Shown: positions 1 through 64,000 of the stretch, one piece after another | Position numbering within the stretch: the stretch's first letter is position 1 | How the letters are laid out: each line of letters opens with the position of its first letter | Source of the DNA: Candidatus Uhrbacteria bacterium | GTDB taxonomy: Bacteria > Patescibacteriota > Patescibacteriia > UBA9934 | Length of the DNA stretch: 64,000 nt | NCBI GenBank assembly: GCA_018673485.1 | Contig: JABHCP010000005.1 | Span: forward strand, 102 to 64,101 | Direction: 5' to 3' | The notes under the pieces: generated by a model | What the model was told of the DNA's origin: nothing | Seen by the model: only the letters and a program-made list of their open reading frames with translations | Databases searched by the model: none | Translations under genes and position numbers: made by a program

Positions 1-2522
1 AAGGTGCGCGTGAGCATAACTTAAAGAATGTTGATCTTGAATTACCCAGAAACAAACTAGTTTGTTTCACCGGATTGTCTGGGTCGGGTAAGTCATCACT
101 TGCCTTTGATACTATTTTTGCTGAAGGACAGCGAAGATATATTGAATCGCTCTCAGCGTACGCTCGTCAGTTCTTGGGGCAGATGCAAAAACCAGATGTT
201 GATGAGATCGAGGGGTTGTCACCTGCAATATCTATCGATCAAAAAGCGCATTCGCGTAATCCGCGATCAACTGTTGCAACGGTGACTGAGATTTACGATT
301 ATCTTCGTGTGCTTTTTGCACGAATCGGTGTTGCTCGTTGTCCAAAGTGTGAGCAATCAATTTCAAAGTTGAGCATTGATGAGATCACGGACCATGTTTT
401 GCACACCATCGGCAACCCCCTCCAGCTCCCCCTTGGGAAGGGGGAGGGACGAAATGGAAAGATGTTGACAGTGATGGCGCCTGTTGTCCGCGGTCGAAAG
501 GGTGAGTATTATCAGCTTTTGTATGATTTTTATAATGCTGGATTTGCAAAGGTGCGCATCAATGGGCAGATGCATAAGCTTAGCGACAAGATAAAGCTTT
601 CTCGGTATAAAAAGCATGAGATTGAAATAGTTATTGATTCAATTCCTGCGACTACTCTAATTAATCCCAATAAAGATCAGCGTCAACGACTTACTGAGGC
701 GCTTGAGATTGCAGTTGATCGAAGCGAAGGGTTGGTGTGCATCCAACATCCCACTAAGAAGGAACAGTTGTATTCCACAGAGTTTAGCTGTGCTGAGTGT
801 GGATTTTCATTTCCTGAAATTGAACCACGATTGTTTTCATTTAACAGCCCGTACGGTGCGTGTCAGTCCTGTGATGGACTTGGGACTATCGAGCTGTTCT
901 CAGAGGATGAGTGTGAGGTTTGTGAAGGAAAGCGATTACGCACTGAGGCGCTTAATGTATTTGTGAATGGAAAAAATATTGCAGAGTTTGTAGGCATGTC
1001 AGTTAAGCAGGCGACAGAGTTTGTTCTCGACATTGAGTTGTCTGATCGGCAAAAAGAGATTGCGAGCACGGTATTAAAAGAGATCGAGAATCGTCTAGCG
1101 TTCATGCTTGATGTTGGGTTGCATTATCTGACTCTCAACCGTCGCGCGGGAACGTTGTCAGGTGGAGAGGCGCAACGTATTCGACTGGCTTCACAAATTG
1201 GATCACGACTCGTGGGCGCTTTGTATGTTTTGGATGAGCCAACTATTGGCCTGCACCAACGAGATAATGATCAACTTATCGCAACGCTCAAAAACTTAAG
1301 AGATTTGGGAAATACAGTTATTGTGGTAGAGCACGATGAAGATACAATTCGTAATTCTGATGTGATGGTGGAAATCGGTCCAGGTGCTGGAGTGCACGGT
1401 GGTGAGATCGTTGCCGTTGGTGAAGTTCCAGAGATTTTTAATGATAAGAAGTCAACAACTGCTGCATATCTTAGAGGGGATAGAAAAATAGAGATTCCAA
1501 AAGAGCGTCGTAAGGTTGGCAGAGATCGGTTAAAAATCGTTGGTGCCAAGGCCAACAATCTAAAGAATTTAAATGTTGAGATCCCGCTGCGTCGACTGGT
1601 GTGTGTGACTGGAGTGTCAGGTTCGGGTAAGTCATCGCTCATGCATGAGGTGATGTACAAGTCGATTGCCAAGAAGTTATATAAGAGCAAGGCAACCCCA
1701 GGAGAGCACAAAGCCGTGATGGGTGTGGAATATATCGATAAGTTGATTCTAATCGATCAGTCGGCCATTGGGCGCACCTCACGGTCCAATCCAGCTACTT
1801 ATACTGGTGCATGGGGGCCAATTCGTGAGTTATATACGGCAACAGAGGAGGCTCGATTTCGTGGTTATAAACCAGGACGTTTTAGCTTTAATGTAAAAGG
1901 TGCGCGTGGCGGTCGATGTTCGAACTGCGAGGGACTTGGTGAGATCGGAATCGAGATGCACTTTTTACCAACTGTGTATGTGCAGTGTGACGTGTGCAAG
2001 GGAAAGCGATTTAATCGCGAGACACTTGAGGTGAAATGGAATGATAAAGATATTTATCAGGTTCTTGATATGACAATAGAAGATGGTCTTGAGTTCTTTA
2101 AAGATATTCCAACAGTTTTTGAAAAGTTTAAGATGTTAAATGAGGTTGGTCTTGGATATTTGAAGATCGGGCAGTCATCCAACACACTTTCCGGTGGCGA
2201 AGCGCAACGTGTTAAGTTAGCATCAGAACTTGCTAAGCGTCAGACTGGAAGAACGATGTATTTGCTTGATGAACCAACAACAGGTTTGCATTTTGAAGAC
2301 GTTAAGCAGTTATTGGAGGTGCTGCATAGATTAGTGGCACGAGGAAACACAGTTTGTGTGATCGAGCATAACCTTGATGTAATTAAAACTGCAGATTGGG
2401 TGATTGACCTGGGTCCCGAGGGTGGAGATGAAGGCGGTACGATAGTAGCCGAGGGAACTCCAGAGGACATTGCTCGCAAGACAGCAAGTTACACCGGTAA
2501 GTATCTTAGAAAAGTACTATGA
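1..2522 (+). CDS. uvrA: excinuclease ABC subunit A (UvrA), 5' end cut by window edge
   Basis: Reading from nt 3 gives GAREHNLKNVDLELPRNKLVCFTGLSGSGKSSLAFDTIFAEGQRRY..., i.e. the N-terminal region extends upstream of the ORF-track start at 75. Two ABC ATPase modules with LSGGE signature motifs and CxxC zinc-finger pairs. A 13-codon in-frame insertion sits at 421-459. Confidence 0.95.
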   Translation, partial: GAREHNLKNVDLELPRNKLVCFTGLSGSGKSSLAFDTIFAEGQRRYIESLSAYARQFLGQMQKPDVDEIEGLSPAISIDQKAHSRNPRSTVATVTEIYDYLRVLFARIGVARCPKCEQSISKLSIDEITDHVLHTIGNPLQLPLGKGEGRNGKMLTVMAPVVRGRKGEYYQLLYDFYNAGFAKVRINGQMHKLSDKIKLSRYKKHEIEIVIDSIPATTLINPNKDQRQRLTEALEIAVDRSEGLVCIQHPTKKEQLYSTEFSCAECGFSFPEIEPRLFSFNSPYGACQSCDGLGTIELFSEDECEVCEGKRLRTEALNVFVNGKNIAEFVGMSVKQATEFVLDIELSDRQKEIASTVLKEIENRLAFMLDVGLHYLTLNRRAGTLSGGEAQRIRLASQIGSRLVGALYVLDEPTIGLHQRDNDQLIATLKNLRDLGNTVIVVEHDEDTIRNSDVMVEIGPGAGVHGGEIVAVGEVPEIFNDKKSTTAAYLRGDRKIEIPKERRKVGRDRLKIVGAKANNLKNLNVEIPLRRLVCVTGVSGSGKSSLMHEVMYKSIAKKLYKSKATPGEHKAVMGVEYIDKLILIDQSAIGRTSRSNPATYTGAWGPIRELYTATEEARFRGYKPGRFSFNVKGARGGRCSNCEGLGEIGIEMHFLPTVYVQCDVCKGKRFNRETLEVKWNDKDIYQVLDMTIEDGLEFFKDIPTVFEKFKMLNEVGLGYLKIGQSSNTLSGGEAQRVKLASELAKRQTGRTMYLLDEPTTGLHFEDVKQLLEVLHRLVARGNTVCVIEHNLDVIKTADWVIDLGPEGGDEGGTIVAEGTPEDIARKTASYTGKYLRKVL
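421..458. repeat. palindromic repeat copy A (ggcaaccccctccagctcccccttgggaagggggaggg), in-frame inside uvrA
   Basis: Exact sequence is shared with copies at 2558-2595 and 34507-34544. It holds the inverted repeat CTCCCCCTT/AAGGGGGAG and encodes IGNPLQLPLGKGEG, aligned where E. coli UvrA has only a few residues (QPE). Confidence 0.8.
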
Positions 2523-3874
2523 TTCCAGAGCGAGTCAAAATACAGAGACACGCGATCGGCAACCCCCTCCAGCTCCCCCTTGGGAAGGGGGAGGGCTTAG
2601 GGCTTCCTGATGCGTCTGGGGTGTACTTGTATTTTGATGAGTACGATCAAATTTTGTATATCGGAAAGGCGACATCGTTAAAAAAACGTGTTGGCTCATA
2701 TTTTAACAAGGCGCATAACAGTCGAATTGCAGAATTGGTTTCAAAGATTGCGCGCATTGATTATATTCAGACTTCAACAGTTATCGAGGCTCTAGTTCTC
2801 GAAGCAAATCAAATCAAGGAGCATAAGCCGCCTTACAATATCATGCTAAAAGATGGTAAGAGCTTTTTGTATTTAGTAATTACCAATGAAGATTTCCCAA
2901 AGCCAATTTTACTGCGTGGACATGAGCTTGAGCGGGAGGGGGTCAGACCATTTCAAAAAGAGTTATCAATTAAGGCGAAGAAGAAGTATATGGCGGTATA
3001 TGGCCCGTATACCAGCGGTGTTTCTCTAAAGCGTGCATTAGATCTTATTAGAAAGGTCATTCCATGGAGTACATGCGAGCCACCAGAAATATCTGGTAAG
3101 CAAAGACCGTGTTTTGATGCGCATATTAAGCGATGTCCGGGAGTTTGCACTGGAAAGATTGATAAGCGAACGTATCGAAAGTACATGAAGCAGCTGATAA
3201 CATTTTTTGAAGGCGGACGAGCGCGACTTTTAGCTCAGCTTAAGCGCGAGATGAAGAAATACGCAAAAGAAGAAAGATTTGAGATGGCTGAGATAGCTCG
3301 ACGGAAAGTTTTTGCGCTTGAACACATTCAAGATATCGCGCTTATCACAAAAGAGGATTTTGAATTGCCGTACTCAGCACCGCAAGAGTTTATGTTTGAT
3401 CTTGATGGTAGGATTGAAGCATATGACATTAGTAATATCTCTGGAACCTCGTCAGTCGGATCGATGGTTGTGTTTGAAGATGGTCAACCGGTCAAGAGTA
3501 AATATCGAAAGTTTAAAATCAAGACAGTCGACGGCCCGAACGATGTTGCGATGATGGAAGAAGTCATTCGACGACGATTAAATCGTGCAAAGAGCGCACC
3601 TAAGGCTTGGGAGTTGCCGCAAGTAATGATCATTGATGGCGGGAAGCCACAGGTCAATCGAGTAAAATTAATTTTGAAGGAAATGAACATCGACATTCCC
3701 GTGATCGGAATCGCAAAAGGATTTGATCGCAAACAAGACCGGCTCGTGTTCGATCGAACTAATATAGAATTATCCAGAGTCGCTGCAGCCGGCAAAGAAC
3801 TTTTTCAAAAAGCCCGCGACGAAGCCCACCGTTTTGCTGTTGCCTATCACCGCAAGCTACGGTCAAAGCGCTAA
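2519..3874 (+). CDS. uvrC: excinuclease ABC subunit C (UvrC), short form
   Basis: GIY-YIG N-terminal domain (GVYLYFDEYDQILYIGKATSLKKRVGSYF) and a C-terminal RNase H-like endonuclease domain. The start overlaps the uvrA stop (ATGA). The same 38-nt repeat is inserted in-frame near the N-terminus. Confidence 0.9.
   Translation: MIPERVKIQRHAIGNPLQLPLGKGEGLGLPDASGVYLYFDEYDQILYIGKATSLKKRVGSYFNKAHNSRIAELVSKIARIDYIQTSTVIEALVLEANQIKEHKPPYNIMLKDGKSFLYLVITNEDFPKPILLRGHELEREGVRPFQKELSIKAKKKYMAVYGPYTSGVSLKRALDLIRKVIPWSTCEPPEISGKQRPCFDAHIKRCPGVCTGKIDKRTYRKYMKQLITFFEGGRARLLAQLKREMKKYAKEERFEMAEIARRKVFALEHIQDIALITKEDFELPYSAPQEFMFDLDGRIEAYDISNISGTSSVGSMVVFEDGQPVKSKYRKFKIKTVDGPNDVAMMEEVIRRRLNRAKSAPKAWELPQVMIIDGGKPQVNRVKLILKEMNIDIPVIGIAKGFDRKQDRLVFDRTNIELSRVAAAGKELFQKARDEAHRFAVAYHRKLRSKR
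2558..2595. repeat. palindromic repeat copy B, in-frame inside the uvrC N-terminus
   Basis: Identical 38 nt to copy A; translated as IGNPLQLPLGKGEG. Confidence 0.8.
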
Positions 3875-3884
3875 AAACAGAAAC

Positions 3885-3916
3885 CCCCACGCAAGCGCAG
3901 AGGCTTCGGTGGGGGT
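3885..3916. terminator. GC hairpin cccccac...gtggggg between uvrC and the convergent high-GC gene
   Basis: Inverted repeat; T-rich tail on the minus strand. Confidence 0.45.
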
Positions 3917-3926
3917 GAGAAGTGGA

Positions 3927-4277
3927 CTAGGCGACAGGGCGGATCAGCCGCCGGTCGAGCAGCATCCTGATCGTGGCGCCTTTGCGCCAGTGCCAGAAAT
4001 GGAGTCCGATATGGGGAAATATGAGAGTGAAGCCCTCACACCCCTTTTTGACCTCGCGCTGCTCCCGCCAGTCGTACTGGCCGAAGGGGTGCATGATCAT
4101 TACGATCTCACCTTCTTTGGCTACTTCGTGTACAGCGCGGATGAGCGACTGCGCGAAGCTGCCGCCGAGGCCGTCATATTGACGGCCCAGGATTACATGA
4201 TCGATTCGCTCAGCCCACTGGTAGTGGACTTCGCTTTGCTGATTCAGCGTGTTGAGGAATTCCTGAGCGCAGGCCAT
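3927..4277 (-). CDS. hypothetical protein, high-GC islet
   Basis: ~58% GC ORF. Start placed at the internal Met (MACAQEF) because the minus-strand promoter at 4331-4359 lies downstream of the ORF-track start at 4340. AAGGAG Shine-Dalgarno 6 nt upstream of 4277. Confidence 0.45.
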   Translation of the reverse strand: MACAQEFLNTLNQQSEVHYQWAERIDHVILGRQYDGLGGSFAQSLIRAVHEVAKEGEIVMIMHPFGQYDWREQREVKKGCEGFTLIFPHIGLHFWHWRKGATIRMLLDRRLIRPVA

Positions 4278-4330
4278 TCCTGCTCCTTCCGGGGCGGATG
4301 CCCCTTGTGGGTTGGTAGGTTGAACAAGGA

Positions 4331-4359
4331 AATATAGCATAAAAAAGGGCTTTTGTCAA
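4331..4359 (-). promoter_or_regulatory. sigma70-type promoter TTGACA-17-TATATT with extended TGC
   Basis: Minus-strand reading ttgacaaaagcccttttttatgctatatt. Confidence 0.55.
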
Positions 4360-4369
4360 CCCATAGCCC

Positions 4370-4400
4370 TTGATTTGGGGCTAAAATTAGTGTTATAATC
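4370..4400 (+). promoter_or_regulatory. -10 TATAAT (4395-4400) 5 nt before the start codon; possible leaderless mRNA
   Basis: tgttataatcaggacATG with no Shine-Dalgarno; the -35 is weak (ttgatt at 19-nt spacing). Confidence 0.35.
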
Positions 4401-4405
4401 AGGAC

Positions 4406-6220
4406 ATGAAAAAATCTGTGTTCAAAACTATCGCTAGTGTTGCCGCAGTTTTTATTTTTATAGAAGCCATGTTTGCGATTGGGTGGGTTTTGGGAGGAGA
4501 TTTTCAGGTGGTCGATATTACCGTGCCCGTTTTTGGACAGGAAGATATACCGGTTGTTGCATTCACTGTAAACGACCAACCTCAGTCATTGTACGACTGG
4601 GCATATGATCAGGCTAAGGACGTCGAGCATGTTGATGCGAAGTCAGCGATCGTGGCTCACCACCTTGTTGTGGCGGACGAGATCGCAAAAGTTTTTGAGA
4701 CACTTTCAGACGATAGTGTCGATACAGTAATTATTATGAGCCCGAATCATTTTGATCTTGGAGCAACTACTATTCAAACAACCATGGGAAGTTGGGATAC
4801 ATACTATGGCGAGGTTGAGGCTGATCAAGATCTGATTGAGGATTTGGCGGGTGATATTGAGGTGCTGCGAATTGAAGACGAGACTTTCGAGTATGAACAT
4901 GGAATCAGTGGACTCTTACCGTTTGTGGCACGATCATTTCCTGATGCTAAGATTGTTCCACTCGTGATTCATGAGTCACTCAGCGATGAAGATCGAGATA
5001 CACTCGCTGAATCAATCAATGAGCATGCTAAGAACGCAGTTATTTTTGCCAGCATCGACATGTCTCATAATTTACCGGAGCATACTCAAAATTTTCATGA
5101 TGAGATCACTCTACGAGCGTTGGAGATAGGGGATGCTCAAGATATTGAGTTAGAGATCGATGCGAATGTTGTGTTAAATACGCTATTGGCGATAAACAAC
5201 GATCAGGGAAGCCAAGAGTGGCACCTAACACATCATGACAGTTCGCTGGGTATGGAGCTCACTGATAATTACACCGAAAACACAAGCCACATCCTTGGAT
5301 ACTTCACAGATGGTGAATCGTATGATGATATTTTTGCCACACTTCACATTGTGGGGGACATAATGCTCGACCGTGGGGTACGATCATTACTCGAGTCTGA
5401 AGGCCAGGACTATCCATGGTTGAACATGGGGCGATTTTTGTCAGGGGCTCATACTGTTATCGGAAATCTCGAAGGGACAGTGAACGAACTGGCTAGTACA
5501 TATACAGTTTATCCACCATTTAGATTTGTTTTTTCACCTGATTCGATCGAAGTCATGAATGAATATATCGATGTCGTCAGTTTGGCCAATAATCATGCAA
5601 GTGACGTGGGATCGGCTGGTTTGCAGGAGACGAAAGACCGTCTCGACGAGATGGAGATCCCTTGGTTTGGGTCATACGCAACGCCTGTGCCGCGATATGA
5701 CGAGACCCTCAACGGAATCGACCTAACATATATCGGCTATCATCAGTTTCAACCAGATTCGATCGAACTAGTAGCACAGATTGAAGCAGCGGATGATGAA
5801 GGTCGATTTGTAACCGTGTTTCCGCATTGGGGGAGTGAGTATGTTGTAGCTCCAAGCTCATCACAGCGTGAGTTGGCTCAGTTGATGGTTGATGCCGGCG
5901 CAGATTTGATCATTGGAGGACATCCACATGTGGCGCAGGGGATAGAGATTATCGATGATGTGCCTGTGGTTTACTCGTTGGGTAACTTTATCTTCGATCA
6001 AATAGATCCAGCGACATATCCAGCGCTCACCGCAGGTTTGATAATCGATGATAGCGAAATCGAGATTTACCTCATGCCAGTTTGGACGCAAGGAAGCCAG
6101 CCAACGCCGATGAGCGATCAGGAAGCACTGGATTTGTTCTCAGACCTAGCAGAAGTTTCATCAGATGAGCTCGTGACACAAATAAAAAACGGTGTTATAA
6201 CAACATCATATACAAAATAA
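4406..6220 (+). CDS. membrane-anchored fusion: Memo-like (AmmeMemoRadiSam-B) domain plus CapA-type metallophosphatase domain
   Basis: N-terminal TM helix. Memo motifs HH, SPNHF, EHGISGLLPF, IDMSH. CapA/PGA motifs GNLE, SLANNH, GSEY, LIIGGHPHVAQG, YSLGNFIFDQ. Confidence 0.8.
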   Translation: MKKSVFKTIASVAAVFIFIEAMFAIGWVLGGDFQVVDITVPVFGQEDIPVVAFTVNDQPQSLYDWAYDQAKDVEHVDAKSAIVAHHLVVADEIAKVFETLSDDSVDTVIIMSPNHFDLGATTIQTTMGSWDTYYGEVEADQDLIEDLAGDIEVLRIEDETFEYEHGISGLLPFVARSFPDAKIVPLVIHESLSDEDRDTLAESINEHAKNAVIFASIDMSHNLPEHTQNFHDEITLRALEIGDAQDIELEIDANVVLNTLLAINNDQGSQEWHLTHHDSSLGMELTDNYTENTSHILGYFTDGESYDDIFATLHIVGDIMLDRGVRSLLESEGQDYPWLNMGRFLSGAHTVIGNLEGTVNELASTYTVYPPFRFVFSPDSIEVMNEYIDVVSLANNHASDVGSAGLQETKDRLDEMEIPWFGSYATPVPRYDETLNGIDLTYIGYHQFQPDSIELVAQIEAADDEGRFVTVFPHWGSEYVVAPSSSQRELAQLMVDAGADLIIGGHPHVAQGIEIIDDVPVVYSLGNFIFDQIDPATYPALTAGLIIDDSEIEIYLMPVWTQGSQPTPMSDQEALDLFSDLAEVSSDELVTQIKNGVITTSYTK

Positions 6221-6230
6221 TTTATCGCAT

Positions 6231-8021
6231 ATGAAAAAAGGTTTTACAGGTATTTGGATTCTGTTCCTCGCTGCAGCTATTGCCCTGGCAATTGTGGCTT
6301 TTGGATTTGGTTATTGGCTTTCTAATGAGTCAGATAGTGACGTCGAATATGTCGACGATATGGTCGAAGTCGATATCTCGGACGAAGTTGATGATGAGGA
6401 AGTAGAAATCGAGATTGAGGTAACCGAGCCGACGATTCTAGAAAATTCTGATGCCATCAATGTCAGTTGGTATAGCGAGATCTCTGAGATCGAGCCACTG
6501 GCGATTTTTACAGAGCATCTTAATCTTATTGAAGCGACTGATGATGATCCTAATCGCGCCTTCTCTCTTGGTGAGGTAGTGGGCGGAGATTATGATGGAG
6601 CGGAGCTCACCATGCAAATTGTTTATTATTGGGGTATGGGCACTTATTATGAGCAGTATTATGTTCTCGTACCAGCAGATGAGGCGCAAAAGCCAGTTCT
6701 AATTGATGAATACTTGATGGGTGAGACGAGTTTTCTATCCTTCACTTCATATTTCAGATCATTCTTGGAGCTAATGACCGATCGTAACGAATATTGGGAT
6801 GATGAACAGCGAATGCATTATTATGAATTTGTCTCTGGTATTGAGTTTGATATGGAGTCCTATATACCAGAACTCGAGTATGGTGAAGTGGGGACAGATT
6901 CTTATGGAAATACATATGAGTTTTTGGGGCCTGGAGCACTTAGCTTTTTTCCAGAAGAAAAAGATATAGCACTTTTTGAAGTGTATTCATATATTGATGG
7001 AGGTTCACTTTATGCCGTGGATGGAGATGAGGGAACGTTTGGAAATATGGCTAATTTATTCTTCGCTGTTGAAGATGATGGTCGAGTCTTGGCTTACGAC
7101 GCACAGATTCCATTCTGGGATTATGAAACCTCTGGATATAGTATGGACCTAGAGGTTGTCGGTGATGAAACATTTTCAGGAACATATTCAAAAGCACATG
7201 GTGGTGGTTGTGGCTATACAAATGCAACAAATACCGTTGATGAGAGCGAGATTGGTGAGCTTGAATATATTGGAAGTGTTTCTGGAGGGCACGAGCTTTA
7301 CGAGTCAGCAAATTATTCGCTCGAGCTCTATGGTGATGACTATGACACTTGGTCGTATTGGCACGAGGGTAGTAGATTTGAAGATTTCTTAGCTCTTCAT
7401 CCGTTCTTGTACTATCAAGACCAGCTTGGACGTTGGATTCAGCTTTCAAATGTCGAGGTTTTGCCTCAGGCTGAATGTGGAAAGCCAGTGATTTACCTTT
7501 ATCCTGAAAGCGAGATGGAAATCGATGTATTCATTGAGCCAGAAGGTGGTTTTACTTACACTGAGCCAGTGTATGATGGCGGTTGGTCTGTGCTCGCACA
7601 GCCTGATGGGACGCTTACAAACCTTAAAGATGGTAAAACATACCCATACTTGTTCTGGGAGGGGCGAGGGGGTCTTTATTCTCCACCAGAGAACTATTGG
7701 GTAGTAGAACAAGATCAGGTTGAGCGGTTCTTAATCAAGACGCTCGGTAAGTATGGCTTGAATCGACAGGAAACATTCGACTTTATGGAGTTCTGGTATC
7801 CGCGCATGCAAGACGCTCCGTATTACCAGATTGGATTCCATGGCACAGAGGTGATGGATGCAATCGCACCAATGGAACTATCAGTTCAGCCAGATACAAT
7901 CTTCCGAATATTGATGGACTTCATAGAGCTTGAGGAGCCAGCTGTATCAAATCCAACCTCAATTCGTGGATTCGACCGAAATGGATTTACAGTTGTAGAG
8001 TGGGGAGGAGTGATACAATAG
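6231..8021 (+). CDS. hypothetical acidic protein with N-terminal TM anchor
   Basis: 596 aa ORF with low-GC codon usage and Shine-Dalgarno; no recognisable domain. Confidence 0.7.
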   Translation: MKKGFTGIWILFLAAAIALAIVAFGFGYWLSNESDSDVEYVDDMVEVDISDEVDDEEVEIEIEVTEPTILENSDAINVSWYSEISEIEPLAIFTEHLNLIEATDDDPNRAFSLGEVVGGDYDGAELTMQIVYYWGMGTYYEQYYVLVPADEAQKPVLIDEYLMGETSFLSFTSYFRSFLELMTDRNEYWDDEQRMHYYEFVSGIEFDMESYIPELEYGEVGTDSYGNTYEFLGPGALSFFPEEKDIALFEVYSYIDGGSLYAVDGDEGTFGNMANLFFAVEDDGRVLAYDAQIPFWDYETSGYSMDLEVVGDETFSGTYSKAHGGGCGYTNATNTVDESEIGELEYIGSVSGGHELYESANYSLELYGDDYDTWSYWHEGSRFEDFLALHPFLYYQDQLGRWIQLSNVEVLPQAECGKPVIYLYPESEMEIDVFIEPEGGFTYTEPVYDGGWSVLAQPDGTLTNLKDGKTYPYLFWEGRGGLYSPPENYWVVEQDQVERFLIKTLGKYGLNRQETFDFMEFWYPRMQDAPYYQIGFHGTEVMDAIAPMELSVQPDTIFRILMDFIELEEPAVSNPTSIRGFDRNGFTVVEWGGVIQ

Positions 8022-8032
8022 AGATTAGATAA

Positions 8033-8069
8033 ACACCCGTTTGAGTTAATCGAGCGGGTGTTTTGTTTT
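8033..8069 (+). terminator. rho-independent terminator (acacccg...cgggtgt + T-run)
   Basis: Hairpin followed by ttttgtttt. Confidence 0.6.
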
Positions 8070-8092
8070 ATAGGATCTATGGAATACAAAGA

Positions 8093-8112
8093 GACCCAGC
8101 CGAGGCTGGGTC
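8093..8112 (-). terminator. hairpin gacccagccgaggctgggtc downstream of the minus gene ending at 8133
   Basis: Perfect 8-bp stem. Confidence 0.4.
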
Positions 8113-8132
8113 TGAGGGTCCGCGTATGCGAA

Positions 8133-8774
8133 CTAAGCAGTGATCTGGAGCAGTTGCATGTACGTGCGATCTTCGCCAGATGAGTGGGGAAATGGACTTG
8201 CCAAGCCAACCATCACCAGACGAGCTGGAACAAGATCTCCAACGGCAATTTGCCCAGCTTTTACTCTTTGGAGTAGAGCCGGATCCTTGATTGGCAAGAT
8301 AACGTCAGAGCGGTCTCGTGTGAACACTCGTAACTGTTTCTTTTCATGTCCAGGAGCGCCAGCATTTACGATTCGTGCGCCAGCTACTTCCCAGAAGGCT
8401 GCTGATCGCTCTAGCGTGGGACTACCTTTGTAGAACGCCTTGTTCCATTCGATGGTGATGTCTGGGAATGAACTAACCGGCCCTTGGTAGGAATGGGCCC
8501 GAGCATGATAGGCAATCGATCCAGGTGAAGCTGTTTGGCTCACTAGCTGACATGCGTTGGGTGCAACGACACTGTCTTCTGGGTGTGTGGGTCGAGTGCC
8601 GATGCAAGTTCTTGCAAATGGAATCTCGACACAACGACCATAGTTCCAGCATCGTGCGTCTTGCCCTGTGTCTAGAAGTGAGCCGTACGTGGGTTGATGA
8701 CCTGGGTCAAGAAGTACCCTGTAGATCTGTTCGTCATCTCCAAGGACGAGCGTGCAGAAGCGACCATGGTTCAT
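8133..8774 (-). CDS. hypothetical protein (high-GC islet)
   Basis: ~60% GC. Start chosen at the Met just downstream of the DUF488 stop; start uncertain. Confidence 0.45.
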   Translation of the reverse strand: MNHGRFCTLVLGDDEQIYRVLLDPGHQPTYGSLLDTGQDARCWNYGRCVEIPFARTCIGTRPTHPEDSVVAPNACQLVSQTASPGSIAYHARAHSYQGPVSSFPDITIEWNKAFYKGSPTLERSAAFWEVAGARIVNAGAPGHEKKQLRVFTRDRSDVILPIKDPALLQRVKAGQIAVGDLVPARLVMVGLASPFPHSSGEDRTYMQLLQITA

Positions 8775-8791
8775 GTCAGTGCGACAGAGGA

Positions 8792-9439
8792 TTACACAAC
8801 GCAATATGCACCTCCATCTTCGATCTTCTGGCGCTTGGCGACCTTGGCGGTCACGAGGTGTTTGACTTCGAGTCCAGTGTGCAGAAAACTGATCATGTCG
8901 GCTGCAAGCGAGCGGTGACATTCCAGGGGATGCTGTTCGACGCACATGAGAGCGATGCGCTCGTGCTTGCCTCGAAGCATGTTGTAGGCAGTGGACAGAT
9001 CAGGCTCTTCGAGCAAGGTGCGCTGATCGGATTGGTGTGTTTCGAACATGACTCGGCGCTCGACCAGCTCCTGGACATACCGTCGCTTGTACTGACGCCA
9101 GAGCTGAGGGGGCGGATGCTTGTCACGGCCTAGGGCAGGTTTGTACCACTTCAGTAGTTTTTCGCTTGGGGCAAGCGCCGGGATGTGTACGTGGTCGATA
9201 TCGTGCACCTCGCAAATGTAGGGCATGTCTCGCAGTGCTGTGTAGAACGTGTAGGCACCGTGAGGGAACAGGCGGACATCCACGAGAAGCGTCACGCCAG
9301 CGTGCTTGAGCATGGCGAAGAGCTCGCGTGCCGTTACATCACCGTAGCCGATGGTGTAGATGATTTTCAGGTGGGGCAATGGCCCCAGACACCCACGATC
9401 CTCTTCGGTCATGGGCATAGTCAGTTCAGTGATAGGCAT
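8792..9439 (-). CDS. DUF488 family protein
   Basis: IYTIGYGDVTARELFAMLKHAGVTLLVDVRLFP matches the DUF488 N-terminal signature. ~57% GC. AAGGAG Shine-Dalgarno upstream. Confidence 0.75.
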   Translation of the reverse strand: MPITELTMPMTEEDRGCLGPLPHLKIIYTIGYGDVTARELFAMLKHAGVTLLVDVRLFPHGAYTFYTALRDMPYICEVHDIDHVHIPALAPSEKLLKWYKPALGRDKHPPPQLWRQYKRRYVQELVERRVMFETHQSDQRTLLEEPDLSTAYNMLRGKHERIALMCVEQHPLECHRSLAADMISFLHTGLEVKHLVTAKVAKRQKIEDGGAYCVV

Positions 9440-9496
9440 CGAAATCTCCTTTTGATACAGGTGAGGGTCAGGTCGATTGTTAGGGGGCAGGGAGCA

Positions 9497-9525
9497 ATGG
9501 TAGTTATAAAATGCATTTTTGTCAA
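9497..9525 (-). promoter_or_regulatory. promoter TTGACA-17-TACCAT
   Basis: Minus-strand reading ttgacaaaaatgcattttataactaccat. Confidence 0.45.
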
Positions 9526-9578
9526 TTATGTAGCCATTATAAGAAAAGAAAAAACACCTCGTTTAGAGATGTATTTTC

Positions 9579-9653
9579 TGGAGCGGGTAGAGGGAATCGA
9601 ACCCTCATATTCAGCTTGGAAGGCTGACGTAATAGCCATTATACCATACCCGC
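9579..9653 (-). tRNA. tRNA-Gly(TCC)
   Basis: Cloverleaf with anticodon loop cuUCCaa and T-arm ggttcgattcc; CCA encoded. Confidence 0.9.
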
Positions 9654-9821
9654 AGTTGTTGTTTGCGAGCAAATAGTAGCAGATAATATTATTTTTGTAA
9701 AGCAGAATGATATGTTATTATATAGGCGAAATTAGCTTGAGAGGAGGATTTAAATGATTGGTCCAGAAGCGCGAATTGTCTTTACGAAAGGCGTACGGCT
9801 GGCTCATATAATAGTGACATT

Positions 9822-12800
9822 ATGGCGTCTATGGTTACATGCGGGATATACAAAAATGATAGACTTACTCTATCTCTAATCGTGATAATAATTGCGCTTG
9901 GGATTTTTTCTTTCCAATCTAAAGTAGCGAATGCTGCACCCTATGATTGTTCGGCAGACGCAAACTGTGTCGCCCAATACAATTTTGAATCGGGCGCACT
10001 CACTACAGACTCAGAGGGCACTAATACACTGACTTCTAATGGGTCTCCAGACGAAGATGCGCTAAATTATAGACAGGGATCAGGGTCTGTTGATTTGAGT
10101 AGAACTCCAGGTGATTGGTATTCTGTATCAGATGCAAGCTTAGACGCCGATTTTCCAGGGAAGGTAGTGTCAAGTATGTCTTCATGTTTTTGGGTAAGGC
10201 CAGAAGAGGCATCTCCGGATGGAAATCGTTACATCATGTCTAAATTTGCTGCCACTCCCAGCCCTTTCATAGTTCAATATACAACTGCCAGAAAGATCAA
10301 AGTTTTTATAGGTGCATCAACTAGTACGCTCGAGCATGCAACAGCGCTTACTGTAAACCAGTGGTATCACGTTTGTTTTTCCTATGACAACGCTGATGAT
10401 TCTGGAAGGATACACATATACGATGACACAGGCGCGGCTACATTGGGGTCAGATGCGACAGGAACTTTCAGTTCAAGTATGACTACCGATGCAACAGACA
10501 ATTTTGTAATTGGGTCGAACTCTGCTGGGGCGGTCAATAATAGATTTGAGGGTAATATTGATGAAATGTTGATTTTTAAGGACGTTCTTTCTACTGGCGA
10601 GATGGATACTATTCGAGCTGGGGCAACACCAAACCCCGATGTTGTTATTGTTTCAACGCCAGTACAATATAAAACGTTTCAAAGAACAACGGATACTACG
10701 GGGCCGATTGCAATCACTGGACAATACGCTGGAAGTCCTACGGCTATCGAGTGTAGTTTTGATAGTGGTGCATATGCCACAGTCGATGCCACGCCAAGCT
10801 CAGGGTCCTGGAGTGGAACGCTGACTGGTTCTGTTGGTGATGGATCGCTTCAGTGTCGATTCACGAATGATACAGATGTGAATGTGACCATATCGGACGT
10901 ACGTATGGGAGATGTCTATATGGTGATTGGACAAAGTAACGCTCATGGTAGGGGGGACAATGATCAGTCTTATACTGGGTCAAACCATGGAGCATCACAG
11001 TTTGATACTTCAGACAACTGGGAGGCACTTGGTGATAGTAATGATTTTCTTTCAGCACTCTATGGTTCTGTATGGCCACTTTTAGGAACGTTGCTCAATG
11101 ATAATGACAACATTCCTGTGGCATTTATTGGATATGCTTCTGGCGGTACAGGTTTTACTGGGAATGATTGGAATCAAGGTGATTCGGCATACAATGCGGC
11201 CGTTAATCAATTTAATGATAGTGGAGTGAATGATATTAAAGCTTTCTTGTGGTATCAAGGTGAGAATGATGCGTCGTTAGGGATGAGTGCAAGCGCTTAT
11301 GAAACAGCTCTCAGTGCAATGCTCAATGATTTGCAAAGTGACCTTTCGACTAGTGCACCATTGGTAGCAGCGCTCATAGGTGAACATAATACTGCCACGG
11401 ATTCTGAGATAGATGCCATTCGCACAGGGTTGATTAATGCATGGACCAATGATGCAGATATTTACGCGGGGCCTACAGCTCATGATCAAGAATTCACAGA
11501 CGATGTTCATTGGACGTCAGATGCCGAGATAACAATATTGGCACAACGTTGGTATCGGGTGCTAAGTTCACATTTTTATTCAGGCAGTGAGGCTGTTCGT
11601 GGACCAATATTTTCTTCTGCAGAGCGAATCGCTGTGCAATTGATTAATATTGTTTTCTCTGGCGGAGAGGGGAGCTTGAATGACGAAACAGATACAGAGG
11701 GTTGGGTTATAAAAGATGGCGGTACCCCAGTTTCTCTCGATAGCGTGACCCGCCTTGATGCCACTACAGTGCAGATTGACACAAGTGCGAACATGATAGG
11801 AGTAGTTACAGTGGATTATTTATCAGGAGATAGAGATGCTGATGCTGCTTGGCGTGATAGTGGAACATATCCTTTACCTCCTGAGCCAGTATTAGCTCAG
11901 ACCGTTTCTACACCACCATTGGCACTAACGTTTTCACCAGCAGACAATGTAACTGGCGCAGATCCCAATGCCAACTTAGTGATAACTTTTTCTGAAAGCG
12001 TTACACCGCAAGCTGGCGCGTCTAATGACATTATCATTAAAAGGACTAGTGATGATACAACGGTGGAGACAATTGATGCCCAAAGCGTGAGTGTGACCGG
12101 TGGTGGTACATCGTCAATTACTATTAATCCTGCAACCCTGCTCTACAATACAGAATATTATGTGCAGGTCGGGGCTGATGCATTTGATGCAGGTGATGGT
12201 GATAGTTACGCTGGAGTTTCAGATACTACAAGTTGGGGCTTTACTATATTTGGTTCAAGTCAAAGTACGAGCTCATCATCCTCTACTTCCTCATCGGATT
12301 ATTCAATTAGTGTTGAGTTACCGAATGGGGGCGAGGTTTTAGAGGGCGGAGAAAACTATGATATATCTTGGAGCACTGACGGAACAGGTAGTTCGCAGGT
12401 AAGCTTTGTAAATCTGTACTACTCTTTGGACGCTGGAGAAACATATATTTCTATAGCAACGAATATTATAAATAGTGGTAGCTACGCATGGGATGCGCCT
12501 TTCATTGAAGGCGCAGAAGTTGTGGTGAAGGTTGAAGGAACAGATCTGGCGATCACTTTGGCGTCAGATACCTCTGATGCGGTGTTCGCCATTGAAACCG
12601 AAGTGGGAGTCAGCCAAGTGATTGATAGTAGCCCGGAGATTGGTGTTTCCCCAGTCACCGGAGAGCCCCAAGAGATTGATATAGTGACAAGCGGTGATTA
12701 TATTAGTGGAGAGTCGTTCGACACTGTTTATTATATCGATGATGAAATGGAGCGCAGACCGTTTTCAAGCGCAACTGTATACTTCACTTGGATGGAGTCA

Positions 12801-13118
12801 TTTGAGGGCATTGAGACGGTCACAGACGCGACTTTAGCCTCTCTTGATCTTGGATTGCCAATGCTCCCTAAAGCTGAGGTAGTAATGGTTAAAATTCAGT
12901 CAGATCCCAAAGTTTATGCGATTGAGGGTGATAATACATTAAGATGGGTTGCAAGCGAGGCGGTAGCGTCCGAGCTTTATGGAACAAATTGGTCAGATTA
13001 TATAATCGATATTGAACCAACTTTTATTGCACGATTTGAAAAGGGTGAGGATATATTGTCTGCCGACGATTACAGTCTCGATATCTCAAAAGCAAAGCAA
13101 CGGAAGGATCTACAATAG
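9822..13118 (+). CDS. large secreted multidomain protein: LamG/ConA-like lectin domain, SASA(DUF303)-type carbohydrate esterase domain, Ig-like domains
   Basis: Signal/TM at the N-terminus. LamG-like region NQWYHVCFSY...GNIDEMLIF. SASA motif GQSNAHG. Ig-like (Big) repeats PADNVTGADPNANLVITFSESV. Confidence 0.75.
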   Translation: MASMVTCGIYKNDRLTLSLIVIIIALGIFSFQSKVANAAPYDCSADANCVAQYNFESGALTTDSEGTNTLTSNGSPDEDALNYRQGSGSVDLSRTPGDWYSVSDASLDADFPGKVVSSMSSCFWVRPEEASPDGNRYIMSKFAATPSPFIVQYTTARKIKVFIGASTSTLEHATALTVNQWYHVCFSYDNADDSGRIHIYDDTGAATLGSDATGTFSSSMTTDATDNFVIGSNSAGAVNNRFEGNIDEMLIFKDVLSTGEMDTIRAGATPNPDVVIVSTPVQYKTFQRTTDTTGPIAITGQYAGSPTAIECSFDSGAYATVDATPSSGSWSGTLTGSVGDGSLQCRFTNDTDVNVTISDVRMGDVYMVIGQSNAHGRGDNDQSYTGSNHGASQFDTSDNWEALGDSNDFLSALYGSVWPLLGTLLNDNDNIPVAFIGYASGGTGFTGNDWNQGDSAYNAAVNQFNDSGVNDIKAFLWYQGENDASLGMSASAYETALSAMLNDLQSDLSTSAPLVAALIGEHNTATDSEIDAIRTGLINAWTNDADIYAGPTAHDQEFTDDVHWTSDAEITILAQRWYRVLSSHFYSGSEAVRGPIFSSAERIAVQLINIVFSGGEGSLNDETDTEGWVIKDGGTPVSLDSVTRLDATTVQIDTSANMIGVVTVDYLSGDRDADAAWRDSGTYPLPPEPVLAQTVSTPPLALTFSPADNVTGADPNANLVITFSESVTPQAGASNDIIIKRTSDDTTVETIDAQSVSVTGGGTSSITINPATLLYNTEYYVQVGADAFDAGDGDSYAGVSDTTSWGFTIFGSSQSTSSSSSTSSSDYSISVELPNGGEVLEGGENYDISWSTDGTGSSQVSFVNLYYSLDAGETYISIATNIINSGSYAWDAPFIEGAEVVVKVEGTDLAITLASDTSDAVFAIETEVGVSQVIDSSPEIGVSPVTGEPQEIDIVTSGDYISGESFDTVYYIDDEMERRPFSSATVYFTWMESFEGIETVTDATLASLDLGLPMLPKAEVVMVKIQSDPKVYAIEGDNTLRWVASEAVASELYGTNWSDYIIDIEPTFIARFEKGEDILSADDYSLDISKAKQRKDLQ

Positions 13119-13156
13119 TTCAAAACAAAAAAGAATCTGCAAAGCAGGTTCTTTTT

Positions 13157-13231
13157 TGGTGCCGGAGGAGGGAATTGAACCCCCGACGCAGGGCTCTTCA
13201 GGCCCTCGCTCTACCACTGAGCTACTCCGGC
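13157..13231 (-). tRNA. tRNA-Phe(GAA)
   Basis: gccggagtagctcagtggtagagc...ctGAAga...ggttcaattcc...cca. Confidence 0.9.
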
Positions 13232-13315
13232 GTCATTTCTGATATTATAACCCTTCATTGTAAAACATTGAAGAGTAGTGGTTCCACCACCAATTTGTAT
13301 TGATGAGGAAGCCTC

Positions 13316-13392
13316 TGGTGGGTGTGGGAGGACTCGAACCTCCGACTTCAGTCTTATCAGGACTGCGCTCTAACCACCTGAGCTACACACCC
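13316..13392 (-). tRNA. tRNA-Ile(GAT)
   Basis: gggtgtgtagctcaggtggttagagc...ctGATaa...ggttcgagtcc...cca. Confidence 0.9.
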
Positions 13393-13500
13393 GTTATGTA
13401 TATCAAAAGCGCGATAATCATACGTAAATTTTGACGTTTAGTCAAGGGATATTAGACCCTTGCTATATGTAGAAAAATTTGGTATATTTCTCACGCAAAA

Positions 13501-13577
13501 CGGGGATTAGCTCAGTAGGCTAGAGCGCTTGGTTTGGGACCAAGAGGTCGTGAGTTCGAGTCTCGCATCCCCGACCA
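13501..13577 (+). tRNA. tRNA-Pro(TGG)
   Basis: cggggattagctcagtaggctagagc...ttTGGga...gttcgagtc...acca. Confidence 0.85.
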
Positions 13578-13637
13578 TCCATCGTCGCTCCTTCACGGAG
13601 CTATGGCGGACTACGAAAAATCGCCAGATATATTCTG

Positions 13638-16160
13638 GTGGTTTTTTGTTGCAATGAGAGTGAATATTTCTTTAGTCATACAGCGCAAAATTTGATAGAC
13701 TTATATATATCTATGATGCCAAAACCAATTGAATTTCACTATAAAAAATATCGTATTTTACCGGATAATAAAACGGTCAAGTTTGATTATCAAATCATAT
13801 TTTCAAATCAGGAGCCACTAGAGTTTACTGAAACCATACGATTGCCAAGGGCCTCAATGAAGCTTTGCTCGAAGGATATGAAGCCCTTCCTTGAAGCGCT
13901 TTTGATAATTTTGGGAATTAGTTATTACAAGCTATATCTTCCTAAGAAAGTGATTTTGCCATTCGAGCTTTCAAAAGAACAGGCTGAGTTTTGGAACACA
14001 GTTTATCGAAAAGGTCTTGGTGAGCTATTATATCGAAACAAGATTGATTCTAAGCAACTGGCAAAGTTTCAGAGTTCTAAGGTTGTGGTCGGACCGGTAT
14101 CGATTGAAACGAAAGACCGGGGGTTGCTTGGAATTGGGGGAGGTAAGGATTCAATCGTGGCGGCTGAGTTGCTAAAGGAAGACGGCTATGATTTCTCTTC
14201 GTTTGTGGTTGAGACGCAACGCAAGGATCTTGTAGTAGAAAAAGTAATGAAGGAAATCGGCAAGCAAAAAATGATCGTTAGGCGAGTGCTTGATCCTAAG
14301 ATCTTTGAAGAGCACGAAGGAAGTTTTGATGGGCACATTCCAATCTCTGCGATCTTTGCATTTATTGGATTGTTAACCTCAGCTGTTTACGGTTATAAAT
14401 ATGTAATGGTTGGGAATGAGCATAGTAGCAATTTTGGCAATATCAAACATAAAGGCGAGATAATTAACCATCAATGGAGCAAGACAGCGGAGTTTGAGAA
14501 TTTGCTTCAGGAATATACTTGCAAATTCATTACAGCAGATATTTCGTATATTTCAGTTCTGCGACAGTTTTATGAGATTCGGATTGCCAAAATGTTTGCG
14601 ACGCAAAAGAAGTATTTTAAGAGTTTTTCAAGTTGTAACCGTAGTTTTAGGGTTCATAAAGAGAGGACGGGTTCATTGTGGTGTGGCGAGTGCGCTAAGT
14701 GTGCATTTACTTTTTTGATTCTATCGCCATTCATGCCTAAAAAAGATTTGGTTGAAATTTTTGGTAAAAATCTTTTAAATGATAAGCGTCTTGAGTTAAT
14801 GTATCGTGATATTCTAGGTTTTGGAAAATTAAAGCCGTTTGATTGTGTTGGAACATTTGAAGAATCGCGCGTTGCTTTCTGGATGTCTGCGAAAAAATAC
14901 AAGAAGGATTTTATTGCAAAGAAGTTTGTGCAAAAGATTAAGGACGCGAAAAAATCTTCTAAAGAAGTATTGAGTACTGTGCAAGCACCTACGTTGCCAA
15001 CTAAGTTTAGATTTTTAGGAATTGAGAATATCTGTATCTTAGGATATGGAAAAGAAGGCAAGGTAACAGAGGCGTATTTGAAAAAGTTTCATCCAAAGCT
15101 CGATATTGGTATTTTAGATCAAGCTCACGATAAAAACTATCTTAAGGGTCAAGGTGAATTCGATCTTGCAGTGAAGACTCCCGGGATTTCAAAAGACAAA
15201 GTTACTATCCCATATGTGACTGCGACAAACTTATTCTTCTCAAAGATTTCAAATTTGACGATTGGAGTGACGGGAAGTAAGGGGAAGAGCACGACTGCGA
15301 GTTTGATTTATCAAATGCTTAAGGCTGATAATCAAAAAGTTCGATTGCTTGGTAATATTGGAAATCCAATGTTGAAGGTTTTGAATGGTAAAATTAATCC
15401 AAAAGAGATCTTTGTTATTGAGCTTTCAAGCTATATGCTTGATGACATTGAACACTCGCCAAATATCGCTGTGCTTTTGAATTTATTTCCAGAGCACATG
15501 GATTATCACGGAGGAGTTGACGCTTATTACGCGTCTAAGAATAGAATTTTTAAATATCAAAAGTTTGGTGATGTTTCAATTAAGTTTCCGTTTAATGAAA
15601 AGATTCCAGTTAAGGATTCTGAGGTCTCTCTTATTGGCGCTCATAATAAAAAGAATATTAAGGCTGCGATTTCAGTTGCACGACTTTTAGGAATATCAAC
15701 TGCATCAATTTCTAATGCAATTAAAGGATTCAAACCTTTGAGCCACCGATTGGAAGTTATTGGGGAGTTTAATCAGATCAGATTTATCGATGACGCAATT
15801 TCAACAACGCCAGAATCAACAATAGAGGCAATGAAGTCTATAAAAAATATCAAAACTATATTTTTAGGTGGGGAAGATCGTGGATATGATTTTAAGGAGC
15901 TTGAAAAACAAATTCGAAAAGCTAAAATTGAGAATATTGTTTTATTCCCAGAGACAGGCCGTCGAATGTTATCTTCAGCTAAGGGTCTAAATGTACTCAA
16001 AACCAAGAGTATGTCAGAGGCTGTGAAGTTTGCTTATCGATTCACGCCAAAGGGTTCTGTTTGTCTGCTTTCGACAGCGTCTCCGAGTTACAGTATTTGG
16101 AAGGATTTTGAGGAGAAGGGAGACTTATTTCAAAAGTTTGTTAAAAAATATGCAAAGTAA
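13638..16160 (+). CDS. murD: fusion protein: N-terminal PP-loop ATP-pyrophosphatase-like domain (candidate MurL-like epimerase) plus C-terminal UDP-N-acetylmuramoylalanine-glutamate ligase (MurD)
   Basis: The C-terminal half carries Mur ligase motifs (GVTGSKGKSTT, DAYYASK, LIGAHNKKN, KGFKPLSHRLE). The N-terminal ~450 aa has a GGGKDS (SGGxDS-like) PP-loop and a CGECAKC motif. Continuous ORF with no internal stop. True start may be the MMPKPIEF Met. Confidence 0.8.
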   Translation: MVFCCNESEYFFSHTAQNLIDLYISMMPKPIEFHYKKYRILPDNKTVKFDYQIIFSNQEPLEFTETIRLPRASMKLCSKDMKPFLEALLIILGISYYKLYLPKKVILPFELSKEQAEFWNTVYRKGLGELLYRNKIDSKQLAKFQSSKVVVGPVSIETKDRGLLGIGGGKDSIVAAELLKEDGYDFSSFVVETQRKDLVVEKVMKEIGKQKMIVRRVLDPKIFEEHEGSFDGHIPISAIFAFIGLLTSAVYGYKYVMVGNEHSSNFGNIKHKGEIINHQWSKTAEFENLLQEYTCKFITADISYISVLRQFYEIRIAKMFATQKKYFKSFSSCNRSFRVHKERTGSLWCGECAKCAFTFLILSPFMPKKDLVEIFGKNLLNDKRLELMYRDILGFGKLKPFDCVGTFEESRVAFWMSAKKYKKDFIAKKFVQKIKDAKKSSKEVLSTVQAPTLPTKFRFLGIENICILGYGKEGKVTEAYLKKFHPKLDIGILDQAHDKNYLKGQGEFDLAVKTPGISKDKVTIPYVTATNLFFSKISNLTIGVTGSKGKSTTASLIYQMLKADNQKVRLLGNIGNPMLKVLNGKINPKEIFVIELSSYMLDDIEHSPNIAVLLNLFPEHMDYHGGVDAYYASKNRIFKYQKFGDVSIKFPFNEKIPVKDSEVSLIGAHNKKNIKAAISVARLLGISTASISNAIKGFKPLSHRLEVIGEFNQIRFIDDAISTTPESTIEAMKSIKNIKTIFLGGEDRGYDFKELEKQIRKAKIENIVLFPETGRRMLSSAKGLNVLKTKSMSEAVKFAYRFTPKGSVCLLSTASPSYSIWKDFEEKGDLFQKFVKKYAK

Positions 16161-16168
16161 AAAGTAAT

Positions 16169-16651
16169 ATGAAATATTTATCTTTTCTAATTTTAATTCC
16201 AACACTTGTATTGGTTGGTGGGGCATGTCAGGGACCCGATGGTGAGGTGGAGGAAGTTAGTTATGAAGAAGACGTCTATGAGCTCATTGAGGAAGTCGAT
16301 GGTGACAACCTGATCAAAGGAAGTTGCAATATGATCTCCATAGGTAGCAACTGTGTTGATTTTGTCGGCTCTATTTGGACCCAGGACATGATGGAAATGA
16401 GTTGTTCGGGAGATGGGTATGAGTTCTCCAATCTAACATGCCCATACTCAGATTATGGGGGATGTCAGTCCATGCCAAACACAATGAGCGAGAGTATCGC
16501 GTGGGTTTATAGCTATGGCGGCGTAGCATATTCGGCTGAGGATGCAATGTATGCGCAGATGACTTGTGATTCGCTCGGCGTTGCTCAATGGGTCACACCA
16601 GAGAATATGGATGCAATGCGCGCTCAGGTGGCTGAGGAATTAGGTGAGTAG
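16169..16651 (+). CDS. Cys-rich lipoprotein, hypothetical
   Basis: Signal peptide plus lipobox LVLVGGAC. Confidence 0.6.
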   Translation: MKYLSFLILIPTLVLVGGACQGPDGEVEEVSYEEDVYELIEEVDGDNLIKGSCNMISIGSNCVDFVGSIWTQDMMEMSCSGDGYEFSNLTCPYSDYGGCQSMPNTMSESIAWVYSYGGVAYSAEDAMYAQMTCDSLGVAQWVTPENMDAMRAQVAEELGE

Positions 16652-16667
16652 CATCAGTTTAAAACAA

Positions 16668-16702
16668 AACACCTCAGTTATTGCTGACTGAGGTGTTTTT
16701 TC
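16668..16702. terminator. bidirectional terminator hairpin aacacctcag...ctgaggtgtt
   Basis: 10-bp stem with a T-run; a near-identical hairpin sits at 17851-17880. Confidence 0.6.
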
Positions 16703-16704
16703 AA

Positions 16705-17850
16705 TTAAAGCCTTTTTCCTCCACCACGCATTTCTTGCTGAGCGTATCCGTCGAGCTCTTGATTGCGTTCCTGCCATTGCTTCATTAGTTCTTTTTGTTC
16801 AGAGAGCCATTCTTGGTAGGCAATTTCGTCTATTTGTTCTTTTTCGATAAATTCAAGTCCTAATTCACGCTTTGCCTCTATTGCAAATTCTTTCATGTCA
16901 CCCTCTAAAAATTCTTCAAACCAACCTGACTCAGCAATGATCCTTCTTTGTTCTTGAGCTGGTATGCTCCACCATGATGACAAAAACTTAAATTCATCCT
17001 CGTCAATCCTAGATTCTGCCCATCCATCTGGAGTCTGAATTCTTTCAAGGTATTCTAGAAGATGGTCGACGTTATCTTCTATCATGTCAGCGTTCGCTAA
17101 TGCTCCACCAAGCCAACTTTCTTGATGGACCATCCCTCGGATCACTTCTGATTCAAAGAAGTACTCAAGGTCTTCAGCAGCAAATATGACAAGATAACCA
17201 AAATCCCGTTCATCTACCACTACTATTTCAGCACTTTGATCTAGCGAGTAGGAGGATTGTGATGCAGACCATTCATTAACAGGCTCAGAATGAATTGTTT
17301 CATCATCTTCATGCGCGCCTTCGTGTATTTCAAGAGAGTATGAAACGACCCGGCCACTATTTTGTCCTAACATTTCTTCAACCGATACAATCTTTACAAA
17401 TGCTTCATTTATTCCAAGAAGATCTAAACCTTGATTTACATCCACATCTCTATAAAAGGCTGAGGCAATATATTCAGGGTCATTAAAGATTTTAACATTC
17501 TCATTATCTAACACTCGTCTTATATTATTTGAACTAAATTCAATGCCATCAATGAAATTTTGAGCTCCTGGAGTGCCGTCAGGTCCGAAGACAAGTTCGC
17601 TCCCAGGTCCATCTCCGGCCGCGATAGCCATTTCCTCTAAAACAGGGCGAATGTATTGCTCACCATGGTCATGAACTTCAATCAAATTTTGAATTTGCTC
17701 TTCTGATGCCTGTTCCATATCGTGCCCACAGCCTGGTGCAAGCAGCAGCGCCGTTGCACCACAAATAAAAGCAGATCGAGCGCTTGGTCCTTTGTTGTCT
17801 GAATGGTTTACCATATAGCAGTATTTTACCTCGATCACGACGGAAAACAA
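16705..17850 (-). CDS. lipoprotein, hypothetical
   Basis: LLAPGCGHD lipobox. Start may be the internal Met near 17814, because the hairpin at 17851 abuts the ORF-track start. Confidence 0.6.
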   Translation of the reverse strand: MFSVVIEVKYCYMVNHSDNKGPSARSAFICGATALLLAPGCGHDMEQASEEQIQNLIEVHDHGEQYIRPVLEEMAIAAGDGPGSELVFGPDGTPGAQNFIDGIEFSSNNIRRVLDNENVKIFNDPEYIASAFYRDVDVNQGLDLLGINEAFVKIVSVEEMLGQNSGRVVSYSLEIHEGAHEDDETIHSEPVNEWSASQSSYSLDQSAEIVVVDERDFGYLVIFAAEDLEYFFESEVIRGMVHQESWLGGALANADMIEDNVDHLLEYLERIQTPDGWAESRIDEDEFKFLSSWWSIPAQEQRRIIAESGWFEEFLEGDMKEFAIEAKRELGLEFIEKEQIDEIAYQEWLSEQKELMKQWQERNQELDGYAQQEMRGGGKRL

Positions 17851-17880
17851 AACACCTCAGCCATTTCTGACTGAGGTGTT
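17851..17880 (-). terminator. hairpin downstream of the 16S rRNA 3' end (copy of the 16668 hairpin)
   Basis: aacacctcagccatttctgactgaggtgtt. Confidence 0.5.
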
Positions 17881-17988
17881 TTTCTTGTTGCCTTCACGTA
17901 TTGTGAGATTACAACGTCATTCCAAGGTTTGCTTACTATGTAAGCTAGTTGTTTGTCTAAGACGTACAACTATCGACTCTTTCTATCC

Positions 17989-19483
<1,495 letters not shown>

Positions 19484-19637
19484 AGTTTCTTGATTTGACA
19501 AGATCTCTGCTGATTTGAATTTATTTGGAATATTTTGATTTCCGAAGAAATCTAGAACTCGAAACTCCGAAGAGCTTCGAGGACGTTGTAATCGCACAAT
19601 TGTGAAGGTTCTGTGCTACTCCTTAGGTAGCGCGAGC

Positions 19638-19666
19638 ATTGTACTAAACCCCTGAAAACCTGTCAA
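19638..19666 (-). promoter_or_regulatory. 16S rRNA promoter TTGACA-17-TACAAT
   Basis: Minus-strand reading ttgacaggttttcaggggtttagtacaat, ~150 nt upstream of the mature 16S 5' end. Confidence 0.6.
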
Positions 19667-19852
19667 GAGATTCAGGGGTAGAAGGGGTAAAGGGGTAAAA
19701 GTGGTATTTATGGCCTATCTTGGCAGGTTTCATCTACCTCCGTCCATCCCGAGCGAGCGAAGCGAGTCGAGGGATCTCATATATAACATTTCAAGTTTTC
19801 TTGGCATGTTCAAGTACCTCTGATAGGCTTTATAATAAGGAGGTGAGATAAA

Positions 19853-20128
19853 ATGACATTCGTACAATTCACTGATCGAATTCGAGGGTTCTGTGGCTAC
19901 TGGTTGCCAGTGATGGTGGTGAGTGGTTTGATCGGAGCCGTCGTCGGTTGTATACCTCAGCATGGTGCATTGACCGGACTTTTGCTCAGTGTGGTGATGG
20001 CGCTTGCAATTATCTGGCGCGTAAACCCGCAGTGCAGTGCTGATTGCAAGATTATAGGAGTGTTCATCTTTTTGACTTCGCCTTGGATATTTCTTGCGTC
20101 TTTGACAGTGGCGTTGAAGCCTTTCTAG
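19853..20128 (+). CDS. small membrane protein, hypothetical
   Basis: Strong Shine-Dalgarno taaggaggtgagataaaATG; two predicted TM helices. Confidence 0.5.
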   Translation: MTFVQFTDRIRGFCGYWLPVMVVSGLIGAVVGCIPQHGALTGLLLSVVMALAIIWRVNPQCSADCKIIGVFIFLTSPWIFLASLTVALKPF

Positions 20129-20269
20129 GCCTGATTGTTATCGTATCCCCGCCGGCTCGTGCTTGCGGGGCTTTCTGCTTTCTTAATTGACTTTCGGGTC
20201 CCTTGTTTGATATTATTTTTAGGCAATGATTTATTTGTTGCACGATTAATAATTGACCGAAAAGACAAT

Positions 20270-20668
20270 ATGTCTAAGGAGTTTGATCAGGAATTTACAG
20301 AGTTCATAGTGAAGGCGATCGTTAACAATCCAGATGACGTTCGAACAGAGCGCACTGTTGATGAGCGAGGAGTGCTTATTACCCTTCACATAAACCCAGA
20401 AGATATGGGGTACGTGGTTGGCCGACAAGGGCAAACTGCTCGCGCAATCCGCACATTGCTCAAAAAGATCGGGGCACGAGAAAACGCACGAGTTAACTTA
20501 AAGATCTATGAACCAGAAGGTTCAAGACAGCAACACCTTGAGCAAAAGGCAGCAGCTGCAGCATCAGCGCCAGCAGCAGCTGAGGAGAGTGCTCCAGAAT
20601 CAGCACCAGCTCCAGTTGTAGAAGAGGAAGAGACAGATACTTCAGTAGTAGACAATCTTACATTCTAA
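20270..20668 (+). CDS. khpA: KH-domain RNA-binding protein (KhpA/UPF0109-like) with low-complexity C-terminal tail
   Basis: FIVKAIVNNPDDVRTERTVDERGVLITLHINPEDMGYVVGRQGQTARAIRTLL matches the KhpA consensus. Start at the ATG at 20270 rather than the ORF-track 20135. Confidence 0.75.
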   Translation: MSKEFDQEFTEFIVKAIVNNPDDVRTERTVDERGVLITLHINPEDMGYVVGRQGQTARAIRTLLKKIGARENARVNLKIYEPEGSRQQHLEQKAAAAASAPAAAEESAPESAPAPVVEEEETDTSVVDNLTF

Positions 20669-20730
20669 GGAAAAAAACATGGTACGATTTAAGTGCCATG
20701 TTTTTTTGTTTAAGTGTTTAAAATGTTTAA

Positions 20731-21102
20731 GTGTTTATGAAGTTTAATTACGAACGGATGGATATTACAAGCGATGTACATAAACTTATACGCGAAGTTT
20801 ATCAGCTTTCTTGTATTTTTCCTGATGATGAAAAATTTAATCTTGTATCTCAAGTGAAGCGTGCGTCTACATCCGTACTTTTAAACATTGCAGAGGGTAG
20901 TAGTCGAAGATCGGCCGCAGATTACCGAAGGTTTGTTATAATGGCGATAGGCTCAGCAGTTGAACTAGACGCAGTATTGAAGCTTGCAATTTCAATTGGG
21001 TATTTAACTCAAGATGAATACTTGCGTATCGAGCCAATGATTAAAACTGTATATTTCAAGCTTATTAAATTGCGCAAATCACTCGAAAAGAAAACATTTT
21101 AA
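20731..21102 (+). CDS. four-helix-bundle protein (TIGR02436 family, 23S-rRNA-IVS-type)
   Basis: FKFxxL...FPKxEKFxLxxQxxRAxxSxxxNIAEGxxR...A.GSxxEL signature. Confidence 0.75.
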   Translation: MFMKFNYERMDITSDVHKLIREVYQLSCIFPDDEKFNLVSQVKRASTSVLLNIAEGSSRRSAADYRRFVIMAIGSAVELDAVLKLAISIGYLTQDEYLRIEPMIKTVYFKLIKLRKSLEKKTF

Positions 21103-21127
21103 ACAATTTCAACATTTTAAACTTCAT

Positions 21128-21820
21128 ATGAAATTCGACATTATTACCTTATTTCCAGATGTGATTGAGCCTTATGCAAAGGCGTCGATTTTAGGGCGGG
21201 CGCAAGTGAAGAAGCTTATTAAAATTAGTGCGCATGATTTGCGTAAGTTTTCAAAAAATAAGCATAAGAGTGTTGATGACACACCTTACGGCGGGGGACC
21301 AGGTATGTTGATGACGGTTCAGCCGATTGATAGTGCAGTGCGTAAGGTGCGAAATAAGCTTGGTAAAAAGAAAACTCGAGTAATTCTTACAGCGGCAAAT
21401 GGAAAGATGTTCACGCAGTCAGATGCAAAGCGATTAGCAAAGTTCGAGCAGTTGATTTTTGTGTGCGGTCGGTATGAGGGGATCGATCATCGTGTTGAGG
21501 AGGCAGTTGCGGACGAGGTTTTTTCTGTTGGGGAGTATGTGCTGACTGGTGGTGAGTTGCCAGCTCTAATAATGACTGACGCTATCGCTCGGAATGTGCC
21601 GGGAGTTTTAGGTGAAGAAGCATCACTCGAGTCTGAGTCATATAATCAAACAGGCGTACTTGAATATCCGCAGTACACAAAGCCTGAGATTTATAAGTTT
21701 AAAGAGGGGTTGGGGTCAAAGGAGCTGAAAGTGCCGAGCGTTTTATTATCAGGAAATCATGCCAAGATTGCACAGTGGCGCACGAAGCAGTCAGAGATTC
21801 GATCAGAGTCTACAAAATAG
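21128..21820 (+). CDS. trmD: tRNA (guanine37-N1)-methyltransferase
   Basis: FDIITLFPD, YGGGPGM, CGRYEGIDHRV, GEYVLTGGELPALIMTDAIAR. Confidence 0.9.
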   Translation: MKFDIITLFPDVIEPYAKASILGRAQVKKLIKISAHDLRKFSKNKHKSVDDTPYGGGPGMLMTVQPIDSAVRKVRNKLGKKKTRVILTAANGKMFTQSDAKRLAKFEQLIFVCGRYEGIDHRVEEAVADEVFSVGEYVLTGGELPALIMTDAIARNVPGVLGEEASLESESYNQTGVLEYPQYTKPEIYKFKEGLGSKELKVPSVLLSGNHAKIAQWRTKQSEIRSESTK

Positions 21821-21843
21821 AAAAATTATTAATAATAAAAAAT

Positions 21844-22065
21844 ATGCCAATACGACACAGAGGGCCTCAAGCAGCATCTGAAGGGCTAAGAATGCCTTCC
21901 CCTGAAAATACTAGCAATCCAGAGTTTGTTGATCCAGAGGATATGAAGCGCGCTGCGCTTACATATGGAGTGGATGAATCTCGTGATCCCGAAGTTGATG
22001 AGATGAGAGAAGAGTCTGGAATCGAGTTTGACGATTCGGGCGGCGAACTTCCACCAGTTGATTAA
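21844..22065 (+). CDS. small acidic hypothetical protein
   Basis: ORF after trmD; start moved to the ATG at 21844 (the ORF-track start overlaps trmD). Confidence 0.35.
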   Translation: MPIRHRGPQAASEGLRMPSPENTSNPEFVDPEDMKRAALTYGVDESRDPEVDEMREESGIEFDDSGGELPPVD

Positions 22066-22090
22066 AGAAGAGTTGTTGTAGTAATAAAAA

Positions 22091-22112
22091 AACCGCCCGC
22101 GGGCGGTTTTTT
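22091..22112. terminator. bidirectional terminator aaccgcccgcgggcggtt + T-run
   Basis: Perfect 8-bp GC stem flanked by A/T runs. Confidence 0.7.
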
Positions 22113-22341
22113 AGCAAGTCTCTTGATTTGCTTGTTGCACTTGAGCCTTTATGTTCACCTCTTCTATTTGTTTGAGGTGCGCTTCAATTTTCTTTTCAGT
22201 CATCGTGAGCCTGCGCTCGATTGTTGCTCGTTCTTTATTGGTCTTATCAAGTTTTTGTTGCAAATCGCTGTATTCTTTTTCAATCTTTTTGAGCTGAGTG
22301 CTTATTTCCTTTTTTGACAAGGGTTTATTCGTTGAAGTCAT
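22111..22341 (-). CDS. small coiled-coil protein, hypothetical
   Basis: 76 aa, heptad-rich (KKIEKEYSDLQQKLDK). Confidence 0.45.
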   Translation of the reverse strand: MTSTNKPLSKKEISTQLKKIEKEYSDLQQKLDKTNKERATIERRLTMTEKKIEAHLKQIEEVNIKAQVQQANQETC

Positions 22342-22391
22342 ATGTTTTTGTTATAATGTGTGTATTATAGCAAAATGTATTAGTAGTATCT

Positions 22392-23708
22392 ATGCCATCA
22401 GCAAAAGAAGGACAATCTAAGGAAAGGCAATTGGGCGTTTCTGAAGCTCGAGACCTTGCAAAGGAAAGGGGACGTAGAAACCAGGACATGGAACAGGTTC
22501 TGCATACGCACGATGCAGTAGAGGATCGTTTTCAGAAGACCACAGAAAAAGTGCAACACACAAGGGGCCGTATTGAGAAATTGCAATTTGCTCTTCATAA
22601 TTTGGCATCATCTACAAAAGAAGCAGAGCGCGCTTCAGGCAAGTCATTTTTTGATGGGAAAACTCTTCAAGAAAACGTGAATAAGGCCCTGTCTGATTTA
22701 TCACGACTGCAGTATGTTTTACAGGATGGACGTAGTAATTTGATGCATGCTCGGGCCCAGTTGCTTGATTTACAGCTGCAGATTGAGCCTTTTAATGAAG
22801 TTCGCGAAGAGGTTGTTTCTGTTTTAGAAAAAGGAATTTCTGACTTGGAGCAAACAATTCGCGAGAAGGCTGGGGACTTACCTGAGCAATTGCGCGGTGT
22901 GCAAGATGAATTAGATCAACATTATACAACGCTGCAGGAACAGATGAGTGGTATAACGGAGCAGTTTGCAGAGTTGTTTCCAGATACGGTTGCAATTGAT
23001 CCTGGAGCGCAGAACGGAGAATTCCTTATCACGGAACCTGAGATACAGACAAGAAAAGAACAGATAGGAATAAGAATGGGGCGGGATAGAGCCAATGTGC
23101 GTGAGAAACAGAGAGGGCTGGAAAAATCAGAAAGCTCATTAGGTCGCCAAAAGGAGATTAGGATTGGGGAAGAGCGAAAATTTTATTCACGTGAGCAAAT
23201 TTTTAAGGGAGTTGCCGCTAAAGAGGTACAGGATGCGATGGGCGCCATACAACAAGAGTGGGAGCTGCATGATCGACAGCGACCTTTTATTCTCAAGCGA
23301 TTGTTCCGTGGAGAAAACGATTGGCAACAGCGCGGAAAGTATCTCGAGGGGCAGATGGAAGGATTACAGAGGCAGTTGAAGAAGGTACAGAGTTGGCAAA
23401 GGGAGGAGAAAGATCTTCATCCTCGTGATGTCGCATATCAAGATGGTATAAAGGAAGAGATTGCTGCGATTCAGGTTTTTGTACAAAATTGCGAGGGGCT
23501 TATCAAGAAAATGGATGAGGCTCATTCACTTGATCAGGCATATCGCGAGTTGAGAGAAAGAAGAGATTTATTGGAGAATAGACTGGAATCTAGTGTGGGG
23601 TATGATAAGAATAAAATGCAGGATTTGCAGAGTGCATTAGAGCTTGCCAGAAAGCCAGACATTGACCATCCATCACTTAGTGGGTTGCTACATAAATTAG
23701 AGAATTAG
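22392..23708 (+). CDS. coiled-coil protein, hypothetical
   Basis: 438 aa; no catalytic motifs recognised. Confidence 0.55.
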   Translation: MPSAKEGQSKERQLGVSEARDLAKERGRRNQDMEQVLHTHDAVEDRFQKTTEKVQHTRGRIEKLQFALHNLASSTKEAERASGKSFFDGKTLQENVNKALSDLSRLQYVLQDGRSNLMHARAQLLDLQLQIEPFNEVREEVVSVLEKGISDLEQTIREKAGDLPEQLRGVQDELDQHYTTLQEQMSGITEQFAELFPDTVAIDPGAQNGEFLITEPEIQTRKEQIGIRMGRDRANVREKQRGLEKSESSLGRQKEIRIGEERKFYSREQIFKGVAAKEVQDAMGAIQQEWELHDRQRPFILKRLFRGENDWQQRGKYLEGQMEGLQRQLKKVQSWQREEKDLHPRDVAYQDGIKEEIAAIQVFVQNCEGLIKKMDEAHSLDQAYRELRERRDLLENRLESSVGYDKNKMQDLQSALELARKPDIDHPSLSGLLHKLEN

Positions 23709-23732
23709 AAGAAAGATACTTCAATCAAAAAA

Positions 23733-23754
23733 AACGCCCGAGGGCGTTTTTTTA
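23733..23754. terminator. bidirectional terminator aacgcccgagggcgtt + T-run
   Basis: Hairpin between convergent genes. Confidence 0.7.
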
Positions 23755-23765
23755 GTTTTTCGATG

Positions 23766-24347
23766 TTACTCAGCTGTTTTTTCAGCAGGAGTTTCCTCTG
23801 TAGGTTTTTCCTCGATCTTAGCTGGAGTTTCTTCCTTTGCGTCAGCGGCAGGTGTTTCCTCAGCTGGAGTTTCAGCAACCTCTTTAACCTCTTCTTTAAC
23901 CTCTACAAACTCTTTCACCTTTTCTGCCTCTTCTACCTTTTTTGCTTCTGCAGCTTCTTTTTCTTCTTTTGCTTTTGCAGCTTCTGCTTCTTTAGCAGCT
24001 TTTTTTGCTTCCTTAGCCTCTGCATCCTTTTCTTCCTTTGCGACCTTCTTTTCTGCTAGCTTAGCTGTTCGCTTCTTACTAATTGTCACAACACCTTCTT
24101 TTTCTGCCTTGATAATCTCGGCATTTATGAGCATATTATGTACTGTAGCAGATGGCTTAGCACCAACTGATATCCAGTACTTAATTCGTTCACCTTCAAG
24201 AACGATATTGTTCTCTTTGGCTCGTGGATTATAATGACCAAGAATTTCCTTAGCAGGAGACCATGGATCGCGGTGATTTTCCTGAAGAACAACACGATAT
24301 TGTGGTTGTTTCTTCTTTCCAGTTCGTGATAGTCGAATTGTCAGCAT
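23766..24347 (-). CDS. rpsP: 30S ribosomal protein bS16 with KE/A-rich C-terminal extension
   Basis: MLTIRLSRTGKKKQPQYRVV...HYNP; a long low-complexity tail. Confidence 0.9.
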   Translation of the reverse strand: MLTIRLSRTGKKKQPQYRVVLQENHRDPWSPAKEILGHYNPRAKENNIVLEGERIKYWISVGAKPSATVHNMLINAEIIKAEKEGVVTISKKRTAKLAEKKVAKEEKDAEAKEAKKAAKEAEAAKAKEEKEAAEAKKVEEAEKVKEFVEVKEEVKEVAETPAEETPAADAKEETPAKIEEKPTEETPAEKTAE

Positions 24348-24394
24348 AGAAATGTTTAAAATGTCTAAATGTTTAAGTTGTTGATTACGGCGGT

Positions 24395-24423
24395 ATATTA
24401 GCTATATATCAAAAGTTTGTCAA
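24395..24423 (-). promoter_or_regulatory. rpsP promoter TTGACA-17-TAATAT
   Basis: Minus-strand reading ttgacaaacttttgatatatagctaatat. Confidence 0.5.
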
Positions 24424-24510
24424 TACCTGTCAGGGCATCTGGAAGTTTGTGCGCCCGCCGTAGCTTCGATAGAAGCGAAGGAGGGTCAAGCCCTGTCGGG
24501 GCAAATTGAT

Positions 24511-24661
24511 TAAGATGTTTAAAATGTTGAAATTGTTTATGTTGATTTTCACTACAATCATTCAGATCGACACAATAAACACTTTAAACAATTTCATCAC
24601 TTTAAACCTTTTTCAGAAAGCAATACGCGCCCGGGAGGTGGAGTTCCACTTCTCGGGCGCG
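24511..24661. repeat. 3'-flank repeat module R4: AT-rich TGTTTAAA-type repeats plus GC hairpin terminator
   Basis: Partial homology to the modules at 53140-53258 and 57575-57693. The hairpin cgcgcccggg...cccgggcgcg at 24627-24661 terminates the minus-strand gene 24684-26258. Confidence 0.55.
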
Positions 24662-24683
24662 TTAGGCGTATGGGGCGGTTGGG

Positions 24684-26258
24684 TTACCGGCGGAAGGCCT
24701 TGGGGCCTGCCTTTTCGACCTTGGCGTGCTCGGCCTCCAGGATCTCGAGCTCGCCCTGCAGGTGCGAGCGTTCGGTCTTGAGCTCGGAGATGAGCTCGCG
24801 GGCCGCCTGCTTGTCCTCCTCGTCCATGTGGGCCATGGAGCCGCCCAGGCTGCTGATCTTGCCCGGGATCTCGTCCAAGCGGAACTGCCTGGCCAAGACT
24901 TGCTCCACGAGCAGACCGATCTTGGCGTCGAAGGCGGCCTGGGCCTTGGCATTGCGCTCCTGGCGTGCGGCCTGGGCGCGTGCGGCTGCGCGGCTGCGCT
25001 TGTTGCCGCTGGGCTTGGCCGTGGGGTTGGGGTACTGCGGACCTCGCTGCTGCGACTGGCCGGGGCGACGGATGTTGCCCTGGTTCTGACGCGGCCGCGG
25101 GTTGTGCTCACGGTCGGGCCGGATCTCGAAGCCCAAGATGCCCGCGAGGGCCTCCTGGAGCGTGATCGAGACCATCATGCCCTGCTCGATGAGCTTGCTG
25201 GTGCAGCTCGTACCGAAGCCGTAGGCGCTCTGTCCCTTGACGATGGCACCCATCGCCTTCCAGTTGCCCTTGCCGTCGGGGCAGTCGCAGAGCTCGGGGG
25301 CGTTGGCGTGCACGACGCAGATGGTGCGACCATCATCGGTCTTGCGACCGAAGTTGACGCGCTCACCGGCCAAGATAGCCTGCGCGAGCTCGAGGATGGT
25401 GCTGAAGCCATTGCGCTCCGGCTCAGGCTCGGGCTCGGGGGCCTCGGCTTCGCGCTCCGGCTCGGGCTCGGGGGCCTCGTTGTTGCGGCACTGGTCGGCG
25501 GTCTTCACGCCGCGCGCGATCTTGAGCGCGTCGGCAAAGGAGAAGGTCTCGAACTCCAGGTCTTCGACCTGGTCCAAGCACTTCTGGCAGAAGCAGGCAG
25601 CGAAGCGGCCGTTGACGATTCCACGCATCTCCTGCGCGGTACCGCTCGTGCCGCACCCGCAGGTGCACCAGTTCATGAACACATCGCCGACCTTCTCAAC
25701 CCGGTGTTTGCCGATCTTCTGACCCTCGATGAAGGCCTTGACCAGGCGCTGGGCCTTGGACACGGACTCCTGGGCCTGCTTGGCACCCAGGGTCTTGGCC
25801 TCGACCGTCTCCATCATCAGAGTGACGGGCTGGTCGTTGTTATCCGTGACGGTCAGGACTTCCTTGCCGTCATCGAACTCACCGGTGCCCCAGCAGACCT
25901 CCATGGACTCACGGCAGCCGTCGCAGATTCGGGTGTTGTCATCGAGTCCTTCGGGCAGGTTGACCAGAGCCAGGAGCAAGTCCGGGTTGGTCTGCGCGAT
26001 GACGCGGGCGAACAGCGTCGCGACACCCTCGAAGGTGCCGTTGATCTGCGGGTTCGGCACGTAACCCAGGTGCTCGGGGACCATGGTCCCGCATAGCACG
26101 CACGGTTCGGCCTTCTTCATGTGCGCCGCGCCCGTGCGGCACTTGCCGCTCTTGCGGATCGGCTTGCCGTGGGTTTCGCAGCGCTGGCCCGCGCTTCCGA
26201 CGCAGTCGTAGCTGGTGGTGGGGAGCAGGGGGTGGGTGGTGGTCAGGGAGAGGGACAT
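24684..26258 (-). CDS. Cys-rich hypothetical protein (high-GC islet, ~63% GC) with EAPEPEPE acidic repeats
   Basis: Long ORF with GC3-rich codons. Start at MSLSLTT with a GGAGG Shine-Dalgarno. The overlapping plus-strand ORFs are treated as GC artefacts. Confidence 0.6.
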   Translation of the reverse strand: MSLSLTTTHPLLPTTSYDCVGSAGQRCETHGKPIRKSGKCRTGAAHMKKAEPCVLCGTMVPEHLGYVPNPQINGTFEGVATLFARVIAQTNPDLLLALVNLPEGLDDNTRICDGCRESMEVCWGTGEFDDGKEVLTVTDNNDQPVTLMMETVEAKTLGAKQAQESVSKAQRLVKAFIEGQKIGKHRVEKVGDVFMNWCTCGCGTSGTAQEMRGIVNGRFAACFCQKCLDQVEDLEFETFSFADALKIARGVKTADQCRNNEAPEPEPEREAEAPEPEPEPERNGFSTILELAQAILAGERVNFGRKTDDGRTICVVHANAPELCDCPDGKGNWKAMGAIVKGQSAYGFGTSCTSKLIEQGMMVSITLQEALAGILGFEIRPDREHNPRPRQNQGNIRRPGQSQQRGPQYPNPTAKPSGNKRSRAAARAQAARQERNAKAQAAFDAKIGLLVEQVLARQFRLDEIPGKISSLGGSMAHMDEEDKQAARELISELKTERSHLQGELEILEAEHAKVEKAGPKAFRR

Positions 26259-26353
26259 GGTGCCTCCAAGTCGCAAGTTTTTGACTTATAGAGGTTTTTC
26301 AGACGTTGCGCGGATCACACAACGGTTGCGTCCCAAAGCGGACGAAACAGGGA

Positions 26354-26382
26354 AAGTTAGCATAAAATGAAGCCTTTGTCAA
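26354..26382 (-). promoter_or_regulatory. promoter TTGACA-17-TAACTT (extended TGC)
   Basis: Minus-strand reading ttgacaaaggcttcattttatgctaactt. Confidence 0.5.
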
Positions 26383-26455
26383 GATTGGTGGCCAATATTA
26401 GTCATCATTTTCGCCATTTGACCCAACTTAATCATTCTTATAAAATTATTTTTAT

Positions 26456-27505
26456 ATGATCCATCAGTGGAAGATAAAATATCAAGATTCAGATTTTCTA
26501 GTTCATGAGGTTTCCTTGCAGCCTGAATATAAAAAGATAAGTGAGTCCACCTATTCATATATTTGGGTTACAAAGAGAGGGTATACAACATTTGAGGTTA
26601 TAGATTTGATTGGTGAATTTTTAGAAATTGATAGGCATGAAGTGGCAGTGCAGGGATTGAAAGATGAAGACGGTATCACATCCCAACTCATGTCAGTGAA
26701 GGTTATTTTGGAAGAGTCAGATATTGCCAGATTTAATAAAAGAGCTGGCGGTGGTTCCAGATGGGTACGCATTGATCGTGTTAATGGGTTTGGCGACAAG
26801 CATGTTCAAGCAAAAAAATTGCATGGCAATGTATTTACAATTACCTTGCGAAATTTCAAGCAGCAGCCCGCAGAAAATTTAGAAAAACATCTGGCAGCTA
26901 ATAAGAATTTCACCTATATTAATTATTATGACAATCAGAGGTTTGGATTGCCGGGCGGCCCCTATGTGACGCATTTGATTGGAAAGGAGATAGTCGAAGG
27001 TAATTGGAAGGGGGCCTTTGAATATTATGTACAGTCAGGAAATCATAAAAATGAACAGGATGTACATGGTCGGTTAAAGATTGTTGGCGGGTATGAGAGT
27101 TTCTTTAGATCATTAGATAGACGAAAAGTTAAGTTCTTCATTTCGGCTCATAACAGCATGTTGTGGAATTTGGCTGTGTCCTCCATGTTGATGGAAACGG
27201 GTGTAGGAGCTTTAAAAAAGTTTGAACACATTGGTGCTCTTGCAGTTCCTATCTGTTCAAAGCAGGCGCTGCCCAGTCTTTGTTCTTGCAAGGGGTTTGA
27301 GTATGACGAGGGTTACAATTCAGTCATCTCTCAGCCAATAAATAGAAGTGTCATTGGGACGACAAAATTATTCTTTTTAGATTCTTCAGATGATGAATTG
27401 CACCCAGGTATGAAAAAAGTGGTGTTGTCCTTTATGCTACCGACTGGCTCGTACGCAACGATGGTTATTAAACAGCTTATGGAGTACGTTGATAGCCAAG
27501 GTTAA
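26456..27505 (+). CDS. truD: tRNA pseudouridine(13) synthase TruD
   Basis: YINYYDNQRFG matches the TruD/Pus7 NYFGxQRFG motif; length 349 aa. Confidence 0.8.
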   Translation: MIHQWKIKYQDSDFLVHEVSLQPEYKKISESTYSYIWVTKRGYTTFEVIDLIGEFLEIDRHEVAVQGLKDEDGITSQLMSVKVILEESDIARFNKRAGGGSRWVRIDRVNGFGDKHVQAKKLHGNVFTITLRNFKQQPAENLEKHLAANKNFTYINYYDNQRFGLPGGPYVTHLIGKEIVEGNWKGAFEYYVQSGNHKNEQDVHGRLKIVGGYESFFRSLDRRKVKFFISAHNSMLWNLAVSSMLMETGVGALKKFEHIGALAVPICSKQALPSLCSCKGFEYDEGYNSVISQPINRSVIGTTKLFFLDSSDDELHPGMKKVVLSFMLPTGSYATMVIKQLMEYVDSQG

Positions 27506-27556
27506 GAATTTCAAAAGAGACCTTTGGCAAAGATTTAATATTAATGATTATCAAAA

Positions 27557-27585
27557 CAAGGCACCCTAATGAATGGGGTGCCTTG
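27557..27585. terminator. terminator hairpin caaggcaccc...ggggtgccttg
   Basis: 10-bp stem downstream of truD. Confidence 0.6.
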
Positions 27586-27836
27586 TAAACTTATGATTAA
27601 TGAATATGCAAGCCCTCTTGTTGAATTGGGGCAGGTGAAGCATGTTGCGCATAGGTTAGCTGTTGCCAAAGTATACGCTATTTATTCCACTTTAGATACC
27701 GCCGAGCCTTTAGTTTAAACCCTCCTTTCTGCTAGCAAAATTTCCGTGCCGGAGCTTTTGTTATGCGGAATTTATAACAAATCAGACTCTTTAATTGAGT
27801 AGCCATTGACTGACATTTTCGTCATAAAGCTATTAA

Positions 27837-27865
27837 ATTGTATATTGGATAAATAGGGATGTCAA
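27837..27865 (-). promoter_or_regulatory. orphan promoter TTGACA-17-TACAAT pointing into an ORF-less region
   Basis: Minus-strand reading ttgacatccctatttatccaatatacaat. No ORF of 60 aa or more lies between it and the truD terminator. Confidence 0.45.
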
Positions 27866-27902
27866 AGAAGTTTTTGAGAAAAGTTAAGATTTTTTAATGC
27901 CA

Positions 27903-27928
27903 AAAAGCGGGGTTTGTAACCCCGCTCA
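27903..27928 (-). terminator. terminator agcggggtttgtaaccccgct
   Basis: Hairpin plus A/T run, downstream of the gene at 27944. Confidence 0.55.
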
Positions 27929-27943
27929 AGTCCGTGTAGATGG

Positions 27944-28201
27944 TCATTTCTTGACATGACCCCTGATTCGCACCTTACCCCCAATGATTTTGTGGGCAGG
28001 TCTGTTGTGGTACCTTGCAGCTCTGGCAAATTCAATGCCACATTTTGGGCATTTCATATCACCGCGGGTTGCGTCCCTCATAATGCCGCTCACATAGCAC
28101 TTTACAAGCTTTCCGGGACCCTCCTTGCGATATCGATACAGGAATGTCTGGCAGCTTGCGCAGTAAATGTCGATAGTATAGATCCGTTTTTTTCTTGCCA
28201 T
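27944..28201 (-). CDS. small zinc-ribbon protein (two CxxC pairs)
   Basis: CASCQ...CPKCG; 85 aa, basic. Confidence 0.5.
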   Translation of the reverse strand: MARKKRIYTIDIYCASCQTFLYRYRKEGPGKLVKCYVSGIMRDATRGDMKCPKCGIEFARAARYHNRPAHKIIGGKVRIRGHVKK

Positions 28202-28203
28202 AC

Positions 28204-29355
28204 TTACCTCTGGTAGTTAGGCGTGATTGCTCCTACGGGACACATTCCAGCACAGGCGTTGCATGAGATGCACTTGTCTGAGATGGAAGCTGTCTTCCCG
28301 GATTTGCCGGGGACGATCGACATGGCTCCAAACAGACAGGCAGTCTCACATCTGCCGCAGCCAGTGCAGCGTGCAGTCTGAACAGTTGGTGATTTCCCAG
28401 CAAAGCAGTGGCTATTCGCCAGACTTTGCGTGAGGCCCACGAACTCGGAGAGATCATGGAGACCCCACTCGTTTTCTTGAAGGAAATCGCGCAAACCATT
28501 CGTGATGACGCGAAGTGAGCTTGGGCCGTGCAATGCTGGATACGTATAGAGCTGAACTGCTGAGGCGCCTGCCATAAGCATCTGCAATACATCGTCAGAA
28601 GAGCAAATGCCACCGACGCCTACGGTCGGAATGTCGACAGCTCGAGCAATTTCGTACACGCAACGAAGTGCGATGGGGAATATTGCTTTTCCAGAGAGGC
28701 CTCCTGCGCCGCCCTGTGTTCCGAGCTTTGGATATCCCGTCCCGGTGTCAATTAGTAACCCTGGCCCAATTGAGTTTGTGCACACGATCGCGTCTGCTCC
28801 ATGCCTCTCTGCGTGCCGTGCCATACCAACTACAAATGGGGAATAGGATAGCTTAACCCAGATAGGGGTTTTTGTAGCTGGCCTTATCACGGCCATACTA
28901 CTGGCCAAATGGTCGAAATCTACATTAAGGTTACCATGAAGCGCACCAGAGTGAGAGCATGAGAAGTTGATTTCATAGGCATCCACGCCAATTTGATCAA
29001 ATTCACGAATCATCTGAACGCAGCCTTCAGGGTCTCTGGCGCTCAAGGATACAATGATGGGGCCCCCAGTGTCCTTTACTTGTCGGACCCATTGATCGCG
29101 CCAGTTATCCCAGCCGAATTCATTACCCCACTCGCAGTTGAGCATGGAGTCTTCGCCAGGAATGATCGCGTATCTGGGAACTGGAACCCGTTTTCGTTCA
29201 TCTGGAACGATTTTTTTGAGTGATCGCGTCACGATCGCCGAGCATCCATGAGGAATAGCCTCCATGAAGAAGCTGGGCGTTTCCGTGATGTACCCCGAAG
29301 CAAGAATGATCGGAGTATTGAAGCTGATACCGTTAACCTGAACGCTGAGGTTCAT
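28204..29355 (-). CDS. dihydroorotate/dihydropyrimidine dehydrogenase-like protein with C-terminal 2x[4Fe-4S] ferredoxin domain (PreA-like)
   Basis: DHOD-family TIM-barrel motifs (ASG, GADAIV.TNS, GLSG, GVGGI). C-terminal CxxCxxCxxxC, twice. Confidence 0.75.
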   Translation of the reverse strand: MNLSVQVNGISFNTPIILASGYITETPSFFMEAIPHGCSAIVTRSLKKIVPDERKRVPVPRYAIIPGEDSMLNCEWGNEFGWDNWRDQWVRQVKDTGGPIIVSLSARDPEGCVQMIREFDQIGVDAYEINFSCSHSGALHGNLNVDFDHLASSMAVIRPATKTPIWVKLSYSPFVVGMARHAERHGADAIVCTNSIGPGLLIDTGTGYPKLGTQGGAGGLSGKAIFPIALRCVYEIARAVDIPTVGVGGICSSDDVLQMLMAGASAVQLYTYPALHGPSSLRVITNGLRDFLQENEWGLHDLSEFVGLTQSLANSHCFAGKSPTVQTARCTGCGRCETACLFGAMSIVPGKSGKTASISDKCISCNACAGMCPVGAITPNYQR

Positions 29356-29924
29356 TGCAGTCTCCTTGTGATTTTGGTTTCTAGATGCCCTAGTACACTT
29401 TGTGCAATCGTATTTTGATTACCTTCGGTAACAACGAAGATTCTGCTGAAAAGCTCAGAGCTTTTTTTGATCTGCTCAATTTCCTGTTCCGCATGGGACA
29501 TTCTTTTGGCGATCTTTTCTGCAGTTTCTGTTTTGCGAATATGACGCAGACGGTATTCAAGTAGCTCTATCGAATCTGGAATGATTGCAATGCGCACCAT
29601 TCTGTAAAAAAGGTGAGTAATTGCATCGATGTTGGCAATGTGCAGCTCTGTTAGGTAGGTTTGCCCTAGTACGATTCCGCTGACCATAAGGCCATAGTAT
29701 TCCCGGTAGACTTCTTGAATAGCCGCCAGGCGGCCTGCTTGTTCAAGTTGCTGGAATTCTTGCATTGTGACAGATAGGCGGTTCATTTCACGCTTACCTG
29801 GCCTTTTAGCACGAGTCGTTGCCCAGACTAATTCAGAGACTTGTGGAAAGGTTGCTAGGATTGCTTCCTTCACAAAATCTTTCCCAACCGCAGAAGGTCC
29901 AGTGATGGTGATTAGCATGTCCAC
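29352..29924 (-). CDS. guanylate kinase-like P-loop kinase
   Basis: ITGPSAVGKD Walker A; TTRAKRPGKRE resembles the Gmk TRxxRxGE motif. Confidence 0.65.
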   Translation of the reverse strand: MDMLITITGPSAVGKDFVKEAILATFPQVSELVWATTRAKRPGKREMNRLSVTMQEFQQLEQAGRLAAIQEVYREYYGLMVSGIVLGQTYLTELHIANIDAITHLFYRMVRIAIIPDSIELLEYRLRHIRKTETAEKIAKRMSHAEQEIEQIKKSSELFSRIFVVTEGNQNTIAQSVLGHLETKITRRLQ

Positions 29925-30086
29925 TCCTGTAAAGGGACGAAGGGATCTTATTAAACTGGATCATATGATAAGTTACCAAGATTTTTTTGTAGTGTCAATG
30001 GCGCCATAAGAAGAAAAATGATTTATATTTCAGATTTTGAATTAGCAGCTTTCTGTTATATGATTAAATGACTAAAATTTGTTTAT

Positions 30087-30596
30087 ATGAAAACACAATA
30101 TCCAATTGTAAATGAAAATGACGAAGTTATTGGCGAGATGGGGAAGAGAGAGGCCTATAAGGCAAAGCAGATGCTGCGGTCGTCTGTGATCTTCGTATTT
30201 AACAGCGGTGGAGAGCTATTCTTACAAAAGCGAGCAAAGGATAAGGATAGGTATCCCGGAGCATATTGCATGTCAGCAGCTGGACATGTTGAACCTAACG
30301 AGACATATGAACAAGCGGCAAAGCGCGAGCTTTTTGAAGAGCTTGGTTTAAAGGCTGAGTTAGTTGAAATATCACAAGAACGCGTTCCAGTTGGTCCGGG
30401 TGAATTTGCCATGTCTGCAGTGTTCACCTGTGTTTCTGATGATGAAATTGCATTACAAGAAGAGGAGGTTGAAAGTGGTGAATTTCATAAGATTGATGAT
30501 GTATTGGAGATGATCAGGGCGGGTAATTCTTTTACACCAAATATTGTTTATTTATTGCAAAAGTACGGTGATAAGTTGGTGGTTAGAAGAGGGTAA
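30087..30596 (+). CDS. Nudix hydrolase
   Basis: Nudix box GHVEPNETYEQAAKRELFEELGL. Confidence 0.85.
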   Translation: MKTQYPIVNENDEVIGEMGKREAYKAKQMLRSSVIFVFNSGGELFLQKRAKDKDRYPGAYCMSAAGHVEPNETYEQAAKRELFEELGLKAELVEISQERVPVGPGEFAMSAVFTCVSDDEIALQEEEVESGEFHKIDDVLEMIRAGNSFTPNIVYLLQKYGDKLVVRRG

Positions 30597-30634
30597 AGGG
30601 CTAACTTTGGCAATATTTTTAGTTAAACGACAAT

Positions 30635-30656
30635 CCCGCCCTCAGGAGAGGGCGGG
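30635..30656 (-). terminator. GC hairpin cccgccctc...gagggcggg
   Basis: 9-bp stem; A/T-rich on the minus-strand downstream side. Confidence 0.5.
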
Positions 30657-30676
30657 CGGGGCAGCAAACGGCGTTG

Positions 30677-30895
30677 CTACTCGGAGAAAATGTCCAGCTG
30701 ATGGCCTTGGTCGTTGCTCGGACGGATGGTGGAGTCATCGCAGCACAGGCCTTCTGGCGCCTGGTGTCGGGTAGAGCGTCCCATGATGTCGATGATGCCG
30801 TCGTCGGGTCTGGCGCTGACCAGGTGCCCTGCACTCACGAGTGCATTGCGGATTGGCCAGAACTCATTCTCTAGGGCAGTTTCTCGCGGGTTCAT
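30677..30895 (-). CDS. small hypothetical protein (high-GC islet)
   Basis: 72 aa; AGGAGG Shine-Dalgarno; promoter at 30936-30964. Confidence 0.4.
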   Translation of the reverse strand: MNPRETALENEFWPIRNALVSAGHLVSARPDDGIIDIMGRSTRHQAPEGLCCDDSTIRPSNDQGHQLDIFSE

Positions 30896-30935
30896 GCGGT
30901 ACCTCCTGTATGCGGGTTTGCGCGAAAAGCTAAGT

Positions 30936-30964
30936 AGTATTGCTTAATTTTGGCTAAATGTCAA
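30936..30964 (-). promoter_or_regulatory. promoter TTGACA-17-AATACT
   Basis: Minus-strand reading ttgacatttagccaaaattaagcaatact. Confidence 0.4.
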
Positions 30965-30979
30965 GGTTAGTGTTAGCCA

Positions 30980-31055
30980 GGGGGCACTTCGTCCCCCTGT
31001 AACCCCCAGACATACTTTCTTTGTTGGCTCAAAGAAAGTATGCAAAGAAAGAGCC
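30980..31055. repeat. ~75-nt structured repeat, copy 1 (GGGGG hairpin plus perfect 12-bp stem catactttcttt/aaagaaagtatg)
   Basis: 52 nt identical to 37236-37287; the upstream hairpin differs by compensatory loop changes. Confidence 0.7.
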
Positions 31056-31248
31056 TTTTTCAGAGTAGTCCCACGGCCATGGGGAATGCTACGGCCTGCA
31101 GTCAATGTTTTTGGGTAACCATGAATGAACTGATTGCCAGTTCGGTCGGCAGGCTCCCTCTCAGACGGAGTTGTCTAACAATGAGTGAACGGGGGCTGGC
31201 TACTGGAACATTAACGGGGGACTGAGGTGAGAGATGTCGATACAAAAA

Positions 31249-31265
31249 GAGCCGGTATTACCGGC
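31249..31265. terminator. bidirectional terminator agccggtattaccggct flanked by A/T runs
   Basis: Downstream of smc. Confidence 0.6.
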
Positions 31266-31284
31266 TTTTTTGTTTAGCTTTGTT

Positions 31285-33621
31285 TTATCTCCGGGCTGTT
31301 CCGTTTTTTTCAACGTCAGAGAGGCTGACTGAGAGTAGGTTGGAGACTCCGTCATCTCCCATGCTTACCCCGTAAAGCAGATCGGCGTGTTCCATTGTTG
31401 CCCGGTTGTGTGTCACTACAATAAATTGAGTTAGTTTTTGTAGTTCGTCCAAGATGTTTGCGAATCTAACTGTGTTTGCCTCGTCGAGCGCTGCGTCCAC
31501 CTCATCGAGTACAACAAATGGGGAGGGGTTGGTCGCCATAATTGCAGAAAGAAGGGCGATTGAGGTCAGTGCGCGTTCTCCACCAGAGAGTAGATTTAGA
31601 GATTTCAGGCGTTTACCTGGAGGTGTTGCTTGAATTTCGATTCCGGCAACATGATCCTTTCGTTTTTTGACACGTTTCATTATTGCGCTCACCGAGTTCT
31701 CATCTTCTTCGATTTCTTCAATTTGATCTTGAGCGAGCGCCTCCATGGCCCGGTCAAGTGTAATCTTATTTTCTTTCTCTACTTCGTCTTGTTTCATTTT
31801 TATCAAACCACAGCTTCCGCCACCAAAAAGAATCTTGAAGTATTTTTGAAACTCTTTGTTTATTTGTTTGAAAACTTTTTCTGATTGCGATTGAATGTTT
31901 GAGTCTAGTTCATCGATAACTTTTTCTGATTTTTGAATTGCCTCACGGATGTCACTTACCTGTACGTCAAGGAAATCGTGGCGTTCTTTAGTTTCTTCAA
32001 ACTCAGTTACAGTTTCTTCATCAATTCCACCAATGAGCTCTAGTTTGTGCTTAAGATCCAGCATTTTCGATCTGAGATTTTCGAGATTTAGGAGATCTTT
32101 CGACTCACTTCGTTCGCTCAGGATGGACGAAGAGGGGGTGTTTTTAATTTCCTTAATTCTTTCCGGTACTTCTTCGCGCATTTCGCGCTCAAGCCCCTCG
32201 ATTCGAGTTTCAACTCGCACCTTCTCGATGTTCAGTTGATTTGATTGGTTTTCGATTTGGTGCAATTCAGACTGAATTTCACGCAGCTTTCTTTGAAAGC
32301 TAAAGATTTCAGTTTTATCAGTTCCGTCTTGTTTATTGGCTTGATCCATTTCAGCTTCAGCTGCTTTAAGATCTACCTGCGCTTTTTTAATTTTATCTTT
32401 AGAGTCCGCGATCACTTTCAGCATCGCTTTGTCTGGTTTGAAGTCTTCCGGATTTGGTTTTGTGAGCCGTCCTCGTAGCTGCTTAGCGCGTTTGAATATG
32501 TTCTCGATTGCATCTGTAATCTTTGTTAGCGCATCAATATCTTTAACAGACTTAAGGTCTTTCAAAGCCTGTTCTTGGTCGGTGGTAATAGATTTTAGCT
32601 CATCAAGAATATTCGAAAGTGGTAGTGGTGCCCAATTTGATTGAGCTTTCACTTTTGCGAGTTCCAAAGCACGTTCTGCTTCAAACTGTTCTTGTCGAAC
32701 ACTTTGTAATTGTGCTTGCGCCTTTTTGTAGGCGTCATGAGCTTTAGCTCGTAGCTTAGATTTATCTTCCTTAGATGATTGTTTCTCAAGTTCTAGTAGT
32801 TGTTTATCACCGTCTTTAAGTTCTTTTTGTTTTTCTGCAATTCGTTTTTCAATTGACTCTAACTTAGTGTCAGCTTTGCTGAGTTCAATTTGAAGTTGTG
32901 ACCAAAGGCCACCAAAGTATTTATTTTGAATTTCTTTGAGCTCAACTTCTACAACTTCTCGTTTTTCAAGTCGTTTCACTTGGCGCTTTAAAGATCGTAG
33001 TCGTGGCGAGATCTCTGCCAAGAGCATTTCGACTTCTGCTAAGTTGTCACTAGCCTTTTGCAATTTGAGCATTGCTTGGTGCCGTTTTATCTGAAGCCCT
33101 CGCACACCAGTTGCGTCGTCAAAAAATATTTTACGTTCTTCTGGAGATGCGGTTAGAACGTGGTCGATCATTCCTTGCCCAACAACTGAATATGTTCTTT
33201 GACCAACGCCAGCTTGAGCAAGAAGAAGCTGTATGTCTGAGAGTCGGACAGCCTTTCCGTTAAGTAAATACTCTGATTGACCATCACGATAAAGTCGACG
33301 AGTGATGACGACTTCAATGTAATCCACCGGCATTGCTTTGTCAGAGTTATTGATTGTCATTGTGACCTCGGCCATTCCAGAACGTCCCTTGCCTTCAGAC
33401 CCTGAAAAAATAATATCCTCGCTTTTTTTACCACGAAGCATTTTCATGGACTGCTCACCCAAGCACCAACGAATTGCGTCAGCTATGTTGGATTTCCCTG
33501 ATCCATTTGGTCCAACAATAACGGTAAGCGCATGCCTGTCCTTGCTTGGTGCCGAAAAGTCCAAAGATGTCTTCTTTGCAAATGTTTTAAAGCCTTGTAG
33601 TTCTAGTCGTTGTAAGTGCAT
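31285..33621 (-). CDS. smc: SMC-family chromosome segregation ATPase, short (778 aa), no recognisable hinge
   Basis: N-terminal LQGFKTF...GPNGSGKSN Walker A; C-terminal LSGGERALTSIALL signature and VLDEVDAALD Walker B; long coiled coils. Confidence 0.8.
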   Translation of the reverse strand: MHLQRLELQGFKTFAKKTSLDFSAPSKDRHALTVIVGPNGSGKSNIADAIRWCLGEQSMKMLRGKKSEDIIFSGSEGKGRSGMAEVTMTINNSDKAMPVDYIEVVITRRLYRDGQSEYLLNGKAVRLSDIQLLLAQAGVGQRTYSVVGQGMIDHVLTASPEERKIFFDDATGVRGLQIKRHQAMLKLQKASDNLAEVEMLLAEISPRLRSLKRQVKRLEKREVVEVELKEIQNKYFGGLWSQLQIELSKADTKLESIEKRIAEKQKELKDGDKQLLELEKQSSKEDKSKLRAKAHDAYKKAQAQLQSVRQEQFEAERALELAKVKAQSNWAPLPLSNILDELKSITTDQEQALKDLKSVKDIDALTKITDAIENIFKRAKQLRGRLTKPNPEDFKPDKAMLKVIADSKDKIKKAQVDLKAAEAEMDQANKQDGTDKTEIFSFQRKLREIQSELHQIENQSNQLNIEKVRVETRIEGLEREMREEVPERIKEIKNTPSSSILSERSESKDLLNLENLRSKMLDLKHKLELIGGIDEETVTEFEETKERHDFLDVQVSDIREAIQKSEKVIDELDSNIQSQSEKVFKQINKEFQKYFKILFGGGSCGLIKMKQDEVEKENKITLDRAMEALAQDQIEEIEEDENSVSAIMKRVKKRKDHVAGIEIQATPPGKRLKSLNLLSGGERALTSIALLSAIMATNPSPFVVLDEVDAALDEANTVRFANILDELQKLTQFIVVTHNRATMEHADLLYGVSMGDDGVSNLLSVSLSDVEKNGTARR

Positions 33622-33801
33622 AGCGAGAGTATTATATCAAAAAGTGACGGTTGCGGATAATTGCATTCCATCAACCCGTCATCCCGAACGACCGAACGCT
33701 TGCGTGAGGAGTTGAGGGATCTATGGCATGCAGCAGGCAATAAACAATTAGAAAGCAAAAGCCCCGCCAACGCAGGGCGCGAGCGGAGTGAGAGCGGGCG
33801 G

Positions 33802-34497
33802 CTAATTGCCAGCGAGCCAGAGTTTGAAGCTACTTGGCCTTTCCATAATCCAGTCCTTGATCTTGCCGAGAATCGGGATCGTATCGCGCACGATCCAGAT
33901 AGTCTGGCGCACGGCCAAGAGGCCGGTGATCATTGTGATGTAGAGAGACCCAGCGACAACGACTCCAAGCATGATTCCCTGCGAGAGGCCGGTTGCAAGA
34001 AACACCAGTTGTGCTGGTGCCCAGGCGAGGCGCCTGTAGTAGCTCCATGGGCTGGTAGCCGGATGCATCCTAGCAAACGCTGAGATGATGTTGAAATTCT
34101 GCATTTCTTTTTCGACGTCATGGCAGTGACGCTCGTATTTGACTTCAACTCTGAAGAGTTTGCGAATCACTGCTTGCTTCTCTATCTCGAAGGTTCGAAT
34201 GTGTTCAAAGACGTGGATTGCGATCGGTAGAATGAGAATATCCCACCAGCGAGTCGTGATGGGCCAGATGATTTCTTCTGGCTGTGGAAGTTCGAATGGC
34301 GTTCCAATGGCATAGCTCCAGATCACGAGGCCGATCGCGCGAACAGTCATGGCGATGATAGACCAACGACGTGCGCGGCGCATGAGGATTCGGGCAGGGT
34401 GGTTGGGTTCGTACATGACGATTCCTTTGGCGTGTTGCCAGCTGAGAGAGGACGAGGCTTCTAGGTTGATCTTTGCATGGTGGATTTGATTAGTCAA
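33802..34497 (-). CDS. membrane protein, hypothetical
   Basis: 231 aa, multiple TM segments, ~52% GC. Confidence 0.55.
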   Translation of the reverse strand: MTNQIHHAKINLEASSSLSWQHAKGIVMYEPNHPARILMRRARRWSIIAMTVRAIGLVIWSYAIGTPFELPQPEEIIWPITTRWWDILILPIAIHVFEHIRTFEIEKQAVIRKLFRVEVKYERHCHDVEKEMQNFNIISAFARMHPATSPWSYYRRLAWAPAQLVFLATGLSQGIMLGVVVAGSLYITMITGLLAVRQTIWIVRDTIPILGKIKDWIMERPSSFKLWLAGN

Positions 34498-34506
34498 TCA
34501 CTCGAC

Positions 34507-34544
34507 GGCAACCCCCTCCAGCTCCCCCTTGGGAAGGGGGAGGG
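34507..34544. repeat. palindromic repeat copy C (intergenic)
   Basis: Identical 38 nt to copies A and B, immediately upstream of the VKOR -10 box. Confidence 0.8.
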
Positions 34545-34565
34545 ACTGAGCTATAATGTATTCAT

Positions 34566-35009
34566 ATGACATATTTTATTTTCATGATAGTCCTCGCACT
34601 TTTTGGAGTGGGGGAGACCGTTTACCTTATTTCCAAGCGCCGCAAGAATCAAAAGCCAGTGTGTTTAGGCAAAGATGATTGCAACCTAGTCCTTAACAGC
34701 AAGTACAATAAAATCTTTGGTGTTCATAACGATGTTCTTGGATTGGTATTTTATGCATTTGTTTTCATTTCGCATTTAATATTTCTTGCGGATTTTCTAG
34801 CAATTGATTTTGTTCATCAAGCTGATGATTTTGTCAGAATATTGTTATTGGCATTTATATTCGTACTGTTCGTATCATTTATCATGTCTTTGCGATTTGT
34901 CTTTTTGATGGCGTTTAAGGTAAAAGCGTGGTGTCAGTGGTGTGTTGGGTCAGCTGTTACTGTGGGTCTGATGGTGCTTATTGTCTTGTTCTATCTCGGA
35001 ACTGCTTAG
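34566..35009 (+). CDS. vitamin K epoxide reductase (VKOR) family protein
   Basis: Four TM helices; CLGKDDC loop cysteines and CQWC active-site motif. TATAAT sits 9 nt before the ATG (possible leaderless mRNA). Confidence 0.75.
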   Translation: MTYFIFMIVLALFGVGETVYLISKRRKNQKPVCLGKDDCNLVLNSKYNKIFGVHNDVLGLVFYAFVFISHLIFLADFLAIDFVHQADDFVRILLLAFIFVLFVSFIMSLRFVFLMAFKVKAWCQWCVGSAVTVGLMVLIVLFYLGTA

Positions 35010-35061
35010 TCGATCGGATTGTTGGATACTTGACTGGAATTGGTGCAAAAGGTAAGGTGTC

Positions 35062-36087
35062 GTGCTTATGATTAAGATGACCTACAAACGGATTGATGCG
35101 GAGGTGCAGCGTGCAGAGCGTATTTTGTTGCTTACAGACGAGCGAATCGATGGCGATACGGTTGGAGCAACGCTTGGCATGTACCATGTTTTGAAATCAA
35201 TGGGTAAGGAGGTGGTTGTGTATTCTCCAAGGGAGATTCCAGCCACTTTTTCGTTTATGCCAGGACTTGAGCAGATTCAATACTGTGACACGGTTTTTGA
35301 TGATGACTCAATCGACTTGGTGATGATTTTTGATTGTGCCGATGGTGAGTATATTAAGGAGTTGATTCCACGACTGCCAAAGCGATCACCTTTGATCGTT
35401 GTCGATCATCACGTTACAAACCCGCGATACGGAACGATTAATTTGGTTGAGGACGATTCTGCATCAGCGTCAGGCGTTGTGTGGAGGTTTGTGAAGACCA
35501 TGAATTACCCAATGAGCAAATCGGCGGCACAGTGCATTCTAACCGGGATTTGTACGGATACTAATGTATTTTCAACTACAAACACAAACGCAGCTTGTTT
35601 GGATGCTGCCCACGAACTTGCACAATACGGTGCGCGTTTGCAGGAGATCGTTCGTGAAACCATGATGAATAAATCAGTGCCAGCACTGAGGTTATGGGGA
35701 CTTGCATTTGAGCGCTTGCATCACAATGATGAGTTTGATGCTATCGCAACTGCGATTACCCGTAAGGACATGAAAGAGATTGGCGCTCGCCCAGAAGATT
35801 TGCAGGGGCTCATAAACTTTTTAAATGCCATGGTCGATGGCGCGGACACAGCTTTGGTCTACTATGAACGTGACGACGGGTCTGTAAAGGGAAGCCTTCG
35901 GTCGCACACGGTGGATGTCGCGAAGTTGGCCGGTAAGTATGGCGGGGGAGGACATATTCGCGCGTCTGGATTCCAGATTCAAGATTCAATACTCGAAGAA
36001 AAAGACGGGCAGTGGTTTGCCGTAGCGAAGCGAAGGTCCGCCGAAGCTTCAGCGAAGGAGGATGCGAGTAAGATTGAAAATATATAG
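35062..36087 (+). CDS. nrnA: DHH-family phosphoesterase (NrnA-like oligoribonuclease/pAp phosphatase)
   Basis: DGDTVGA, VVDHH, and a DHHA1-type C-terminal GGGH. Confidence 0.8.
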
Positions 36088-36110
36088 AAAACCTTATAGA
36101 ATACTCACGT

Positions 36111-36722
36111 ATGAATATAGAAAATATTGTTCCAGAAATTCAGTCCCAGGTGCTTATTCCGACTGTTGTCGAGAAGACGCATCATGGTGAGCGGTCTTAT
36201 GATATTTACTCACGGCTTCTAAAGGATCGGATTATCTTTTTAGGAAGTGCAATTGATGACACCGTAGCAAACGCTGTCATTGCTCAATTGTTATTTCTTG
36301 AAAGCCAGGATCAAGAGCGTGATATTAAACTTTACATTAATTCCCCAGGCGGATCAGTCACTGCAGGACTAGCGATTTATGACACCATGCAATACATCAA
36401 GCCATCAGTTTCAACGATTTGTGTTGGAATGGCGGCAAGTATGGGGGCGGTGCTTTTGACTGCTGGAGAAAAAGGGAAGCGATTCGTTCTACCAAATTCC
36501 GAAGTGATGATTCATCAAGTTTTGGGAGGCGTGCAAGGGCAGGCAACTGATATTAAGATTCACGCCGAGCGTATTTTGGCAGTAAAGGATTCACTCAATA
36601 AGATTATTTCAAAACATTCCGGTCAACCCATAAAGAAAGTATCTGATGATACAGAGCGCGATAAGTTCCTGACAGCAAAAGACGCACTCGCTTACGGATT
36701 GATCGATAAGATAATCAAATAA
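36111..36722 (+). CDS. clpP: ATP-dependent Clp protease proteolytic subunit
   Basis: [19 protein letters not shown]; catalytic GGSVTAG...MIHQ...D. Confidence 0.95.
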
Positions 36723-36728
36723 TTAAAA

Positions 36729-36750
36729 GCGACCCTTTGCGGGTCGTTTT
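36729..36750. terminator. clpP terminator gcgaccctttgcgggtcgtttt
   Basis: Hairpin plus T-run; A-run on the opposite side, so usable bidirectionally. Confidence 0.7.
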
Positions 36751-36751
36751 A

Positions 36752-36952
36752 GGTTTCAGAAAAGCAGAACCACCTCCGGAGAGGTGGTTGAGGCGAAAGA
36801 CTTGCAAAGTTCGGTTTGAAGCGCTACCGATACCATCGCTGGGGAATTCCCTTTAGGCTAGTGTCTTTGAACGAGCCTGCCTCTGGCACTTTTGAGGCGG
36901 TAGGCAGTCCAGGTCCTGCTCGGTGCATCAGAACATCCTGGGTAGTTCTGAA
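36752..36952 (-). ncRNA. candidate ~200-nt sRNA (promoter to terminator, no ORF)
   Basis: Strong minus-strand promoter at 36960-36988, the clpP hairpin as terminator, and 5'/3' end complementarity (ttcagaa/ttctgaa). Family unassigned (possibly 6S-like). Confidence 0.35.
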
Positions 36953-36959
36953 TAGTGAA

Positions 36960-36988
36960 ATAATAGCATGAAAAAGCCCTTTTGTCAA
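36960..36988 (-). promoter_or_regulatory. promoter TTGACA-17-TATTAT (extended TGC)
   Basis: Minus-strand reading ttgacaaaagggctttttcatgctattatt. Confidence 0.55.
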
Positions 36989-37045
36989 GGGATTTAGCCA
37001 ATTTTTGCGCTATTTTTAGGTAAATTTGATGGGTGGGCTAAGGGG

Positions 37046-37074
37046 TTGACAGGGGCTTGAATGCGTGGTACTAT
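37046..37074 (+). promoter_or_regulatory. promoter TTGACA-17-TACTAT, divergent from the 36960 promoter
   Basis: ttgacaggggcttgaatgcgtggtactat. Confidence 0.55.
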
Positions 37075-37080
37075 GCTTCG

Positions 37081-37210
37081 TCGTGATGACATCCCTTTTG
37101 ACCTGCAGCCACGACAAGCATGGGGGTATATGATCTGTATGATTTCGGCTCCGGCTGATCCCTTACAGAATATATATCTTCTTGGCTGCAGTTTTGAAGG
37201 GATTTTTTTA
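37081..37210 (+). ncRNA. candidate ~130-nt sRNA forming a long stem-loop ending in a T-run
   Basis: 5' arm tcccttttgacctgcagcc pairs with ggctgcagttttgaaggga, followed by ttttttt. The overlapping ORF 37061-37360 has no Shine-Dalgarno. Confidence 0.35.
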
Positions 37211-37213
37211 ATT

Positions 37214-37287
37214 GGGGGTATTTCATCCCCCAAACCCCCAGACATACTTTCTTTGTTGGCTCAAAGAAAGTATGCAAAGAAAGAGCC
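37214..37287. repeat. ~75-nt structured repeat, copy 2
   Basis: See copy 1 at 30980-31055. Confidence 0.7.
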
Positions 37288-37557
37288 CTTTCTTACGTGT
37301 CCCGCGCCTTTATTAAAATCCAAGTGGCTGCCGCCAATTTTTTATTTAAGGTATTCCTAGGGAGGGCTGATCGATAAGCACCAGCCGTAGGGTTGGCGTC
37401 GGATCACAAGGACCAACGCCGTCGGGTAACGTGGTGCAACCGCAAAGCATTAGAGTTTAGCGGGGAAAAATTGGCTTGGGACTCAGTTAAGAATGGCGAG
37501 CTTGTGGCGGCTCCCAGTTTAGATAAATGATGAATACGAGTCGAGATTGTAATTTGA

Positions 37558-37580
37558 AAGCACCTCGTTTTGAGGTGCTT
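37558..37580 (-). terminator. terminator aagcacctcgttttgaggtgctt
   Basis: Downstream of the CNNM gene. Confidence 0.6.
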
Positions 37581-37586
37581 ATGGGT

Positions 37587-38600
37587 TTATTTCTTTTTTG
37601 TTGTTTTCTTCTTTTGAGCTTTTCTTTTTGCTTTGGCTCTTAGGTCTGCTACTTTGTCGAATTCGTCTATAATTTCTGTTCCGATGATTTCTTCCAAGAT
37701 GTCTTCTACCGAGATAACGCCTTCGAAGCCTCCAAACTCGTCGCGTACAATGAATAGGTGTTTGTGCTTTTTGATGAAGGTATTAAGTACATCGTCAAGT
37801 GGTGTGTCGGTTGAAACCTCCACTGCTGGTTTTTTGATGAACTTTTCTATTGATTTTCCTTTGATCTCTTTTCCTAGTAGGTCGTGTAGGTGAAGTATGC
37901 CGACTATGTTATCTTGAGCATCTTTGTAAACTGGGAAGCGAGAGTGACCAGACTCGCGAAGCTCTTTGATGAGCTTGATTGTTAGCTTTCCTTGAGCATC
38001 CAATATCTTAACAACTGTATTGGGTGTCATTACGTCCGATGCTGTTTTGTCAGAGAACGTCAGTGCTCCTCGCGTGATCCTTTCCTCATCAGTGTCAATA
38101 TCGCTTCGCGCTGAGCTGCCGTGCTCTTCGATGACTTTTAGTAGTTCTCCACGTGAGTAGACACTTGGCATTTCGTCACCTAGAGTTTTGTCTAGTATCC
38201 AAGCGATCGGGTAGGTGAGTGGTAGAAGTACGATGATTAATATCTTAACAATCCATGCAGTCTTTGCACCAAAAGCCATTGCGTATCGTGAGATAACAGC
38301 TTGTGGCACGATTTCACCGAACACAAAGATCAGTGCTGTTGATACGATTCCAGCTACTAGTCCGGCCGCTATCGTTCCTAAGAAAATCGCAAGCGCTGCG
38401 TTTACTGCAACGTTTCCAAGAAGCAGTGTGGTGAGCAATAGGTTCCCACGCTTTCGGATTGGATAAATCTTTTTTGCATATTTATCCTTTAGATCCATTT
38501 TTCGTTTTAACTCATGTGCGTCGAGGCCCATGAGTCCAAGTGTGAGTCCGGAAAACAATGCCGAACAGCAAAGAAGTAGGAAAGTAATAACGTATGTCAT
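37587..38600 (-). CDS. CNNM/CorC-family (DUF21 + CBS pair) divalent-cation transporter
   Basis: DUF21 TM region, tandem CBS domains, basic C-terminal tail. Confidence 0.8.
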   Translation of the reverse strand: MTYVITFLLLCCSALFSGLTLGLMGLDAHELKRKMDLKDKYAKKIYPIRKRGNLLLTTLLLGNVAVNAALAIFLGTIAAGLVAGIVSTALIFVFGEIVPQAVISRYAMAFGAKTAWIVKILIIVLLPLTYPIAWILDKTLGDEMPSVYSRGELLKVIEEHGSSARSDIDTDEERITRGALTFSDKTASDVMTPNTVVKILDAQGKLTIKLIKELRESGHSRFPVYKDAQDNIVGILHLHDLLGKEIKGKSIEKFIKKPAVEVSTDTPLDDVLNTFIKKHKHLFIVRDEFGGFEGVISVEDILEEIIGTEIIDEFDKVADLRAKAKRKAQKKKTTKKK

Positions 38601-38657
38601 ATTGTGTAAATAAAAAAGATTGACTTCATTATAGCAGTCAATCTTAATTTATTATAT

Positions 38658-40640
38658 TTATTCTTCCCCAGCTTCTTCTGTGAGGTCTTCTTCAATCATT
38701 TCGATGTCGTCATCATCATCTGAAGTTTCCGATTCATCAATTGATTCACATTCTTCACCTTCTGCGCACTCAACAGTGAGCTCCTCGACTCCTATCAGAC
38801 ATATCATCGGCAGTGATCGATATACAGATGTGTAAGTTTCACTAAATTGTGTTTCGTCTGCGTAGTCCACGTAGTAGGTAAACTGCGCGGTTGCACCTGG
38901 GTGAGGGGACTGGCAAGATGTTACCCCAGGGTCAAGATCAAGAGTTTCTGTATATTCTGTTTCACCATAGCCTGCCCATGAAAGTATTACAGGCGGTGAA
39001 TAATAGCCATTGCGTCCATCGTTTGTTCCCCAGAAAGTGAATATAACATCAAGAGTGGCGAGATCCACTTCAGTGTTGAGTAAAATATAGTCTTCGTAGT
39101 CATTTGTGAACTTAAAGTCCGGATATGGGTCGTAGATAGTCGCATCAGTTCCAGGATTTCCATTACTTGGATCGTTATAATAAGAAACAACTAGTGAGTG
39201 ATTTTGTCGTTGGTCAATCTGGAGTCCAGAGTTCATTACGGCTCTAAAGGCGGTTGTTCCAATCTGGCACAATCCACCACCTACCTCTGGAATAATCTCA
39301 TCACCCTTGATCACCAGTTCTGCTAGGTATCCATCAGAAACAGTAAAAGGCCCGAGCATTCCAACGAGTGAGATTGTCTCGCCAGGCGCGATCAAAAGCC
39401 CGTCGAGCTTAGATGCACCATGTTGAATGTTTGATATTCGATTTGATGGAGACCCAGAGAAGTCAGATATTCCTACACCAATAATTTCTGAGATGCCAAA
39501 GTTATTAACGTCAGCGGTAGAAACGTCTGGCGGAGTGTTGGCAACAGTTATATCAATTACAACATCCTCTTGACCAAGCTCATCGAAGAGTTCCTGCATA
39601 GTGGTTTTAGAATCGAGTTCAATTCCATCTTGGCTACCAGAGAATTCGGTAACGATGTTGTCCTCCATTACAAATCGGGCGTTCACTGGACTGATGTTTA
39701 CGTCATCCGTCACATCTTCCACGAAAGCTTCGTAGGTGCCACCTGCAAAGACAATTATTACATCACCGTCTTTTGAATATGCTGGCTCTATCCAGTCTGA
39801 TATCTCATCTGCGTCCACAGTCCACCAATATTCACGTAGAGTCTCCGAGGTGTACGTAAGGTAGTACGGGGCAGCTTCCACGATCTCGATAACTTCATCG
39901 CTGATTGAAAGCGCATCATCAGATGTCATTTCATACGTGATGTCACGCAAGTTGATGGTTATGTCCTCGAGCTCCAGGTCGTTTGCATCATCCCAAAGTG
40001 CTGCGATAGCGGATTCATAATCAATTTCTGTACCATCTTTCCCTGGCATGAATTTCACAGGAGCCTCTGCATCGTTAAGATTAACTCTGTAGTCAGCTGG
40101 CAATGACTGTGTTTCAAGTTCGCCAAATTGTTGTGTTAGTTGCTCGCGAATGTCATCCTCATCGATCTCAGATGGCCGTAAGAGTACAGTTGGTTCTATT
40201 AGAAGTTTTATTGGTGTAGTTAAGTTTGTCCAAATGGAGTCCGTTCGCCCCACAGCCATGGCGACCTCAATAGCATCAGCGGTATCAATATATATTAAGT
40301 CATGCGCTAGGTCAGGCTCTTCAATAATTGACGCTCTTAGGTCGATGTGACCTGATTGACCATCTACGGTAACATCAACGCCATTATTTAGCATGTCGTC
40401 AACATGTTGCTGTAAAACCTCGGTAGCATCTGCTTCAGATAGTTCTCCAACGTCAGCAATGCCGATGAAAACATTCGGCAATATGCGACCTTGATATGCT
40501 CTTGCATAAGCAAACGAGCTAGCACTGATTGCGATAGCAATGAATAAAACAATACCGGTCGTAATTAAGATCGGTTTTTTGTAACTGCGGACTGTGTCGA
40601 CGCTAGTTTTGATGAATTGTGCCATATTATATTTTATCAA
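38658..40640 (-). CDS. VanW family protein
   Basis: N-terminal TM; VanW core GGGLCQIGTTAFRAVMNSGL; acidic C-terminus. Confidence 0.75.
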   Translation of the reverse strand: MIKYNMAQFIKTSVDTVRSYKKPILITTGIVLFIAIAISASSFAYARAYQGRILPNVFIGIADVGELSEADATEVLQQHVDDMLNNGVDVTVDGQSGHIDLRASIIEEPDLAHDLIYIDTADAIEVAMAVGRTDSIWTNLTTPIKLLIEPTVLLRPSEIDEDDIREQLTQQFGELETQSLPADYRVNLNDAEAPVKFMPGKDGTEIDYESAIAALWDDANDLELEDITINLRDITYEMTSDDALSISDEVIEIVEAAPYYLTYTSETLREYWWTVDADEISDWIEPAYSKDGDVIIVFAGGTYEAFVEDVTDDVNISPVNARFVMEDNIVTEFSGSQDGIELDSKTTMQELFDELGQEDVVIDITVANTPPDVSTADVNNFGISEIIGVGISDFSGSPSNRISNIQHGASKLDGLLIAPGETISLVGMLGPFTVSDGYLAELVIKGDEIIPEVGGGLCQIGTTAFRAVMNSGLQIDQRQNHSLVVSYYNDPSNGNPGTDATIYDPYPDFKFTNDYEDYILLNTEVDLATLDVIFTFWGTNDGRNGYYSPPVILSWAGYGETEYTETLDLDPGVTSCQSPHPGATAQFTYYVDYADETQFSETYTSVYRSLPMICLIGVEELTVECAEGEECESIDESETSDDDDDIEMIEEDLTEEAGEE

Positions 40641-40996
40641 TCAGATAAGTCCTCCCGAACTGGTACCTGCATTTCAGCATGCGCTTTAGGAATGGTCAAT
40701 GTTAGTACACCGTTTTTCATGTCCGCATTGGCTTCATTGGGCTGAACGTGGGCAGGGAGCACGATCGATCGCGAGAAGCTACCCCAAAAACATTCTTCAA
40801 AATGCATTGTGGTGTCATGGCGCTCACGGTGTCGTTCACGCTCGCCCCTTATCGTAACCAAATCACTAGTGACGTTTATATCAATGTCTTTTGGCTTAAC
40901 TCCAGCTATTGCTGAGCGAATAATAATCTCGCTTGGCGTCTCTAAAACGTCAACTGCTAACTGGCCCTCTTGTGATTCCCACAATTGGTCGTCCAT
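40637..40996 (-). CDS. Hsp20/alpha-crystallin small heat-shock protein
   Basis: ACD motifs: GVLTLTIPK, AIAGVKPKDIDI. Confidence 0.8.
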   Translation of the reverse strand: MDDQLWESQEGQLAVDVLETPSEIIIRSAIAGVKPKDIDINVTSDLVTIRGERERHRERHDTTMHFEECFWGSFSRSIVLPAHVQPNEANADMKNGVLTLTIPKAHAEMQVPVREDLSD

Positions 40997-40997
40997 A

Positions 40998-41690
40998 CTA
41001 TTTTAGTAATTTTCTACGTATGAATTCATACAAAGGCCCAAGTACAAGTCCAAGTGCGAGCGCCCAATATATCAGATCAAGTGACACGCCATTGATGAAT
41101 TCATTAGTTTGGATGAAAGGGATGACCGGCGTTGTGCTCGTAAATGCCGATCCAAGCGTGGAGGCCAGAAATACAATGAACGCTGTGAATATTGCGCTCC
41201 AAATAGAATCCCCCAACAAGTCATGTCTGTGACTGGTAATGTATACGGCGAGTATGATCGCGGCGATTAGCAGAGCGACAGAGGTTGTGAGGCCAAACGC
41301 CACAGTTAGTAATATAGTTGCCCAAACAAAGAGCAATAGGCCAAAGAATGTGCCTAGTATCCAAGCGCTTGCAATAACATCTCTTTCTTTTTTGCGTTTT
41401 GGTTTGGGCATGTTTTGATAATGCTTACCAAAGAAAACGTGGAACACCGTTGATGCAATTCCAGCAACTGAGAATAAAAATATTAAGTCCAAAAATGATA
41501 GTGATGAAAACAGTGCTTGCATTGATCCTGCAGCTACAGCCTGCGTGGCGATCCAAATTGGCAACAAGAAAATTGAGAAGATGCTTATAATTAGCATTTC
41601 TTTTCTAAGCTCTTCCTTGGTGACAAAGATTAAGATCCATGTGAGTGCCAATATAAGCGACATCACAGAGTAGTAAGATAGTGCCTCCAT
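40998..41690 (-). CDS. membrane protein, hypothetical
   Basis: 230 aa, 6-7 TM segments. Confidence 0.55.
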   Translation of the reverse strand: MEALSYYSVMSLILALTWILIFVTKEELRKEMLIISIFSIFLLPIWIATQAVAAGSMQALFSSLSFLDLIFLFSVAGIASTVFHVFFGKHYQNMPKPKRKKERDVIASAWILGTFFGLLLFVWATILLTVAFGLTTSVALLIAAIILAVYITSHRHDLLGDSIWSAIFTAFIVFLASTLGSAFTSTTPVIPFIQTNEFINGVSLDLIYWALALGLVLGPLYEFIRRKLLK

Positions 41691-41714
41691 ATGTTTTTAT
41701 TATATCAGAAACAG

Positions 41715-41785
41715 AGGTCAGAACCCAGAACCCAGACGTCAGACTTCAGTCTAGTTTTTCGACTGGGTTCTGAAGTCTGACTTCT
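41715..41785. repeat. imperfect long inverted repeat (gtcagaacccag...ctgggttctgaagtctgac)
   Basis: Arms read directly; lies at the boundary of a high-GC islet. Confidence 0.5.
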
Positions 41786-41852
41786 TAGTTTTGTCAGATG
41801 CTTGAAGCCCCGCCGGAGTGGCCGGCAGGGCAGGAGGAGGGAATCAGTTGTG

Positions 41853-42248
41853 TCAGGCAATAGCGACCTCGCGGATGGAGCCATTGTTACGATCGATGAC
41901 CTCGAAAGTGGGTTGCGATACTGCGTGAACTTCGTCAGGACGCACGTTGGTCACGTCGACTGTGCTCAAGCGCATCTTGTATCGACGTGCGATTTCGTCT
42001 GCCATGTCGCAGATCAGGGCGAGACGTTCGTTCCGGCCGTTGATTACGCGACCTTTCACGCGGCCGACATCGCTGGGGTGGACCATGACGTCCACGACAA
42101 CACTGCGGCGCCCGGTGATGATATCGAGCCGAACGCACTCGGGGCGCGTGACGAAGCACATGATGAAGCTGACCAGGGCGGTCTCGAGCATGTCGATAGG
42201 CGTTGGTTCTGTAGTGGCCTGTTCGACGTGGGGTTCAGTTGCACTCAT
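41853..42248 (-). CDS. hypothetical protein (high-GC islet)
   Basis: 131 aa; promoter at 42331-42359. Confidence 0.45.
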   Translation of the reverse strand: MSATEPHVEQATTEPTPIDMLETALVSFIMCFVTRPECVRLDIITGRRSVVVDVMVHPSDVGRVKGRVINGRNERLALICDMADEIARRYKMRLSTVDVTNVRPDEVHAVSQPTFEVIDRNNGSIREVAIA

Positions 42249-42330
42249 GGTGTCTCCAGGGGATGGAGTGGAGGGGCGGGGGTCCCTCGAAGAAATCGAG
42301 GGGAGGGGCGTGAAGGAACTTCACATCAGC

Positions 42331-42359
42331 AGAATACGCAGATATTGGCGAAATGTCAA
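42331..42359 (-). promoter_or_regulatory. promoter TTGACA-17-TATTCT
   Basis: Minus-strand reading ttgacatttcgccaatatctgcgtattct. Confidence 0.45.
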
Positions 42360-42366
42360 GAGGGAA

Positions 42367-42452
42367 TGACGTAGGCGGTATGCAGTAGACAGTAGGCGGT
42401 AGACTAGGAGACTGAGTTTGAAGCCGCATACTGCCTACTGCATACTGCCTAC
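42367..42452. repeat. inverted repeat of TACTGCCTAC-type units; related copy at 60526-60560
   Basis: gtaggcggtatgcagtagacagtaggcgg versus gccgcatactgcctactgcatactgcctac. Confidence 0.5.
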
Positions 42453-42472
42453 TTTTGATATAATCACCCCAT

Positions 42473-43519
42473 ATGACAAAAGTAAAACCAAGCATTGCTC
42501 ACATTCGATGGTTCTTTATCGTCGCAAGTGTAATCGTTCTTTATTTATACTGGCAGGTGATAGCGCCGTTTGCGTTAGTGTTAGTCACCGCCGGTGTTTT
42601 TGCAATCATTCTTTCTCCAATTGAAATTAGGTTAAGAAAACTAGTGCGCAGCAAGAAGTTGTCAGCCTTTATTATGTTACTGGCAGTATTGGTTATTGTG
42701 GTGGGACCGTTATTTGGTGTGGCGGCTCTTATGGTTCAGCAGGCATCTGACGTAGTCGAGATCACAATCAGTCAAGACACGATTATTGAAGGTTTTAGAG
42801 AGTCGACAAGCTCGGTCTACAATGTTCTACCAAAAGCACTGCAAGATGAAGTTCGTTCTATTGATTTAGTTGAGTTAGGTAGGGCTGCAGCAACTTGGGC
42901 AGCTGAAAACGTTGCATCGATATTATCAAGTACTGCTAAGATCCTGATCCATGTGATGATTTTCTTTATTGCATTGTTTTATTTCTTGCATGACCGTGAG
43001 GAGATTTATATATTAGCACTGGACATCAGTCCGTTTAAAGATAGTTTGGACGCAAAGATTTTGAAGCGAATATCCAACACCGTAAGGTCGGTTGTCTTTG
43101 GCGCGTTAGTCGTGGCGGTGGTGCAGGCCACTTTGGCAACAATTGGTATGACAATATTTGGAGTGCCAGGGGCCATACTCTGGGGTGCACTCGTTATCAT
43201 CGCATCACAAGTACCGATGGTCGGAACTAGCATCATATTAGTTCCAGCGATTATCTATTTATTGATCATTGGGCAGCCATGGGCAGCGCTTGGACTTTTA
43301 ATTTGGTCGGTTGTGGCAGTGAGCACAGTTGATAATCTGATTTCACCATTTATAGTTGGCTCCAAGACTCACATGAATCAGTTGTTGATCCTCATTTCGA
43401 TATTGGGAGGTCTGCAATGGCTCGGACCAATTGGGTTTATCATCGGACCAACAATCCTCGCAGCTGTAATGGTGGTAGTCGAGCTTTATCGAAATGGGAT
43501 TCTCGATAGAGGGAGGTAA
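42473..43519 (+). CDS. AI-2E family transporter (UPF0118/PerM)
   Basis: 8 TM segments; conserved GxxxGxxPxxxA C-terminal region. Confidence 0.8.
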   Translation: MTKVKPSIAHIRWFFIVASVIVLYLYWQVIAPFALVLVTAGVFAIILSPIEIRLRKLVRSKKLSAFIMLLAVLVIVVGPLFGVAALMVQQASDVVEITISQDTIIEGFRESTSSVYNVLPKALQDEVRSIDLVELGRAAATWAAENVASILSSTAKILIHVMIFFIALFYFLHDREEIYILALDISPFKDSLDAKILKRISNTVRSVVFGALVVAVVQATLATIGMTIFGVPGAILWGALVIIASQVPMVGTSIILVPAIIYLLIIGQPWAALGLLIWSVVAVSTVDNLISPFIVGSKTHMNQLLILISILGGLQWLGPIGFIIGPTILAAVMVVVELYRNGILDRGR

Positions 43520-43621
43520 TTAATCGTAAAGATTGTCGGATAAGTCCGGACAAAATAGCCGTAGCAATTATGGCTATTTTTGGTACAATAATATAGTTAC
43601 TTATACCATTGCCGATCATTT

Positions 43622-44380
43622 ATGAAAAACAAAGCTATTATTACTAATGCAGAGTTGGAGCTAATCGGTCTTAATCAAAGAGACCTTGATGTCTACCTCG
43701 CACTTGCAAAACTTGGAAGTGCGCCATTGCGTAGAGTTGCAGAGATCTCGAAGATCAGTCGCTCTACTGTGCATGATGTGTTGCGAAGACTTATTGATCT
43801 TGAGCTTGTGAGCTTTGTTGATGGCTCATCTCATCGATATTTCACAGCTGAAGACCCAAAGCAGTTGCGTAGGCTTGTGTCCCGCAAAGAGCTCGCGCTC
43901 AGTGAGGCTCGCGAAAGAATCGAAAAAGCGATTCCTGAGTTTCAAGATATCTTTGGTTCAATGTCGTATCGTCCAACGGTAAGGTATTACGAAGGTCCGC
44001 GCGGGGTAAAGCAAATTCTGCAAGACGTTCTTTCTACAACTAAGCGAACAAAGGCAAAAAAGTATAGAGTATATTCAAGTTCTGGTATTCGTGATCTGAT
44101 CGCGCAAGCATGGCCACGGTATAACGCAACGCGAAAGCAGAATAAAGTGAACGTGCGTGCGATCGCGCTTGGTGCGGGTGGAAAAACCTATGGACTCGAT
44201 CAGCGTAAGTGGCTCACTCAAAAGCAAAGCGCCCCAACTTACATCTTTATCTATGGCGACAAGACCGCATACGTGTCAGCTGACGAAAAGTCACGACTCT
44301 TTGGTGTAATCATCGATGACAAGTCAATCTCGCAAACACAAAAAATGATCTTCGATCATTTGTGGCGGCATCTTGGGTGA
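43622..44380 (+). CDS. TrmB-family HTH transcriptional regulator
   Basis: N-terminal wHTH LRRVAEISKISRSTVHDVLRRL plus TrmB C-terminal domain. Confidence 0.75.
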   Translation: MKNKAIITNAELELIGLNQRDLDVYLALAKLGSAPLRRVAEISKISRSTVHDVLRRLIDLELVSFVDGSSHRYFTAEDPKQLRRLVSRKELALSEARERIEKAIPEFQDIFGSMSYRPTVRYYEGPRGVKQILQDVLSTTKRTKAKKYRVYSSSGIRDLIAQAWPRYNATRKQNKVNVRAIALGAGGKTYGLDQRKWLTQKQSAPTYIFIYGDKTAYVSADEKSRLFGVIIDDKSISQTQKMIFDHLWRHLG

Positions 44381-44390
44381 TGATGAGCTC

Positions 44391-44426
44391 CTCCCCCTTC
44401 CCAAGGGGGAGATAGAGGGGGTTGCC
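44391..44426. repeat. palindromic repeat copy D (reverse orientation, TCTATC variant)
   Basis: Reverse complement ggcaaccccctctatctcccccttgggaagggggag, 11 nt after the TrmB-family gene stop. Confidence 0.75.
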
Positions 44427-44518
44427 GTCTTTCGTGTCATTCTGAACATAGTGAAGAATTTATTGAGCAGATCCTTCACTTCGTTCAGGATGACAGTCAA
44501 CAACACCGGAGGTTACAG

Positions 44519-44926
44519 ATGCAGTTTCCAGAACATTTGAATATTCTTTACATCACGCGGCAGTGCTGTATCAAAAGTCAGTTAGCACCTAAGCTGAGCA
44601 AGGATTCAAGCGAGGTGCACAGTGTGACGTACCGCGGAGCACAGGCTCTGCGTTGGTTTATTGAACGCCAGGCGCAGGGTCAGTCCTATGACGCGGTAAT
44701 CGTCGAAATCGGCGTGCACTTTCCAGATCTTGATGACGCACTCATTGCCATGCGAATTCTTTTTCCAAAGGTCGTAGTTATTCTCAACTACGGCGCTTAC
44801 AAGTTCGGTGAGTTCAACTGCGATTATCATAAAGAGATCGTAGAGGCTCACGCCATGATAGTAGCCTGGAACGAGGACGAGCTAATCGCAAAGCTCCTGG
44901 AGCTGGCACAGTGCAAGGCCGCCTAA
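44519..44926 (+). CDS. hypothetical protein (possible degenerate receiver-like fold)
   Basis: GGAGG Shine-Dalgarno; 135 aa. Confidence 0.5.
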   Translation: MQFPEHLNILYITRQCCIKSQLAPKLSKDSSEVHSVTYRGAQALRWFIERQAQGQSYDAVIVEIGVHFPDLDDALIAMRILFPKVVVILNYGAYKFGEFNCDYHKEIVEAHAMIVAWNEDELIAKLLELAQCKAA

Positions 44927-45017
44927 TTCGCTCGTACTCACAACCCCGTTCATTAACGCACCTCGTTTTGGCGGGGTGTTGTGCTTAATATGTTTATTCT
45001 GATAGTCTTTACTTCAT

Positions 45018-45647
45018 ATGAAACAAGATTTTAAATTAAAAATGCTTTTGGGAGTATTTATTGGATTGCTGGTAGGGATGAATCTTTTGGGAGGGAAGAT
45101 TACAACGTTGCTTGGTATTTCAGTGTCTGTTGGAATATTCATGGTTCCATTAACGTTTTTAATTACAGATATAATTGCAGAGGTGTTCGGCAAAAAGACT
45201 GCACAGCAGTTTGTTATTATTGGACTTATTACATTGATAATCACTTTCGTTTACACAGCATTGTTTGTAATCCTTGGCCCACATGAGCGTTATGAGTTTA
45301 ACGATGCATATGTGACGATCTTTGGAACGTCCTTGCGTATGATGATTGCCAGCATTATTGCTTTTGCGGTAGCACAGCTCCACGACGTTTGGGCGTTTGA
45401 GTTTTGGAAAAAGAAGACCAAGGGCAAGATGCTCTGGCTGCGAAATAACCTATCGACGTTTGTGTCCCAAGCAATCGACACGCTCCTATTCATGACAATC
45501 GCGTTTTACGGAATCTCAGACAAATTCACATTCGCATTCATTATTAGCCTCTCAATCCCATACTATCTCTTCAAAATCGCATTTGCCGCTATAGACACCC
45601 CGTTTGTTTATTTAGGAGTAAAGTGGCTGCAGAGCGGGGAAGAGTGA
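45018..45647 (+). CDS. queuosine precursor transporter (YhhQ/DUF165 family)
   Basis: 6 TM helices; the family-typical ITDIIAEVFGKK motif. Confidence 0.75.
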   Translation: MKQDFKLKMLLGVFIGLLVGMNLLGGKITTLLGISVSVGIFMVPLTFLITDIIAEVFGKKTAQQFVIIGLITLIITFVYTALFVILGPHERYEFNDAYVTIFGTSLRMMIASIIAFAVAQLHDVWAFEFWKKKTKGKMLWLRNNLSTFVSQAIDTLLFMTIAFYGISDKFTFAFIISLSIPYYLFKIAFAAIDTPFVYLGVKWLQSGEE

Positions 45648-45669
45648 TAAGTATAGTTTCGAAATTAAA

Positions 45670-45694
45670 AAAACACGCATTGCGCGTGTTTTTT
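45670..45694 (+). terminator. terminator aaacacgcattgcgcgtgttt + T-run
   Basis: Perfect hairpin. Confidence 0.7.
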
Positions 45695-45795
45695 AATTGT
45701 ATAAAGCGAATACCCACGGTCTACAGCGAGGCTGCGGACCGTGGGCAGGGAGCGTCCTACTTGGAGGACTACTCGGGTGATGGGCTCCTGATCGC

Positions 45796-45933
45796 TAGAG
45801 CTCCATCATGAGGCCGATGTCGTCCCAGAGGCGGCTCCACCAGGAGCTCGAGTCGGTGTCGGTGTCGGCGACGGCGGCGGAGGAGGCGGTCAGCATCGTG
45901 CCCAGCAGTGCGATCATGATCAGCTTCTTCATG
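45796..45933 (-). CDS. small secreted peptide (45 aa) with signal peptide
   Basis: MKKLIMIALLGTMLTASSAAVADTDTDSSSWWSRLWDDIGLMMEL; GGAGA Shine-Dalgarno; preferred over the overlapping 78-aa ORF-track frame. Confidence 0.4.
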
Positions 45934-46037
45934 TCTTCTCCAGTCTTGCAGATGCGGCACGGAAACGCTCCGAAACCTTATGCAAGCCACAACACTTTGC
46001 CACATTTTAGGCTTTTTGTCAACCCCCTACGCCTGAT

Positions 46038-46092
46038 ACCCAAAAAGCAAAAACGCCGCCCTGCGAGGATGCAGAGACGGCGAAGGTATTGG
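46038..46092 (-). terminator. ~55-nt 3'-flank repeat with hairpin and TTTTGCTTTTT tail (copy 1)
   Basis: Homologous to 47013-47068; immediately after the stop of 46114-46863. Confidence 0.55.
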
Positions 46093-46113
46093 TGAGTAGG
46101 CCCACCACAAACG

Positions 46114-46863
46114 CTAGAAAGAGTCCGGGGGAAGCCCTGTGGCAGCCTTTGACCACTGGATCCACGCTGGGTGGTTCGGGTCGCCTTTGGCGTCCATGAA
46201 GAGGCGGGAAGCGAGGAAACAGCCATCGTCGGCTGAGAATCCACGGAACCGTCCACCGTCGAACATGGGCTTGTACACTTTTTCCATGCTGTACCACCAG
46301 GCATCTGCCTCGGACTGGCGGAGCGTCTCCGGATCCATGGCGCGACCGGCAAAATCCTGCTGAGTCAGGTGATAGCCTTCGTGGGTAACGACGCCGACGA
46401 GGTAGTCCTCGACGGTCTCGCGGTCGTGGCTCTCGTAGAGATCCCTCAGGTTCACGTACACGAAGCCGATTTTCTTTTTTCCGTTCTCCGTGACCGCGTA
46501 GGCAAGGGCATTCTGATTCATGGCACCAGTCTGCATCCCGACCCGGATCTCTCCGTTGGCGACCATACCCATGATCAAAGCCATCTCTTTGCGAGCTGTC
46601 TCGATCGGGTACTCGTTCGCGAGTCGGTAGAGGTCGGGCATGAAGACGCGTTCGACGAACTCCACGTCCTCTTGGGTCACCTTGTGAGCCTGGGTGCCTT
46701 GCTGAGGCGCAGGTCTCGCAACAGTCTTCGTGACGGCAGGCACCGGGTTGTTCGACTCGGTACTTTTGTCACCGCTCAAGTGGTCTAGGGCGGCAAAGAC
46801 GACGAAGATTGCGATCACAGACCAGGCGATGGACGTAAACCTCTTTTTGCGTGTACTCGACAT
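46114..46863 (-). CDS. secreted HExxH-motif protein (putative zinc metallopeptidase-like), high-GC
   Basis: Signal/TM anchor; VTHEGYHL HExxH motif. Start moved to MSSTRKK (GGAGA Shine-Dalgarno) because the promoter at 46912-46940 lies inside the ORF-track extension. Confidence 0.55.
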   Translation of the reverse strand: MSSTRKKRFTSIAWSVIAIFVVFAALDHLSGDKSTESNNPVPAVTKTVARPAPQQGTQAHKVTQEDVEFVERVFMPDLYRLANEYPIETARKEMALIMGMVANGEIRVGMQTGAMNQNALAYAVTENGKKKIGFVYVNLRDLYESHDRETVEDYLVGVVTHEGYHLTQQDFAGRAMDPETLRQSEADAWWYSMEKVYKPMFDGGRFRGFSADDGCFLASRLFMDAKGDPNHPAWIQWSKAATGLPPDSF

Positions 46864-46911
46864 GGGTTCTCCCTGTGTTGATGTTGTGTTCAAAGATTTG
46901 AACGACAGCTC

Positions 46912-46940
46912 AGAGTAGCCTAAAAATTCAATTTTGTCAA
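46912..46940 (-). promoter_or_regulatory. promoter TTGACA-17-TACTCT
   Basis: Minus-strand reading ttgacaaaattgaatttttaggctactct. Confidence 0.5.
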
Positions 46941-47012
46941 TGGGGGAGTGGTTATATTGATTATCGAGCTTACTTAAAATACAGTATCCGATATCGTATT
47001 CTGACGCTTGAT

Positions 47013-47068
47013 ATCCAAAAAGCAAAAGCGCCATCCTGCGAGAGTACAGAGATGGCGAGGGGTATGGG
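47013..47068 (-). terminator. ~55-nt 3'-flank repeat (copy 2)
   Basis: Immediately after the stop of 47079-47723. Confidence 0.55.
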
Positions 47069-47078
47069 CAGGTGGTGC

Positions 47079-47723
47079 CTACCAGAAGATCCAGACGATG
47101 GTAACGATGATCCAGGTGATTTCGTTGGAGAGCTCACTGATTGCCATGCCTCGAAGTGATCGGTTCCATCCTGCCTCGCGAACTGCAAAGGCAAGTTGAC
47201 CAATACGGATGAGTGTCGTTGCGTGAGCGATCCAAACTGCGATGGCTGCAATGCCGTCTCCACCGACGAGGCTGATCTTGTAGGCCATAGCGAAGTGTGG
47301 AATGCCTCGGAAGATGCCCGCAAGCCATCCTCGGATGATCGGATCTGTGATACTTAGCTTTCGTCGCCAGGCAACGGTGAAGATTCCGATTATCGTGATC
47401 ACCACGACAGTGCTGGCGAGTGTGTCGTACCATCCCCATCCGACCTCTGACATACGAACCAGCAATAGGCCAACGAGAAGGCCGATGCCAACTGTCCAAC
47501 CTGTGTGCGTGATGAGAAGTTGCATCACCGCTCGTCCAGGTGTGTCACGCCAGCTGAGCCAAGCCAGACTCATGTTGATGATGCAGAAGATCTCGCCGAA
47601 GATGAGCCACGTGGGGCTGATTCCTTCAACGGACTGCGTCATGCGGTGTGCTTGCCCACCTACAAAGAAGACCATCAGGATCATCTGAAGCGCAAAGAGC
47701 GCGTCTGATTTTTTGATTTTCAA
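47079..47723 (-). CDS. polytopic membrane protein, hypothetical (high-GC)
   Basis: AAGGAG Shine-Dalgarno; 6-7 TM segments. Confidence 0.55.
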   Translation of the reverse strand: MKIKKSDALFALQMILMVFFVGGQAHRMTQSVEGISPTWLIFGEIFCIINMSLAWLSWRDTPGRAVMQLLITHTGWTVGIGLLVGLLLVRMSEVGWGWYDTLASTVVVITIIGIFTVAWRRKLSITDPIIRGWLAGIFRGIPHFAMAYKISLVGGDGIAAIAVWIAHATTLIRIGQLAFAVREAGWNRSLRGMAISELSNEITWIIVTIVWIFW

Positions 47724-47808
47724 AAGAGCTCCTTGTTCGAGATTCTAGACTGGAAGCACAAGGGCAAAAGTGCCAACGTACTCTGAGTCAAGAAAATGAT
47801 ATTAGTCT

Positions 47809-47837
47809 AAAAATGGCATTTTGTCAATCGTATAAAC
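47809..47837 (-). promoter_or_regulatory. promoter TTGACA-17-TAATAT
   Basis: Minus-strand reading ttgacaaaatgccatttttagactaatat. Confidence 0.55.
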
Positions 47838-47890
47838 CCCCTCAAGGTTAGTTGAGAGGGTTTATACATTATTATATTAGGGTTGGTATT

Positions 47891-48376
47891 TTAGTTATGA
47901 TGATCTATTCCTTTGTAGGCATTGATGAATATTTTGATGCGTTCCTCATCGAAATCATCCAATTCATCTATTTTATTCCACGCAGTTAATACAATCGAAG
48001 TATTCAATCCTGAGTATGGTTCGAGTATCACTAGTGTTGAATAGTTTCTAACAATGTCTTCTAGATCACTAATAACTTCTTGTGAAACACGTTCATTGTC
48101 ATAATGCACGATGACGCCACCATCTTCAAGATTGTGTATTTGAATCTCATCGGCAATCTGCTCATCGTGGATTCCCCATTTGGCGATATTTCCAACGTGA
48201 GGGCCTGAGGTTGGTGGCGTTGTATTGTATGCACTGTGTGGTGTATCAATAGAGTCAATGTGCTCATTACCCATGTCCGAAATTTGTACTCCTGGCGATG
48301 GTTGCATGGCAGACCATATTATAAGTCCCGCGATTAATATAATCGATCCCCCGATTATATATTGTGTTTTAGTCAT
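47891..48376 (-). CDS. DUF3105 family protein
   Basis: N-terminal TM; conserved PPTSGPH motif. Confidence 0.65.
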   Translation of the reverse strand: MTKTQYIIGGSIILIAGLIIWSAMQPSPGVQISDMGNEHIDSIDTPHSAYNTTPPTSGPHVGNIAKWGIHDEQIADEIQIHNLEDGGVIVHYDNERVSQEVISDLEDIVRNYSTLVILEPYSGLNTSIVLTAWNKIDELDDFDEERIKIFINAYKGIDHHN

Positions 48377-48378
48377 AG

Positions 48379-48939
48379 TTATATTTTACAGATGAATGAT
48401 TTTTTACCCGCCTGTAATAGCAGATAATATGTTGATCCCATGATAAGCACTAAGCTTGTGATGGTAAACTCTAGTCCGTTGAGCGGAAGCAGTCCAATGA
48501 ATTGGCTCGCAGCAGTTAGTCCGACGAGTGATGATAGTATTACAGATCCGCACGCAGTGCAGCCAACTCCAAGAACTCCTACAATAACGCCTATTACCCC
48601 TAAGCCATTTGTGCGATGAAGTTTTGTACGGCTACGTACTTGATCATAGACTAAGGCAATATTCATGCCAGTTAATATGCTGATGAATATATAGCTAATC
48701 AGTGATGCTGTACTAAAGTTCGTTCCCAGGCTTCCCAAAAGACTGAATATTATTCGAGTTTTATCCCAAATTGAATATGTTTCTGGTAGGGATAATATCA
48801 GCGAACGATTTGGTAGTAGAGCTATAAATGCGAGGAAGGCCCCTGCGACGATAATCGTAATGATTAACGCGCGGGGTTTCATGAATACACGGCGAAAGCC
48901 TGTATAAATATTCGTCATATAATTATCTGAGCGAAGCAT
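48379..48939 (-). CDS. membrane protein, hypothetical (CxxC in TM region)
   Basis: 186 aa; GCTACG motif. Confidence 0.55.
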   Translation of the reverse strand: MLRSDNYMTNIYTGFRRVFMKPRALIITIIVAGAFLAFIALLPNRSLILSLPETYSIWDKTRIIFSLLGSLGTNFSTASLISYIFISILTGMNIALVYDQVRSRTKLHRTNGLGVIGVIVGVLGVGCTACGSVILSSLVGLTAASQFIGLLPLNGLEFTITSLVLIMGSTYYLLLQAGKKSFICKI

Positions 48940-49711
48940 CTATGATGCTTTGAATAGAGCTATATGGAATTGCTCCGGAAATAAGCTGTGCATTTCCATC
49001 AGCGTCAATGAAGATTGACCCAGGTGTTCCTGTAACGCCGGCACTAGCTCCCCCAGCAATATCTTCATTTATGTGGTCTTCATAGCGATCATCGTCTAGG
49101 CAAGTTTGGAAGTCTGATTCATCTATTCCTAACTCTACCGCGAAATTTACAAGATCACCTTCGCTCATTCCATTTCCATTCGAGCTCGTTTCATTGAAGA
49201 TGTAGTCATGCATATCCCAGAATGCATCGTTCCCAGCAAATTCATTTGCACATTCTGTTGCTTCTGCCTGAGTCATGGCCAGTGGTAAGTGAAAGCTTAA
49301 TGGAAAGTGTCGGAATATGAGTTTTATTTCTCCTTCATAGTCTTCCAACATGCTGTCCATTGTTGGCATGAAACGTTTACAGAACGGGCATTCAAAGTCT
49401 GAGTATTCGATCCAGGTTAGTGGAGCGTCTACGTCGCCTCTTATATGATCATCATCTGTGATTGGTGGCACGATCGTATTATTGGCCGTAGGCGCCTGAG
49501 CTTCATTGTTATTAACGGTAATGACTGTGGGTTCGTCAGTGTCTGATGTCGTGGAGGTTAATGAGAGATCTGATATATTGTTGAATAACAAGGTAATAGC
49601 TATTCCAGACACCAGTCCAAATATAAGTAACATTTTTGGATTCCCGTCAAAGAATCCTTTTTTCTGATTTTGCATAATATAAAATAAATTATTAATAGAA
49701 TGTTCGTACAA
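48923..49711 (-). CDS. DsbA-like thioredoxin-fold thiol-disulfide oxidoreductase
   Basis: CPFC active site; DSBA-type fold motifs (cis-Pro TGTPGS). Confidence 0.8.
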   Translation of the reverse strand: MYEHSINNLFYIMQNQKKGFFDGNPKMLLIFGLVSGIAITLLFNNISDLSLTSTTSDTDEPTVITVNNNEAQAPTANNTIVPPITDDDHIRGDVDAPLTWIEYSDFECPFCKRFMPTMDSMLEDYEGEIKLIFRHFPLSFHLPLAMTQAEATECANEFAGNDAFWDMHDYIFNETSSNGNGMSEGDLVNFAVELGIDESDFQTCLDDDRYEDHINEDIAGGASAGVTGTPGSIFIDADGNAQLISGAIPYSSIQSIIDASLR

Positions 49712-49721
49712 TCTATTTTAT

Positions 49722-50186
49722 CTACGCGTCATGCATTGGCACGAAAAAGGGTATAAATGATTTTGATGATAAAAAAGGTCTTTGCTTCGCCCATATCCAA
49801 CGCATAAACTTCATTCTATGAATCGTTGGATATAATAGTTTTTGTTCAAATGTTTTTGGGAGTGGAAAATGTATTGCAGCAATGATTGTCAGGATTGCCA
49901 GGAATAGAATATTTTTATTTGGTACAACTGCTTCTGATGTTTCCGTGTCTTTATGCAGTGTGCTAGACATTTCATGGTTATGGCATGCAGATGTTGCAAC
50001 ACCAAGTGCTAAGCCTACGTTTTGGTTGCAAGTTGATTGAATCAGCGGAAGAAATGAGGCGAGCAAAACAAATGTAAGTACCACGACAAATAAATTGCGT
50101 ACTTTCTTGATATCTATTTTGTCCTTGTATTGAATCACACCCAGTTGGTCCTTAATTTCCTTTTTAACATCATAACAAATACTCAT
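49722..50186 (-). CDS. membrane protein, hypothetical
   Basis: 154 aa, Cys/His-containing. Confidence 0.45.
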   Translation of the reverse strand: MSICYDVKKEIKDQLGVIQYKDKIDIKKVRNLFVVVLTFVLLASFLPLIQSTCNQNVGLALGVATSACHNHEMSSTLHKDTETSEAVVPNKNILFLAILTIIAAIHFPLPKTFEQKLLYPTIHRMKFMRWIWAKQRPFLSSKSFIPFFVPMHDA

Positions 50187-50310
50187 TGTATGTGCTACAT
50201 TTCTGGCTTGGCTATTTCTGGTACTTAGCTATGCTATTGCGGCTTCGGCACACTTATCCTGTCTGGAAATTTCCAATGAAAATAGTCACCTATTCGGTGA
50301 CTGCTTTTCA

Positions 50311-50385
50311 TGGTGACCCCAGGGGGAATCGAACCCCCATTTCCAGGATGAAAACCTGGCGTCCTAACCATTAGACGATGGGGCC
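50311..50385 (-). tRNA. tRNA-Glu(TTC)
   Basis: ggccccatcgtctaatggttaggacgccaggttTTCatcctgg...ggttcgattccccc...acca. Confidence 0.9.
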
Positions 50386-50634
50386 GGGGTATGTACCTTC
50401 TTTTAATTCCTTACGAACTTTACCAGATCTTTTGATTTGACGTTCTCTTTGAATTGCCTCTTTTTTGTTCTCGTAAACTTCGGAATAAATTAATCTGTAT
50501 GGTACAAACGGCTTCGTTGATCTTGTTTTTCCAGAATTATGCTCAAGCAATCGACGCTCGATATCATCTGTTGAGCCAATATATAGACACTTATTTATCT
50601 CACTTTGTATTACATAAACGAAATATATAATCAT
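50371..50634 (-). CDS. small GIY-YIG nuclease-family protein (YhbQ/UPF0213-like)
   Basis: IIYFVYVIQS...LYIGSTDDIERRLLEHNSG...REKQIK. The stop codon lies inside the tRNA-Glu 5' end. Start at the internal ATG with a GGAGA Shine-Dalgarno. Confidence 0.7.
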   Translation of the reverse strand: MIIYFVYVIQSEINKCLYIGSTDDIERRLLEHNSGKTRSTKPFVPYRLIYSEVYENKKEAIQRERQIKRSGKVRKELKEGTYPGPIV

Positions 50635-50671
50635 ATGCGTCTCCGGCGTAGCCGGACCCGGCTCCGCCGGG

Positions 50672-50698
50672 CTAACCATTAGACGATGGGGCCGGGGT
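50672..50698 (-). repeat. 27-nt duplicate of the tRNA-Glu 5' end (direct repeat partner of 50364-50390)
   Basis: ctaaccattagacgatggggccggggt occurs at both sites. Confidence 0.8.
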
Positions 50699-50723
50699 GG
50701 ATGGTGTTTGTGTTTGCGTCAGA

Positions 50724-50752
50724 AGGATACTCAAAAATGGAGTGTTTGTCAA
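50724..50752 (-). promoter_or_regulatory. promoter TTGACA-17-TATCCT
   Basis: Minus-strand reading ttgacaaacactccatttttgagtatcct. Confidence 0.5.
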
Positions 50753-50764
50753 TAGTTATTGGAG

Positions 50765-52903
50765 TTACAGAAACAACCTAACCAACCGTAGCTCGTCGTA
50801 GGTGTATTTTTCTTTTAGATGTTTGTGTATAGATGTCAGGGTTGCGAATTTTGTTGCTTTGAAGGCTTTTTGGATTTCTTTGAATTGGGGTTCTGCTGGT
50901 TTTATGTGGTCAATGTTGGAGATTTTATTTGTGTAGAGGAGTTTTTCTATGTGCTGGATGATTGTGCCTTGGGTTAGTCCGCGTTGCTGTGCCATTTCTT
51001 CTACTGTGAGCTTTTGATCGAATAGGGACTTGGTTTCGTCGAGTGTGGCACTTGATCGGCTGGGTTTGTTGCTTGTGCGTGGTGAGGCTCGCGTGGGAAT
51101 TGGTTTTTCTTCTAGTTGGTTTTCAGATACGTGCGCTGCGATGCATTTAAGAAATTCTTCTCCAAAGGATTCGAGCTTCCGCGTTCCTACTCCGAATATA
51201 TTTGAAAGGGCATCAAGTGTTGATGGGAAATAGTAGGCCATCTCGTGCAGTGTTCTGTCGCCGAAGATGATAAATGGTGGAACGTCTTGTTCGTCTGCAA
51301 TCTCTTTACGTATAGCTCGTAATTTATCAAATGCTTCGACGTCGTATTCGAGTTTGGACTCAGACGCTCGCACTGACTTAGTTTTTTGAGCGTTTGAAAC
51401 TGGTAGCAAAATTGGATTATCGCTTTGCAGTGCTTGCTTTCCTTTTGAGCTTACTCGTAGGGTGGGGTAGTCACCGGTGTTTTGTTCTAAGAACCCTAGC
51501 TTCTTTAGTGCCTGCAGATATTCTCGCAGGGTGGTCATTGGGACGCTTTGGGCAATGCCGTGGACTGAAAGTTTGTTGTGACCGAGCTCTAAGATTCTTT
51601 TTTTGTTCGACCCTCGCAAAACATCACAAATGTGCGCTACTCCAAATCGCTCGCCGGTTCGCAAAACTGCAGAGAGAATTTTTTTTGATATTTCTGTAGC
51701 GTCAGAGTGCTCAACGTCAGGCGTAACGCAATTATCGCACGCATCACACGTGGGTTCACTTCGATTCTCACCAAAATAGTCTAGAAGATAGGTACGTCGG
51801 CACGCGTCGCTTTGACAGTAGTCCACTATGTTGTCGAGTTTGTTGATCGCCAGCTTCTTCTCATTGGGATTTGAAATGTGGTTGATGAAGTATTCCTGCT
51901 TTCGGCGATCTGCGTATGAATAGAAAAGAATACACTCACTGGGGAGCCCGTCTCTGCCTGCACGTCCGGTTTCTTGGTAGTATCCTTCAACAGTTTTTGG
52001 AATGTCCATGTGTACGACCAAGCGCACATCAGGTTTATCGATTCCCATTCCAAACGCAATCGTGGCAACGATGATTGGGGCCTCGTCGCGAATGAATTTT
52101 TCTTGAGTTTGTATTCTTAAATCTTTGGAGAGCCCGGCGTGGTAGGGTAGTGCCTTGAGTCCAGCGTGTGATAATTCTATGGCAGTTCTTTCTGTGTCCT
52201 TTCGTGAGAAACAGTAGATTATTGCTGACTTTTCTTTTTGGGATTGCAAAAGTTCTGTGAGTTGCGAGAATGCATTGAACTTGGAACGAACAGTGTAGTG
52301 AAGATTCTCGCGATTGAAGCTTGATACAAATGGTGGTGTATCAGTTATTTTGAGTTGATCAATAATATCTTCTTGCACGCGCGGGGTCGCAGTTGCTGTT
52401 AAGGCAATGACTGGTGCATTGGAGAATTTTTCACGCAGGGTATGAAGGTTGCGGTACTCTGGACGAAAATCATGACCCCATTCAGAAATACAGTGAGCTT
52501 CATCGATTGCTAGAAGCGATATGTTTAAGGTGTCTAAAAAATCAGAGAACCCACTTGAGCTAAGTCGCTCTGGTGCAAGGTAGAGAATCTTTAAATCCCC
52601 TGAACCGGCGCGTTCCATTACATCACGCTGTTGTTTTGCGGTCAGCGAGCTATTTATAAAAGCAGCGGAAATTCCATTAGCACATAATGCGTCAACTTGG
52701 TCTTTCATCAAGGCAATAAGTGGCGATACCACAAGTGTGATCCCAGGAAGTACGAGCGCTGGGAGTTGAAAACACAAAGATTTTCCACCACCGGTCGGCA
52801 TTAGGACAAGCGCATCTTGCCCTGCAAGTACGGTGTCGATAATTTCTCTTTGCAGTGGACGAAATGAATCGTATCCAAAGTGATTTTTTAAAAGTTTAAG
52901 CAT
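50765..52903 (-). CDS. recQ: ATP-dependent DNA helicase RecQ
   Basis: DEAH-box helicase motifs (LMPTGGGKSLCFQLPA, DEAH, TATAT), RecQ zinc-binding/WH region, C-terminal HRDC. Confidence 0.9.
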   Translation of the reverse strand: MLKLLKNHFGYDSFRPLQREIIDTVLAGQDALVLMPTGGGKSLCFQLPALVLPGITLVVSPLIALMKDQVDALCANGISAAFINSSLTAKQQRDVMERAGSGDLKILYLAPERLSSSGFSDFLDTLNISLLAIDEAHCISEWGHDFRPEYRNLHTLREKFSNAPVIALTATATPRVQEDIIDQLKITDTPPFVSSFNRENLHYTVRSKFNAFSQLTELLQSQKEKSAIIYCFSRKDTERTAIELSHAGLKALPYHAGLSKDLRIQTQEKFIRDEAPIIVATIAFGMGIDKPDVRLVVHMDIPKTVEGYYQETGRAGRDGLPSECILFYSYADRRKQEYFINHISNPNEKKLAINKLDNIVDYCQSDACRRTYLLDYFGENRSEPTCDACDNCVTPDVEHSDATEISKKILSAVLRTGERFGVAHICDVLRGSNKKRILELGHNKLSVHGIAQSVPMTTLREYLQALKKLGFLEQNTGDYPTLRVSSKGKQALQSDNPILLPVSNAQKTKSVRASESKLEYDVEAFDKLRAIRKEIADEQDVPPFIIFGDRTLHEMAYYFPSTLDALSNIFGVGTRKLESFGEEFLKCIAAHVSENQLEEKPIPTRASPRTSNKPSRSSATLDETKSLFDQKLTVEEMAQQRGLTQGTIIQHIEKLLYTNKISNIDHIKPAEPQFKEIQKAFKATKFATLTSIHKHLKEKYTYDELRLVRLFL

Positions 52904-53139
52904 AGGAAGGGTGGTAGAAGGGGTATACGCCTATCGGCGTAGTGGTATAAGGGGTAGAGGAGGAGGGAATTGAATTCGATCGAATTTTTATCTCGAATTC
53001 CTGAAGGAGTGAGAGATCTTCTGATAATAGGGAATAAAAAAACTCGGCTCGTCGCCGTGTTTTCTTGCACACAATTTCTAAATTGAGTGTAACGATTTCA
53101 AAGCGTCTTGTCAAACGGGAAAGTTTAAAGTGTTGGAGC

Positions 53140-53258
53140 TGTTTAAAGTGTTTGCTTCGAAATAAACATTTTAAACAAGTAAAGGCACAGCCTTTACGAT
53201 TCAACATTTTAAACCTTCCCTCAAAAGCACAATCACCCCGAACGAGTCGGGGTGTGAG
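53140..53258. repeat. ~115-nt 3'-flank repeat module R5 (TGTTTAAA-type AT-rich segment, aaaggcNNNgccttt hairpin, GC terminator hairpin)
   Basis: Aligns base-for-base (~80%) with 57575-57693. Confidence 0.7.
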
Positions 53259-53277
53259 TCGGCGCGGGTCGCACCGA

Positions 53278-53538
53278 TCAGGCGCTAGGACGGTGGACCT
53301 GGGCCGAGGCGTGGCTGAGCTCCATGACCAGTTCGGACAGATTTCTGGCGATGCAGTTCATGCCACCGCGCGCGGTGTGGCGCAGGGTGAGTACCTTTCC
53401 GCTGGGGCTCCGCGCCATGACTCGCTTGTTGCCACTGGGCAGCTTTTCGGTATCGATGACATCCCAGCGGTGACCATTGCAGTCGATGAGGGTGTCGGTA
53501 GGTTGCAGAGCTTCGAATTCTTGCTGACTGATCGTCAC
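53278..53538 (-). CDS. small hypothetical protein (high-GC islet), GTG start
   Basis: GGAGA Shine-Dalgarno; 86 aa. Confidence 0.4.
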   Translation of the reverse strand: MTISQQEFEALQPTDTLIDCNGHRWDVIDTEKLPSGNKRVMARSPSGKVLTLRHTARGGMNCIARNLSELVMELSHASAQVHRPSA

Positions 53539-53591
53539 AGTATCTCCAGTACTAGCTGACCAATGCTAGGCGGGTCAGGAATTGACACTGC

Positions 53592-53620
53592 AGACTAGCA
53601 TTTTTAAGTGAGTATGTCAA
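53592..53620 (-). promoter_or_regulatory. promoter TTGACA-17-TAGTCT
   Basis: Minus-strand reading ttgacatactcacttaaaaatgctagtct. Confidence 0.45.
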
Positions 53621-53661
53621 TGCTGTTATATTCCATGGCATCGTGTTAGAATAATCTTGTT

Positions 53662-54000
53662 GTGAAAACGTTAAGACTTCTTACAATTTCAATTATAGCC
53701 TTGGGCTTTTTATTCCACGCACCGTTGCAGTGGGGTTCTGTGTTTGTGCATGCACAAGATGATATGGAGATGGACATGGGAATGGACCATGAGGCGGCAC
53801 AAGAGTGCTTGGAGCATTGTATGAGTCAGGCGTCGCAGATGGCTGATCATCCAGAGTTTTCAGTTCCAGCTGTTGCGGCCTTGCTTGACGCTATAGCAGA
53901 AGTTCACGAAGAAGTTCAACTTTCAAATTTTGAGTTACCCGATGATCAGGCACCACCTGGCGATCAGGTACGTCTTTTAACAATCCAAAAACGCGAATAG
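53662..54000 (+). CDS. secreted Met/His-rich protein (putative periplasmic copper-binding)
   Basis: Signal peptide; MEMDMGMDHE motif. Confidence 0.5.
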   Translation: MKTLRLLTISIIALGFLFHAPLQWGSVFVHAQDDMEMDMGMDHEAAQECLEHCMSQASQMADHPEFSVPAVAALLDAIAEVHEEVQLSNFELPDDQAPPGDQVRLLTIQKRE

Positions 54001-54052
54001 GCGTAAGTACTTTTTTTCTGGAGAGAGATTTAAGTATTTATGTTTTTTTATT

Positions 54053-55405
54053 ATGGCAAAAACCAAATCGTTCCAGCTTGATGGAACATCGTGCGCAAGT
54101 TGTGAAATCATAATTGAGCGCGAACTTACAAAGATGCCGCAGATTCGATCTGCTAACGCATCGCATACAAAACAACTATTAACTGTGAATCTTGAAGAAG
54201 GTGAGGACATCAGTCCCGAGGACTTTGAGCCTATCTTGGCAGAACACGGATACGCGGTAGTTGATCGCAAAAAGAATAAAACCGATAAGATCGAGTCGCC
54301 TCAAAAGTTCAACTGGACATACGTTGCCGGAGTGATCATTGTGATCATTGGACTTTATGTGATTCTAAAGCGAACTGGGATATTCCTGCTTTCTCCAAAC
54401 GTTGAGGAGGTCAGTGGAATGATGGGAGTGTTTGTGATCGGATTGATTGCTGCGTTTTCATCTTGCACTGCCGTGTTGGGAGGGCTGATCACAGCAGTCT
54501 CGGCATCTGTCGCTAAGCGTGGAGGGTCGCTCACCAAAGAGCAGAAAATGCGACCACATTATTTGTTTAACATCGGTCGTATAGTTGGGTTTCTAATCTT
54601 TGGTGCAATTATTGGTTGGATCGGTCAGTCTATTCAGCTCTCGGTTACAGCCAACGGCATGTTTATTCTCGTAATCGCGATAGTGATGATTGGCTTGGGA
54701 GTCAATCTTCTTAATCTGTGGCCAAAGGGTGCGTTCAATATCGCGCCACCAAAGTGGCTCTCACATAAGATTCACGATTTAAGTAGTTCTCATCACCCGG
54801 CAGTGCCCGCAACGCTTGGTGCGTTGACCTTCTTCTTACCCTGCGGATTCACGCAAGCGATGCAGTTGTTCGCATTGTCACTCGGTGATCCAAAATCGTC
54901 AGCTATTGTAATGGGAGTGTTTGCGCTTGGAACTGTCCCAGCACTTTTAGGAATCGGATGGATCACATCGACTTCCAGGGGTAGGGTTTTGAAACAAATT
55001 ACCAGCGTTGCAGGTGTGCTTGTGCTTTTGCTTGGAATGAGTAACTTAGAAAATGGATTAACTCTTTTGGATATGCATCCGAGTTCGATGTTTGTAAATG
55101 CGCAAGTTGAGGTTGGTGACATTGTGTACGATGATGAGTATCAAGTTATTAAGATGAATGTGACTTCAGCCGGTACGTATCAGCCGAGCACGTTGAGTGT
55201 TGTGAAAGATGTGCCAGTACGCTGGGAAATTGAAGGCGCTGATTTTATGGGATGCGCTAATTCATTAATTCTCTCTGCTTTTGGAGTGAGGGAATATTTG
55301 TACCCAGGTGAAAATGTAGTTGAGTTCACTCCAACTAAAACCGGGCAGTTCACGTTTAGCTGTTCCATGGGAATGGTACGCGGTACAATGAATGTAATAG
55401 AATAA
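54053..55405 (+). CDS. membrane protein with N-terminal heavy-metal-associated domain and C-terminal cupredoxin-like Cu-binding domain
   Basis: GTSCASCE HMA-like motif; 6 TM segments with paired Cys; C-terminal FSCSMGM. Confidence 0.65.
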   Translation: MAKTKSFQLDGTSCASCEIIIERELTKMPQIRSANASHTKQLLTVNLEEGEDISPEDFEPILAEHGYAVVDRKKNKTDKIESPQKFNWTYVAGVIIVIIGLYVILKRTGIFLLSPNVEEVSGMMGVFVIGLIAAFSSCTAVLGGLITAVSASVAKRGGSLTKEQKMRPHYLFNIGRIVGFLIFGAIIGWIGQSIQLSVTANGMFILVIAIVMIGLGVNLLNLWPKGAFNIAPPKWLSHKIHDLSSSHHPAVPATLGALTFFLPCGFTQAMQLFALSLGDPKSSAIVMGVFALGTVPALLGIGWITSTSRGRVLKQITSVAGVLVLLLGMSNLENGLTLLDMHPSSMFVNAQVEVGDIVYDDEYQVIKMNVTSAGTYQPSTLSVVKDVPVRWEIEGADFMGCANSLILSAFGVREYLYPGENVVEFTPTKTGQFTFSCSMGMVRGTMNVIE

Positions 55406-55420
55406 TCAAAGAATGAGAAT

Positions 55421-57565
55421 ATGAAAAAAACAACAATAAAAATTCAGGGCATGCATTGCGCATCGTGCGCTACAAATATTTCGCATGCTTTGGAAAAAGA
55501 AGAAGGAGTTAAATCAGCGAACGTTAATTATGCACTTGAAGAAGGGCAGGTGGAATTTGATGACGCGAAAATAAGTGTCGAGAAGATTCACGGGTCGATT
55601 AAAGATCAGGGCTATTCGATCAGTGGTATGGATCATGGTGATGGTCACGATCATGGAGATGAGAAAAGTGTAATGCATAGTGTGATTATTTCAGCTGTGT
55701 TTGCTGTGCCAGCGTTTGTCTTGGCGATGTTCATGATTGATATTCCAGTTACGATTTCTGGTATCGGACTTTCGATTTGGATTCAGGCAATATTTACAAC
55801 GGTTGTGGTGCTCTGGCCTGGTATGCAGTTTCACAAAGCAGCCATTGGTCAGCTCAAGCGCATGCAGGCAAGTATGGATACGCTGATTTCCATGGGAACA
55901 AGCGTGGCGCTAGTGTTTAGTTGGTATCAGATGTTTATTGGCGGCGAGGTGTACTTTGAAACTGCGGCCGTCATTACTACGTTTATTCTTTTGGGAAGAT
56001 ATTTGGAAGCAAAGAGTAAGGGTAAGGCAAGTGAGGCAGTTTCGAAATTGCTAGAGCTTGGCGCTAAGTCCGCGCATTTAATCCAATCAGATGGGCAGAT
56101 CAAAGAAGTGTCGATCGAACTTTTGAAAGTTGGTGACAATGTACTTGTGCGTCCTGGAGAAAAGATTCCACTCGATGGAATTGTAGTTAAGGGCAATTCA
56201 GTTATTGATGAATCAATGCTGACAGGGGAGAGTGTGCCGATTCACAAGCAAGAAGGCGAGCTTGTGTATGGCGCGACGGTTAATCAACAAGGATCACTAA
56301 CAATCGAAGTACAAAAACTTTCAGCAGACACAGCTTTGGCGCAAATTGCACGGCTCGTGAAAGAAGCTCAACAACATAAGGCACCAATGCAGAAGTTGGC
56401 TGACAGTATTGCGGGTGTGTTTGTTCCAGTTGTCGCAGCTATCGCAATTTTGGTTGGTGTGATTTGGTTCTTTATTACTGGCGAGCTCAACGAGTCATTG
56501 ATTCCTGCGGTCGCAGTGTTGGTTATTGCTTGCCCGTGCGCTTTGGGGCTTGCAACTCCAACTGCAATTCTTGTTGGAACAGGGCGAGGTGCCAAAGAGG
56601 GCATATTGATTAAAAATGGAGAGGCACTTGAGCGTGGTCGTAATTTAGATGTGATCATGTTTGATAAAACTGGTACGTTGACTATTGGCAAGCCAGTTGT
56701 GACAGATGCGATATCAAAGGATCAAGATTTTTACACAATTTGTGCGTCACTTGAGTACCACTCCGAACATCCGCTTGCGCGCGCTATTGTAAATTACTCA
56801 CAAGAGCAGGGAGGTGAGGTGAAAGAGATCGAGAATTTTCAATCGATTGCGGGTAAAGGTGTAGAGGGATTGCTCGACAGGAAATTGGTCAGAATCGGAA
56901 GCCCAGCATTCATGCATCAGAGCGGATCAATCGATCACGAATATGTCGATGCGATCGAAAGGTTGCAGGATGAGGCTAAGACCGTGGTGCTTGTTTCGAT
57001 CGAAGATAAGATTATCGGATTACTTGCCATTGCTGACGCTCCAAAGGAAAATGCAGCTCAGACGGTAAAGCAACTTAAAGAGCTTGGACTCGAGGTGATG
57101 ATAATCACAGGTGACAATAAGCGAACCGCTATGGCGATTGCGAAGAAGTTAGGAATTGAACAAGTTGAGGCTGAGGTTTTACCTGATAAAAAGTTGGAGA
57201 TTGTGAAAGCGGCACAAGCCAAGGGTAAGCATGTTGCTTTTGCAGGTGATGGTATTAATGATGCGCCGGCTTTAACTCAAGCAGACTTAGGTATCGCGAT
57301 TGGATCCGGAACCGATATTGCAATTGAGGCCGGGCAGATTGTGCTGGTAGGTGGTGGACCCGAGAAAATCTATAATGCAATCATGCTGGCGCGACAAACG
57401 TATAAAACTATTCGACAGAATTTATTCTGGGCGTTTTTCTACAACGTAATCGCAATACCACTAGCAGCACTCGGCCTACTAAATCCTATGATTGCCGCCG
57501 CCGCCATGGCATTCTCATCAATATCAGTTGTATTGAATTCACTGAGGTTGAGGAAGAGGGTTTAA
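55421..57565 (+). CDS. copA: copper-translocating P-type ATPase
   Basis: [11 protein letters not shown]; CPC motif ([11 protein letters not shown]); DKTGTLT; GDGINDAP. Confidence 0.9.
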
Positions 57566-57574
57566 ATTGTTGAA

Positions 57575-57693
57575 GATGTTTAAAGTGTTTACGTCGAAAT
57601 AAACATTTAAACAAGCAAAGGCGGTGCCTTTGCGATTAAACACTTAAACATTGCATAAAAGCACAGACGCCCCGACCAATGGTCGGGGCGTTT
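57575..57693. repeat. ~115-nt 3'-flank repeat module R6
   Basis: Homolog of R5; its GC hairpin gccccgacc...ggtcggggc terminates the minus gene 57713-58912. Confidence 0.7.
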
Positions 57694-57712
57694 AAGGTAG
57701 CACACGAGGGCA

Positions 57713-58912
57713 CTAGTCTTCGTCTTCGAGGTACATGCTCTTATTGTCGTCAGCACCGATACGTTTGCCGGCTGTCGGGCGTTGCGGTGTTAACTTACGC
57801 GTGCGTACCGGTTGGGTGGCCTTCACGATGAACTTGTCACCTCGCTCCATCACAGTGGGAATTTCTGGCTGATCAACATCACGTGTCGCACTGGGCGACA
57901 CGACTATGCCAATGCCTTTTGGCGGCGGCGGCGGTGCTACATTTGCCGCTGCTTTACCTAAGCCAGCAGGTGCGCTGGTGCGTGGTGTTGGAGCACGCGC
58001 GACGGGAATGGAGATGCCATCATAGTCATCCATTCCTGGGCGGAATACGGTTACGGCGCCATCTCGCTTGAGTCGTCGACGCGAAATTCCCTCACTGACC
58101 CGGCTGTTCACGAATGCGACAGTGTCGCTGTCTCCTGGAGCTGGTTTGACACCAACCTCCATCATTCGTTGCGCAAAGCGGAGCTCGATGCGTCGGATCA
58201 GGCTCGAGAGAATGGTCTCGAATCTGGATGCAACGATTGCAATGTGATCATTTCCTACCCACAGGTCAGGTGGATCTCCCACAACCGTAGGTTTTTGGGG
58301 CGGGGGGTCAATGTCGACCGACAGCAATTGGCTGCAGACCTTGTAAAAGATCCAGTAGCCTGCCCACAGCAAGAGGTTGAACGGGTTTCGCTGTTTGCGT
58401 TGGTATGCTTCGATCTGCTTGTTTACTTCTTCGATGATCATGCACTGACCAAAGTAGAACATGGGCAGGATCTCGATGTAAGGGTATTCCTCTCCTCTAT
58501 GTCCAAATCGAAGGATAAACGCACTGCCACGGATCAGTGGTACGTGCTGGAGCATGTTGAGTGCTCGCTTTACTTCATCCATGATGGCGTCTTTGTTGTC
58601 CGGCTTCATGTCGATGGCATTGCGGATCTCGGGATCATTGGGCAGGATCTGCATCCGCCAAATGCACACAGTCTCGACTCTTGCATTTTCAGTGTTCTCT
58701 CGTTCGCTCCAACTTTCCAGCGTGAGGGCGATGGTGCAGCTGAATTCCGTCACACCCGCTTGCGAGTGCAGTAGAATTTTTTGCGCAACACCAGATGTGG
58801 GGCCGAACACATAGTGCTCTGTTGGGAATACCGGCGCTCCCTGGGTGATGATGTTGTGTACTCGCGGATGTCCGTCTTCGAGCAAATCGAATGCTTGGTG
58901 GATCGTGTCCAT
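57713..58912 (-). CDS. hypothetical protein (high-GC islet)
   Basis: 399 aa, ~60% GC; GAGGT Shine-Dalgarno. Confidence 0.55.
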   Translation of the reverse strand: MDTIHQAFDLLEDGHPRVHNIITQGAPVFPTEHYVFGPTSGVAQKILLHSQAGVTEFSCTIALTLESWSERENTENARVETVCIWRMQILPNDPEIRNAIDMKPDNKDAIMDEVKRALNMLQHVPLIRGSAFILRFGHRGEEYPYIEILPMFYFGQCMIIEEVNKQIEAYQRKQRNPFNLLLWAGYWIFYKVCSQLLSVDIDPPPQKPTVVGDPPDLWVGNDHIAIVASRFETILSSLIRRIELRFAQRMMEVGVKPAPGDSDTVAFVNSRVSEGISRRRLKRDGAVTVFRPGMDDYDGISIPVARAPTPRTSAPAGLGKAAANVAPPPPPKGIGIVVSPSATRDVDQPEIPTVMERGDKFIVKATQPVRTRKLTPQRPTAGKRIGADDNKSMYLEDED

Positions 58913-59083
58913 TGTGACCTCGGCGGTGAAGGGGCAGGTGTGAGCTAACTACAATTCATCATGTTTTTGGGGTTTTGTCTAGTTTATTTATTACACCATT
59001 CACCATCTCGACGCATCGGAGAGATCTTCTAGTCACGATCGAAACTAAGAGGATTTCTCCTGGACGTCGAAATGAGGAGTGAG

Positions 59084-59173
59084 AGTAAAAAGCAAAACAC
59101 CAACCAAGGGCAGTGGTGCACGCTTAGAGAGCGTGGCACTGCACCTGGTCGGCAGGTGGGGCGGGGAGTTGAG
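59084..59173 (-). repeat. ~90-nt intergenic structured repeat (copy 1) with two hairpins and TTTTGCTTTTT tail
   Basis: ~93% identical to 60175-60264; starts 4 nt after the stop of 59177-60079. Confidence 0.7.
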
Positions 59174-59176
59174 AGT

Positions 59177-60079
59177 CTAGCCCTCGGTGGGCTCGGGCGT
59201 GAGCCACTGGCCCGGGAACATGTCCGCGATCTGCTGAGCTCGGCGCAGTCTGTTGCTGGTCATGTTGTGCAGGAAGTTGGCGAGGTGCTTGTCCATGATG
59301 GTTTGGTAGCGTTGCCCGGAGCGCATGCACATGTACTTACCAATGAGGCCATGGAACTGGGTAAGCACCAGAACAGTATCGCACAGATCTCGGTGGCCGT
59401 GCAGGTGACCGATCGGCGTGTGTCCTGAGCTGTAGTTGTGCATGCGGTGCAATTGGAGAAGTGCGTTCTCGTTAGCGCTGTAGGACATCTGACTGTCACT
59501 GAGCGCAAGCTGAGCCATCTCACCGAGGCAGCCAAGTTCTTCGGTAGGCAGGAAACGCACTCTCAGCAGCGTACCTTGGGCGAGTCGGAGCATGAGCGGG
59601 TGTTGGGGTGGAAGGGCATCGAAGTGCATGCGTGCGCATTCCATAAGCTGATCGGACAGCTGCATGGGGCTGTTGAGGATCTGGATCCACAGGCGTTTCC
59701 ATGCTTGCAACATAAGTGCGAGATCGCTGTTGATGCTATGCAATACTGGGTCGCAGAGCTCGGCAAACCGAGCCATGTATGTTGCTGGCTTGGGGCCACA
59801 TTTGGATGTCATTATGATACCCTTGCCGTCATTGGATAAGGCCGCGGTGTACGTGGTGTCGTACATGAGAACATTCTGCTCGCGCAGGACTTCGAGCTGG
59901 TCGATCAAGTCATCGTGGCCAGGGAGTTGACCCGGGCAGAGCTTTTGTTCCAAGCCGATCTCGGGGATCTCCAGAACGACGTGGCCTGGCCCTACGATGG
60001 TGATCCGCAGGCTCGCACGCACGTTGTGGATGTCGCCGGTAAGCTGGTCGATGAGCTCCCAGGGCGTTGCGCTTTTCAT
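59177..60079 (-). CDS. calcineurin-like metallophosphoesterase (high-GC islet)
   Basis: Motif order GDIHN ... ANEN ... GHLHGH; start at MKSATPW with a GGAGA Shine-Dalgarno. Confidence 0.5.
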   Translation of the reverse strand: MKSATPWELIDQLTGDIHNVRASLRITIVGPGHVVLEIPEIGLEQKLCPGQLPGHDDLIDQLEVLREQNVLMYDTTYTAALSNDGKGIIMTSKCGPKPATYMARFAELCDPVLHSINSDLALMLQAWKRLWIQILNSPMQLSDQLMECARMHFDALPPQHPLMLRLAQGTLLRVRFLPTEELGCLGEMAQLALSDSQMSYSANENALLQLHRMHNYSSGHTPIGHLHGHRDLCDTVLVLTQFHGLIGKYMCMRSGQRYQTIMDKHLANFLHNMTSNRLRRAQQIADMFPGQWLTPEPTEG

Positions 60080-60140
60080 GATGTTCTCCGTGTGAGGGGA
60101 CGCTTCTTGTAAGAGTAGAGATACTCGGAAAGAAGGCATT

Positions 60141-60169
60141 AGATTAGCCTGTTTTGCCCGCGAGGTCAA
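60141..60169 (-). promoter_or_regulatory. promoter TTGACC-17-TAATCT
   Basis: Minus-strand reading ttgacctcgcgggcaaaacaggctaatct. Confidence 0.45.
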
Positions 60170-60174
60170 TAGTG

Positions 60175-60264
60175 AGTTAGAAAGCAAAACACCGACCAAG
60201 GGCAGTGGTGCACGCTTAGAGAGCGTGGCACTGCACCTGGTCGGCAGGTGGGGCGAGAGTTGAG
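60175..60264 (-). repeat. ~90-nt intergenic structured repeat (copy 2)
   Basis: Directly abuts the stop of 60265-60459. Confidence 0.7.
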
Positions 60265-60459
60265 CTAGGCCGCAGCTCCCTTGGCGTCGTTGATACCGGT
60301 GGTGTCGGGGTCGACGAAGAAAGCCTCGGGGCCTCCTTTGCCGTCGCAGTGGCAGTCCTGCACCTGAGCGTCGAGCTCGGCGTCGATGGTCTGGGGGTTG
60401 GTGGGGCTGGGCTCGACCAGGTTGGCGAGCTCGTGTCGTGAGAGCTTGGTAGGGCTCAT
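60265..60459 (-). CDS. small hypothetical protein (high-GC)
   Basis: 64 aa; Shine-Dalgarno present. Confidence 0.35.
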   Translation of the reverse strand: MSPTKLSRHELANLVEPSPTNPQTIDAELDAQVQDCHCDGKGGPEAFFVDPDTTGINDAKGAAA

Positions 60460-60567
60460 TTTACACTCCGTGCTGTGGTGAAGGGGCCCGCGACTGTGCC
60501 ATAAATATCGAGTTTCGTCAATGCCTTGACTGTATACTGCCTACCGCCTACTGTATACTGTAATTAT

Positions 60568-61611
60568 ATGCGAATACTAGGAATCGAATCGAGTTGTGAC
60601 GAAACTGCCTTGGCGCTTGTGGTGGGCAAGGGTGACCAACTTAAGGTTGAGAACTCTACAGTGCTCTCTCAAATCCAAACTCATCAGCAATATGGTGGAG
60701 TGGTACCCGAGGTTGCAGCGCGCGAGCACCTAGCTGCGATTTTTCCTATGCTTGAGCGCGAGATTCCGTTTGATGGAAAAGGGATCGATGCCGTTGCGGT
60801 GACGTCAGGTCCAGGCTTGGCGCCGGCGTTGCGGATCGGAGTTGAAGTCGCAAAGACCTTGGCATGGAGCTGGGGCGTGCCGCTTGTTGGAGTTTGTCAT
60901 CTGGAAGGTCACATATACGCTAGTTGGTTGCCAAGGGCTAAGCGATTGTTTTTATTCTTGCCGCAGAAGACTCCAATATTTCCCGCACTTAGTCTTATAG
61001 TTTCGGGTGGACACACTGAGTTGGTGTTAATGCACGACCATGGAAGATTTGAGCGCATTGGTGAGACAATGGATGATGCTGCAGGTGAAGCATTCGATAA
61101 AGTTGCAAAGATGTTAGGACTTCCATACCCGGGTGGGCCACACATTGCGCGCTTGGCAGTGGGTGGTGATACAAAAGCATTTGATTTCCCACGTGGGCTT
61201 TTGGATAGAGATAATTTTGAGTTTAGTTTTTCTGGATTAAAGACATCGGTTCTATATACTTTGCGTAAAAATGAGGATAAACTTGAGAATGTTGAGTTTA
61301 GGCAAAACATCGCTGCGTCTTTTCAAGAGGCTGCGGTTGATGTGCTGACACAGAAGTCTATGAAAGCGATCGAGAAGTATAAACCTAAGTCGTTTATTCT
61401 TGCAGGTGGAGTCGCAGCAAATATTGAGCTGCGAAAGCGGATCAAAAAAGAAGGAACGCGGCGAGCAACTAAGGTATTTGTACCACCGTTTACCTATTCG
61501 GTTGATAACGCAGCGATGATCGCTGTCGCTGGATATTTCCGAGCACAGAACGATAAGAATTTCGTAGAACCTGAGGACTTGGCGGCCGACTCAAATATGG
61601 ATATTGTTTAA
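60568..61611 (+). CDS. tsaD: tRNA N6-adenosine threonylcarbamoyltransferase
   Basis: MRILGIESSCDET; Kae1/TsaD HxxH-type metal site; GGVAANIELR. Confidence 0.9.
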   Translation: MRILGIESSCDETALALVVGKGDQLKVENSTVLSQIQTHQQYGGVVPEVAAREHLAAIFPMLEREIPFDGKGIDAVAVTSGPGLAPALRIGVEVAKTLAWSWGVPLVGVCHLEGHIYASWLPRAKRLFLFLPQKTPIFPALSLIVSGGHTELVLMHDHGRFERIGETMDDAAGEAFDKVAKMLGLPYPGGPHIARLAVGGDTKAFDFPRGLLDRDNFEFSFSGLKTSVLYTLRKNEDKLENVEFRQNIAASFQEAAVDVLTQKSMKAIEKYKPKSFILAGGVAANIELRKRIKKEGTRRATKVFVPPFTYSVDNAAMIAVAGYFRAQNDKNFVEPEDLAADSNMDIV

Positions 61612-61653
61612 TTCACTCTGTCATTCCGTAATCACCCATCCAGAGGAGCCTAA

Positions 61654-61993
61654 AGGCGACGAAGGATCCCGTAGATATATGCACGACGATTATCATTTCG
61701 TATACATCATGACCAACACAAGGCACACTGTTTTGTATACTGGTTTTACGTCAGACCTAGCGAAGAGAAATTACGAGCATAAAGAAAAGTTGGTTGCGGG
61801 TTTCACGAAAAGATACAATGCGACTGAGCTTGTTTATTTCGAGTGTATAGAAGATCGAGATTCAGCCCTTGCTCGAGAAAAACAGATTAAAGGTGTTAGT
61901 AGAAATAAGAAAGAATTTTTAATTAATTCAAAGAATCCTGATTGGAGAGATTTATCTGATGACATACTGTAACGATCGGGATCCCTCGGCCGT
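61654..61993. mobile_element. ~340-bp unit: GIY-YIG ORF bounded by ~17-bp terminal inverted repeats
   Basis: Left ggcgacgaaggatcccg; right cgggatccctcggcc (reverse-complement match 10 of 11 in the core). Confidence 0.4.
61679..61972 (+). CDS. small GIY-YIG nuclease-family protein (YhbQ-like)
   Basis: YHFVYIMTN...LYTGFTSDLAKRNYEHKE...REKQIKG. The ORF-track start at 61604 (TTG) is also possible. Confidence 0.7.
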   Translation: MHDDYHFVYIMTNTRHTVLYTGFTSDLAKRNYEHKEKLVAGFTKRYNATELVYFECIEDRDSALAREKQIKGVSRNKKEFLINSKNPDWRDLSDDIL

Positions 61994-62028
61994 TTTTACG
62001 GCCTTCGGGATGGGGGGTTAAGTAATAT

Positions 62029-62454
62029 ATGAAACACGTTTCAAAAAGTGAACTTCAGACTAAAGAAATCGCAGCCAAGTTTGCTCGTAAACTTGCGGGT
62101 GGTGAATTTATTGAGTTGGTTGGTGACCTCGGTGCCGGCAAAACGGTTTTTGTACGCGGTATGGTTGAGGCGCTTGGTTCAACGGCACGAGTGAAGAGTC
62201 CGACTTTTACAATTATGAATGAGTACCCAGTGCAAGGTGAGCATGTAACCAAGATTGCGCACTTGGACTTGTATCGGTTTGATGATGAATCGCAGCTTAG
62301 CGCTTTAGAGCTTGAGGATTATATAAATGATAAGACTGTGATTTGTGTTGAGTGGCCTGATATTTTTGGTAAGTCACCATTTGAACCAACACACCGGGTC
62401 ACAATCGAGCACGTTGATGTAGATACTAGGGAGATTATTGTTAATGAATTATAA
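62029..62454 (+). CDS. tsaE: tRNA threonylcarbamoyladenosine biosynthesis protein TsaE
   Basis: P-loop GDLGAGKT; HLDLYR motif. Confidence 0.85.
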   Translation: MKHVSKSELQTKEIAAKFARKLAGGEFIELVGDLGAGKTVFVRGMVEALGSTARVKSPTFTIMNEYPVQGEHVTKIAHLDLYRFDDESQLSALELEDYINDKTVICVEWPDIFGKSPFEPTHRVTIEHVDVDTREIIVNEL

Positions 62455-62464
62455 CCACCCCTAG

Positions 62465-62535
62465 CCCCTCCTTAAAAAGGAGGGGGAATCAAGACTTCGA
62501 CCCTCCCCATTTTTAAGGGGGAGTTGGAGGGGGTT
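62465..62535. repeat. palindromic repeat copy E (divergent variant, two hairpins)
   Basis: cccctccttaaaaaggaggggg and ccctccccatttttaagggggagttggagggggtt; reverse complement aligns to the 38-nt element. Confidence 0.6.
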
Positions 62536-62537
62536 AT

Positions 62538-62825
62538 GTGCATATGAAATCAAACAAACAAAGTTTAAACGAGACATTATTGAACATGGCGGATATTGAC
62601 TCGGAGATTGAGTCGATTGATTTGCATGGAATGAATGTCCACGAGGCAGAGCTTGAGGTTGATCAATTTCTCGCCGACATGCAGTTTCGCAAGGAGCAGG
62701 TGGTAGAGATTGTCTGCGGTGCTGGAACTGGTGTGCTAGCTGACGCGATATGGGAGTTTGTACAAAAGCACCCAATGGTGCAACTTGCCAAATCCAAGGG
62801 TTCCAGAATATTTTGTGTTTTATAA
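62538..62825 (+). CDS. Smr-domain protein
   Basis: IDLHGMNVHEAELEVDQFL...IVCGAGTGVLADAIWEFVQKHPMV. Confidence 0.7.
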   Translation: MHMKSNKQSLNETLLNMADIDSEIESIDLHGMNVHEAELEVDQFLADMQFRKEQVVEIVCGAGTGVLADAIWEFVQKHPMVQLAKSKGSRIFCVL

Positions 62826-62873
62826 AATAGGTCTTATAAGACCTATTGGACATATACTGGCAGACCTATTCCG

Positions 62874-63003
62874 ACAAACAAAACAACCGCCACACCACTA
62901 ACCCATCCCGACGTCCAGGAGGGATCCACTGAAACAAAACAACCGCCACACCACTAACCCATCCCGACGTCCAGGAGGGATCCACTGAAACAAAACAACC
63001 GCC
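62874..63003. repeat. tandem 57-nt repeat (2.3 copies) ending in terminator hairpin aacaaccgcc...gcggttgtt + T-run
   Basis: Unit aacaaaacaaccgccacaccactaacccatcccgacgtccaggagggatccactga repeated with period 57. Confidence 0.75.
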
Positions 63004-63100
63004 TGAGAGAATGCGGTTGTTTTTTATACACTGAGCACCACGTGAGTGATGCGCATTGCATGTGCCCTCGGGTGAGGGCGAGAGAAGTGAAGGAGCTGAT

Positions 63101-63379
63101 CTAGTGGCGCATTGTGCGCAGCATCGCCTTGTAGACGAGCCATTCGCGCAGGGCCATCGCGAAGGCCTGCAGCACGGTCCAGGTGATGGACAGGGCGACG
63201 CCGATCATGGCACCGCTTGAGACCCAGACCACCAACGTTTCCAGGGAGTAGTTGGGTGCCATCAGCACTCCGAAGATCTCGCAGACGATCATGCAGATCA
63301 CCATGCCGATGAAGGCATAGGGATAGCTGATCTTCTTGAAGTACTTGTTGAAGAGGTTGCCAAGGGTCATCTCGGACAT
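63101..63379 (-). CDS. small membrane protein (high-GC)
   Basis: 92 aa, 2 TM segments; GGAGA Shine-Dalgarno. Shares the upstream motif aaactttggcggacgcccga with the next gene. Confidence 0.45.
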   Translation of the reverse strand: MSEMTLGNLFNKYFKKISYPYAFIGMVICMIVCEIFGVLMAPNYSLETLVVWVSSGAMIGVALSITWTVLQAFAMALREWLVYKAMLRTMRH

Positions 63380-63484
63380 GATGTCTCCGTTTTGAGTGAA
63401 AGTCCACCAAAGGCCATGATATTATTATGAACTTTGGCGGACGCCCGAGGTGAGTCGGGCAGTACGAAGTCGATGAGACGTTTC

Positions 63485-63682
63485 TTAGCGTCTCTTGAGG
63501 ATCGGGGTCAGGAAGGTACCTCCAAGTAGTACCATCAAAGCACCCAAGGTGCTCATGATGCGTGGGAACACGATGTTCCTGGGGTCGTTCACCTGCCACG
63601 AGAACTCGACGCCAATGGCGATGAGGCCGAGCAAGATGATGGCGAGCCCGACAAGGGCCCAGATACGGTTTTTCTTTTCCAT
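63485..63682 (-). CDS. small membrane protein (high-GC)
   Basis: 65 aa, 2 TM segments. Confidence 0.45.
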   Translation of the reverse strand: MEKKNRIWALVGLAIILLGLIAIGVEFSWQVNDPRNIVFPRIMSTLGALMVLLGGTFLTPILKRR

Positions 63683-63810
63683 CGATATTCCTCGTAGCCC
63701 TTTGATAGATGCTACTGGTTATAGGTCCGCCAAAATCCAGAATCAAGTTCTAAACTTTGGCGGACGCCCGACAGTTGCCAGGCGTGAGGAAGGAAGGGGG
63801 CGATCTCGCT

Positions 63811-64000
63811 AGAAGGGCCGTGGCCCATCGAGCTTCTCGTTCCAGGTGAGAAGGCAGGTCGCCAAGCCGATCGCCGCGAAGACTGCGCCCAGGGTGATCG
63901 TGAAGAAACCGTAGAGAACGGACTCCTTCAGGCTGCCACCACCGTTGAAGGCGATGAAGAAGCCGAGGGCGAAGGCCGCGATGATCGCGGTCTTGCCGAG
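63811..64000 (-). CDS. 3' end of a high-GC membrane-protein gene continuing beyond the window
   Basis: Open minus-strand frame with GC3-rich codons ending at the stop near 63811. Confidence 0.3.

What the first reader, a model, noticed from the sequence alone, without database searches (positions are those of the whole stretch)
421..2595. Palindromic 38-39 nt repeat inserted in-frame into uvrA and uvrC, with three further genomic copies
The sequence ggcaaccccctccagctcccccttgggaagggggaggg occurs identically at 421-458 (inside uvrA), 2558-2595 (the uvrC N-terminus) and 34507-34544 (intergenic). Variant copies occur in reverse orientation at 44391-44426 and 62501-62535. In uvrA the copy adds exactly 13 codons (IGNPLQLPLGKGE) at a position where E. 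coli UvrA has a short loop, and the reading frame is preserved. This resembles the Rickettsia palindromic elements, which create new in-frame peptide segments in housekeeping proteins. The element contains a perfect CTCCCCCTT/AAGGGGGAG hairpin.
Basis: partly seen in the sequence, partly recalled or inferred. Interest (0 to 1): 0.7.

Follow-up and report, generated by a model that had tools for sequence, protein, structure and literature searches.

The report
Triplex-forming repeat inserted in repair genes
A short repeated DNA element sits in frame inside the DNA-repair genes uvrA and uvrC of an uncultured Uhrbacteria (Patescibacteria) genome, and it belongs to the known BoxC/"intrastrand triplex motif" class of bacterial repeats, which had been reported only between genes in E. 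coli.

Summary
The exact 38-mer occurs three times: 411-448 (not 421-458), 2558-2595 and 34507-34544. A 3-mismatch copy lies at 44389-44426. An inverted doublet lies at 62453-62535.

The uvrA and uvrC copies are lineage-specific in-frame insertions. The nearest relative has them at the same sites, with the uvrA copy in a different frame. All other orthologues lack them.

The element is more than a palindrome. Its 9-nt tail is the mirror image of the hairpin's pyrimidine arm, always 3 nt away. On the G-rich strand this reads CTCCCCCTT-ccc-AAGGGGGAG-ctg-GAGGGGGTT, which gives nine canonical purine-motif triads.

This architecture matches E. coli BoxC/PIT/TMECO (Holder 2015). It covaries across at least 9 stem variants and many phyla. 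About a quarter of the Patescibacteria copies lie in frame inside housekeeping genes.

Orthologous copies are 91-100% identical where flanking DNA is 70-86% identical.

The comparison with Rickettsia elements holds only by analogy. In-frame REPs in uvrA were already known. The mobiliser and in vivo triplex formation remain unknown.

Verdict: a new variant of a known kind, of moderate interest.

The parts
411..448 (-). Unit 1, inside uvrA. Read on the G-rich (-) strand as class II: Py arm 434-426, loop 437-435... In + strand coordinates: GGC 411-413, third block (mirror tail) AACCCCCTC 414-422, 3-nt loop CAG 423-425, pyrimidine arm CTCCCCCTT 426-434, loop GGG 435-437, purine arm AAGGGGGAG 438-446.
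   Evidence: Exact 38-mer. 9/9 purine-motif triads on the - strand. In frame in uvrA, encoding GNPLQLPLGKGE.
2558..2595 (-). Unit 2, inside uvrC, 39 nt after its start codon. Third block 2561-2569, loop 2570-2572, pyrimidine arm 2573-2581, loop 2582-2584, purine arm 2585-2593. The whole insertion relative to orthologues is 48 nt, 2555-2602.
34507..34544 (-). Unit 3, intergenic, 21 nt upstream of the start of a VKOR-family gene (34566-35009, +).
44389..44426 (+). Unit 4, a variant with ATA as the second loop. The G-rich class II strand is the + strand: CTCCCCCTT 44391-44399, CCC, AAGGGGGAG 44403-44411, ATA, GAGGGGGTT 44415-44423, GCC. It lies 9 nt after the stop codon of a TrmB-like regulator gene (43622-44380).
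62453..62485 (-). Unit 5, the B-type left half of the inverted doublet: AACCACCCC-TAG-CCCCTCCTT-AAA-AAGGAGGGG. Its first bases overlap the TAA stop codon of tsaE (62452-62454).
   Evidence: 9/9 triads, with T*A-T at the position I first read as a mismatch.
62503..62535 (+). Unit 6, the A-type right half of the doublet: CTCCCCATT-TTT-AAGGGGGAG-TTG-GAGGGGGTT. It has one Watson-Crick mismatch in the stem. Its GGAGGGGG (62526-62533) lies 10 nt upstream of the ATG (62544) of an Smr-domain gene and could serve as its ribosome-binding site.
1..2522 (+). uvrA (5' end lies outside the window; codons are in phase with base 3). The insertion sits in the loop between helix 125-137 and strand 154-164 of the window-encoded part, at the start of the UvrB-binding domain.
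   Evidence: AlphaFold model: pLDDT 55 for residues 141-150, against 80-88 on either side.
2519..3874 (+). uvrC (451 aa). Its start codon overlaps the uvrA stop codon (ATGA). The insertion lies in the N-terminal tail, just before the first strand of the GIY-YIG domain.

Best explanation
The repeat is a G/C-rich intrastrand triplex motif element. This is the class first described as BoxC, then as PIT elements, then as TMECO in E. coli.

**Architecture (shown).** Each unit has three 9-nt blocks on one strand, separated by 3-nt loops:
- a pyrimidine block,
- its Watson-Crick purine partner,
- a third block that is the mirror image of the purine block.

A single G-rich DNA strand can therefore fold into a hairpin with the third block laid antiparallel in the major groove, using G*G-C, A*A-T and T*A-T triads.

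**Distribution (shown).** Units occur singly or as inverted A+B pairs. They are dispersed over the genome and found in many bacterial phyla.

**In this Uhrbacteria lineage (shown).** Two copies landed in permissive surface loops of UvrA and UvrC before the split from the nearest sampled relative.

**Why the insertions survive (partly inferred).**
- The C/G-rich sequence has no stop codon in any of the six frames.
- The net insertion is a multiple of three.
- It encodes a Pro/Gly/Leu-rich flexible loop.
- It is therefore most likely translated as part of the protein (inferred).

**What maintains the sequence (inferred).** The nucleotide sequence, not the peptide, is what is conserved. The cause is either selection on the DNA fold or conversion or replacement from other copies.

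**Spread (inferred).** The element most likely spreads as a non-autonomous element through a single-stranded DNA stage recognised by a factor supplied in trans. That factor is unidentified.
For: **Architecture.** Five of the six window units give 9/9 canonical purine-motif triads with a 3-nt second loop. The sixth has one stem mismatch.

**Covariation.**
- In 627 distinct hairpin records from about 215 loci, 264 give 9/9 triads at a second loop of exactly 3 nt.
- At any other loop length from 0 to 7 the count is at most 4. With random upstream sequence it is 0.075.
- The position of the T in the stem is mirrored in the tail for at least 9 different stem patterns.
- 267 of 341 units are mirror-consistent, against a permutation mean of 79 and a maximum of 102.
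- Opposite a stem T the tail carries T (244), A (61) or G (1). This is exactly the A*A-T / T*A-T freedom of the purine motif on the G strand. It would be a mismatch in a pyrimidine-motif or RNA triplex.

**Same design as TMECO.** The E. coli element is CCCTCNCCC-N3-6-GGGNGAGGG-N3-GGGNGAGGG, forms A+B inverted pairs, has loops less conserved than stems, and forms a stable triplex in vitro by CD and NMR (PMC4666352). I checked the BoxC consensus in 5409 of 5426 E. coli genomes.

**Direct link to TMECO.** TMECO-pattern units occur in the same non-proteobacterial genomes, and one sits in the same UvrA loop of another Patescibacterium (L123 3445-3479).

**Insertion and age.**
- Every UvrC orthologue among 59 whose N-terminus covers the site lacks the 16 residues.
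- Among 120 UvrA orthologues, only the window protein and its nearest relative carry this variant.
- The relative L118 has it at both sites, in uvrA in another frame (AATPSHSPLERGRE).

**DNA-level conservation.** Unit identities at orthologous sites are 30/33, 31/33, 33/33, 33/33 and 30/33, where flanks are 70-86% identical. Differences are confined to the two loops.

**General in-frame colonisation.** Pfam-confirmed hosts include Mur ligases, FtsK, Mfd, SecA, LeuRS, DnaX, RadA, MiaA and Thr synthase.

**Loop location.** The insertion maps to a gap in solved UvrA and to a low-confidence loop in the model.
Against: - Triplex formation is inferred from sequence only. For E. coli TMECO it was shown in vitro but not in vivo (PMC4666352).
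- No transposase, target-site duplication or clean empty/filled pair was found, so mobility rests on distribution alone.
- The window sequence does not match the TMECO sequence pattern itself. Common descent with BoxC, as opposed to convergence on a triplex-compatible design, is therefore not shown.
- Translation of the insert is inferred from frame conservation, not observed.
Confidence: 0.75

Rival explanations
1. It is an ordinary REP/REPIN- or RPE-type palindromic element: a hairpin recognised and moved by a REP-associated tyrosine (Y1/HUH) transposase. The upstream tail would then be only a recognition 'foot'.
For: - It is a 20-40-nt palindrome and forms inverted doublets like REPINs.
- REPs are documented in frame inside uvrA, uvrB, Mfd-type and replication genes, and RPE-4 and RPE-6 are CGTC-type REPs (PMC3733652).
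- A GACG (the complement of CGTC) precedes two of the four A-type copies.
Against: - No GTAG or CGTC tetranucleotide adjoins the stem.
- The 9-position mirror covariation with a fixed 3-nt spacer is not a feature of REPs, and hairpin recognition does not explain it.
- No Y1 transposase appears among the genes called on about two thirds of the window.
- No gene family is enriched next to 117 loci.
Confidence: 0.12
2. The copies have been recruited as RNA-level regulators: translation attenuators, mRNA stabilisers or donors of ribosome-binding sites. That role would be what conserves them.
For: - The end of the doublet supplies GGAGGGGG 10 nt upstream of the smr ATG.
- Doublet ends abut ATG start codons in L035 and L036.
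- The uvrC copy lies 39 nt after a start codon that is translationally coupled to uvrA.
- B units contain AAGGAGG paired with CCTCCTT.
Against: - Intragenic copies occur in both orientations at similar frequency, about 22 same-strand versus 22 opposite.
- The T/A alternation in the third block fits the purine motif, which does not form in RNA (PMC4666352).
- PIT elements showed no promoter or terminator activity in E. coli (PMC4666352).
- No Rfam family matches.
Confidence: 0.08
3. The segment is a selected protein feature, a conserved linker or interaction peptide of UvrA and UvrC. The nucleotide identity would be secondary.
For: The same peptide, IGNPLQLPLGKGEG, appears in two proteins of one pathway.
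Against: - The same element at the same uvrA site is read in a different frame in the nearest relative.
- Identical DNA also lies between genes.
- Orthologues lack it.
- The DNA is more conserved than the surrounding coding sequence.
- The model places it in a low-confidence loop.
Confidence: 0.03
4. The copies arose independently by local slippage or hairpin-templated mutation at G/C-rich sites, or they are an assembly artefact. They would then not be copies of one element.
For: - Triplex and hairpin motifs promote slippage.
- L091 shows a 12-nt internal duplication, and L159/L167 show a 45-nt tandem array.
Against: - Three 38/38 identical copies lie at unlinked loci.
- The same 21-nt core is found across phyla.
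- The same sequence appears in five independent assemblies.
Confidence: 0.02

Closest known systems
BoxC / PIT elements / TMECO intrastrand triplex motifs of E. coli and other bacteria (Hoyne et al. 2000, as cited in Holder et al. 2015; Holder et al. 2015, PMC4666352)
   Same: - The three-block design: 9-nt pyrimidine block, 3-6-nt loop, 9-nt purine block, 3-nt loop, 9-nt reverse-Hoogsteen block.
- The purine-motif triad rule.
- A second loop that is often TTA.
- Inverted pairs made of two unit types.
- Stems more conserved than loops.
- Dozens of dispersed copies and no linked transposase.
- TMECO-pattern units co-occur with this variant in Patescibacteria, Planctomycetes and Gallionellaceae loci.
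   Different: - The stem sequence is CTCCCCCTT/AAGGGGGAG rather than CCCTCNCCC/GGGNGAGGG, so the published pattern does not match the window.
- The host is an ultra-small Patescibacteria genome.
- In E. coli K-12 all 23 copies are intergenic. Here 2 of 6 are in frame inside genes, as are about a quarter of 74 related Patescibacteria copies.
Intragenic REPs (GTAG- and CGTC-tagged) of Di Nocera et al. 2013 (PMC3733652)
   Same: Short palindromic repeats inserted in frame in housekeeping genes, with many hosts in nucleotide excision repair (uvrA, uvrB), replication and tRNA metabolism. They occur as single units and dimers and encode 10-30 extra residues.
   Different: Those families are defined by a GTAG or CGTC tag beside the stem, and for GTAG by RAYT transposases. 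This element has neither, and it has a mirror-repeat third block instead.
Rickettsia palindromic elements (RPE; Ogata et al. 2000, from my own knowledge and as cited in PMC3733652)
   Same: Selfish palindromic DNA that adds in-frame peptide segments to essential proteins at surface-exposed positions.
   Different: RPE-1 is about 100-150 bp and confined to Rickettsia. This element is 33-48 nt, spans many phyla, and carries the triplex design. I found no evidence of sequence relatedness, but I did not test it directly.

Membership tests
G/C-rich class II intrastrand triplex motif repeats (BoxC/PIT/TMECO) | Three consecutive blocks on one strand: pyrimidine stem, loop of 3-6 nt, complementary purine stem, loop of about 3 nt, third purine-rich block | tested here: met
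   9/3/9/3/9 in five window units (414-446, 2561-2593, 34510-34542, 62453-62485 on the - strand; 44391-44423 on the + strand). The sixth unit (62503-62535) has one stem mismatch.
G/C-rich class II intrastrand triplex motif repeats (BoxC/PIT/TMECO) | The third block, antiparallel to the purine stem, forms G*G-C, A*A-T or T*A-T triads | tested here: met
   9/9 triads in five units. Family-wide, 264 records give 9/9 at a 3-nt loop, at most 4 at other loop lengths, and 0.075 by chance. Covariation holds over at least 9 stem patterns.
G/C-rich class II intrastrand triplex motif repeats (BoxC/PIT/TMECO) | Match to the published TMECO sequence pattern CCCTCNCCC N3-6 GGGNGAGGG N3 GGGNGAGGG | tested here: not met
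   No match in the window. Matches exist in related loci L008, L059, L060, L091, L102, L123 (inside uvrA) and L207 (an A+B pair), and in the E. coli controls.
G/C-rich class II intrastrand triplex motif repeats (BoxC/PIT/TMECO) | Inverted pairs that combine two unit types | tested here: met
   Window doublet 62453-62535. 42 of 128 hits in other genomes are A+B doublets of 66-117 nt, most of them 69-86 nt.
G/C-rich class II intrastrand triplex motif repeats (BoxC/PIT/TMECO) | The isolated G-rich strand forms a stable triplex (CD, NMR, melting) | not testable with these tools
   Shown for TMECO only (PMC4666352). ViennaRNA does not model triplexes.
G/C-rich class II intrastrand triplex motif repeats (BoxC/PIT/TMECO) | Intergenic location (all 23 copies in E. 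coli K-12) | tested here: not met
   The uvrA and uvrC copies are intragenic and in frame. About 20 of 74 related units lie in long ORFs, of which I scanned 10 against Pfam and 8 matched known families.
REP / REPIN with RAYT | Conserved GT[AG]G (or CGTC) tetranucleotide adjoining the hairpin foot | tested here: not met
   Read directly from the sequence: the stem is preceded by YAR and a C-rich tail. GACG occurs 5' of the tail in only two of the four A-type copies.
REP / REPIN with RAYT | A cognate Y1 (HUH) transposase gene flanked by the repeats | tested here: inconclusive
   None appears among the genes called with Pfam on about two thirds of the window. No family is enriched near 117 loci. 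Whole genomes could not be searched.
Rickettsia palindromic elements (RPE) | In-frame insertion into conserved protein genes, creating a new peptide segment | tested here: met
Rickettsia palindromic elements (RPE) | Element of roughly 100-150 bp with RPE consensus sequence, in Rickettsia | tested here: not met
   The unit is 33-38 nt and the insertion is at most 48 nt. The host is Candidatus Uhrbacteria. Sequence comparison with RPE consensus sequences was not done.
MITE (transposase-derived miniature element) | Terminal inverted repeats plus a target-site duplication | tested here: inconclusive
   Doublets have inverted ends AACC...GGTT. No duplication is visible, and no clean empty site was recovered.

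The most novel reading that the evidence does not exclude
These units are a cross-phylum family of mobile elements whose recognised and selected form is a folded single-stranded DNA triplex.

- In Patescibacteria they routinely colonise the coding sequence of essential genes, DNA-repair genes among them.
- There the DNA fold itself, not the peptide, is kept by selection.
- They would move by a so far unknown enzyme or replication-linked mechanism that reads a triplex rather than a hairpin.
- The copies inside uvrA, uvrC, mfd and radA could couple a non-B DNA structure to the genes that process such structures.
Probability: 0.2. Interest if true: 0.8.

Novelty: new variant of a known kind. Interest (0 to 1): 0.55.

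Why it matters
**What it connects.** Two bodies of work had not been joined:
- the BoxC/PIT/TMECO 'intrastrand triplex' repeats, studied in E. coli as intergenic curiosities of unknown function;
- the in-frame palindromic insertions known from Rickettsia RPEs and from REPs.

**What it adds.**
- Natural three-way covariation data, from hundreds of units and at least 9 stem variants across many phyla, indicating that the triplex-compatible design is under constraint. In vitro work on one E. coli sequence could not show this.
- The T/A alternation points to the DNA purine motif rather than to RNA.
- Such units can persist inside essential genes for long periods while staying nearly invariant. This raises a testable question: what maintains them?

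**For annotation.** Peptides such as TPSSSPLGRGR, LPLPKGELEGVA and GNPLQLPLGKGE in Patescibacteria proteins are repeat-derived, not conserved motifs.

Tried and rejected
- **Neighbour-gene enrichment around 117 loci.** All-against-all BLASTP found no recurrent family and no transposase.
- **Genes between distant inverted unit pairs.** These were ordinary housekeeping genes.
- **Rfam.** Neither gathering nor permissive thresholds gave a family, only sub-threshold generic long-hairpin hits.
- **Literature search by sequence strings and by derived peptides.** Nothing relevant turned up.
- **attC-site reading.** Rejected because the ends read AAC-YYYY...RRRR-GTT, not RYYYAAC...GTTRRRY.
- **Pyrimidine-motif (C+*G-C) triplex or RNA triplex.** This was my first model. 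I replaced it with the purine-motif model on the G strand, because A opposite T-A pairs and the terminal AA fit only the latter.
- **i-motif and G-quadruplex readings.** Rejected on strand polarity and on the number of G runs.
- **Search for empty sites among all fetched loci.** Only filled or strongly diverged sites were found.
- **E. coli adk-hemH BoxC locus as a proxy for insertion boundaries.** The BoxC-bearing 155-nt segment is replaced by unrelated sequence of about 50 nt, which says nothing about target duplication.
- **Phage or plasmid origin.** Only 9 viral contigs matched, with one genuine unit. Plasmid hits were intergenic doublets in Moraxella nar operons.
- **Small GIY-YIG genes and a PF05635 gene in the window as possible mobilisers.** There is no positional association with the units.

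Full report
**1. Observation**

- The 38-mer GGCAACCCCCTCCAGCTCCCCCTTGGGAAGGGGGAGGG occurs exactly at 411-448, 2558-2595 and 34507-34544 on the + strand. A 3-mismatch copy lies at 44389-44426 on the - strand. None is expected by chance.
- A scan for C/T-armed perfect hairpins finds five in the window, against 0-1 in shuffles.
- The fifth site is an inverted doublet. A B-type unit lies at 62453-62485. A degenerate A-type unit lies at 62503-62535.
- Both genic copies read IGNPLQLPLGKGEG in frame: uvrA (in phase with base 3, ending at 2522) and uvrC (2519-3874).
- Independent assemblies of the same organism carry identical sequence (L119-L121, L188, L175). It is therefore not an assembly artefact.
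- The organism is annotated as Candidatus Uhrbacteria.

**2. The insertions are lineage-specific but old**

- *UvrC.* Among 59 UvrC orthologues, every one whose N-terminus covers the site lacks a 16-residue (48-nt) segment.
- *UvrA.* Among 120 UvrA orthologues, only the window protein and its nearest relative (P0122, 83% identical) carry this element. The loop that hosts it varies in length throughout Patescibacteria.
- *The nearest relative.* Contig L118 has the element at the same position in uvrC, in frame (GNPLRLPLGKGEG). It also has it at the same position in uvrA, shifted by two bases and read in another frame (AATPSHSPLERGRE). Extra downstream bases restore the phase.
- *Closest empty sites.* These are in L122, where UvrA is 81% identical.
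- *DNA-level conservation.* Flanking uvrA and uvrC DNA is about 70-72% identical between the window and L118. The element is 35/38 and 36/38 identical, and all differences fall in the two loops. Three further orthologous pairs from other genomes show the same pattern: units 30-33/33 against flanks of 76-86%.
- *Inference.* The DNA sequence, not the peptide, is being maintained.

**3. Position in the proteins**

- Against solved UvrA structures the insertion is a 14-residue gap between a helix and the next strand.
- From established knowledge of Bacillus and Thermotoga UvrA, this is the start of the UvrB-binding domain.
- An AlphaFold model of the first 366 encoded residues, built on a 36-sequence alignment, gives pLDDT of about 55 for residues 141-150. 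The flanking helix 125-137 and strand 154-164 score 80-88.
- In UvrC the insert lies in the N-terminal tail, just before the first strand of the GIY-YIG domain.

**4. The element is not confined to this genome**

Hosts include Gallionellaceae and other Nitrosomonadales, Omnitrophota, Patescibacteria and Gracilibacteria, cyanobacteria, Planctomycetes, Poribacteria, Ignavibacteria, Bacteroidetes and Deltaproteobacteria.
- In 42 of 128 hits the unit is followed, after a short spacer, by a second, inverted unit of a slightly different type. The loops of the two units are reverse complements. Most of these doublets are 69-86 nt long (full range 66-117 nt).
- Doublets also lie between narG and narH on Moraxella plasmids.
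- Only one genuine unit was found in 2.9 million viral contigs.
- No gene family is enriched next to the units, and no transposase lies between distant inverted pairs.

**5. In-frame colonisation of genes is common in this family**

- In the cross-phylum sample, 18 of 123 units lie in long open frames. Pfam confirms real hosts with domains on both sides: an MmeI-type methyltransferase, a Mur ligase, FtsK (twice, at the same site), Mfd, a class I aminoacyl-tRNA synthetase, a type I restriction R subunit and SecA.
- A metagenome scan for the Uhrbacteria-type variant gave 74 distinct units, of which about 20 lie in long frames. I scanned ten of the host frames against Pfam, and eight matched known families: a Mur ligase, threonine synthase, LeuRS, MiaA, DnaX, a MiaB-like enzyme, SecA and RadA.
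- All six reading frames are used. The most frequent peptides are TPSSSPLGRGR and LPLPKGELEGVA.
- The window variant, with CAG as linker, has no stop codon in any frame. The commoner TAA and TAG linkers close two frames. Being stop-free is largely a matter of composition: 31% of composition-matched shuffles are stop-free, against 4.5% of random 38-mers from the window.
- The same UvrA loop carries other variants of the superfamily in other Patescibacteria, in the opposite orientation (L123, L124).

**6. What the element is**

- *The mirror rule.* The 7-9 bases upstream of the hairpin are the mirror image of the hairpin's pyrimidine arm, at a spacing of exactly 3 nt. There are 154 perfect 7/7 matches at spacing 3, against at most 5 at any other spacing.
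- *Covariation.* The position of the T in the stem moves among variants (CTCCCCC, CCTCCCC, CCCCTCC, CCCTCTC, CCCCTCT, CCTTCCC and others), and the non-C position in the tail moves with it. 267 of 341 units are consistent, against a permutation mean of 79 and a maximum of 102. Without the dominant type the figures are 123 of 185, against 23.
- *T or A opposite T.* Opposite a stem T the tail carries T (244), A (61) or G (1).
- *Reading on the G-rich strand.* The unit is pyrimidine block, loop, purine block, 3-nt loop, then a third block antiparallel to the purine block. The observed pairings are exactly the purine-motif triads G*G-C, A*A-T and T*A-T.
- *Counts with that rule.* 264 of 627 strand-specific hairpin records give 9/9 triads at a 3-nt loop. 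Each hairpin is counted on both strands. At most 4 do so at any other loop length, and 0.075 with random upstream sequence.
- *In the window.* Five of the six units are 9/9.

**7. Comparison with what is known**

- *BoxC / PIT / TMECO.* The design matches the 'class II intrastrand triplex motif' of Holder et al. 2015 (PMC4666352).
  - It was earlier called BoxC, and PIT elements (Hoyne et al., as cited there).
  - Its E. coli form, TMECO, is CCCTCNCCC-N3-6-GGGNGAGGG-N3-GGGNGAGGG, with TTA or CCG as the second loop.
  - It forms inverted pairs of type A plus type B.
  - It forms a stable triplex in vitro by CD and NMR.
  - It showed no demonstrated triplex in vivo, no promoter or terminator activity, and no link to mobile elements.
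  - It is always intergenic in K-12 and is associated with local sequence instability.
- *My checks.* I confirmed the BoxC consensus in 5409 of 5426 complete E. coli genomes, with a median of 16 places per genome, and read one example.
- *Pattern match.* The window units do not match the TMECO sequence pattern. TMECO-pattern units do occur in the same kinds of genome: Andersenbacteria, Gemmatales and Sideroxydans loci, an A+B pair in L207, and one in frame in the UvrA loop of L123.
- *RNA versus DNA.* Holder et al. state that purine-motif triplexes do not form in RNA. If that holds, the constraint acts on single-stranded DNA.
- *Intragenic REPs.* Di Nocera et al. 2013 (PMC3733652) documented GTAG- and CGTC-tagged REPs in frame inside genes, many of them in nucleotide excision repair (uvrA, uvrB) and replication. 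They equated RPE-4 and RPE-6 with CGTC REPs. In-frame palindromic repeats in uvrA are therefore a known phenomenon. This element lacks their defining tags, and no RAYT was seen.

**8. Mechanism**

- *Shown:* the three-block architecture and its covariation; dispersed identical copies; lineage-specific presence; frame preservation; DNA-level conservation above that of the flanks.
- *Inferred:* the G-rich strand folds into a triplex when single-stranded; the element spreads as a non-autonomous unit with help supplied in trans; the inserts are translated as flexible loops.
- *Unknown:* the mobilising activity, the target rule, and whether conservation comes from selection on the fold or from conversion or replacement by other copies.
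- *On conversion.* Three copies in the window are identical in both loops, while the two orthologous copies in L118 differ from each other. This favours some homogenisation within a genome but does not prove it.

**9. Verdict**

- The Rickettsia comparison is an analogy only.
- The element belongs by architecture to the BoxC/PIT/TMECO class and represents a new variant of it. It has a different stem sequence, a Patescibacteria host, and frequent in-frame residence in essential genes.
- Interest is moderate.
- What is new: the covariation evidence for a DNA triplex, and the persistence of such units inside repair genes.
- What is not new: the class itself, and the existence of in-frame repeats in uvrA.

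Noticed in passing
window 20731-21102 (+): A gene for a PF05635 protein (the four-helix-bundle '23S rRNA intervening-sequence protein') sits between a KH-domain gene and trmD, inside the conserved rpsP-KH-trmD cluster. It looks like an inserted selfish gene.
   Followed up: no
window 50371-50679 (-) and about 61709-61972 (+): Two small stand-alone GIY-YIG nuclease genes of 87-102 aa. One lies just upstream of tsaE and the doublet. I saw no positional link to the repeat units elsewhere.
   Followed up: partly
window 17993-19483 (-): A complete 16S rRNA gene with no 23S or 5S gene anywhere in the 64 kb, which indicates an unlinked rRNA operon. Five tRNA genes are scattered at 9582, 13160, 13319, 13501 and 50314.
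   Followed up: no
window 62526-62546: The G-rich end of the doublet (GGAGGGGG) lies 10 nt upstream of the ATG of an Smr-domain gene, and the other end of the doublet overlaps the tsaE stop codon. Doublet ends also abut ATG start codons in L035 and L036. The repeat may have been recruited as a ribosome-binding site.
   Followed up: partly
L159 6876-7010 and L167 6129-6253: A tandem array of at least three 45-nt copies (GGCAACCCCCTCTAGCTCCCCCTTGGGAAGGGGGAGGACCGGATC) inside an open frame. The period is a multiple of three, and the array encodes repeated ATPSSSPLGRGRTGS.
   Followed up: no
L025 2520-2680; L016 and L110: In Gallionella the A+B doublet sits at the centre of a larger palindromic element (AACCCAAATAATCCATTAG...CTAATGGACAATCTGGGTT). 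In L016 and L110 another short palindromic sequence is inserted into the loop of the B unit. These are nested insertions into hairpin loops.
   Followed up: no
L208 versus L216; L034 versus L107: At orthologous sites the doublet is present in opposite orientation, with an A unit aligned to a B unit. This suggests inversion of the palindromic doublet in place.
   Followed up: no
L222 (E. coli K-12 adk-hemH spacer) versus L223: About half of 5426 E. coli genomes carry a 155-nt BoxC-containing segment between adk and hemH. In the rest it is replaced by about 50 nt of unrelated sequence. This is a segment replacement, not a clean insertion.
   Followed up: partly
intragenic hosts in L001-L215: Roughly half of the confirmed host genes act on DNA: uvrA, uvrC, mfd, radA, dnaX, ftsK (twice), two methyltransferases and a type I R subunit. 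This echoes the repair-gene bias reported for REPs and for DNA uptake sequences. I did not test it against a length-weighted null.
   Followed up: no
window 2519-3874: UvrC here and in all close orthologues is only about 435-450 aa. It matches GIY-YIG, UvrC_M and the RNase H-like domain. The window protein lacks the UVR-motif match that most orthologues show.
   Followed up: no

Follow-up and report, generated by a model that had tools for sequence, protein, structure and literature searches.

A 64,000-nt stretch of Candidatus Uhrbacteria DNA (the window, within which islets, promoters and terminators were counted) carries 11 GC-rich loci with about 16 transcription units (Table 1). Windowed GC of these islets was 52-66%, against a background with a median of 45% (45.9% overall). 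A first-pass annotation of the same DNA had described islets of 55-67% GC in a genome of about 38% GC; GC-rich segments were indeed found at or close to all of its coordinates, although the range is shifted and the background is not as AT-rich as claimed, and islet 5 was absent from its list. Two GC-rich segments are ordinary, namely the 16S rRNA (17993-19483) and DHO dehydrogenase (28204-29355). The best-supported ORFs in the GC-rich segments have a GC3 of 0.59-0.98, compared to about 0.40 in host genes; over all islets, GC3 is graded from 0.44 to 0.98. Enrichment extends over the whole predicted islet transcript and coincides with its boundaries: it takes in leaders (0.53) as well as 3' UTRs (0.61), and promoters (0.35) fall outside it.

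All of the best-supported islet ORFs lie on the minus strand, as claimed by the first-pass annotation for every one; a mildly GC-rich gene lies on the plus strand. Public gene calls put islet 1 on the plus strand; promoter, Shine-Dalgarno site and terminator agree in direction with the minus-strand ORFs of the islets. Islet codons show the same skew as host minus-strand genes (C3 0.44 vs G3 0.27), and this shared local skew fits long residence. Third-position skew, the one indicator of replication direction used here, puts the islets on the presumed lagging strand in both the window and the relatives.

Table 1 Coordinates of the islets, their ORFs and associated elements in the window.
Feature	Position	Strand	Description
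Islet 1 cassette	3880..4359	-	promoter TTGACAAAAGCCCTTTTTTATGCTATATT at 4359-4331
Islet 1 ORF	3927-4277	-	orphan, 116 aa, 58% GC
Islet 2 cassette, two genes	8090..9581	-	promoter 9525-9497; terminator about 8095-8125
Islet 2 DUF488 ORF	8792-9439	-	Pfam DUF488 E=4e-16
Islet 2 DuOB-like ORF	8133-8774	-	Pfam DuOB E=3e-4, below cut-off
Islet 3 cassette	24640..26382	-	promoter 26382-26354; terminator with GTGGAACTCCAC apex, about 24640-24680
Islet 3 leader	26353-26259	-	95 nt, two hairpins
Islet 3 ORF	24684-26258	-	524 aa, Cys-rich, 66% GC, GC3 0.90
Islet 4 cassette	30630..30950	-	near-consensus promoter TTGACATTTAGCCAAAATTAAGCAATACT; terminator CCCGCCCTC...GAGGGCGGG
Islet 4 ORF	30677-30895	-	72 aa, 59% GC
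Islet 5 cassette	33745..34545	-	TTGACT promoter-like site; hairpin plus TTTTGCTTTCT
Islet 5 ORF	33802-34416	-	membrane protein, 204 aa, 53% GC
D2 palindromic repeat, islet 5	34498-34544		
Empty/short slot, ClpP side	36760..36988	-	promoter TTGACAAAAGGGCTTTTTCATGCTATTAT at 36988-36960; predicted untranslated transcript of ~200 nt, 54% GC; terminator ends ...TTCTGCTTTTCTGAA
Islet 6 cassette	41800..42359	-	promoter 42359-42331; C-rich leader; GC hairpin
Islet 6 ORF	41853-42248	-	131 aa, KH-domain-like, 58% GC
Mildly GC-rich gene	44519-44926	+	50% GC
Islet 7, three tandem cassettes	45673..47827	-	
I7a ORF	47079-47723	-	214-aa multi-pass membrane protein; promoter 47827-47799
I7b ORF	46114-46863	-	249 aa, N-terminal TM segment, HEGYH motif; promoter 46940-46912
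I7c ORF	45795-45932	-	45-aa signal-peptide protein, GC3 0.98; promoter-like site 46022
Islet 8 cassette	53225..53620	-	promoter 53620-53592; terminator CACCCCGA...TCGGGGTG at 53254-53234
Islet 8 ORF	53278-53538	-	86 aa, 61% GC
Islet 9, three tandem cassettes	57660..60520	-	strong terminator 57691-57667
I9a ORF	60265-60459	-	64 aa
I9b ORF	59177-60139	-	320 aa
I9c ORF	57713-58912	-	399 aa
D3 78-nt 3' module	60255-60178; 59163-59086	-	after I9a; after I9b
Islet 10, tandem small membrane-protein ORFs	63010..64000	-	terminator about 63010-63040
I10b ORF	63101-63379	-	92 aa, GC3 0.89
I10a ORF	63485-63682	-	65 aa
Third islet 10 ORF	about 63809-64000	-	continues past window end
GC-rich segments (windowed GC)	3751-4350; 8351-9500; 24601-26350; 30601-31000; 41751-42450; 45651-47700; 53201-53600; 57651-60550; 62901-64000		24601-26350: 65% GC

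Expression signals and gene content of the islets

A typical unit opens with a near-consensus promoter (TTGACA-17-TAnnnT), which is followed by a C-rich leader and a Shine-Dalgarno site, then by the ORF (one as a rule, rarely two) and finally by a hairpin terminator. Some units also have an upstream insulating terminator; that of islet 2 (about 9545-9578) lies directly 3' of tRNA-Gly. The strict pattern TTGAC[AT]-N16-18-TAnnnT was found 20 times in the window vs 3.5 expected, with 16 matches on the minus strand and nine preceding islets or the empty slot; the same type precedes 16S rRNA, tRNA-Ile, tRNA-Glu and rpsP. A relaxed scan of the window showed no enrichment (25 vs 26.3). The sequence TTGACAAA occurs nine times in the window, each time on the minus strand. 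A sigma70-like promoter had been assigned to each islet, which is borne out by the strict consensus in about 9-10 of the roughly 16 units, the remainder having near matches only.

Terminator-like hairpins are enriched (32 vs 18.8 ± 4.1 expected) and the strongest ones stand at islet 3' ends, for example CCCCCAC...GTGGGGG followed by a T-run directly 3' of the islet 1 stop, in line with the GC-hairpin terminators first reported for most islets. The 3'-flank repeat modules reported as common to several islets were also recovered: D3 (78 nt, 97% identical copies), D8 (58 nt, 83% identical copies), which is the common end of I7a and I7b, and D11, a hairpin module that separates the islet 10 ORFs. 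These modules are intrinsic terminators that differ between loci, and near-identical copies stand behind unrelated ORFs.

Among the gene assignments of the first-pass annotation, DUF488 was confirmed in islet 2, which in PADLOC matches PDC-M45/M19. The Cys-rich protein of islet 3 was retained with a length of 524 instead of 525 aa, the secreted HExxH protein is represented by a motif only (I7b), and the metallophosphoesterase found no support in Pfam or NCBIfam. The islet 6 protein resembles KH/RNA-binding proteins (NCBIfam E=6e-8, below cut-off), and family searches with the islet 1 protein gave no match. Conserved Cys motifs, whole-codon indels and a dN/dS of 0.55 in the closest pair indicate that I3 is protein-coding.

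The islet proteins have a narrow taxonomic reach. For the islet 3 protein, a word search of 5.8 billion proteins returned one relative and an exhaustive profile search of 1.84 billion representatives returned 23, of which all named ones belong to Patescibacteria or Ca. Uhrbacteria. The DUF488 protein has just two close relatives, both on Uhrbacteria-like contigs, and no homolog of the islet 5 protein was found outside its own species. None of the islet proteins tested had a homolog outside Patescibacteria, high-GC phyla included, and no match was found in PHROGs, viral contigs, phages or plasmids. Searches for an integrase, a mobile-element gene or a terminal repeat were negative.

Conservation, turnover and exchange in related genomes

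We compared the window with a few relatives, of which at most 20 kb each was covered, a comparison in which cargo replacement and divergence beyond recognition are not always separable. Six islets have same-position counterparts, among them I3 (L044, L013, L129), I9c (L045), I6 (L005, probably L013 and L045), I4 (L013) and I2 (L125-L128). These counterparts are about 27-57% identical vs about 65-86% for neighbouring genes, with a dN of 0.5-0.85 vs 0.09-0.22 in the flanks, such that islet proteins evolve 4-8 times faster than neighbouring housekeeping proteins. Relatives with backgrounds of 41-55% GC all carry islets of 54-66% GC.

The I3 orthologs are 31-57% identical (SMC 76%, rpsP 65%) and four of them have a GC3 of 0.86-0.91; between these genomes, synonymous sites in housekeeping genes have reached saturation. 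Those in L013 and L129 lie upstream of rpsP, the L044 copy has the promoter and leader seen in the window, and the orthologs retain both the hairpins of the leader and the apex of the terminator. Islet 4 lies directly downstream of SMC and has an ortholog at the equivalent position in L013 (12446-12652; phmmer E=4e-4); most relatives have a GC-rich islet directly after SMC. The positional ortholog of islet 6 (L005, 1806-2312) is 47-52% identical with flanks at 82-86%, and the same slot in L013 and L045 holds a 134-aa ORF that aligns at the GxxG core. The I9c ortholog (L045, 8663-9721) adjoins TsaD and is 27-32% identical, compared to 83% for TsaD and 70% for RecQ.

Other slots vary in content. 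On the ClpP side, L005 has the same promoter and terminator tail around a 236-aa signal-peptide ORF of 62% GC, whereas in the window only about 200 nt separate the two. L005 and L013 lack islet 5 and have VKOR directly next to SMC. Over its whole length the I2 module matches L125 3315-4806 at 84.7% identity; the similarity stops abruptly at both ends and the flanks differ. The dS of I2b is 0.3 vs at least about 1.1-1.7 for I2a and uvrC. On this sequence evidence, I2 is a sharply bounded module with different neighbours, part of which was exchanged recently. The suggestion of horizontal movement as such is thereby upheld, as is that of defined expression contexts, given the fixed signals of the ClpP-side slot, the sharply bounded I2 module and the 3' modules behind unrelated ORFs. 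Substitutions within islets show a 2-3:1 excess of GC->AT changes by parsimony polarisation, a method biased in skewed compositions, with only the I2b result free of this bias.

Origin and maintenance of the cassettes

We favour, with moderate confidence, the explanation that the islets are accessory cassettes, insulated and self-expressed, of a class that is found clade-wide and is native to the Uhrbacteria lineage, and are not recent foreign captures; in this best reading they are moron-like, old, fast-evolving residents shared with relatives. The slots are intergenic positions conserved among related genomes, and many units have occupied theirs since before these genomes diverged; lineages have gained and lost units, truncated some and exchanged parts of others. 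The cassette ends showed neither recombination machinery nor a site signature, so we infer how turnover works: related Uhrbacteria would recombine with one another, probably once DNA has been taken up, and the homology may come from the conserved flanking genes or from the promoter and terminator modules that units have in common. Most of the cargo appears to consist of small secreted, membrane, Cys-rich, KH-like RNA-binding and candidate-defence (DUF488 with its DuOB-like partner) proteins, which probably act at the cell envelope or in contacts with host cells or phages, settings that would reward rapid diversification. Within the cassette pool high GC is inherited, and mutation erodes it toward AT. 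For it to persist, GC-rich variants would have to be fixed preferentially, through selection on the RNA or DNA or through GC-biased gene conversion, or else GC-richer copies from the clade would have to replace the cassettes time and again. Against this explanation, long residence with a GC->AT excess should erase a GC3 of about 0.9, which the four I3 orthologs keep.

Continual re-import from GC-richer Patescibacteria or Uhrbacteria, with same-slot alleles swapped by homologous recombination on the flanks, is a less likely alternative that we nevertheless take seriously. High GC would then be a donor signature and lower-GC3 islets older imports under amelioration, which suits the GC3 gradient, the GC->AT flux and I2b, in which high GC1 and GC2 go together with low GC3, as is classic for ameliorated genes. 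Related genomes of 54-60% GC exist (L012, L014, L008, L046, L049), imports would function at once since the clade itself uses promoters and terminators of this type, and cassette and host divergence are uncoupled (far less in I2b than in uvrC, far more in I3, I6 and I9c than in their flanks). However, islets stand about 10 points above background even in genomes of 53-55% GC, so no sampled genome matches the islets in composition (GC3 0.9); a donor copy was found for no islet, and the conserved leader, terminator and position of I3 in four genomes are simpler under vertical descent. It is improbable that the islet properties arose in situ, with head-on lagging-strand transcription (conflict mutagenesis) or GC-biased gene conversion accelerating evolution and raising transcript GC. 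The strand of every unit, the very strong predicted promoters, the rapid protein evolution, the match of GC to transcript boundaries and the evidence of recombination within a cassette would all agree with it, but polarised substitutions run from GC to AT, rpsP has the window's lowest GC3 (0.26) with an equal promoter type and strand, GC3 within the islets is lowest in I2b, where recombination was most recent, and GC-rich units lie on the opposite strand in L129, L014, L010 and L009.

Repeated recent capture from an unrelated high-GC organism, for example an actinobacterial host cell, into host promoters was the original proposal and is now very improbable, being largely refuted. The composition and codon usage do resemble a genome of about 65% GC (most clearly in I3), compositional borders are sharp, islet 5 varies among relatives and I2 adjoins a tRNA gene 3' end. 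The largest family is nevertheless confined to Patescibacteria where Actinobacteria-like best matches had been anticipated, mobile-element genes are lacking as described above, and the closest homologs of six islets are equally GC-rich genes at matching positions in relatives. An assembly chimera, or a set of GC-rich structured RNA genes, has a negligible probability and is refuted for the ORF-bearing units. GC-rich islands in lower-GC genomes are often structured RNAs, as with 16S rRNA here, the empty slot yields a predicted untranslated transcript, and high GC gives long spurious ORFs on both strands; yet codon periodicity is strong on one strand, and protein-level conservation, whole-codon indels, the DUF488 domain and signal peptides all point to coding, with no islet matching Rfam. 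Islet 1 with both junctions is 100% identical in three independent ENA assemblies, and an NCBI MAG is 99.97% identical over islets 3-5; the islets are therefore not an assembly chimera, a possibility that the first-pass annotation had wished to exclude.

Several known systems resemble the islets in part. Head-on (lagging-strand) genes reportedly undergo accelerated evolution, according to Merrikh and colleagues, and the islets are likewise on the presumed lagging strand, strongly transcribed (as predicted) and several-fold faster than their neighbours. That model predicts neither GC enrichment nor orphan content, and rpsP and 16S rRNA share the islet strand, here assigned from skew, without islet properties. 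The Lawrence-Ochman amelioration framework deals with genes of atypical composition that were acquired horizontally, and with flexible genomic islets; atypical GC, orphan status, variable presence and a net flux toward host composition are shared, but the islets are GC-rich instead of AT-rich, have the strongest promoter type (predicted) instead of being silenced, hold a GC3 of about 0.9 in positional orthologs where housekeeping genes saturate, and have no donor lineage that was found. Phage morons, in the usage of Hendrix and Juhala, consist of an autonomous sigma70 promoter, a single ORF and a factor-independent terminator between unrelated genes, differ in composition from their neighbours and are present or absent between related genomes. 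The islets share this autonomous architecture, atypical composition and variable presence; unlike morons, they lie in a bacterial chromosome among 16S rRNA, uvrABC, SMC, RecQ and rpsP, without nearby phage genes, PHROGs or viral matches, are often position-conserved across diverged genomes and all have one orientation. Integron cassettes are similar in that most are orphan modules of one gene each, all facing the same way, with structured 3' elements that are conserved and cargo that varies in a fixed context. The islets differ from these in having no integrase, attI or common attC-like site, in ending with locus-specific intrinsic terminators, in having a strong predicted promoter for each unit, and in being scattered among separate intergenic slots across 60 kb or more instead of forming one array.

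Composition and anatomy of the islet transcription units

The islets reach 52-66% GC against a median of 45% in 200-nt windows across the 64,000 nt (45.9% overall), and the background of about 38% given in the first-pass annotation was therefore too low. Its GC-rich coordinates were each matched by a segment of at least 54% GC; an additional such segment lies at 33.65-34.55 kb, and two others that are GC-rich belong to ordinary genes (16S rRNA and dihydroorotate dehydrogenase). GC3 was 0.59-0.98 in the minus-strand ORFs of the islets and ~0.26-0.53 (about 0.40) in host genes, and the order GC3 > GC1 > GC2 was as expected for real coding sequence. The window carries housekeeping genes (uvrA, uvrC, a MurL-type ligase, SMC, ClpP, RecQ, TsaD, TsaE, a copper ATPase and VanW), and its Rfam matches were limited to 16S rRNA and tRNAs. 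Structured-RNA islands were rejected as an explanation by the strong GC3 codon periodicity, the protein-level conservation and zero Rfam matches in the islets. The window sequence is also present in one JGI metagenome and three ENA assemblies. Three separate assemblies (L002, L003, L004) were 100% identical to it over islet 1 and both junctions, and a comparison MAG from NCBI (GCA_018644925.1, contig JABGPN010000017.1) was 99.97% identical across islets 3-5.

When each islet was read on the minus strand, one anatomy recurred: promoter, leader, Shine-Dalgarno site, ORF and terminator. After the AT-rich promoter (typically TTGACAAAA, 4-5 nt, TTTTTA, n, GCTAnnnT) come 40-95 nt of C-rich leader, then a Shine-Dalgarno site of the GGAG type and the ORF. 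On the 3' side, a C-rich stretch leads into a GC hairpin whose T-rich tail frequently reads TTTTGCTTTYT; five copies of this motif were found against 0.25 expected, all five on the minus strand. Similarly, TTGACAAA occurs nine times in the window and on the minus strand every time. Strict matches to TTGAC[AT]-N16-18-TAnnnT numbered 20 against 3.5 ± 2 expected (16/20 minus strand). They front islets 1, 2, 3, 6 and 8, two units of islet 7 (7a and 7b) and the empty slot, a promoter/terminator frame beside ClpP; the remaining units have near matches. A relaxed promoter scan of the window gave no enrichment. The strict type also precedes 16S rRNA, tRNA-Ile, tRNA-Glu and rpsP, so the label 'host-type' used in the first-pass annotation is fair. 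Of the roughly 16 units, no more than about 9-10 have the strict form.

A hairpin with a T-run lies 3' of 13-14 of the 16 units, and terminator-like sites numbered 32 against 18.8 ± 4.1 expected, with the best ones at islet 3' ends. The shared 3' modules noticed earlier were recovered as repeats D3, D8 and D11. The D3 copies are 97% identical over 78 nt and the D8 copies 83% over 58 nt, each pair trailing unrelated ORFs, which points to gene conversion or to replacement of cargo in a conserved frame. These 3' elements are terminators, common only within one locus and different between loci. Leaders and 3' UTRs of the islets are markedly rich in C (0.32-0.38) and poor in G (0.22-0.24), and CCCCTCACC-like runs recur in them. 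KH-domain proteins, a class able to bind C-rich RNA, are encoded at 20135-20668 (KhpA-like) and in islet 6; a link between the C-rich cassette UTRs and the KH-domain proteins of this genome is purely speculative.

Coordinates of features in the window and in related contigs (window positions unless a contig is named)
Feature	Position	Strand	Remark
16S rRNA	17993-19483	minus	bacterial; window also carries five tRNA genes
16S rRNA and tRNA regions	17993-19483; 13157-13577; 9579-9653; 50311-50385		on inferred lagging strand
C-rich untranslated parts (examples)	42249-42324; 9440-9490; 3880-3926		
Islet 3 leader, two hairpins	26259-26353; L044 183-275; L013 12848-12935	minus in window	kept in three genomes
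Empty slot	36760-36988	minus	~200-nt transcript
Conserved intergenic block, ~110 nt	37090-37200; L005 6700-6810	minus in window	just upstream of empty-slot promoter
D5, 59-nt hairpin repeat	31001-31059; 37233-37291		98% identical; just upstream of islet 4 promoter and of conserved block plus empty slot, respectively
Insertion unit	16661-17883		ORF 16705-17850(-), 381 aa, host-like 41% GC
GIY-YIG ORFs	50371-50679; 61604-61972; L125 3023-3295; L046 7450-7740; L050 4847-5128	minus; plus (window copies)	
Palindromic repeat, ~47 nt	402-448; 2549-2595; 34498-34544; 44388-44428		GC-rich; core CTCCCCCTTGGGAAGGGGGAG; 4 loci against 0 expected
9-bp-periodic arrays	20712-20744; 21092-21131; 24350-24382; 24503-24616; 53123-53174; 57560-57611		GTTTAAA(A/G)T / AAACATTTT; intergenic
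D6, exact tandem duplication of 56-nt unit	62876-62987		directly downstream of islet 10's last terminator

Counterparts in related genomes and exchange at slots

Syntenic relatives were recovered by scans with SMC and RecQ. SMC identity to the window was 86% in contig L005, 75-76% in L013, 76% in L129 and ~62% in L006-L010 and L014; RecQ identity was 70% in L045. Every relative recovered has GC-rich islets, and backgrounds of 53-55% GC still have islets of 64-66%. For six window islets there are same-position counterparts of equal GC-richness, with divergence far above that of their neighbours. In L013 and L129 the counterpart of islet 3, whose product is a 524-aa Cys-rich protein, precedes rpsP; a further ortholog, found on the short contig L044, has the same promoter and leader as the window. 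The four copies have a GC content of 0.65-0.68 and a GC3 of 0.86-0.91, and the L044 protein is 57% identical to that of the window and the others 31-36%, compared with 76% for SMC. The promoter, the two-hairpin leader and the terminator apex GTGGAACTCCAC are conserved. Within the leader hairpins, 4 of 14 pairs are kept by compensatory change in the three sequences available; the leader may be mRNA-stabilising or regulatory, three sequences being too few for certainty. In the protein, Cys motifs are conserved and indels are whole-codon, and the closest pair has a dN/dS of 0.55; the dS comparison itself is uninformative, as the estimate saturates near 0.7-0.9 at a GC3 of 0.9.

The same contrast with neighbouring genes was seen at other islets. 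The counterpart of unit 9c adjoins TsaD in L045 (27-32% identity against 83% for TsaD), and that of islet 6, a KH-like small protein, is 47-52% identical in L005 against 82-86% for its flanks; a weaker islet 6 counterpart in L013/L045 aligns at the GxxG core. The islet 4 counterpart lies directly after SMC in L013. Absence at the same site in relatives was true for islet 5 and for the L005 ClpP-slot cargo, and false for islets 2, 3, 4 and 6 and unit 9c. In the window, islet 5 separates VKOR from SMC; in L005 and L013, 63-70 nt lie between the two genes.

That genes occupy defined expression contexts, as the first-pass annotation had proposed, was borne out beside ClpP, where one constant frame holds different cargo in the window and in L005. 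The upstream block, promoter and terminator tail are common to both; the cargo is a 236-aa signal-peptide ORF (62% GC) in L005 and ~200 nt without a long ORF in the window. The conserved intergenic block is ~90% conserved between the two, with internal complementarity (CTGCAGCC...GGCTGCAG), and a relaxed-threshold Rfam search gave no credible match for it; the block could be a regulatory element or a small RNA not described before. The repeat D5 may be an upstream module common to cassette slots.

The islet 2 cassette (a DUF488 ORF and a DuOB-like ORF) is 84.7% identical over 1.49 kb to one on contig L125, where it is still 52-57% GC in a background of ~33% GC. The edges of homology are abrupt (window 9581 and about 8090). 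In the window it is flanked by tRNA-Gly and a gene of 596 aa, in L125 by a small GIY-YIG ORF and a gene for a PAS protein; the module opens with its own small insulating terminator. Between the two contigs, the DUF488 gene has a dS of 1.1-2.0 and the DuOB-like gene one of 0.26-0.32, compared with 1.7-2.8 for uvrC. This mosaic of dS indicates that part of the cassette was recently exchanged between lineages. No integrase, transposase or terminal repeats were found. Small stand-alone GIY-YIG (URI-domain) ORFs recur beside tRNA genes and cassettes; the two in the window are 33% identical, and the L125 copy lies directly upstream of the islet 2 cassette. The insertion unit next to the 16S rRNA gene looks like a cassette-style insertion without GC-richness. 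Its 381-aa ORF, which matched no Pfam or NCBIfam family, is bracketed by two 40-nt hairpin copies (D14, 93% identical), and the whole unit is missing in L005, where 16S rRNA abuts a 160-aa gene.

The islets share features with several known systems. Like phage morons, the units have their own promoter, ORF and terminator and an atypical composition, but they sit in the chromosome among housekeeping genes rather than in a phage or prophage. Like integron cassettes, they are a pool of co-oriented orphan modules; however, no integrase domain was found in the scanned ORFs (which did not include every small ORF) or in the public contig annotation, the 3' elements are locus-specific terminators rather than a common attC-type palindrome, and each unit is self-promoted and dispersed over 11 intergenic sites instead of lying promoterless in a single array. 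Islet 2 abuts the 3' end of tRNA-Gly as a tRNA-targeted island would, but it has no integrase and no tRNA-end repeat at its far border, and the L125 module is not beside a tRNA. Membership in integrons or tRNA islands was therefore rejected (no integrase, attC or direct repeats).

Cargo, base composition and origin of the islets

Among the product assignments of the first-pass annotation, DUF488 is solid (above the Pfam cut-off, 60 bits), the HExxH secreted protein has HExxH as a motif only, and the metallophosphoesterase is unsupported. The DuOB-like gene scored 21.5 bits against a Pfam cut-off of 27, and its pairing with DUF488 is kept in L125-L128. DUF488 matches the PADLOC candidate systems PDC-M45/M19; being the sole such match among the islets, it does not make them a defence island. 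A word search of 5.8 billion proteins returned one relative of the islet 3 protein (57% identity), and an exhaustive profile search returned 23 among 1.84 billion representatives, the named ones all from Patescibacteria or Uhrbacteria. Two close relatives of the DUF488 protein were detectable, both in Uhrbacteria-like contigs, and no relative of the islet 5 protein was found beyond its own species. There were no PHROGs families, no viral-contig relatives of four islet proteins (those of islet 3, the DuOB-like gene and units 9c and 7b) and no match for islet 3 in phage and plasmid records. With flanks of chromosomal housekeeping genes and 16S rRNA, a phage or prophage origin was rejected. Islet proteins are rich in Cys, Trp, Met, Arg, Pro and His and poor in Lys, Tyr, Ser and Phe, a bias that fits weakly constrained, fast-evolving proteins. 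Despite this shift in composition, de novo origin from random GC-rich DNA is unlikely given the GC3 >> GC2 periodicity. Judging from signal peptides, membrane and Cys-rich proteins, the KH-like protein and the DUF488/DuOB pair matching candidate defence systems, a role at the cell envelope or in host/phage interactions is probable for the cargo.

At third positions, the plus strand is G- and T-rich regardless of the direction of the host gene (GC3 skew +0.24 to +0.26 in plus-strand genes and +0.16 to +0.17 in minus-strand genes), and such a strand is usually read as the leading one. On this reading, the islet units, 16S rRNA, four of the five tRNAs and rpsP would be transcribed head-on to replication. 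Stable-RNA genes on the skew-inferred lagging strand are unusual for highly expressed genes, and no 23S gene follows the 16S rRNA gene in the window. The same skew was seen in each relative examined, where well-formed GC-rich ORFs mostly have the same orientation (exceptions in L129, L014, L010 and L009). Third positions within the islets share the skew of their surroundings (C 0.44, G 0.27), which fits long residence. GC was 0.53 in leaders, 0.61 in 3' UTRs, 0.35 in promoters and 0.40 in ordinary intergenic DNA; the enrichment thus covers the whole transcript and codon-level selection alone is not a sufficient explanation. The codon bias of highly expressed genes was also rejected as the cause, since rpsP, with the same promoter type, has a GC3 of 0.26 and the untranslated regions are GC-rich too, as was DGR-type adenine mutagenesis, since the coding strands have A > T. 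Outgroup-polarised substitutions in the islets ran GC->AT over AT->GC by ~2-3 to 1, and the AT-rich SMC control showed the opposite direction. Polarisation was by parsimony, whose bias inflates the signal in islet 3 but not in the DuOB-like gene (balanced composition, low divergence; 27 GC->AT against 9 AT->GC). The islets are therefore being eroded by mutation, with nothing in situ making them GC-rich; nevertheless, islet 3 orthologs hold GC3 near 0.9.

The best-supported reading treats the islets as insulated accessory cassettes of a moron-like kind, pooled across the clade. On this reading they have long occupied conserved slots, evolve fast, and are gained, lost and partially exchanged among Uhrbacteria through recombination. 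Their anatomy, conservation, divergence and exchange are shown by the comparisons above, and recombination as the mechanism and the function of the cargo are what we infer. The chief competing model has copies from GC-richer Patescibacteria continually re-imported to replace those at the same slots; it accounts for the signal of decay as well as for the uncoupled divergences, yet no donor has been sampled. Recent capture from an unrelated high-GC host, favoured by the first-pass annotation, is disfavoured: relatives have equally GC-rich same-position counterparts, the very outcome it had named as refuting, and homologs are found only in Patescibacteria or Uhrbacteria or not at all, leaving no high-GC donor visible. 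The islets have the composition that defines alien (recently transferred) genes and lack the phyletic pattern. A process raising GC in situ is disfavoured by substitutions that run GC->AT, and an artefact, including the assembly chimera raised earlier, by junctions that are identical across independent assemblies.

A bolder form of the cassette-pool reading is offered tentatively, as we consider it rather doubtful. It holds that GC-rich orphan genes form a private, Uhrbacteria-wide and horizontally shared pool of insulated terminator-promoter-leader-ORF-terminator cassettes, plugging into conserved intergenic slots by recombination on promoter/terminator frames, an integrase-free analogue of integron cassettes and morons in a cellular chromosome. 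In genomes of 41-45% GC, active maintenance would oppose mutation pressure and keep GC3 as high as 0.9, the head-on orientation to replication would be a fixed property, and the pool would be a dedicated, fast-evolving compartment for host/phage interaction in an episymbiont.

Literature searches turned up no description of this GC-rich cassette pattern in Patescibacteria; the nearest paper concerns horizontal gene transfer in the phylum generally and reports that most transfers are internal to it (PMC12455944). The islets, which are GC-rich, lineage-restricted and equipped with the strongest promoter type in the genome, depart from standard theory. There, genes of atypical GC are recent imports undergoing amelioration, and imports are usually AT-rich and silenced. 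GC3 of ~0.9 is kept across genomes with synonymously saturated housekeeping genes, despite the AT-ward flux, and the islets are a natural test case for whether base composition is maintained by selection, biased gene conversion or gene flow. For CPR bacteria, with their poorly characterised symbiotic interface, they also point to a fast-evolving compartment of small proteins that are secreted, membrane-bound, Cys-rich or defence-like. Filters for 'alien genes' or contamination based on GC would wrongly strip genuine, conserved parts of CPR genomes.

Other repeats in the window

Two copies of the ~47-nt palindrome lie in frame inside the uvrA and uvrC ORFs. The UvrA copy adds 14 residues (GNPLQLPLGKGEGR) that are missing from the L032 and L028 homologs, and the element resembles Rickettsia palindromic elements. 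Similar elements were found in L129 and L045, and the copy at 34.5 kb is the site of an indel between the MAG and the window. The 9-bp-periodic arrays flank a PF05635 (23S rRNA IVP/Avd-like) gene at 20731-21102 and also lie upstream of rpsP and after the terminators of islets 3, 8 and 9. Two array sites share 88% identity over 52 nt (repeat D10), and the arrays could be protein-binding arrays or curved DNA.

What the first reader, a model, noticed from the sequence alone, without database searches (positions are those of the whole stretch)
13638..16160. MurD ligase fused to a ~450-aa PP-loop domain: candidate MurL-MurD (L-Glu ligase plus epimerase) fusion
The C-terminal half is an unambiguous MurD. 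The N-terminal half carries a GGGKDS PP-loop (adenylate-forming ATP pyrophosphatase signature) and a CGECAKC motif, but no other Mur ligase motifs. Xanthomonads have an alternative pathway in which MurD2 adds L-Glu and the ATP-dependent epimerase MurL converts it to D-Glu. A physical fusion would be a Rosetta-stone link and would imply this organism lacks glutamate racemase.
Basis: partly seen in the sequence, partly recalled or inferred. Interest (0 to 1): 0.7.

Follow-up and report, generated by a model that had tools for sequence, protein, structure and literature searches.

The report
Fused MurL epimerase–MurD2 ligase gene
This gene from an ultra-small (CPR/Patescibacteria) bacterium joins in one protein the two enzymes of the alternative cell-wall route first found in Xanthomonas (add L-glutamate, then flip it to D-glutamate), and the same route, fused or as a coupled gene pair, is common across this large bacterial group.

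Summary
ORF 13638-16160 is real, but the conserved start is ATG 13713 (815 aa). Residues 1-436 match the NCBIfam MurL model over nearly its whole length (E=5.5e-95). They are 34% identical to MurL of Plantactinospora, whose family includes biochemically validated MurLs. They fold (pLDDT 92.8) around a PP-loop ATP-pyrophosphatase core closest to QueC/Cap9, with a GGGKDS loop and a 4-Cys site. Residues 437-815 are a complete Mur ligase that passes the MurD cutoff. At the experimentally defined stereospecificity positions it has the MurD2 (L-Glu) residues: E, R, P and Y for E. coli D182, K348, A414 and L416, plus Ile for K319. In 80 related genomic loci murL is always fused to, or abuts, such a murD: 30 are fused, and 16 of the unfused overlap by 4 nt (ATGA). 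The fusion arose several times. More than 1,300 homologues were found, and the 120 best are all fused CPR proteins. Databases already detect the domains, but the searchable literature reports neither the fusion nor the pathway in CPR. Absence of murI could only be checked in the window. Verdict: a new architectural variant and a large taxonomic extension of a known pathway.

The parts
13638..13712 (+). 5' extension of the mechanical ORF (GTG start), probably not translated
   Evidence: Homologues start at the position of M26 and cover 97% of the 840-aa query. No obvious Shine-Dalgarno sequence precedes either start.
13713..16160 (+). murL::murD2 fused gene (815 aa plus stop)
   Evidence: The full-length AF2 model has pLDDT 88.3 and pTM 0.82.
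13713..15020 (+). [quoted passage not shown]
   Evidence: NF041275 E=5.5e-95. 34% identity to Plantactinospora MurL, E=2e-80. AF2 pLDDT 92.8 and pTM 0.92.
14100..14732 (+). PP-loop ATP-pyrophosphatase-fold core of the MurL module (approx. residues 130-340; boundaries approximate)
   Evidence: Foldseek against the PDB: TtuA 4e-6, Cap9 (TM relative to target 0.69), QueC (0.58-0.61), argininosuccinate synthase, MnmA, LarE, ThiI. Alternating strand/helix pattern from residue 134.
14136..14153 (+). PP-loop motif GGGKDS (ATP pyrophosphate binding)
   Evidence: Present in 137 of 150 family representatives. G143, G144, K145, D146 and S147 are invariant in 56 diverse sequences.
14466..14483 (+). NHQWSK family signature (H253 and K257 invariant)
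   Evidence: It was used as the search pattern.
14634..14702 (+). Putative 4-Cys metal site: C308 (SCN) plus C324-x2-C327-x2-C330 (CGECAKC)
   Evidence: C-x2-C-x-K-C is present in about 139 of 150 representatives. All four Cys are lost together in P0223, as expected for one structural metal site. Resemblance to QueC's 4-Cys zinc site is from my own knowledge and was not tested.
14832..14855 (+). KPFDCVGT motif with invariant C378, candidate catalytic residue
   Evidence: P375, C378 and V379 are invariant in 56 sequences. C378 is retained in P0223, which lost the other four Cys. The catalytic role is inferred.
14997..15059 (+). Junction: MurL C-terminus (PTKFRFLG) runs directly into the first strand and GxGxxG of MurD (ICILGYGKEG); no linker
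   Evidence: pLDDT is 93-96 across residues 430-450 of the full-length model.
15021..16157 (+). MurD2-type ligase module (residues 437-815)
   Evidence: TIGR01087 248 bits, above the 212 cutoff; Mur_ligase_M and Mur_ligase_C. PDB MurD hits to 2.3e-46.
15273..15293 (+). Mur ligase ATP P-loop GSKGKST (E. coli K115 equivalent)
15486..15503 (+). FPEHMD: Glu at the E. coli D182 position (X. oryzae MurD2 E197), next to catalytic H183
   Evidence: Determinant defined in PMC8788868.
15525..15545 (+). YYASKNR: equivalent of the carbamylated K198
15789..15809 (+). DDAISTT: Ile at the E. coli K319 position
   Evidence: Never Lys in 74 MurL-associated MurDs. E. coli K319T gains L-Glu use (PMC8788868).
15867..15893 (+). 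GGEDRGYDF: Arg at the E. coli K348 position (MurD2 R358)
16071..16094 (+). STASPSYS: Pro and Tyr at E. coli A414 and L416 (MurD2 P433 and F435); glutamate-binding loop
   Evidence: It is the only segment with pLDDT below 50 in the full-length model, residues 790-798.

Best explanation
The gene encodes a bifunctional enzyme of the alternative D-glutamate branch of peptidoglycan precursor synthesis. The C-terminal MurD2-type Mur ligase module uses ATP (giving ADP and phosphate) to add L-glutamate, not D-glutamate, to UDP-MurNAc-L-Ala. The N-terminal MurL module then uses a second ATP (giving AMP and pyrophosphate) at a PP-loop site to adenylate the alpha-carboxylate of the new terminal L-Glu. 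That makes its C-alpha proton acidic. [quoted passage not shown] Shown here: homology of both modules, the PP-loop fold, the MurD2 signature residues, obligatory genetic coupling, and a rigid junction without a linker. Taken from published experiments on Xanthomonas, Micromonospora and Salinispora enzymes: the chemistry and the ATP-to-AMP stoichiometry. Inferred: that the CPR enzyme keeps the same activities; that invariant C378 and/or H208, H253, K257, E236 and E262 act as acid/base or form a thioester; that the four other cysteines hold a structural metal; and that fusion favours hand-over of the L-Glu intermediate, so the cell needs only L-Glu and no free D-Glu pool.
For: MurL module: NF041275 E=5.5e-95 over profile positions 28-423 of 447; 34% identity and E=2e-80 to Plantactinospora MurL. 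Its 318 bits lies in the same sub-cutoff range as Micromonosporaceae (417), alphaproteobacterial (415) and other CPR (303-441) homologues. The window has every residue that is invariant in 56 diverse homologues. PP-loop fold with pLDDT 92.8 matches the reported AMP formation (PMC5808125; PMC8788868). MurD module: catalytic K115, N138, E157, H183 and K198 equivalents are present, and specificity positions read E, R, P, Y and I like MurD2. The same pattern is seen in 61-72 of 74 MurL-linked MurDs, including the Micromonosporaceae control, and differs from E. coli (D/K/A/L/K) and S. agalactiae MurD (T/R/A/W/K). Linkage: 30 fused and 43 adjacent among 80 loci, 16 with an ATGA overlap. In L009 the fused gene lies between murE and murC. 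No murI, class-IV aminotransferase or second murD in the window.
Against: No enzymology exists for any CPR member. The MurL score is below the NCBIfam equivalog cutoff (318 against 700). 12 of 74 MurL-linked MurDs keep Asp at the D182 position, so the signature is not absolute. Arg at K348 also occurs in canonical Gram-positive MurD. Absence of murI was tested only in 64 kb, and at least one CPR bacterium has a functional glutamate racemase. I had no Xanthomonas MurD2 or MurL sequences for direct alignment or phylogeny; the determinants were read through E. coli numbering given in the review. Channelling and the roles of individual MurL residues are inferences, because model coordinates could not be inspected.
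Confidence: 0.85

Rival explanations
1. The N-terminal module adenylates the Glu alpha-carboxylate as MurL does, but the CPR version resolves the adenylate differently. For example, attack by ammonia would make iso-glutamine (a soluble-stage analogue of MurT/GatD), or the carboxylate would be modified in some other way. D-Glu would then come from elsewhere, such as murI or the host.
For: PP-loop enzymes such as QueC, NAD synthetase and asparagine synthetase commonly turn adenylated carboxylates into amides, and these are among the fold neighbours. Identity to validated-clade MurL is only about 34%. Some CPR do have MurI.
Against: Homology spans the full MurL length and all family-invariant residues are kept. 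The partner ligase carries the L-Glu (MurD2) signature, which makes sense only if an epimerase follows. No glutaminase or ammonia-donor domain is fused, and none was found among the scanned ORFs of the window, including the two neighbours.
Confidence: 0.07
2. The C-terminal module is an ordinary D-Glu-specific MurD, as pipelines annotate it. The N-terminal PP-loop domain belongs to an unrelated family such as a tRNA thiolase or QueC and is fused by chance.
For: TIGR01087 (MurD) is passed. Many source names say 'UDP-N-acetylmuramoylalanine--D-glutamate ligase'. There are weak PP-loop hits to MnmA and tRNA_Me_trans.
Against: The MnmA and QueC similarity is limited to about 35 residues around the PP-loop (hhalign probability 2.8%), against E=5.5e-95 for MurL. 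D182, K319, K348 and A414 of canonical MurD are all replaced. Validated-clade MurD2 homologues also pass TIGR01087 (L078, 292 bits), so that model does not discriminate stereospecificity. Linkage to murD in 73 of 80 loci is not chance.
Confidence: 0.03
3. The long ORF is an artefact, for example a sequencing frameshift that merges two overlapping genes, or a chimeric assembly.
For: Unfused relatives have a 4-nt ATGA overlap, so a single-base error could merge the two genes.
Against: The best 120 database homologues are all fused, one is identical and another is 81% identical. The junction is conserved in sequence and length in 26 genome loci plus the window. The junction is confidently modelled.
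Confidence: 0.01

Closest known systems
[quoted passage not shown] 2017, as summarised in PMC8788868 and PMC5808125)
   Same: Full-length homology (NF041275, E=5.5e-95). The size is about 440 aa. It is tightly linked to an L-Glu-type MurD. The PP-loop found here fits the reported ATP-to-AMP requirement.
   Different: Here it is the N-terminal module of a single 815-aa polypeptide rather than a separate protein. The host is CPR/Patescibacteria, not Proteobacteria or Actinobacteria. Identity to the Micromonosporaceae homologue is about 34%, and the score is below the Xanthomonadales-tuned cutoff.
[quoted passage not shown]
   Same: Mur ligase with all catalytic residues and the MurD2 residues at the stereospecificity positions: E, R, P and an aromatic residue at X. 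oryzae E197, R358, P433 and F435.
   Different: It is fused C-terminally to MurL and trimmed to about 379 aa, with deletions of about 10, 12 and 34 residues relative to E. coli MurD. It has Tyr instead of Phe at the last position.
[quoted passage not shown]
   Same: Same fold, three-domain organisation, P-loop, and H183 and K198 equivalents. It passes TIGR01087.
   Different: D182 becomes E, K319 becomes I, K348 becomes R, A414 becomes P and L416 becomes Y. Identity to E. coli MurD is 29%. The predicted substrate is L-Glu.
QueC and the QueC-like Cap9, within the PP-loop ATP pyrophosphatase superfamily (TtuA, MnmA, ArgG, LarE, ThiI, NAD synthetase)
   Same: The fold of the central approx. 200 residues. 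An SGGxDS-type PP-loop (here GGGKDS). Adenylation of a substrate carboxylate or carbonyl. A C-terminal Cys-x(n)-Cys-x2-Cys-x2-Cys cluster.
   Different: No significant sequence-profile similarity beyond the PP-loop (hhalign probability 2.8%). There are extra N-terminal alpha/beta (approx. residues 1-125) and C-terminal helical (approx. 340-436) subdomains. The outcome is epimerisation rather than amide, nitrile or thio-product formation.
Other bifunctional Mur fusions recognised by NCBIfam (MurE/MurF PRK11929, MurC/Ddl PRK14573, MurF/Alr PRK11930)
   Same: Fusion of consecutive or functionally coupled steps of UDP-MurNAc-peptide synthesis. MurF/Alr is also a ligase joined to a D-amino-acid-forming enzyme.
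   Different: The partners differ. No curated model for a MurL-MurD fusion appeared among the NCBIfam hits.

Membership tests
[quoted passage not shown] | Full-length sequence homology to characterised MurL | tested here: met
   E=5.5e-95 over profile positions 28-423 of 447. 34% identity and E=2e-80 to Plantactinospora MurL. Homologues carry PF26298 and PF26299.
[quoted passage not shown] | Score at or above the NCBIfam equivalog cutoff (700 bits) | tested here: not met
   318.5 bits. The cutoff is specific to Xanthomonadales: Micromonosporaceae (417), alphaproteobacterial (415) and other CPR (303-441) homologues also fail it. This is therefore not a test of function.
[quoted passage not shown] | Genetic coupling to an L-Glu-type MurD (both genes needed together in X. 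oryzae) | tested here: met
   Covalently fused here. Fused or adjacent in 73 of 80 related loci.
[quoted passage not shown] | ATP- and Mg-dependent, AMP-forming, unidirectional L-to-D epimerisation of the terminal Glu | not testable with these tools
   Indirect support only: a conserved PP-loop motif and fold, which are typical of AMP-forming adenylation.
[quoted passage not shown] | Host genome lacks glutamate racemase and D-amino-acid aminotransferase | tested here: inconclusive
   None in the 64-kb window or within 6 kb of murL in 80 loci. Whole genomes could not be scanned, and another CPR bacterium has MurI.
MurD2 (L-Glu-adding MurD) | Mur ligase domains with intact catalytic residues (P-loop Lys, N138, E157, H183, carbamylated K198) | tested here: met
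MurD2 (L-Glu-adding MurD) | Glu at X. oryzae E197 (E. coli D182) and Arg at R358 (E. coli K348); the E197D/R358K double mutant switches MurD2 to D-Glu | tested here: met
   FPEHMD and GGEDRGYDF. Determinants from PMC8788868.
MurD2 (L-Glu-adding MurD) | Pro at P433 and an aromatic residue at F435 (E. coli A414 and L416) | tested here: met
   STASPSY gives Pro and Tyr.
MurD2 (L-Glu-adding MurD) | L-Glu, not D-Glu, accepted in vitro | not testable with these tools
   Needs an enzyme assay.
Canonical MurD (D-Glu ligase, TIGR01087) | Score above the TIGR01087 cutoff | tested here: met
   248.4 bits against 211.95. MurL-linked MurDs of the validated clades also pass (L078 at 292, L077 at 285), so the model does not separate MurD from MurD2.
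Canonical MurD (D-Glu ligase, TIGR01087) | D-Glu-recognition residues D182, K319 and K348 (E. coli) | tested here: not met
   They are E, I and R in the window.
PP-loop ATP pyrophosphatase superfamily | SGGxDS-type PP-loop after the first strand of a Rossmann-like alpha/beta core | tested here: met
   GGGKDS follows strand 134-140. Foldseek probability about 1.0 to TtuA, QueC, Cap9, ArgG and MnmA.
QueC family proper | Sequence-profile similarity over the QueC domain | tested here: not met
   hhalign against E. coli QueC aligns 58 columns around the PP-loop only, with probability 2.8%. There is no Pfam QueC hit.

The most novel reading that the evidence does not exclude
The MurD2/MurL route, not glutamate racemase, is the main way a large part of the Candidate Phyla Radiation puts D-Glu into its cell wall. 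[quoted passage not shown] These host-dependent bacteria would then need only scavenged L-Glu and never make free D-Glu. The MurL core is a QueC-like PP-loop adenylating domain whose invariant Cys378 takes part in C-alpha inversion, which would settle the so-far 'unclear' mechanism of the only known ATP-dependent epimerase.
Probability: 0.4. Interest if true: 0.6.

Novelty: new variant of a known kind. Interest (0 to 1): 0.45.

Why it matters
The MurD2/MurL pathway has been presented as a curiosity of xanthomonads, a few alphaproteobacteria and rare actinomycetes, and as a narrow-spectrum drug target (PMC8788868). This gene and its relatives show three things.

- **Distribution.** The pathway is widespread in CPR/Patescibacteria. 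The family has 2,451 representatives at 50% identity, and at least 595 hits were found among species-representative genomes.
- **Repeated fusion.** Evolution has welded the two enzymes together several times. This is independent genomic confirmation that they act as one unit.
- **Fold assignment.** MurL, described as lacking known domains, has a PP-loop adenylating core with a QueC-like cysteine cluster and a short list of invariant candidate catalytic residues. That gives concrete targets for mutagenesis.

Practically, automatic annotations of these proteins as 'D-glutamate ligase' or 'hypothetical' are wrong or incomplete. Metabolic reconstructions that score CPR genomes as lacking D-Glu supply would also be misled. 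The compact, well-modelled fusion is an attractive construct for structural work on MurL, for which no structure is in the PDB.

Tried and rejected
- **Solved MurL structure by sequence:** none found. Only a PP-loop match to MnmA at E=0.015.
- **Genome scan, first attempt:** A 12-sequence alignment worked, but the best 80 loci did not reach Xanthomonadales. I used Plantactinospora (Micromonosporaceae) as the nearest stand-in for the validated enzymes.
- **Composition proxy:** I looked for high-GC (Xanthomonas or Micromonospora) members among the top 150 representatives and found none.
- **QueC at sequence level:** hhalign of the MurL family against E. coli QueC found nothing significant beyond the PP-loop. 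I dropped 'QueC family member' and kept 'PP-loop fold, QueC-like'.
- **Literature:** searches for the fusion, for MurL in CPR, for murI in CPR, and for MurL with PP-loop found nothing relevant, apart from a cited title on MurI activity in Ca. Saccharimonas. That paper itself is not held.
- **Extra domains:** the longest fused representatives (883-914 aa) contain only MurL plus a full-length MurD.
- **murI:** none in the window or in the 80 loci. This is a weak test, because only about 13 kb per genome was available.
- **GC-rich island at 24.7-26.3 kb:** no tandem repeats.
Full report
**1. The observation**

A single ORF runs from 13638 to 16160 on the + strand (840 aa, GTG start). GGGKDS is at nt 14136-14153 and CGECAKC at nt 14682-14702. 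Pfam finds Mur_ligase_M and Mur_ligase_C only in the C-terminal part. The N-terminal half gets only a sub-threshold PP-loop hit to the tRNA_Me_trans HUP domain.

One correction concerns the start. Almost all of the best 120 homologues are 811-825 aa, cover about 97% of the query, and begin at the position of M26 (MMPKPIEF). The likely start is ATG 13713, giving 815 aa. Neither candidate start has a clear Shine-Dalgarno sequence. Residue numbers below count from M26.

**2. What organism this is**

- The window carries a bacterial 16S rRNA (17993-19483, minus strand) with no 23S or 5S nearby, and five tRNAs.
- It also has a compact set of housekeeping genes: uvrA, uvrC, trmD, truD, smc, clpP, recQ, tsaD and tsaE.
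- The source names carried by the closest homologues of the fused protein nearly all point to Patescibacteria/CPR: Uhrbacteria, Moranbacteria, Pacebacteria/Paceibacterota and the Parcubacteria group.
- The gene is not in a dcw cluster here. It lies between a tRNA cluster and a small lipoprotein-like ORF.

**3. The N-terminal module is MurL**

- NCBIfam NF041275 (MurL_Xanthmoales) matches residues 55-445 of the 840-aa ORF at E=5.5e-95, covering profile positions 28-423 of 447.
- The score (318 bits) is below the curated 700-bit cutoff, but that cutoff is tuned to Xanthomonadales. A standalone MurL from Plantactinospora scores 417 bits, an alphaproteobacterial one 415, and other CPR homologues 303-441. 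Plantactinospora belongs to the Micromonosporaceae, the family of Micromonospora and Salinispora, whose MurL/MurD2 were validated in vitro (PMC8788868).
- The window module is 34% identical (E=2e-80) to the Plantactinospora protein over residues 8-410.
- An exhaustive search of 1.84 billion representatives found 2,451 family members at E<=0.001. Of the top 150, 120 are standalone (about 440-460 aa) and 21 are fused (at least 700 aa).
- UniRef already auto-names a standalone Roizmanbacteria member as the epimerase. Homologues carry precomputed Pfam families PF26298 and PF26299. Databases therefore recognise the domains.

**4. Fold and conserved chemistry of the MurL module**

- AlphaFold2 with a 50-sequence alignment gives pLDDT 92.8 and pTM 0.92.
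- Foldseek against the PDB returns only PP-loop ATP pyrophosphatases as significant hits: TtuA (4e-6), Cap9 (TM relative to target 0.69), QueC (0.58-0.61), argininosuccinate synthase, MnmA, LarE and ThiI. This fits the published finding that MurL consumes ATP and releases AMP. It also fills the gap stated in both reviews, that MurL 'lacks known conserved domains' (PMC5808125; PMC8788868).
- At sequence-profile level the link to QueC is limited to the PP-loop (hhalign probability 2.8%). This is a fold-level assignment, not family membership.
- GGGKDS is present in 137 of 150 representatives, and C-x2-C-x-K-C in about 139 of 150.
- In a 56-sequence alignment the invariant residues include G143, G144, K145, D146, S147, H208, E236, H253, K257, N309, K329, P375, C378 and V379.
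- One representative (P0223) has lost C308, C324, C327 and C330 together but keeps C378. I read the four as one structural metal site and C378 as a candidate catalytic residue. Both readings are inferences.

**5. The C-terminal module is a MurD2-type ligase**

It passes TIGR01087 (248 bits against 212) and matches solved MurD structures down to 2.3e-46. The review of the Dairi group's work gives the stereospecificity determinants:

- X. oryzae MurD2 E197, R358, P433 and F435 replace E. coli D182, K348, A414 and L416.
- The E197D/R358K double mutant switches MurD2 to D-Glu.
- E. coli K319T gains L-Glu use.

I aligned the module to E. coli MurD. Literature numbering equals translation position minus 1, checked on K115, N138 and H183. 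The window then has E (FPEHMD), R (GGEDRGYDF), P and Y (STASPSY), and Ile at K319.

Across 74 MurL-linked MurDs the catalytic residues K115, N138, E157 and H183 are conserved in all, and K198 in 73 of 74 (one gap). The specificity positions are:

| E. coli position | Residues in 74 MurL-linked MurDs |
|---|---|
| D182 | E 61, D 12 |
| K348 | R 70 |
| A414 | P 63 |
| L416 | Y or F 66 |
| K319 | I, L or F 72; never K |

The Plantactinospora partner shows E, R, P, Y and L. Canonical MurDs differ: E. coli has D, K, A, L and K at D182, K348, A414, L416 and K319, and S. agalactiae (3lk7) has T, R, A, W and K at the same positions. TIGR01087 does not separate the two kinds, since the MurL-linked MurDs of Plantactinospora and the alphaproteobacterium also pass it. 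This explains the prevalent 'D-glutamate ligase' annotations.

The module is trimmed to about 379 aa, with deletions of roughly 10, 12 and 34 residues relative to E. coli MurD.

**6. Genomic linkage and origin of the fusion**

The best 80 loci were kept.

- They are mostly CPR. They also include Plantactinospora, several Alphaproteobacteria and a Solirubrobacteraceae MAG.
- In 30 loci MurL is fused N-terminally to MurD.
- In 43 loci a separate murD is adjacent, nearly always murL followed by murD on the same strand. The remaining loci are cut by contig ends, except L081, which has no murD within 6 kb.
- The commonest unfused arrangement is a 4-nt ATGA stop/start overlap (16 loci). One small indel would therefore fuse the genes.
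- Four Saccharibacteria-labelled loci have the order murD then murL.

In an NJ tree of the MurL module, the window and 26 fused loci form one clade. Four other fused genes (L046, L049, L052, L076) sit among unfused ones. This tree has no bootstrap support and is crude.

Junction anatomy agrees with it. The main clade has a conserved ...P.xF[RK]FLG[IM]xN..ILGYGKEGK... junction, with about 140 residues between the DCVG motif and the MurD P-loop. L046 (162), L049 (115) and L076 (111) differ in length, and L052 differs in sequence. The fusion therefore arose at least three or four times.

Operon context also fits. In L009 the fused gene lies between murE and murC. In L010 murE follows it. In L076 murC is adjacent.

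**7. The fused protein as a unit**

The full-length model has pLDDT 88.3 and pTM 0.82. The junction (residues 430-450) has pLDDT 93-96, so there is no flexible linker. The only segment below pLDDT 50 is residues 790-798, the S-P-S-Y glutamate loop. This is compatible with a fixed arrangement of the two active sites. I could not inspect coordinates, so channelling remains an inference.

**8. D-Glu supply**

- No Asp_Glu_race protein, class-IV aminotransferase or additional Mur ligase was found among about 57 window ORFs scanned with Pfam.
- Six-frame phmmer with E. coli MurI found nothing in the window or in the 80 loci, even at E<=10.
- This is weak evidence, because the window is a small part of the genome.
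- A 2024 paper, known to me only by its title as cited in PMC11974145, reports glutamate racemase activity in Ca. Saccharimonas aalborgensis. CPR are therefore not uniformly murI-less.

**9. Mechanism proposed**

1. The MurD2 module activates UDP-MurNAc-L-Ala as an acyl phosphate (ATP to ADP) and adds L-Glu. This is established Mur ligase chemistry plus the MurD2 signature shown here.
2. The MurL module binds the new C-terminal L-Glu and adenylates its alpha-carboxylate at the PP-loop (ATP to AMP and PPi). AMP formation is published; the PP-loop is shown here.
3. The activated ester makes C-alpha-H acidic. Inversion occurs by enzyme acid/base residues, through a C378 thioester, or through an oxazolone formed with the preceding Ala carbonyl. 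This step is inferred.
4. [quoted passage not shown]

The route costs two ATP per D-Glu but removes any need for free D-Glu.

**10. Comparison with the known, and novelty**

The pathway and both enzyme families are known. Their functional partnership was established experimentally, so the fusion is confirmatory rather than revelatory as a Rosetta stone.

Three things appear undescribed in the literature I could search:

- the fused bifunctional architecture;
- the large CPR distribution, since the reviews list only Gamma- and Alphaproteobacteria and actinobacteria, with low-similarity orthologues in a fungus, cyanobacteria and an amoeba;
- the PP-loop/QueC-like fold of MurL.

All three are, however, within reach of anyone looking at InterPro or AlphaFold DB. 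Subscription-journal papers were not searchable, so prior description cannot be excluded.

I classify it as a new variant of a known kind and score interest at 0.45.

Noticed in passing
window 4406-6220 (+): A 604-aa protein fuses a Memo-like (LigB-type) domain to a PGA_cap (CapA-like, poly-gamma-glutamate capsule family) domain. This is another glutamate-polymer-related gene in a genome that may make D-Glu only on the muropeptide.
   Followed up: no
window 9822-13118 (+): A 1,098-aa secreted protein has LamG-like, SASA (sialate O-acetylesterase-type carbohydrate esterase), Big_5 and Kre9-like Ig domains. It is a plausible surface or host-interaction protein of an episymbiont.
   Followed up: no
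window 17993-19483 (-) and 20731-21102 (+): A complete 16S rRNA has no 23S or 5S anywhere in the 64 kb, so the rRNA genes are unlinked. A gene for a '23S rRNA intervening sequence protein' (PF05635) lies 1.2 kb away.
   Followed up: no
window 24684-26276 (both strands): A compositional island of about 57% GC sits in a background of about 44%. Long ORFs overlap on both strands. The 530-aa minus-strand product is Cys-rich, has an (EP)n stretch and matches no family. There are no tandem DNA repeats. It may be foreign DNA.
   Followed up: partly
window 28204-29355 (-): A dihydroorotate-dehydrogenase-like domain is fused to two 4Fe-4S ferredoxin motifs, resembling the PreA/dihydropyrimidine-dehydrogenase type.
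   Followed up: no
window 16169-16651 (+): A 160-aa ORF starts 8 nt after the stop of the fused gene. It has a signal peptide and a lipobox-like ...VGGAC motif and matches no family. It may be co-transcribed with murL::murD2.
   Followed up: no
window 13157-13577: tRNA-Phe and tRNA-Ile (minus strand) and tRNA-Pro (plus strand) lie directly upstream of the fused gene. The gene is outside any dcw/mur cluster here, unlike in L009, where it lies between murE and murC.
   Followed up: partly
window 38658-40640 (-): A 660-aa protein with VanW and PG_binding_4 domains, another cell-wall-associated gene in the window.
   Followed up: no
protein P0223 (MurL representative), alignment A4: This standalone MurL homologue has replaced all four cluster cysteines (C308D, C324S, C327S, C330S) but keeps invariant C378 and the PP-loop. 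The metal site therefore seems dispensable.
   Followed up: partly
loci L064, L070, L074, L080: Four loci (three labelled Saccharibacteria, one labelled only 'bacterium') have the reverse gene order (murD then murL). Their MurD partners have a variant signature: Phe at E. coli K319, Ala (Pro in L080) at A414, and Phe at L416. They form their own branch in the MurL tree.
   Followed up: partly
loci L006, L025, L028, L045, L072: Records titled 'uncultured Gammaproteobacteria bacterium' (TPA assemblies) carry CPR-type murL genes that cluster with CPR sequences in the MurL tree; two of them (L006, L025) are fused. These bins are probably mislabelled.
   Followed up: no
locus L081 (Plantactinospora sp. 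WMMC1484 chromosome) and L078: In these actinomycetes murL is not followed by murD. In L078 the murD2-type gene is divergently transcribed upstream. In L081 no murD was found within 6 kb. The tight coupling seen in CPR is therefore not universal.
   Followed up: no
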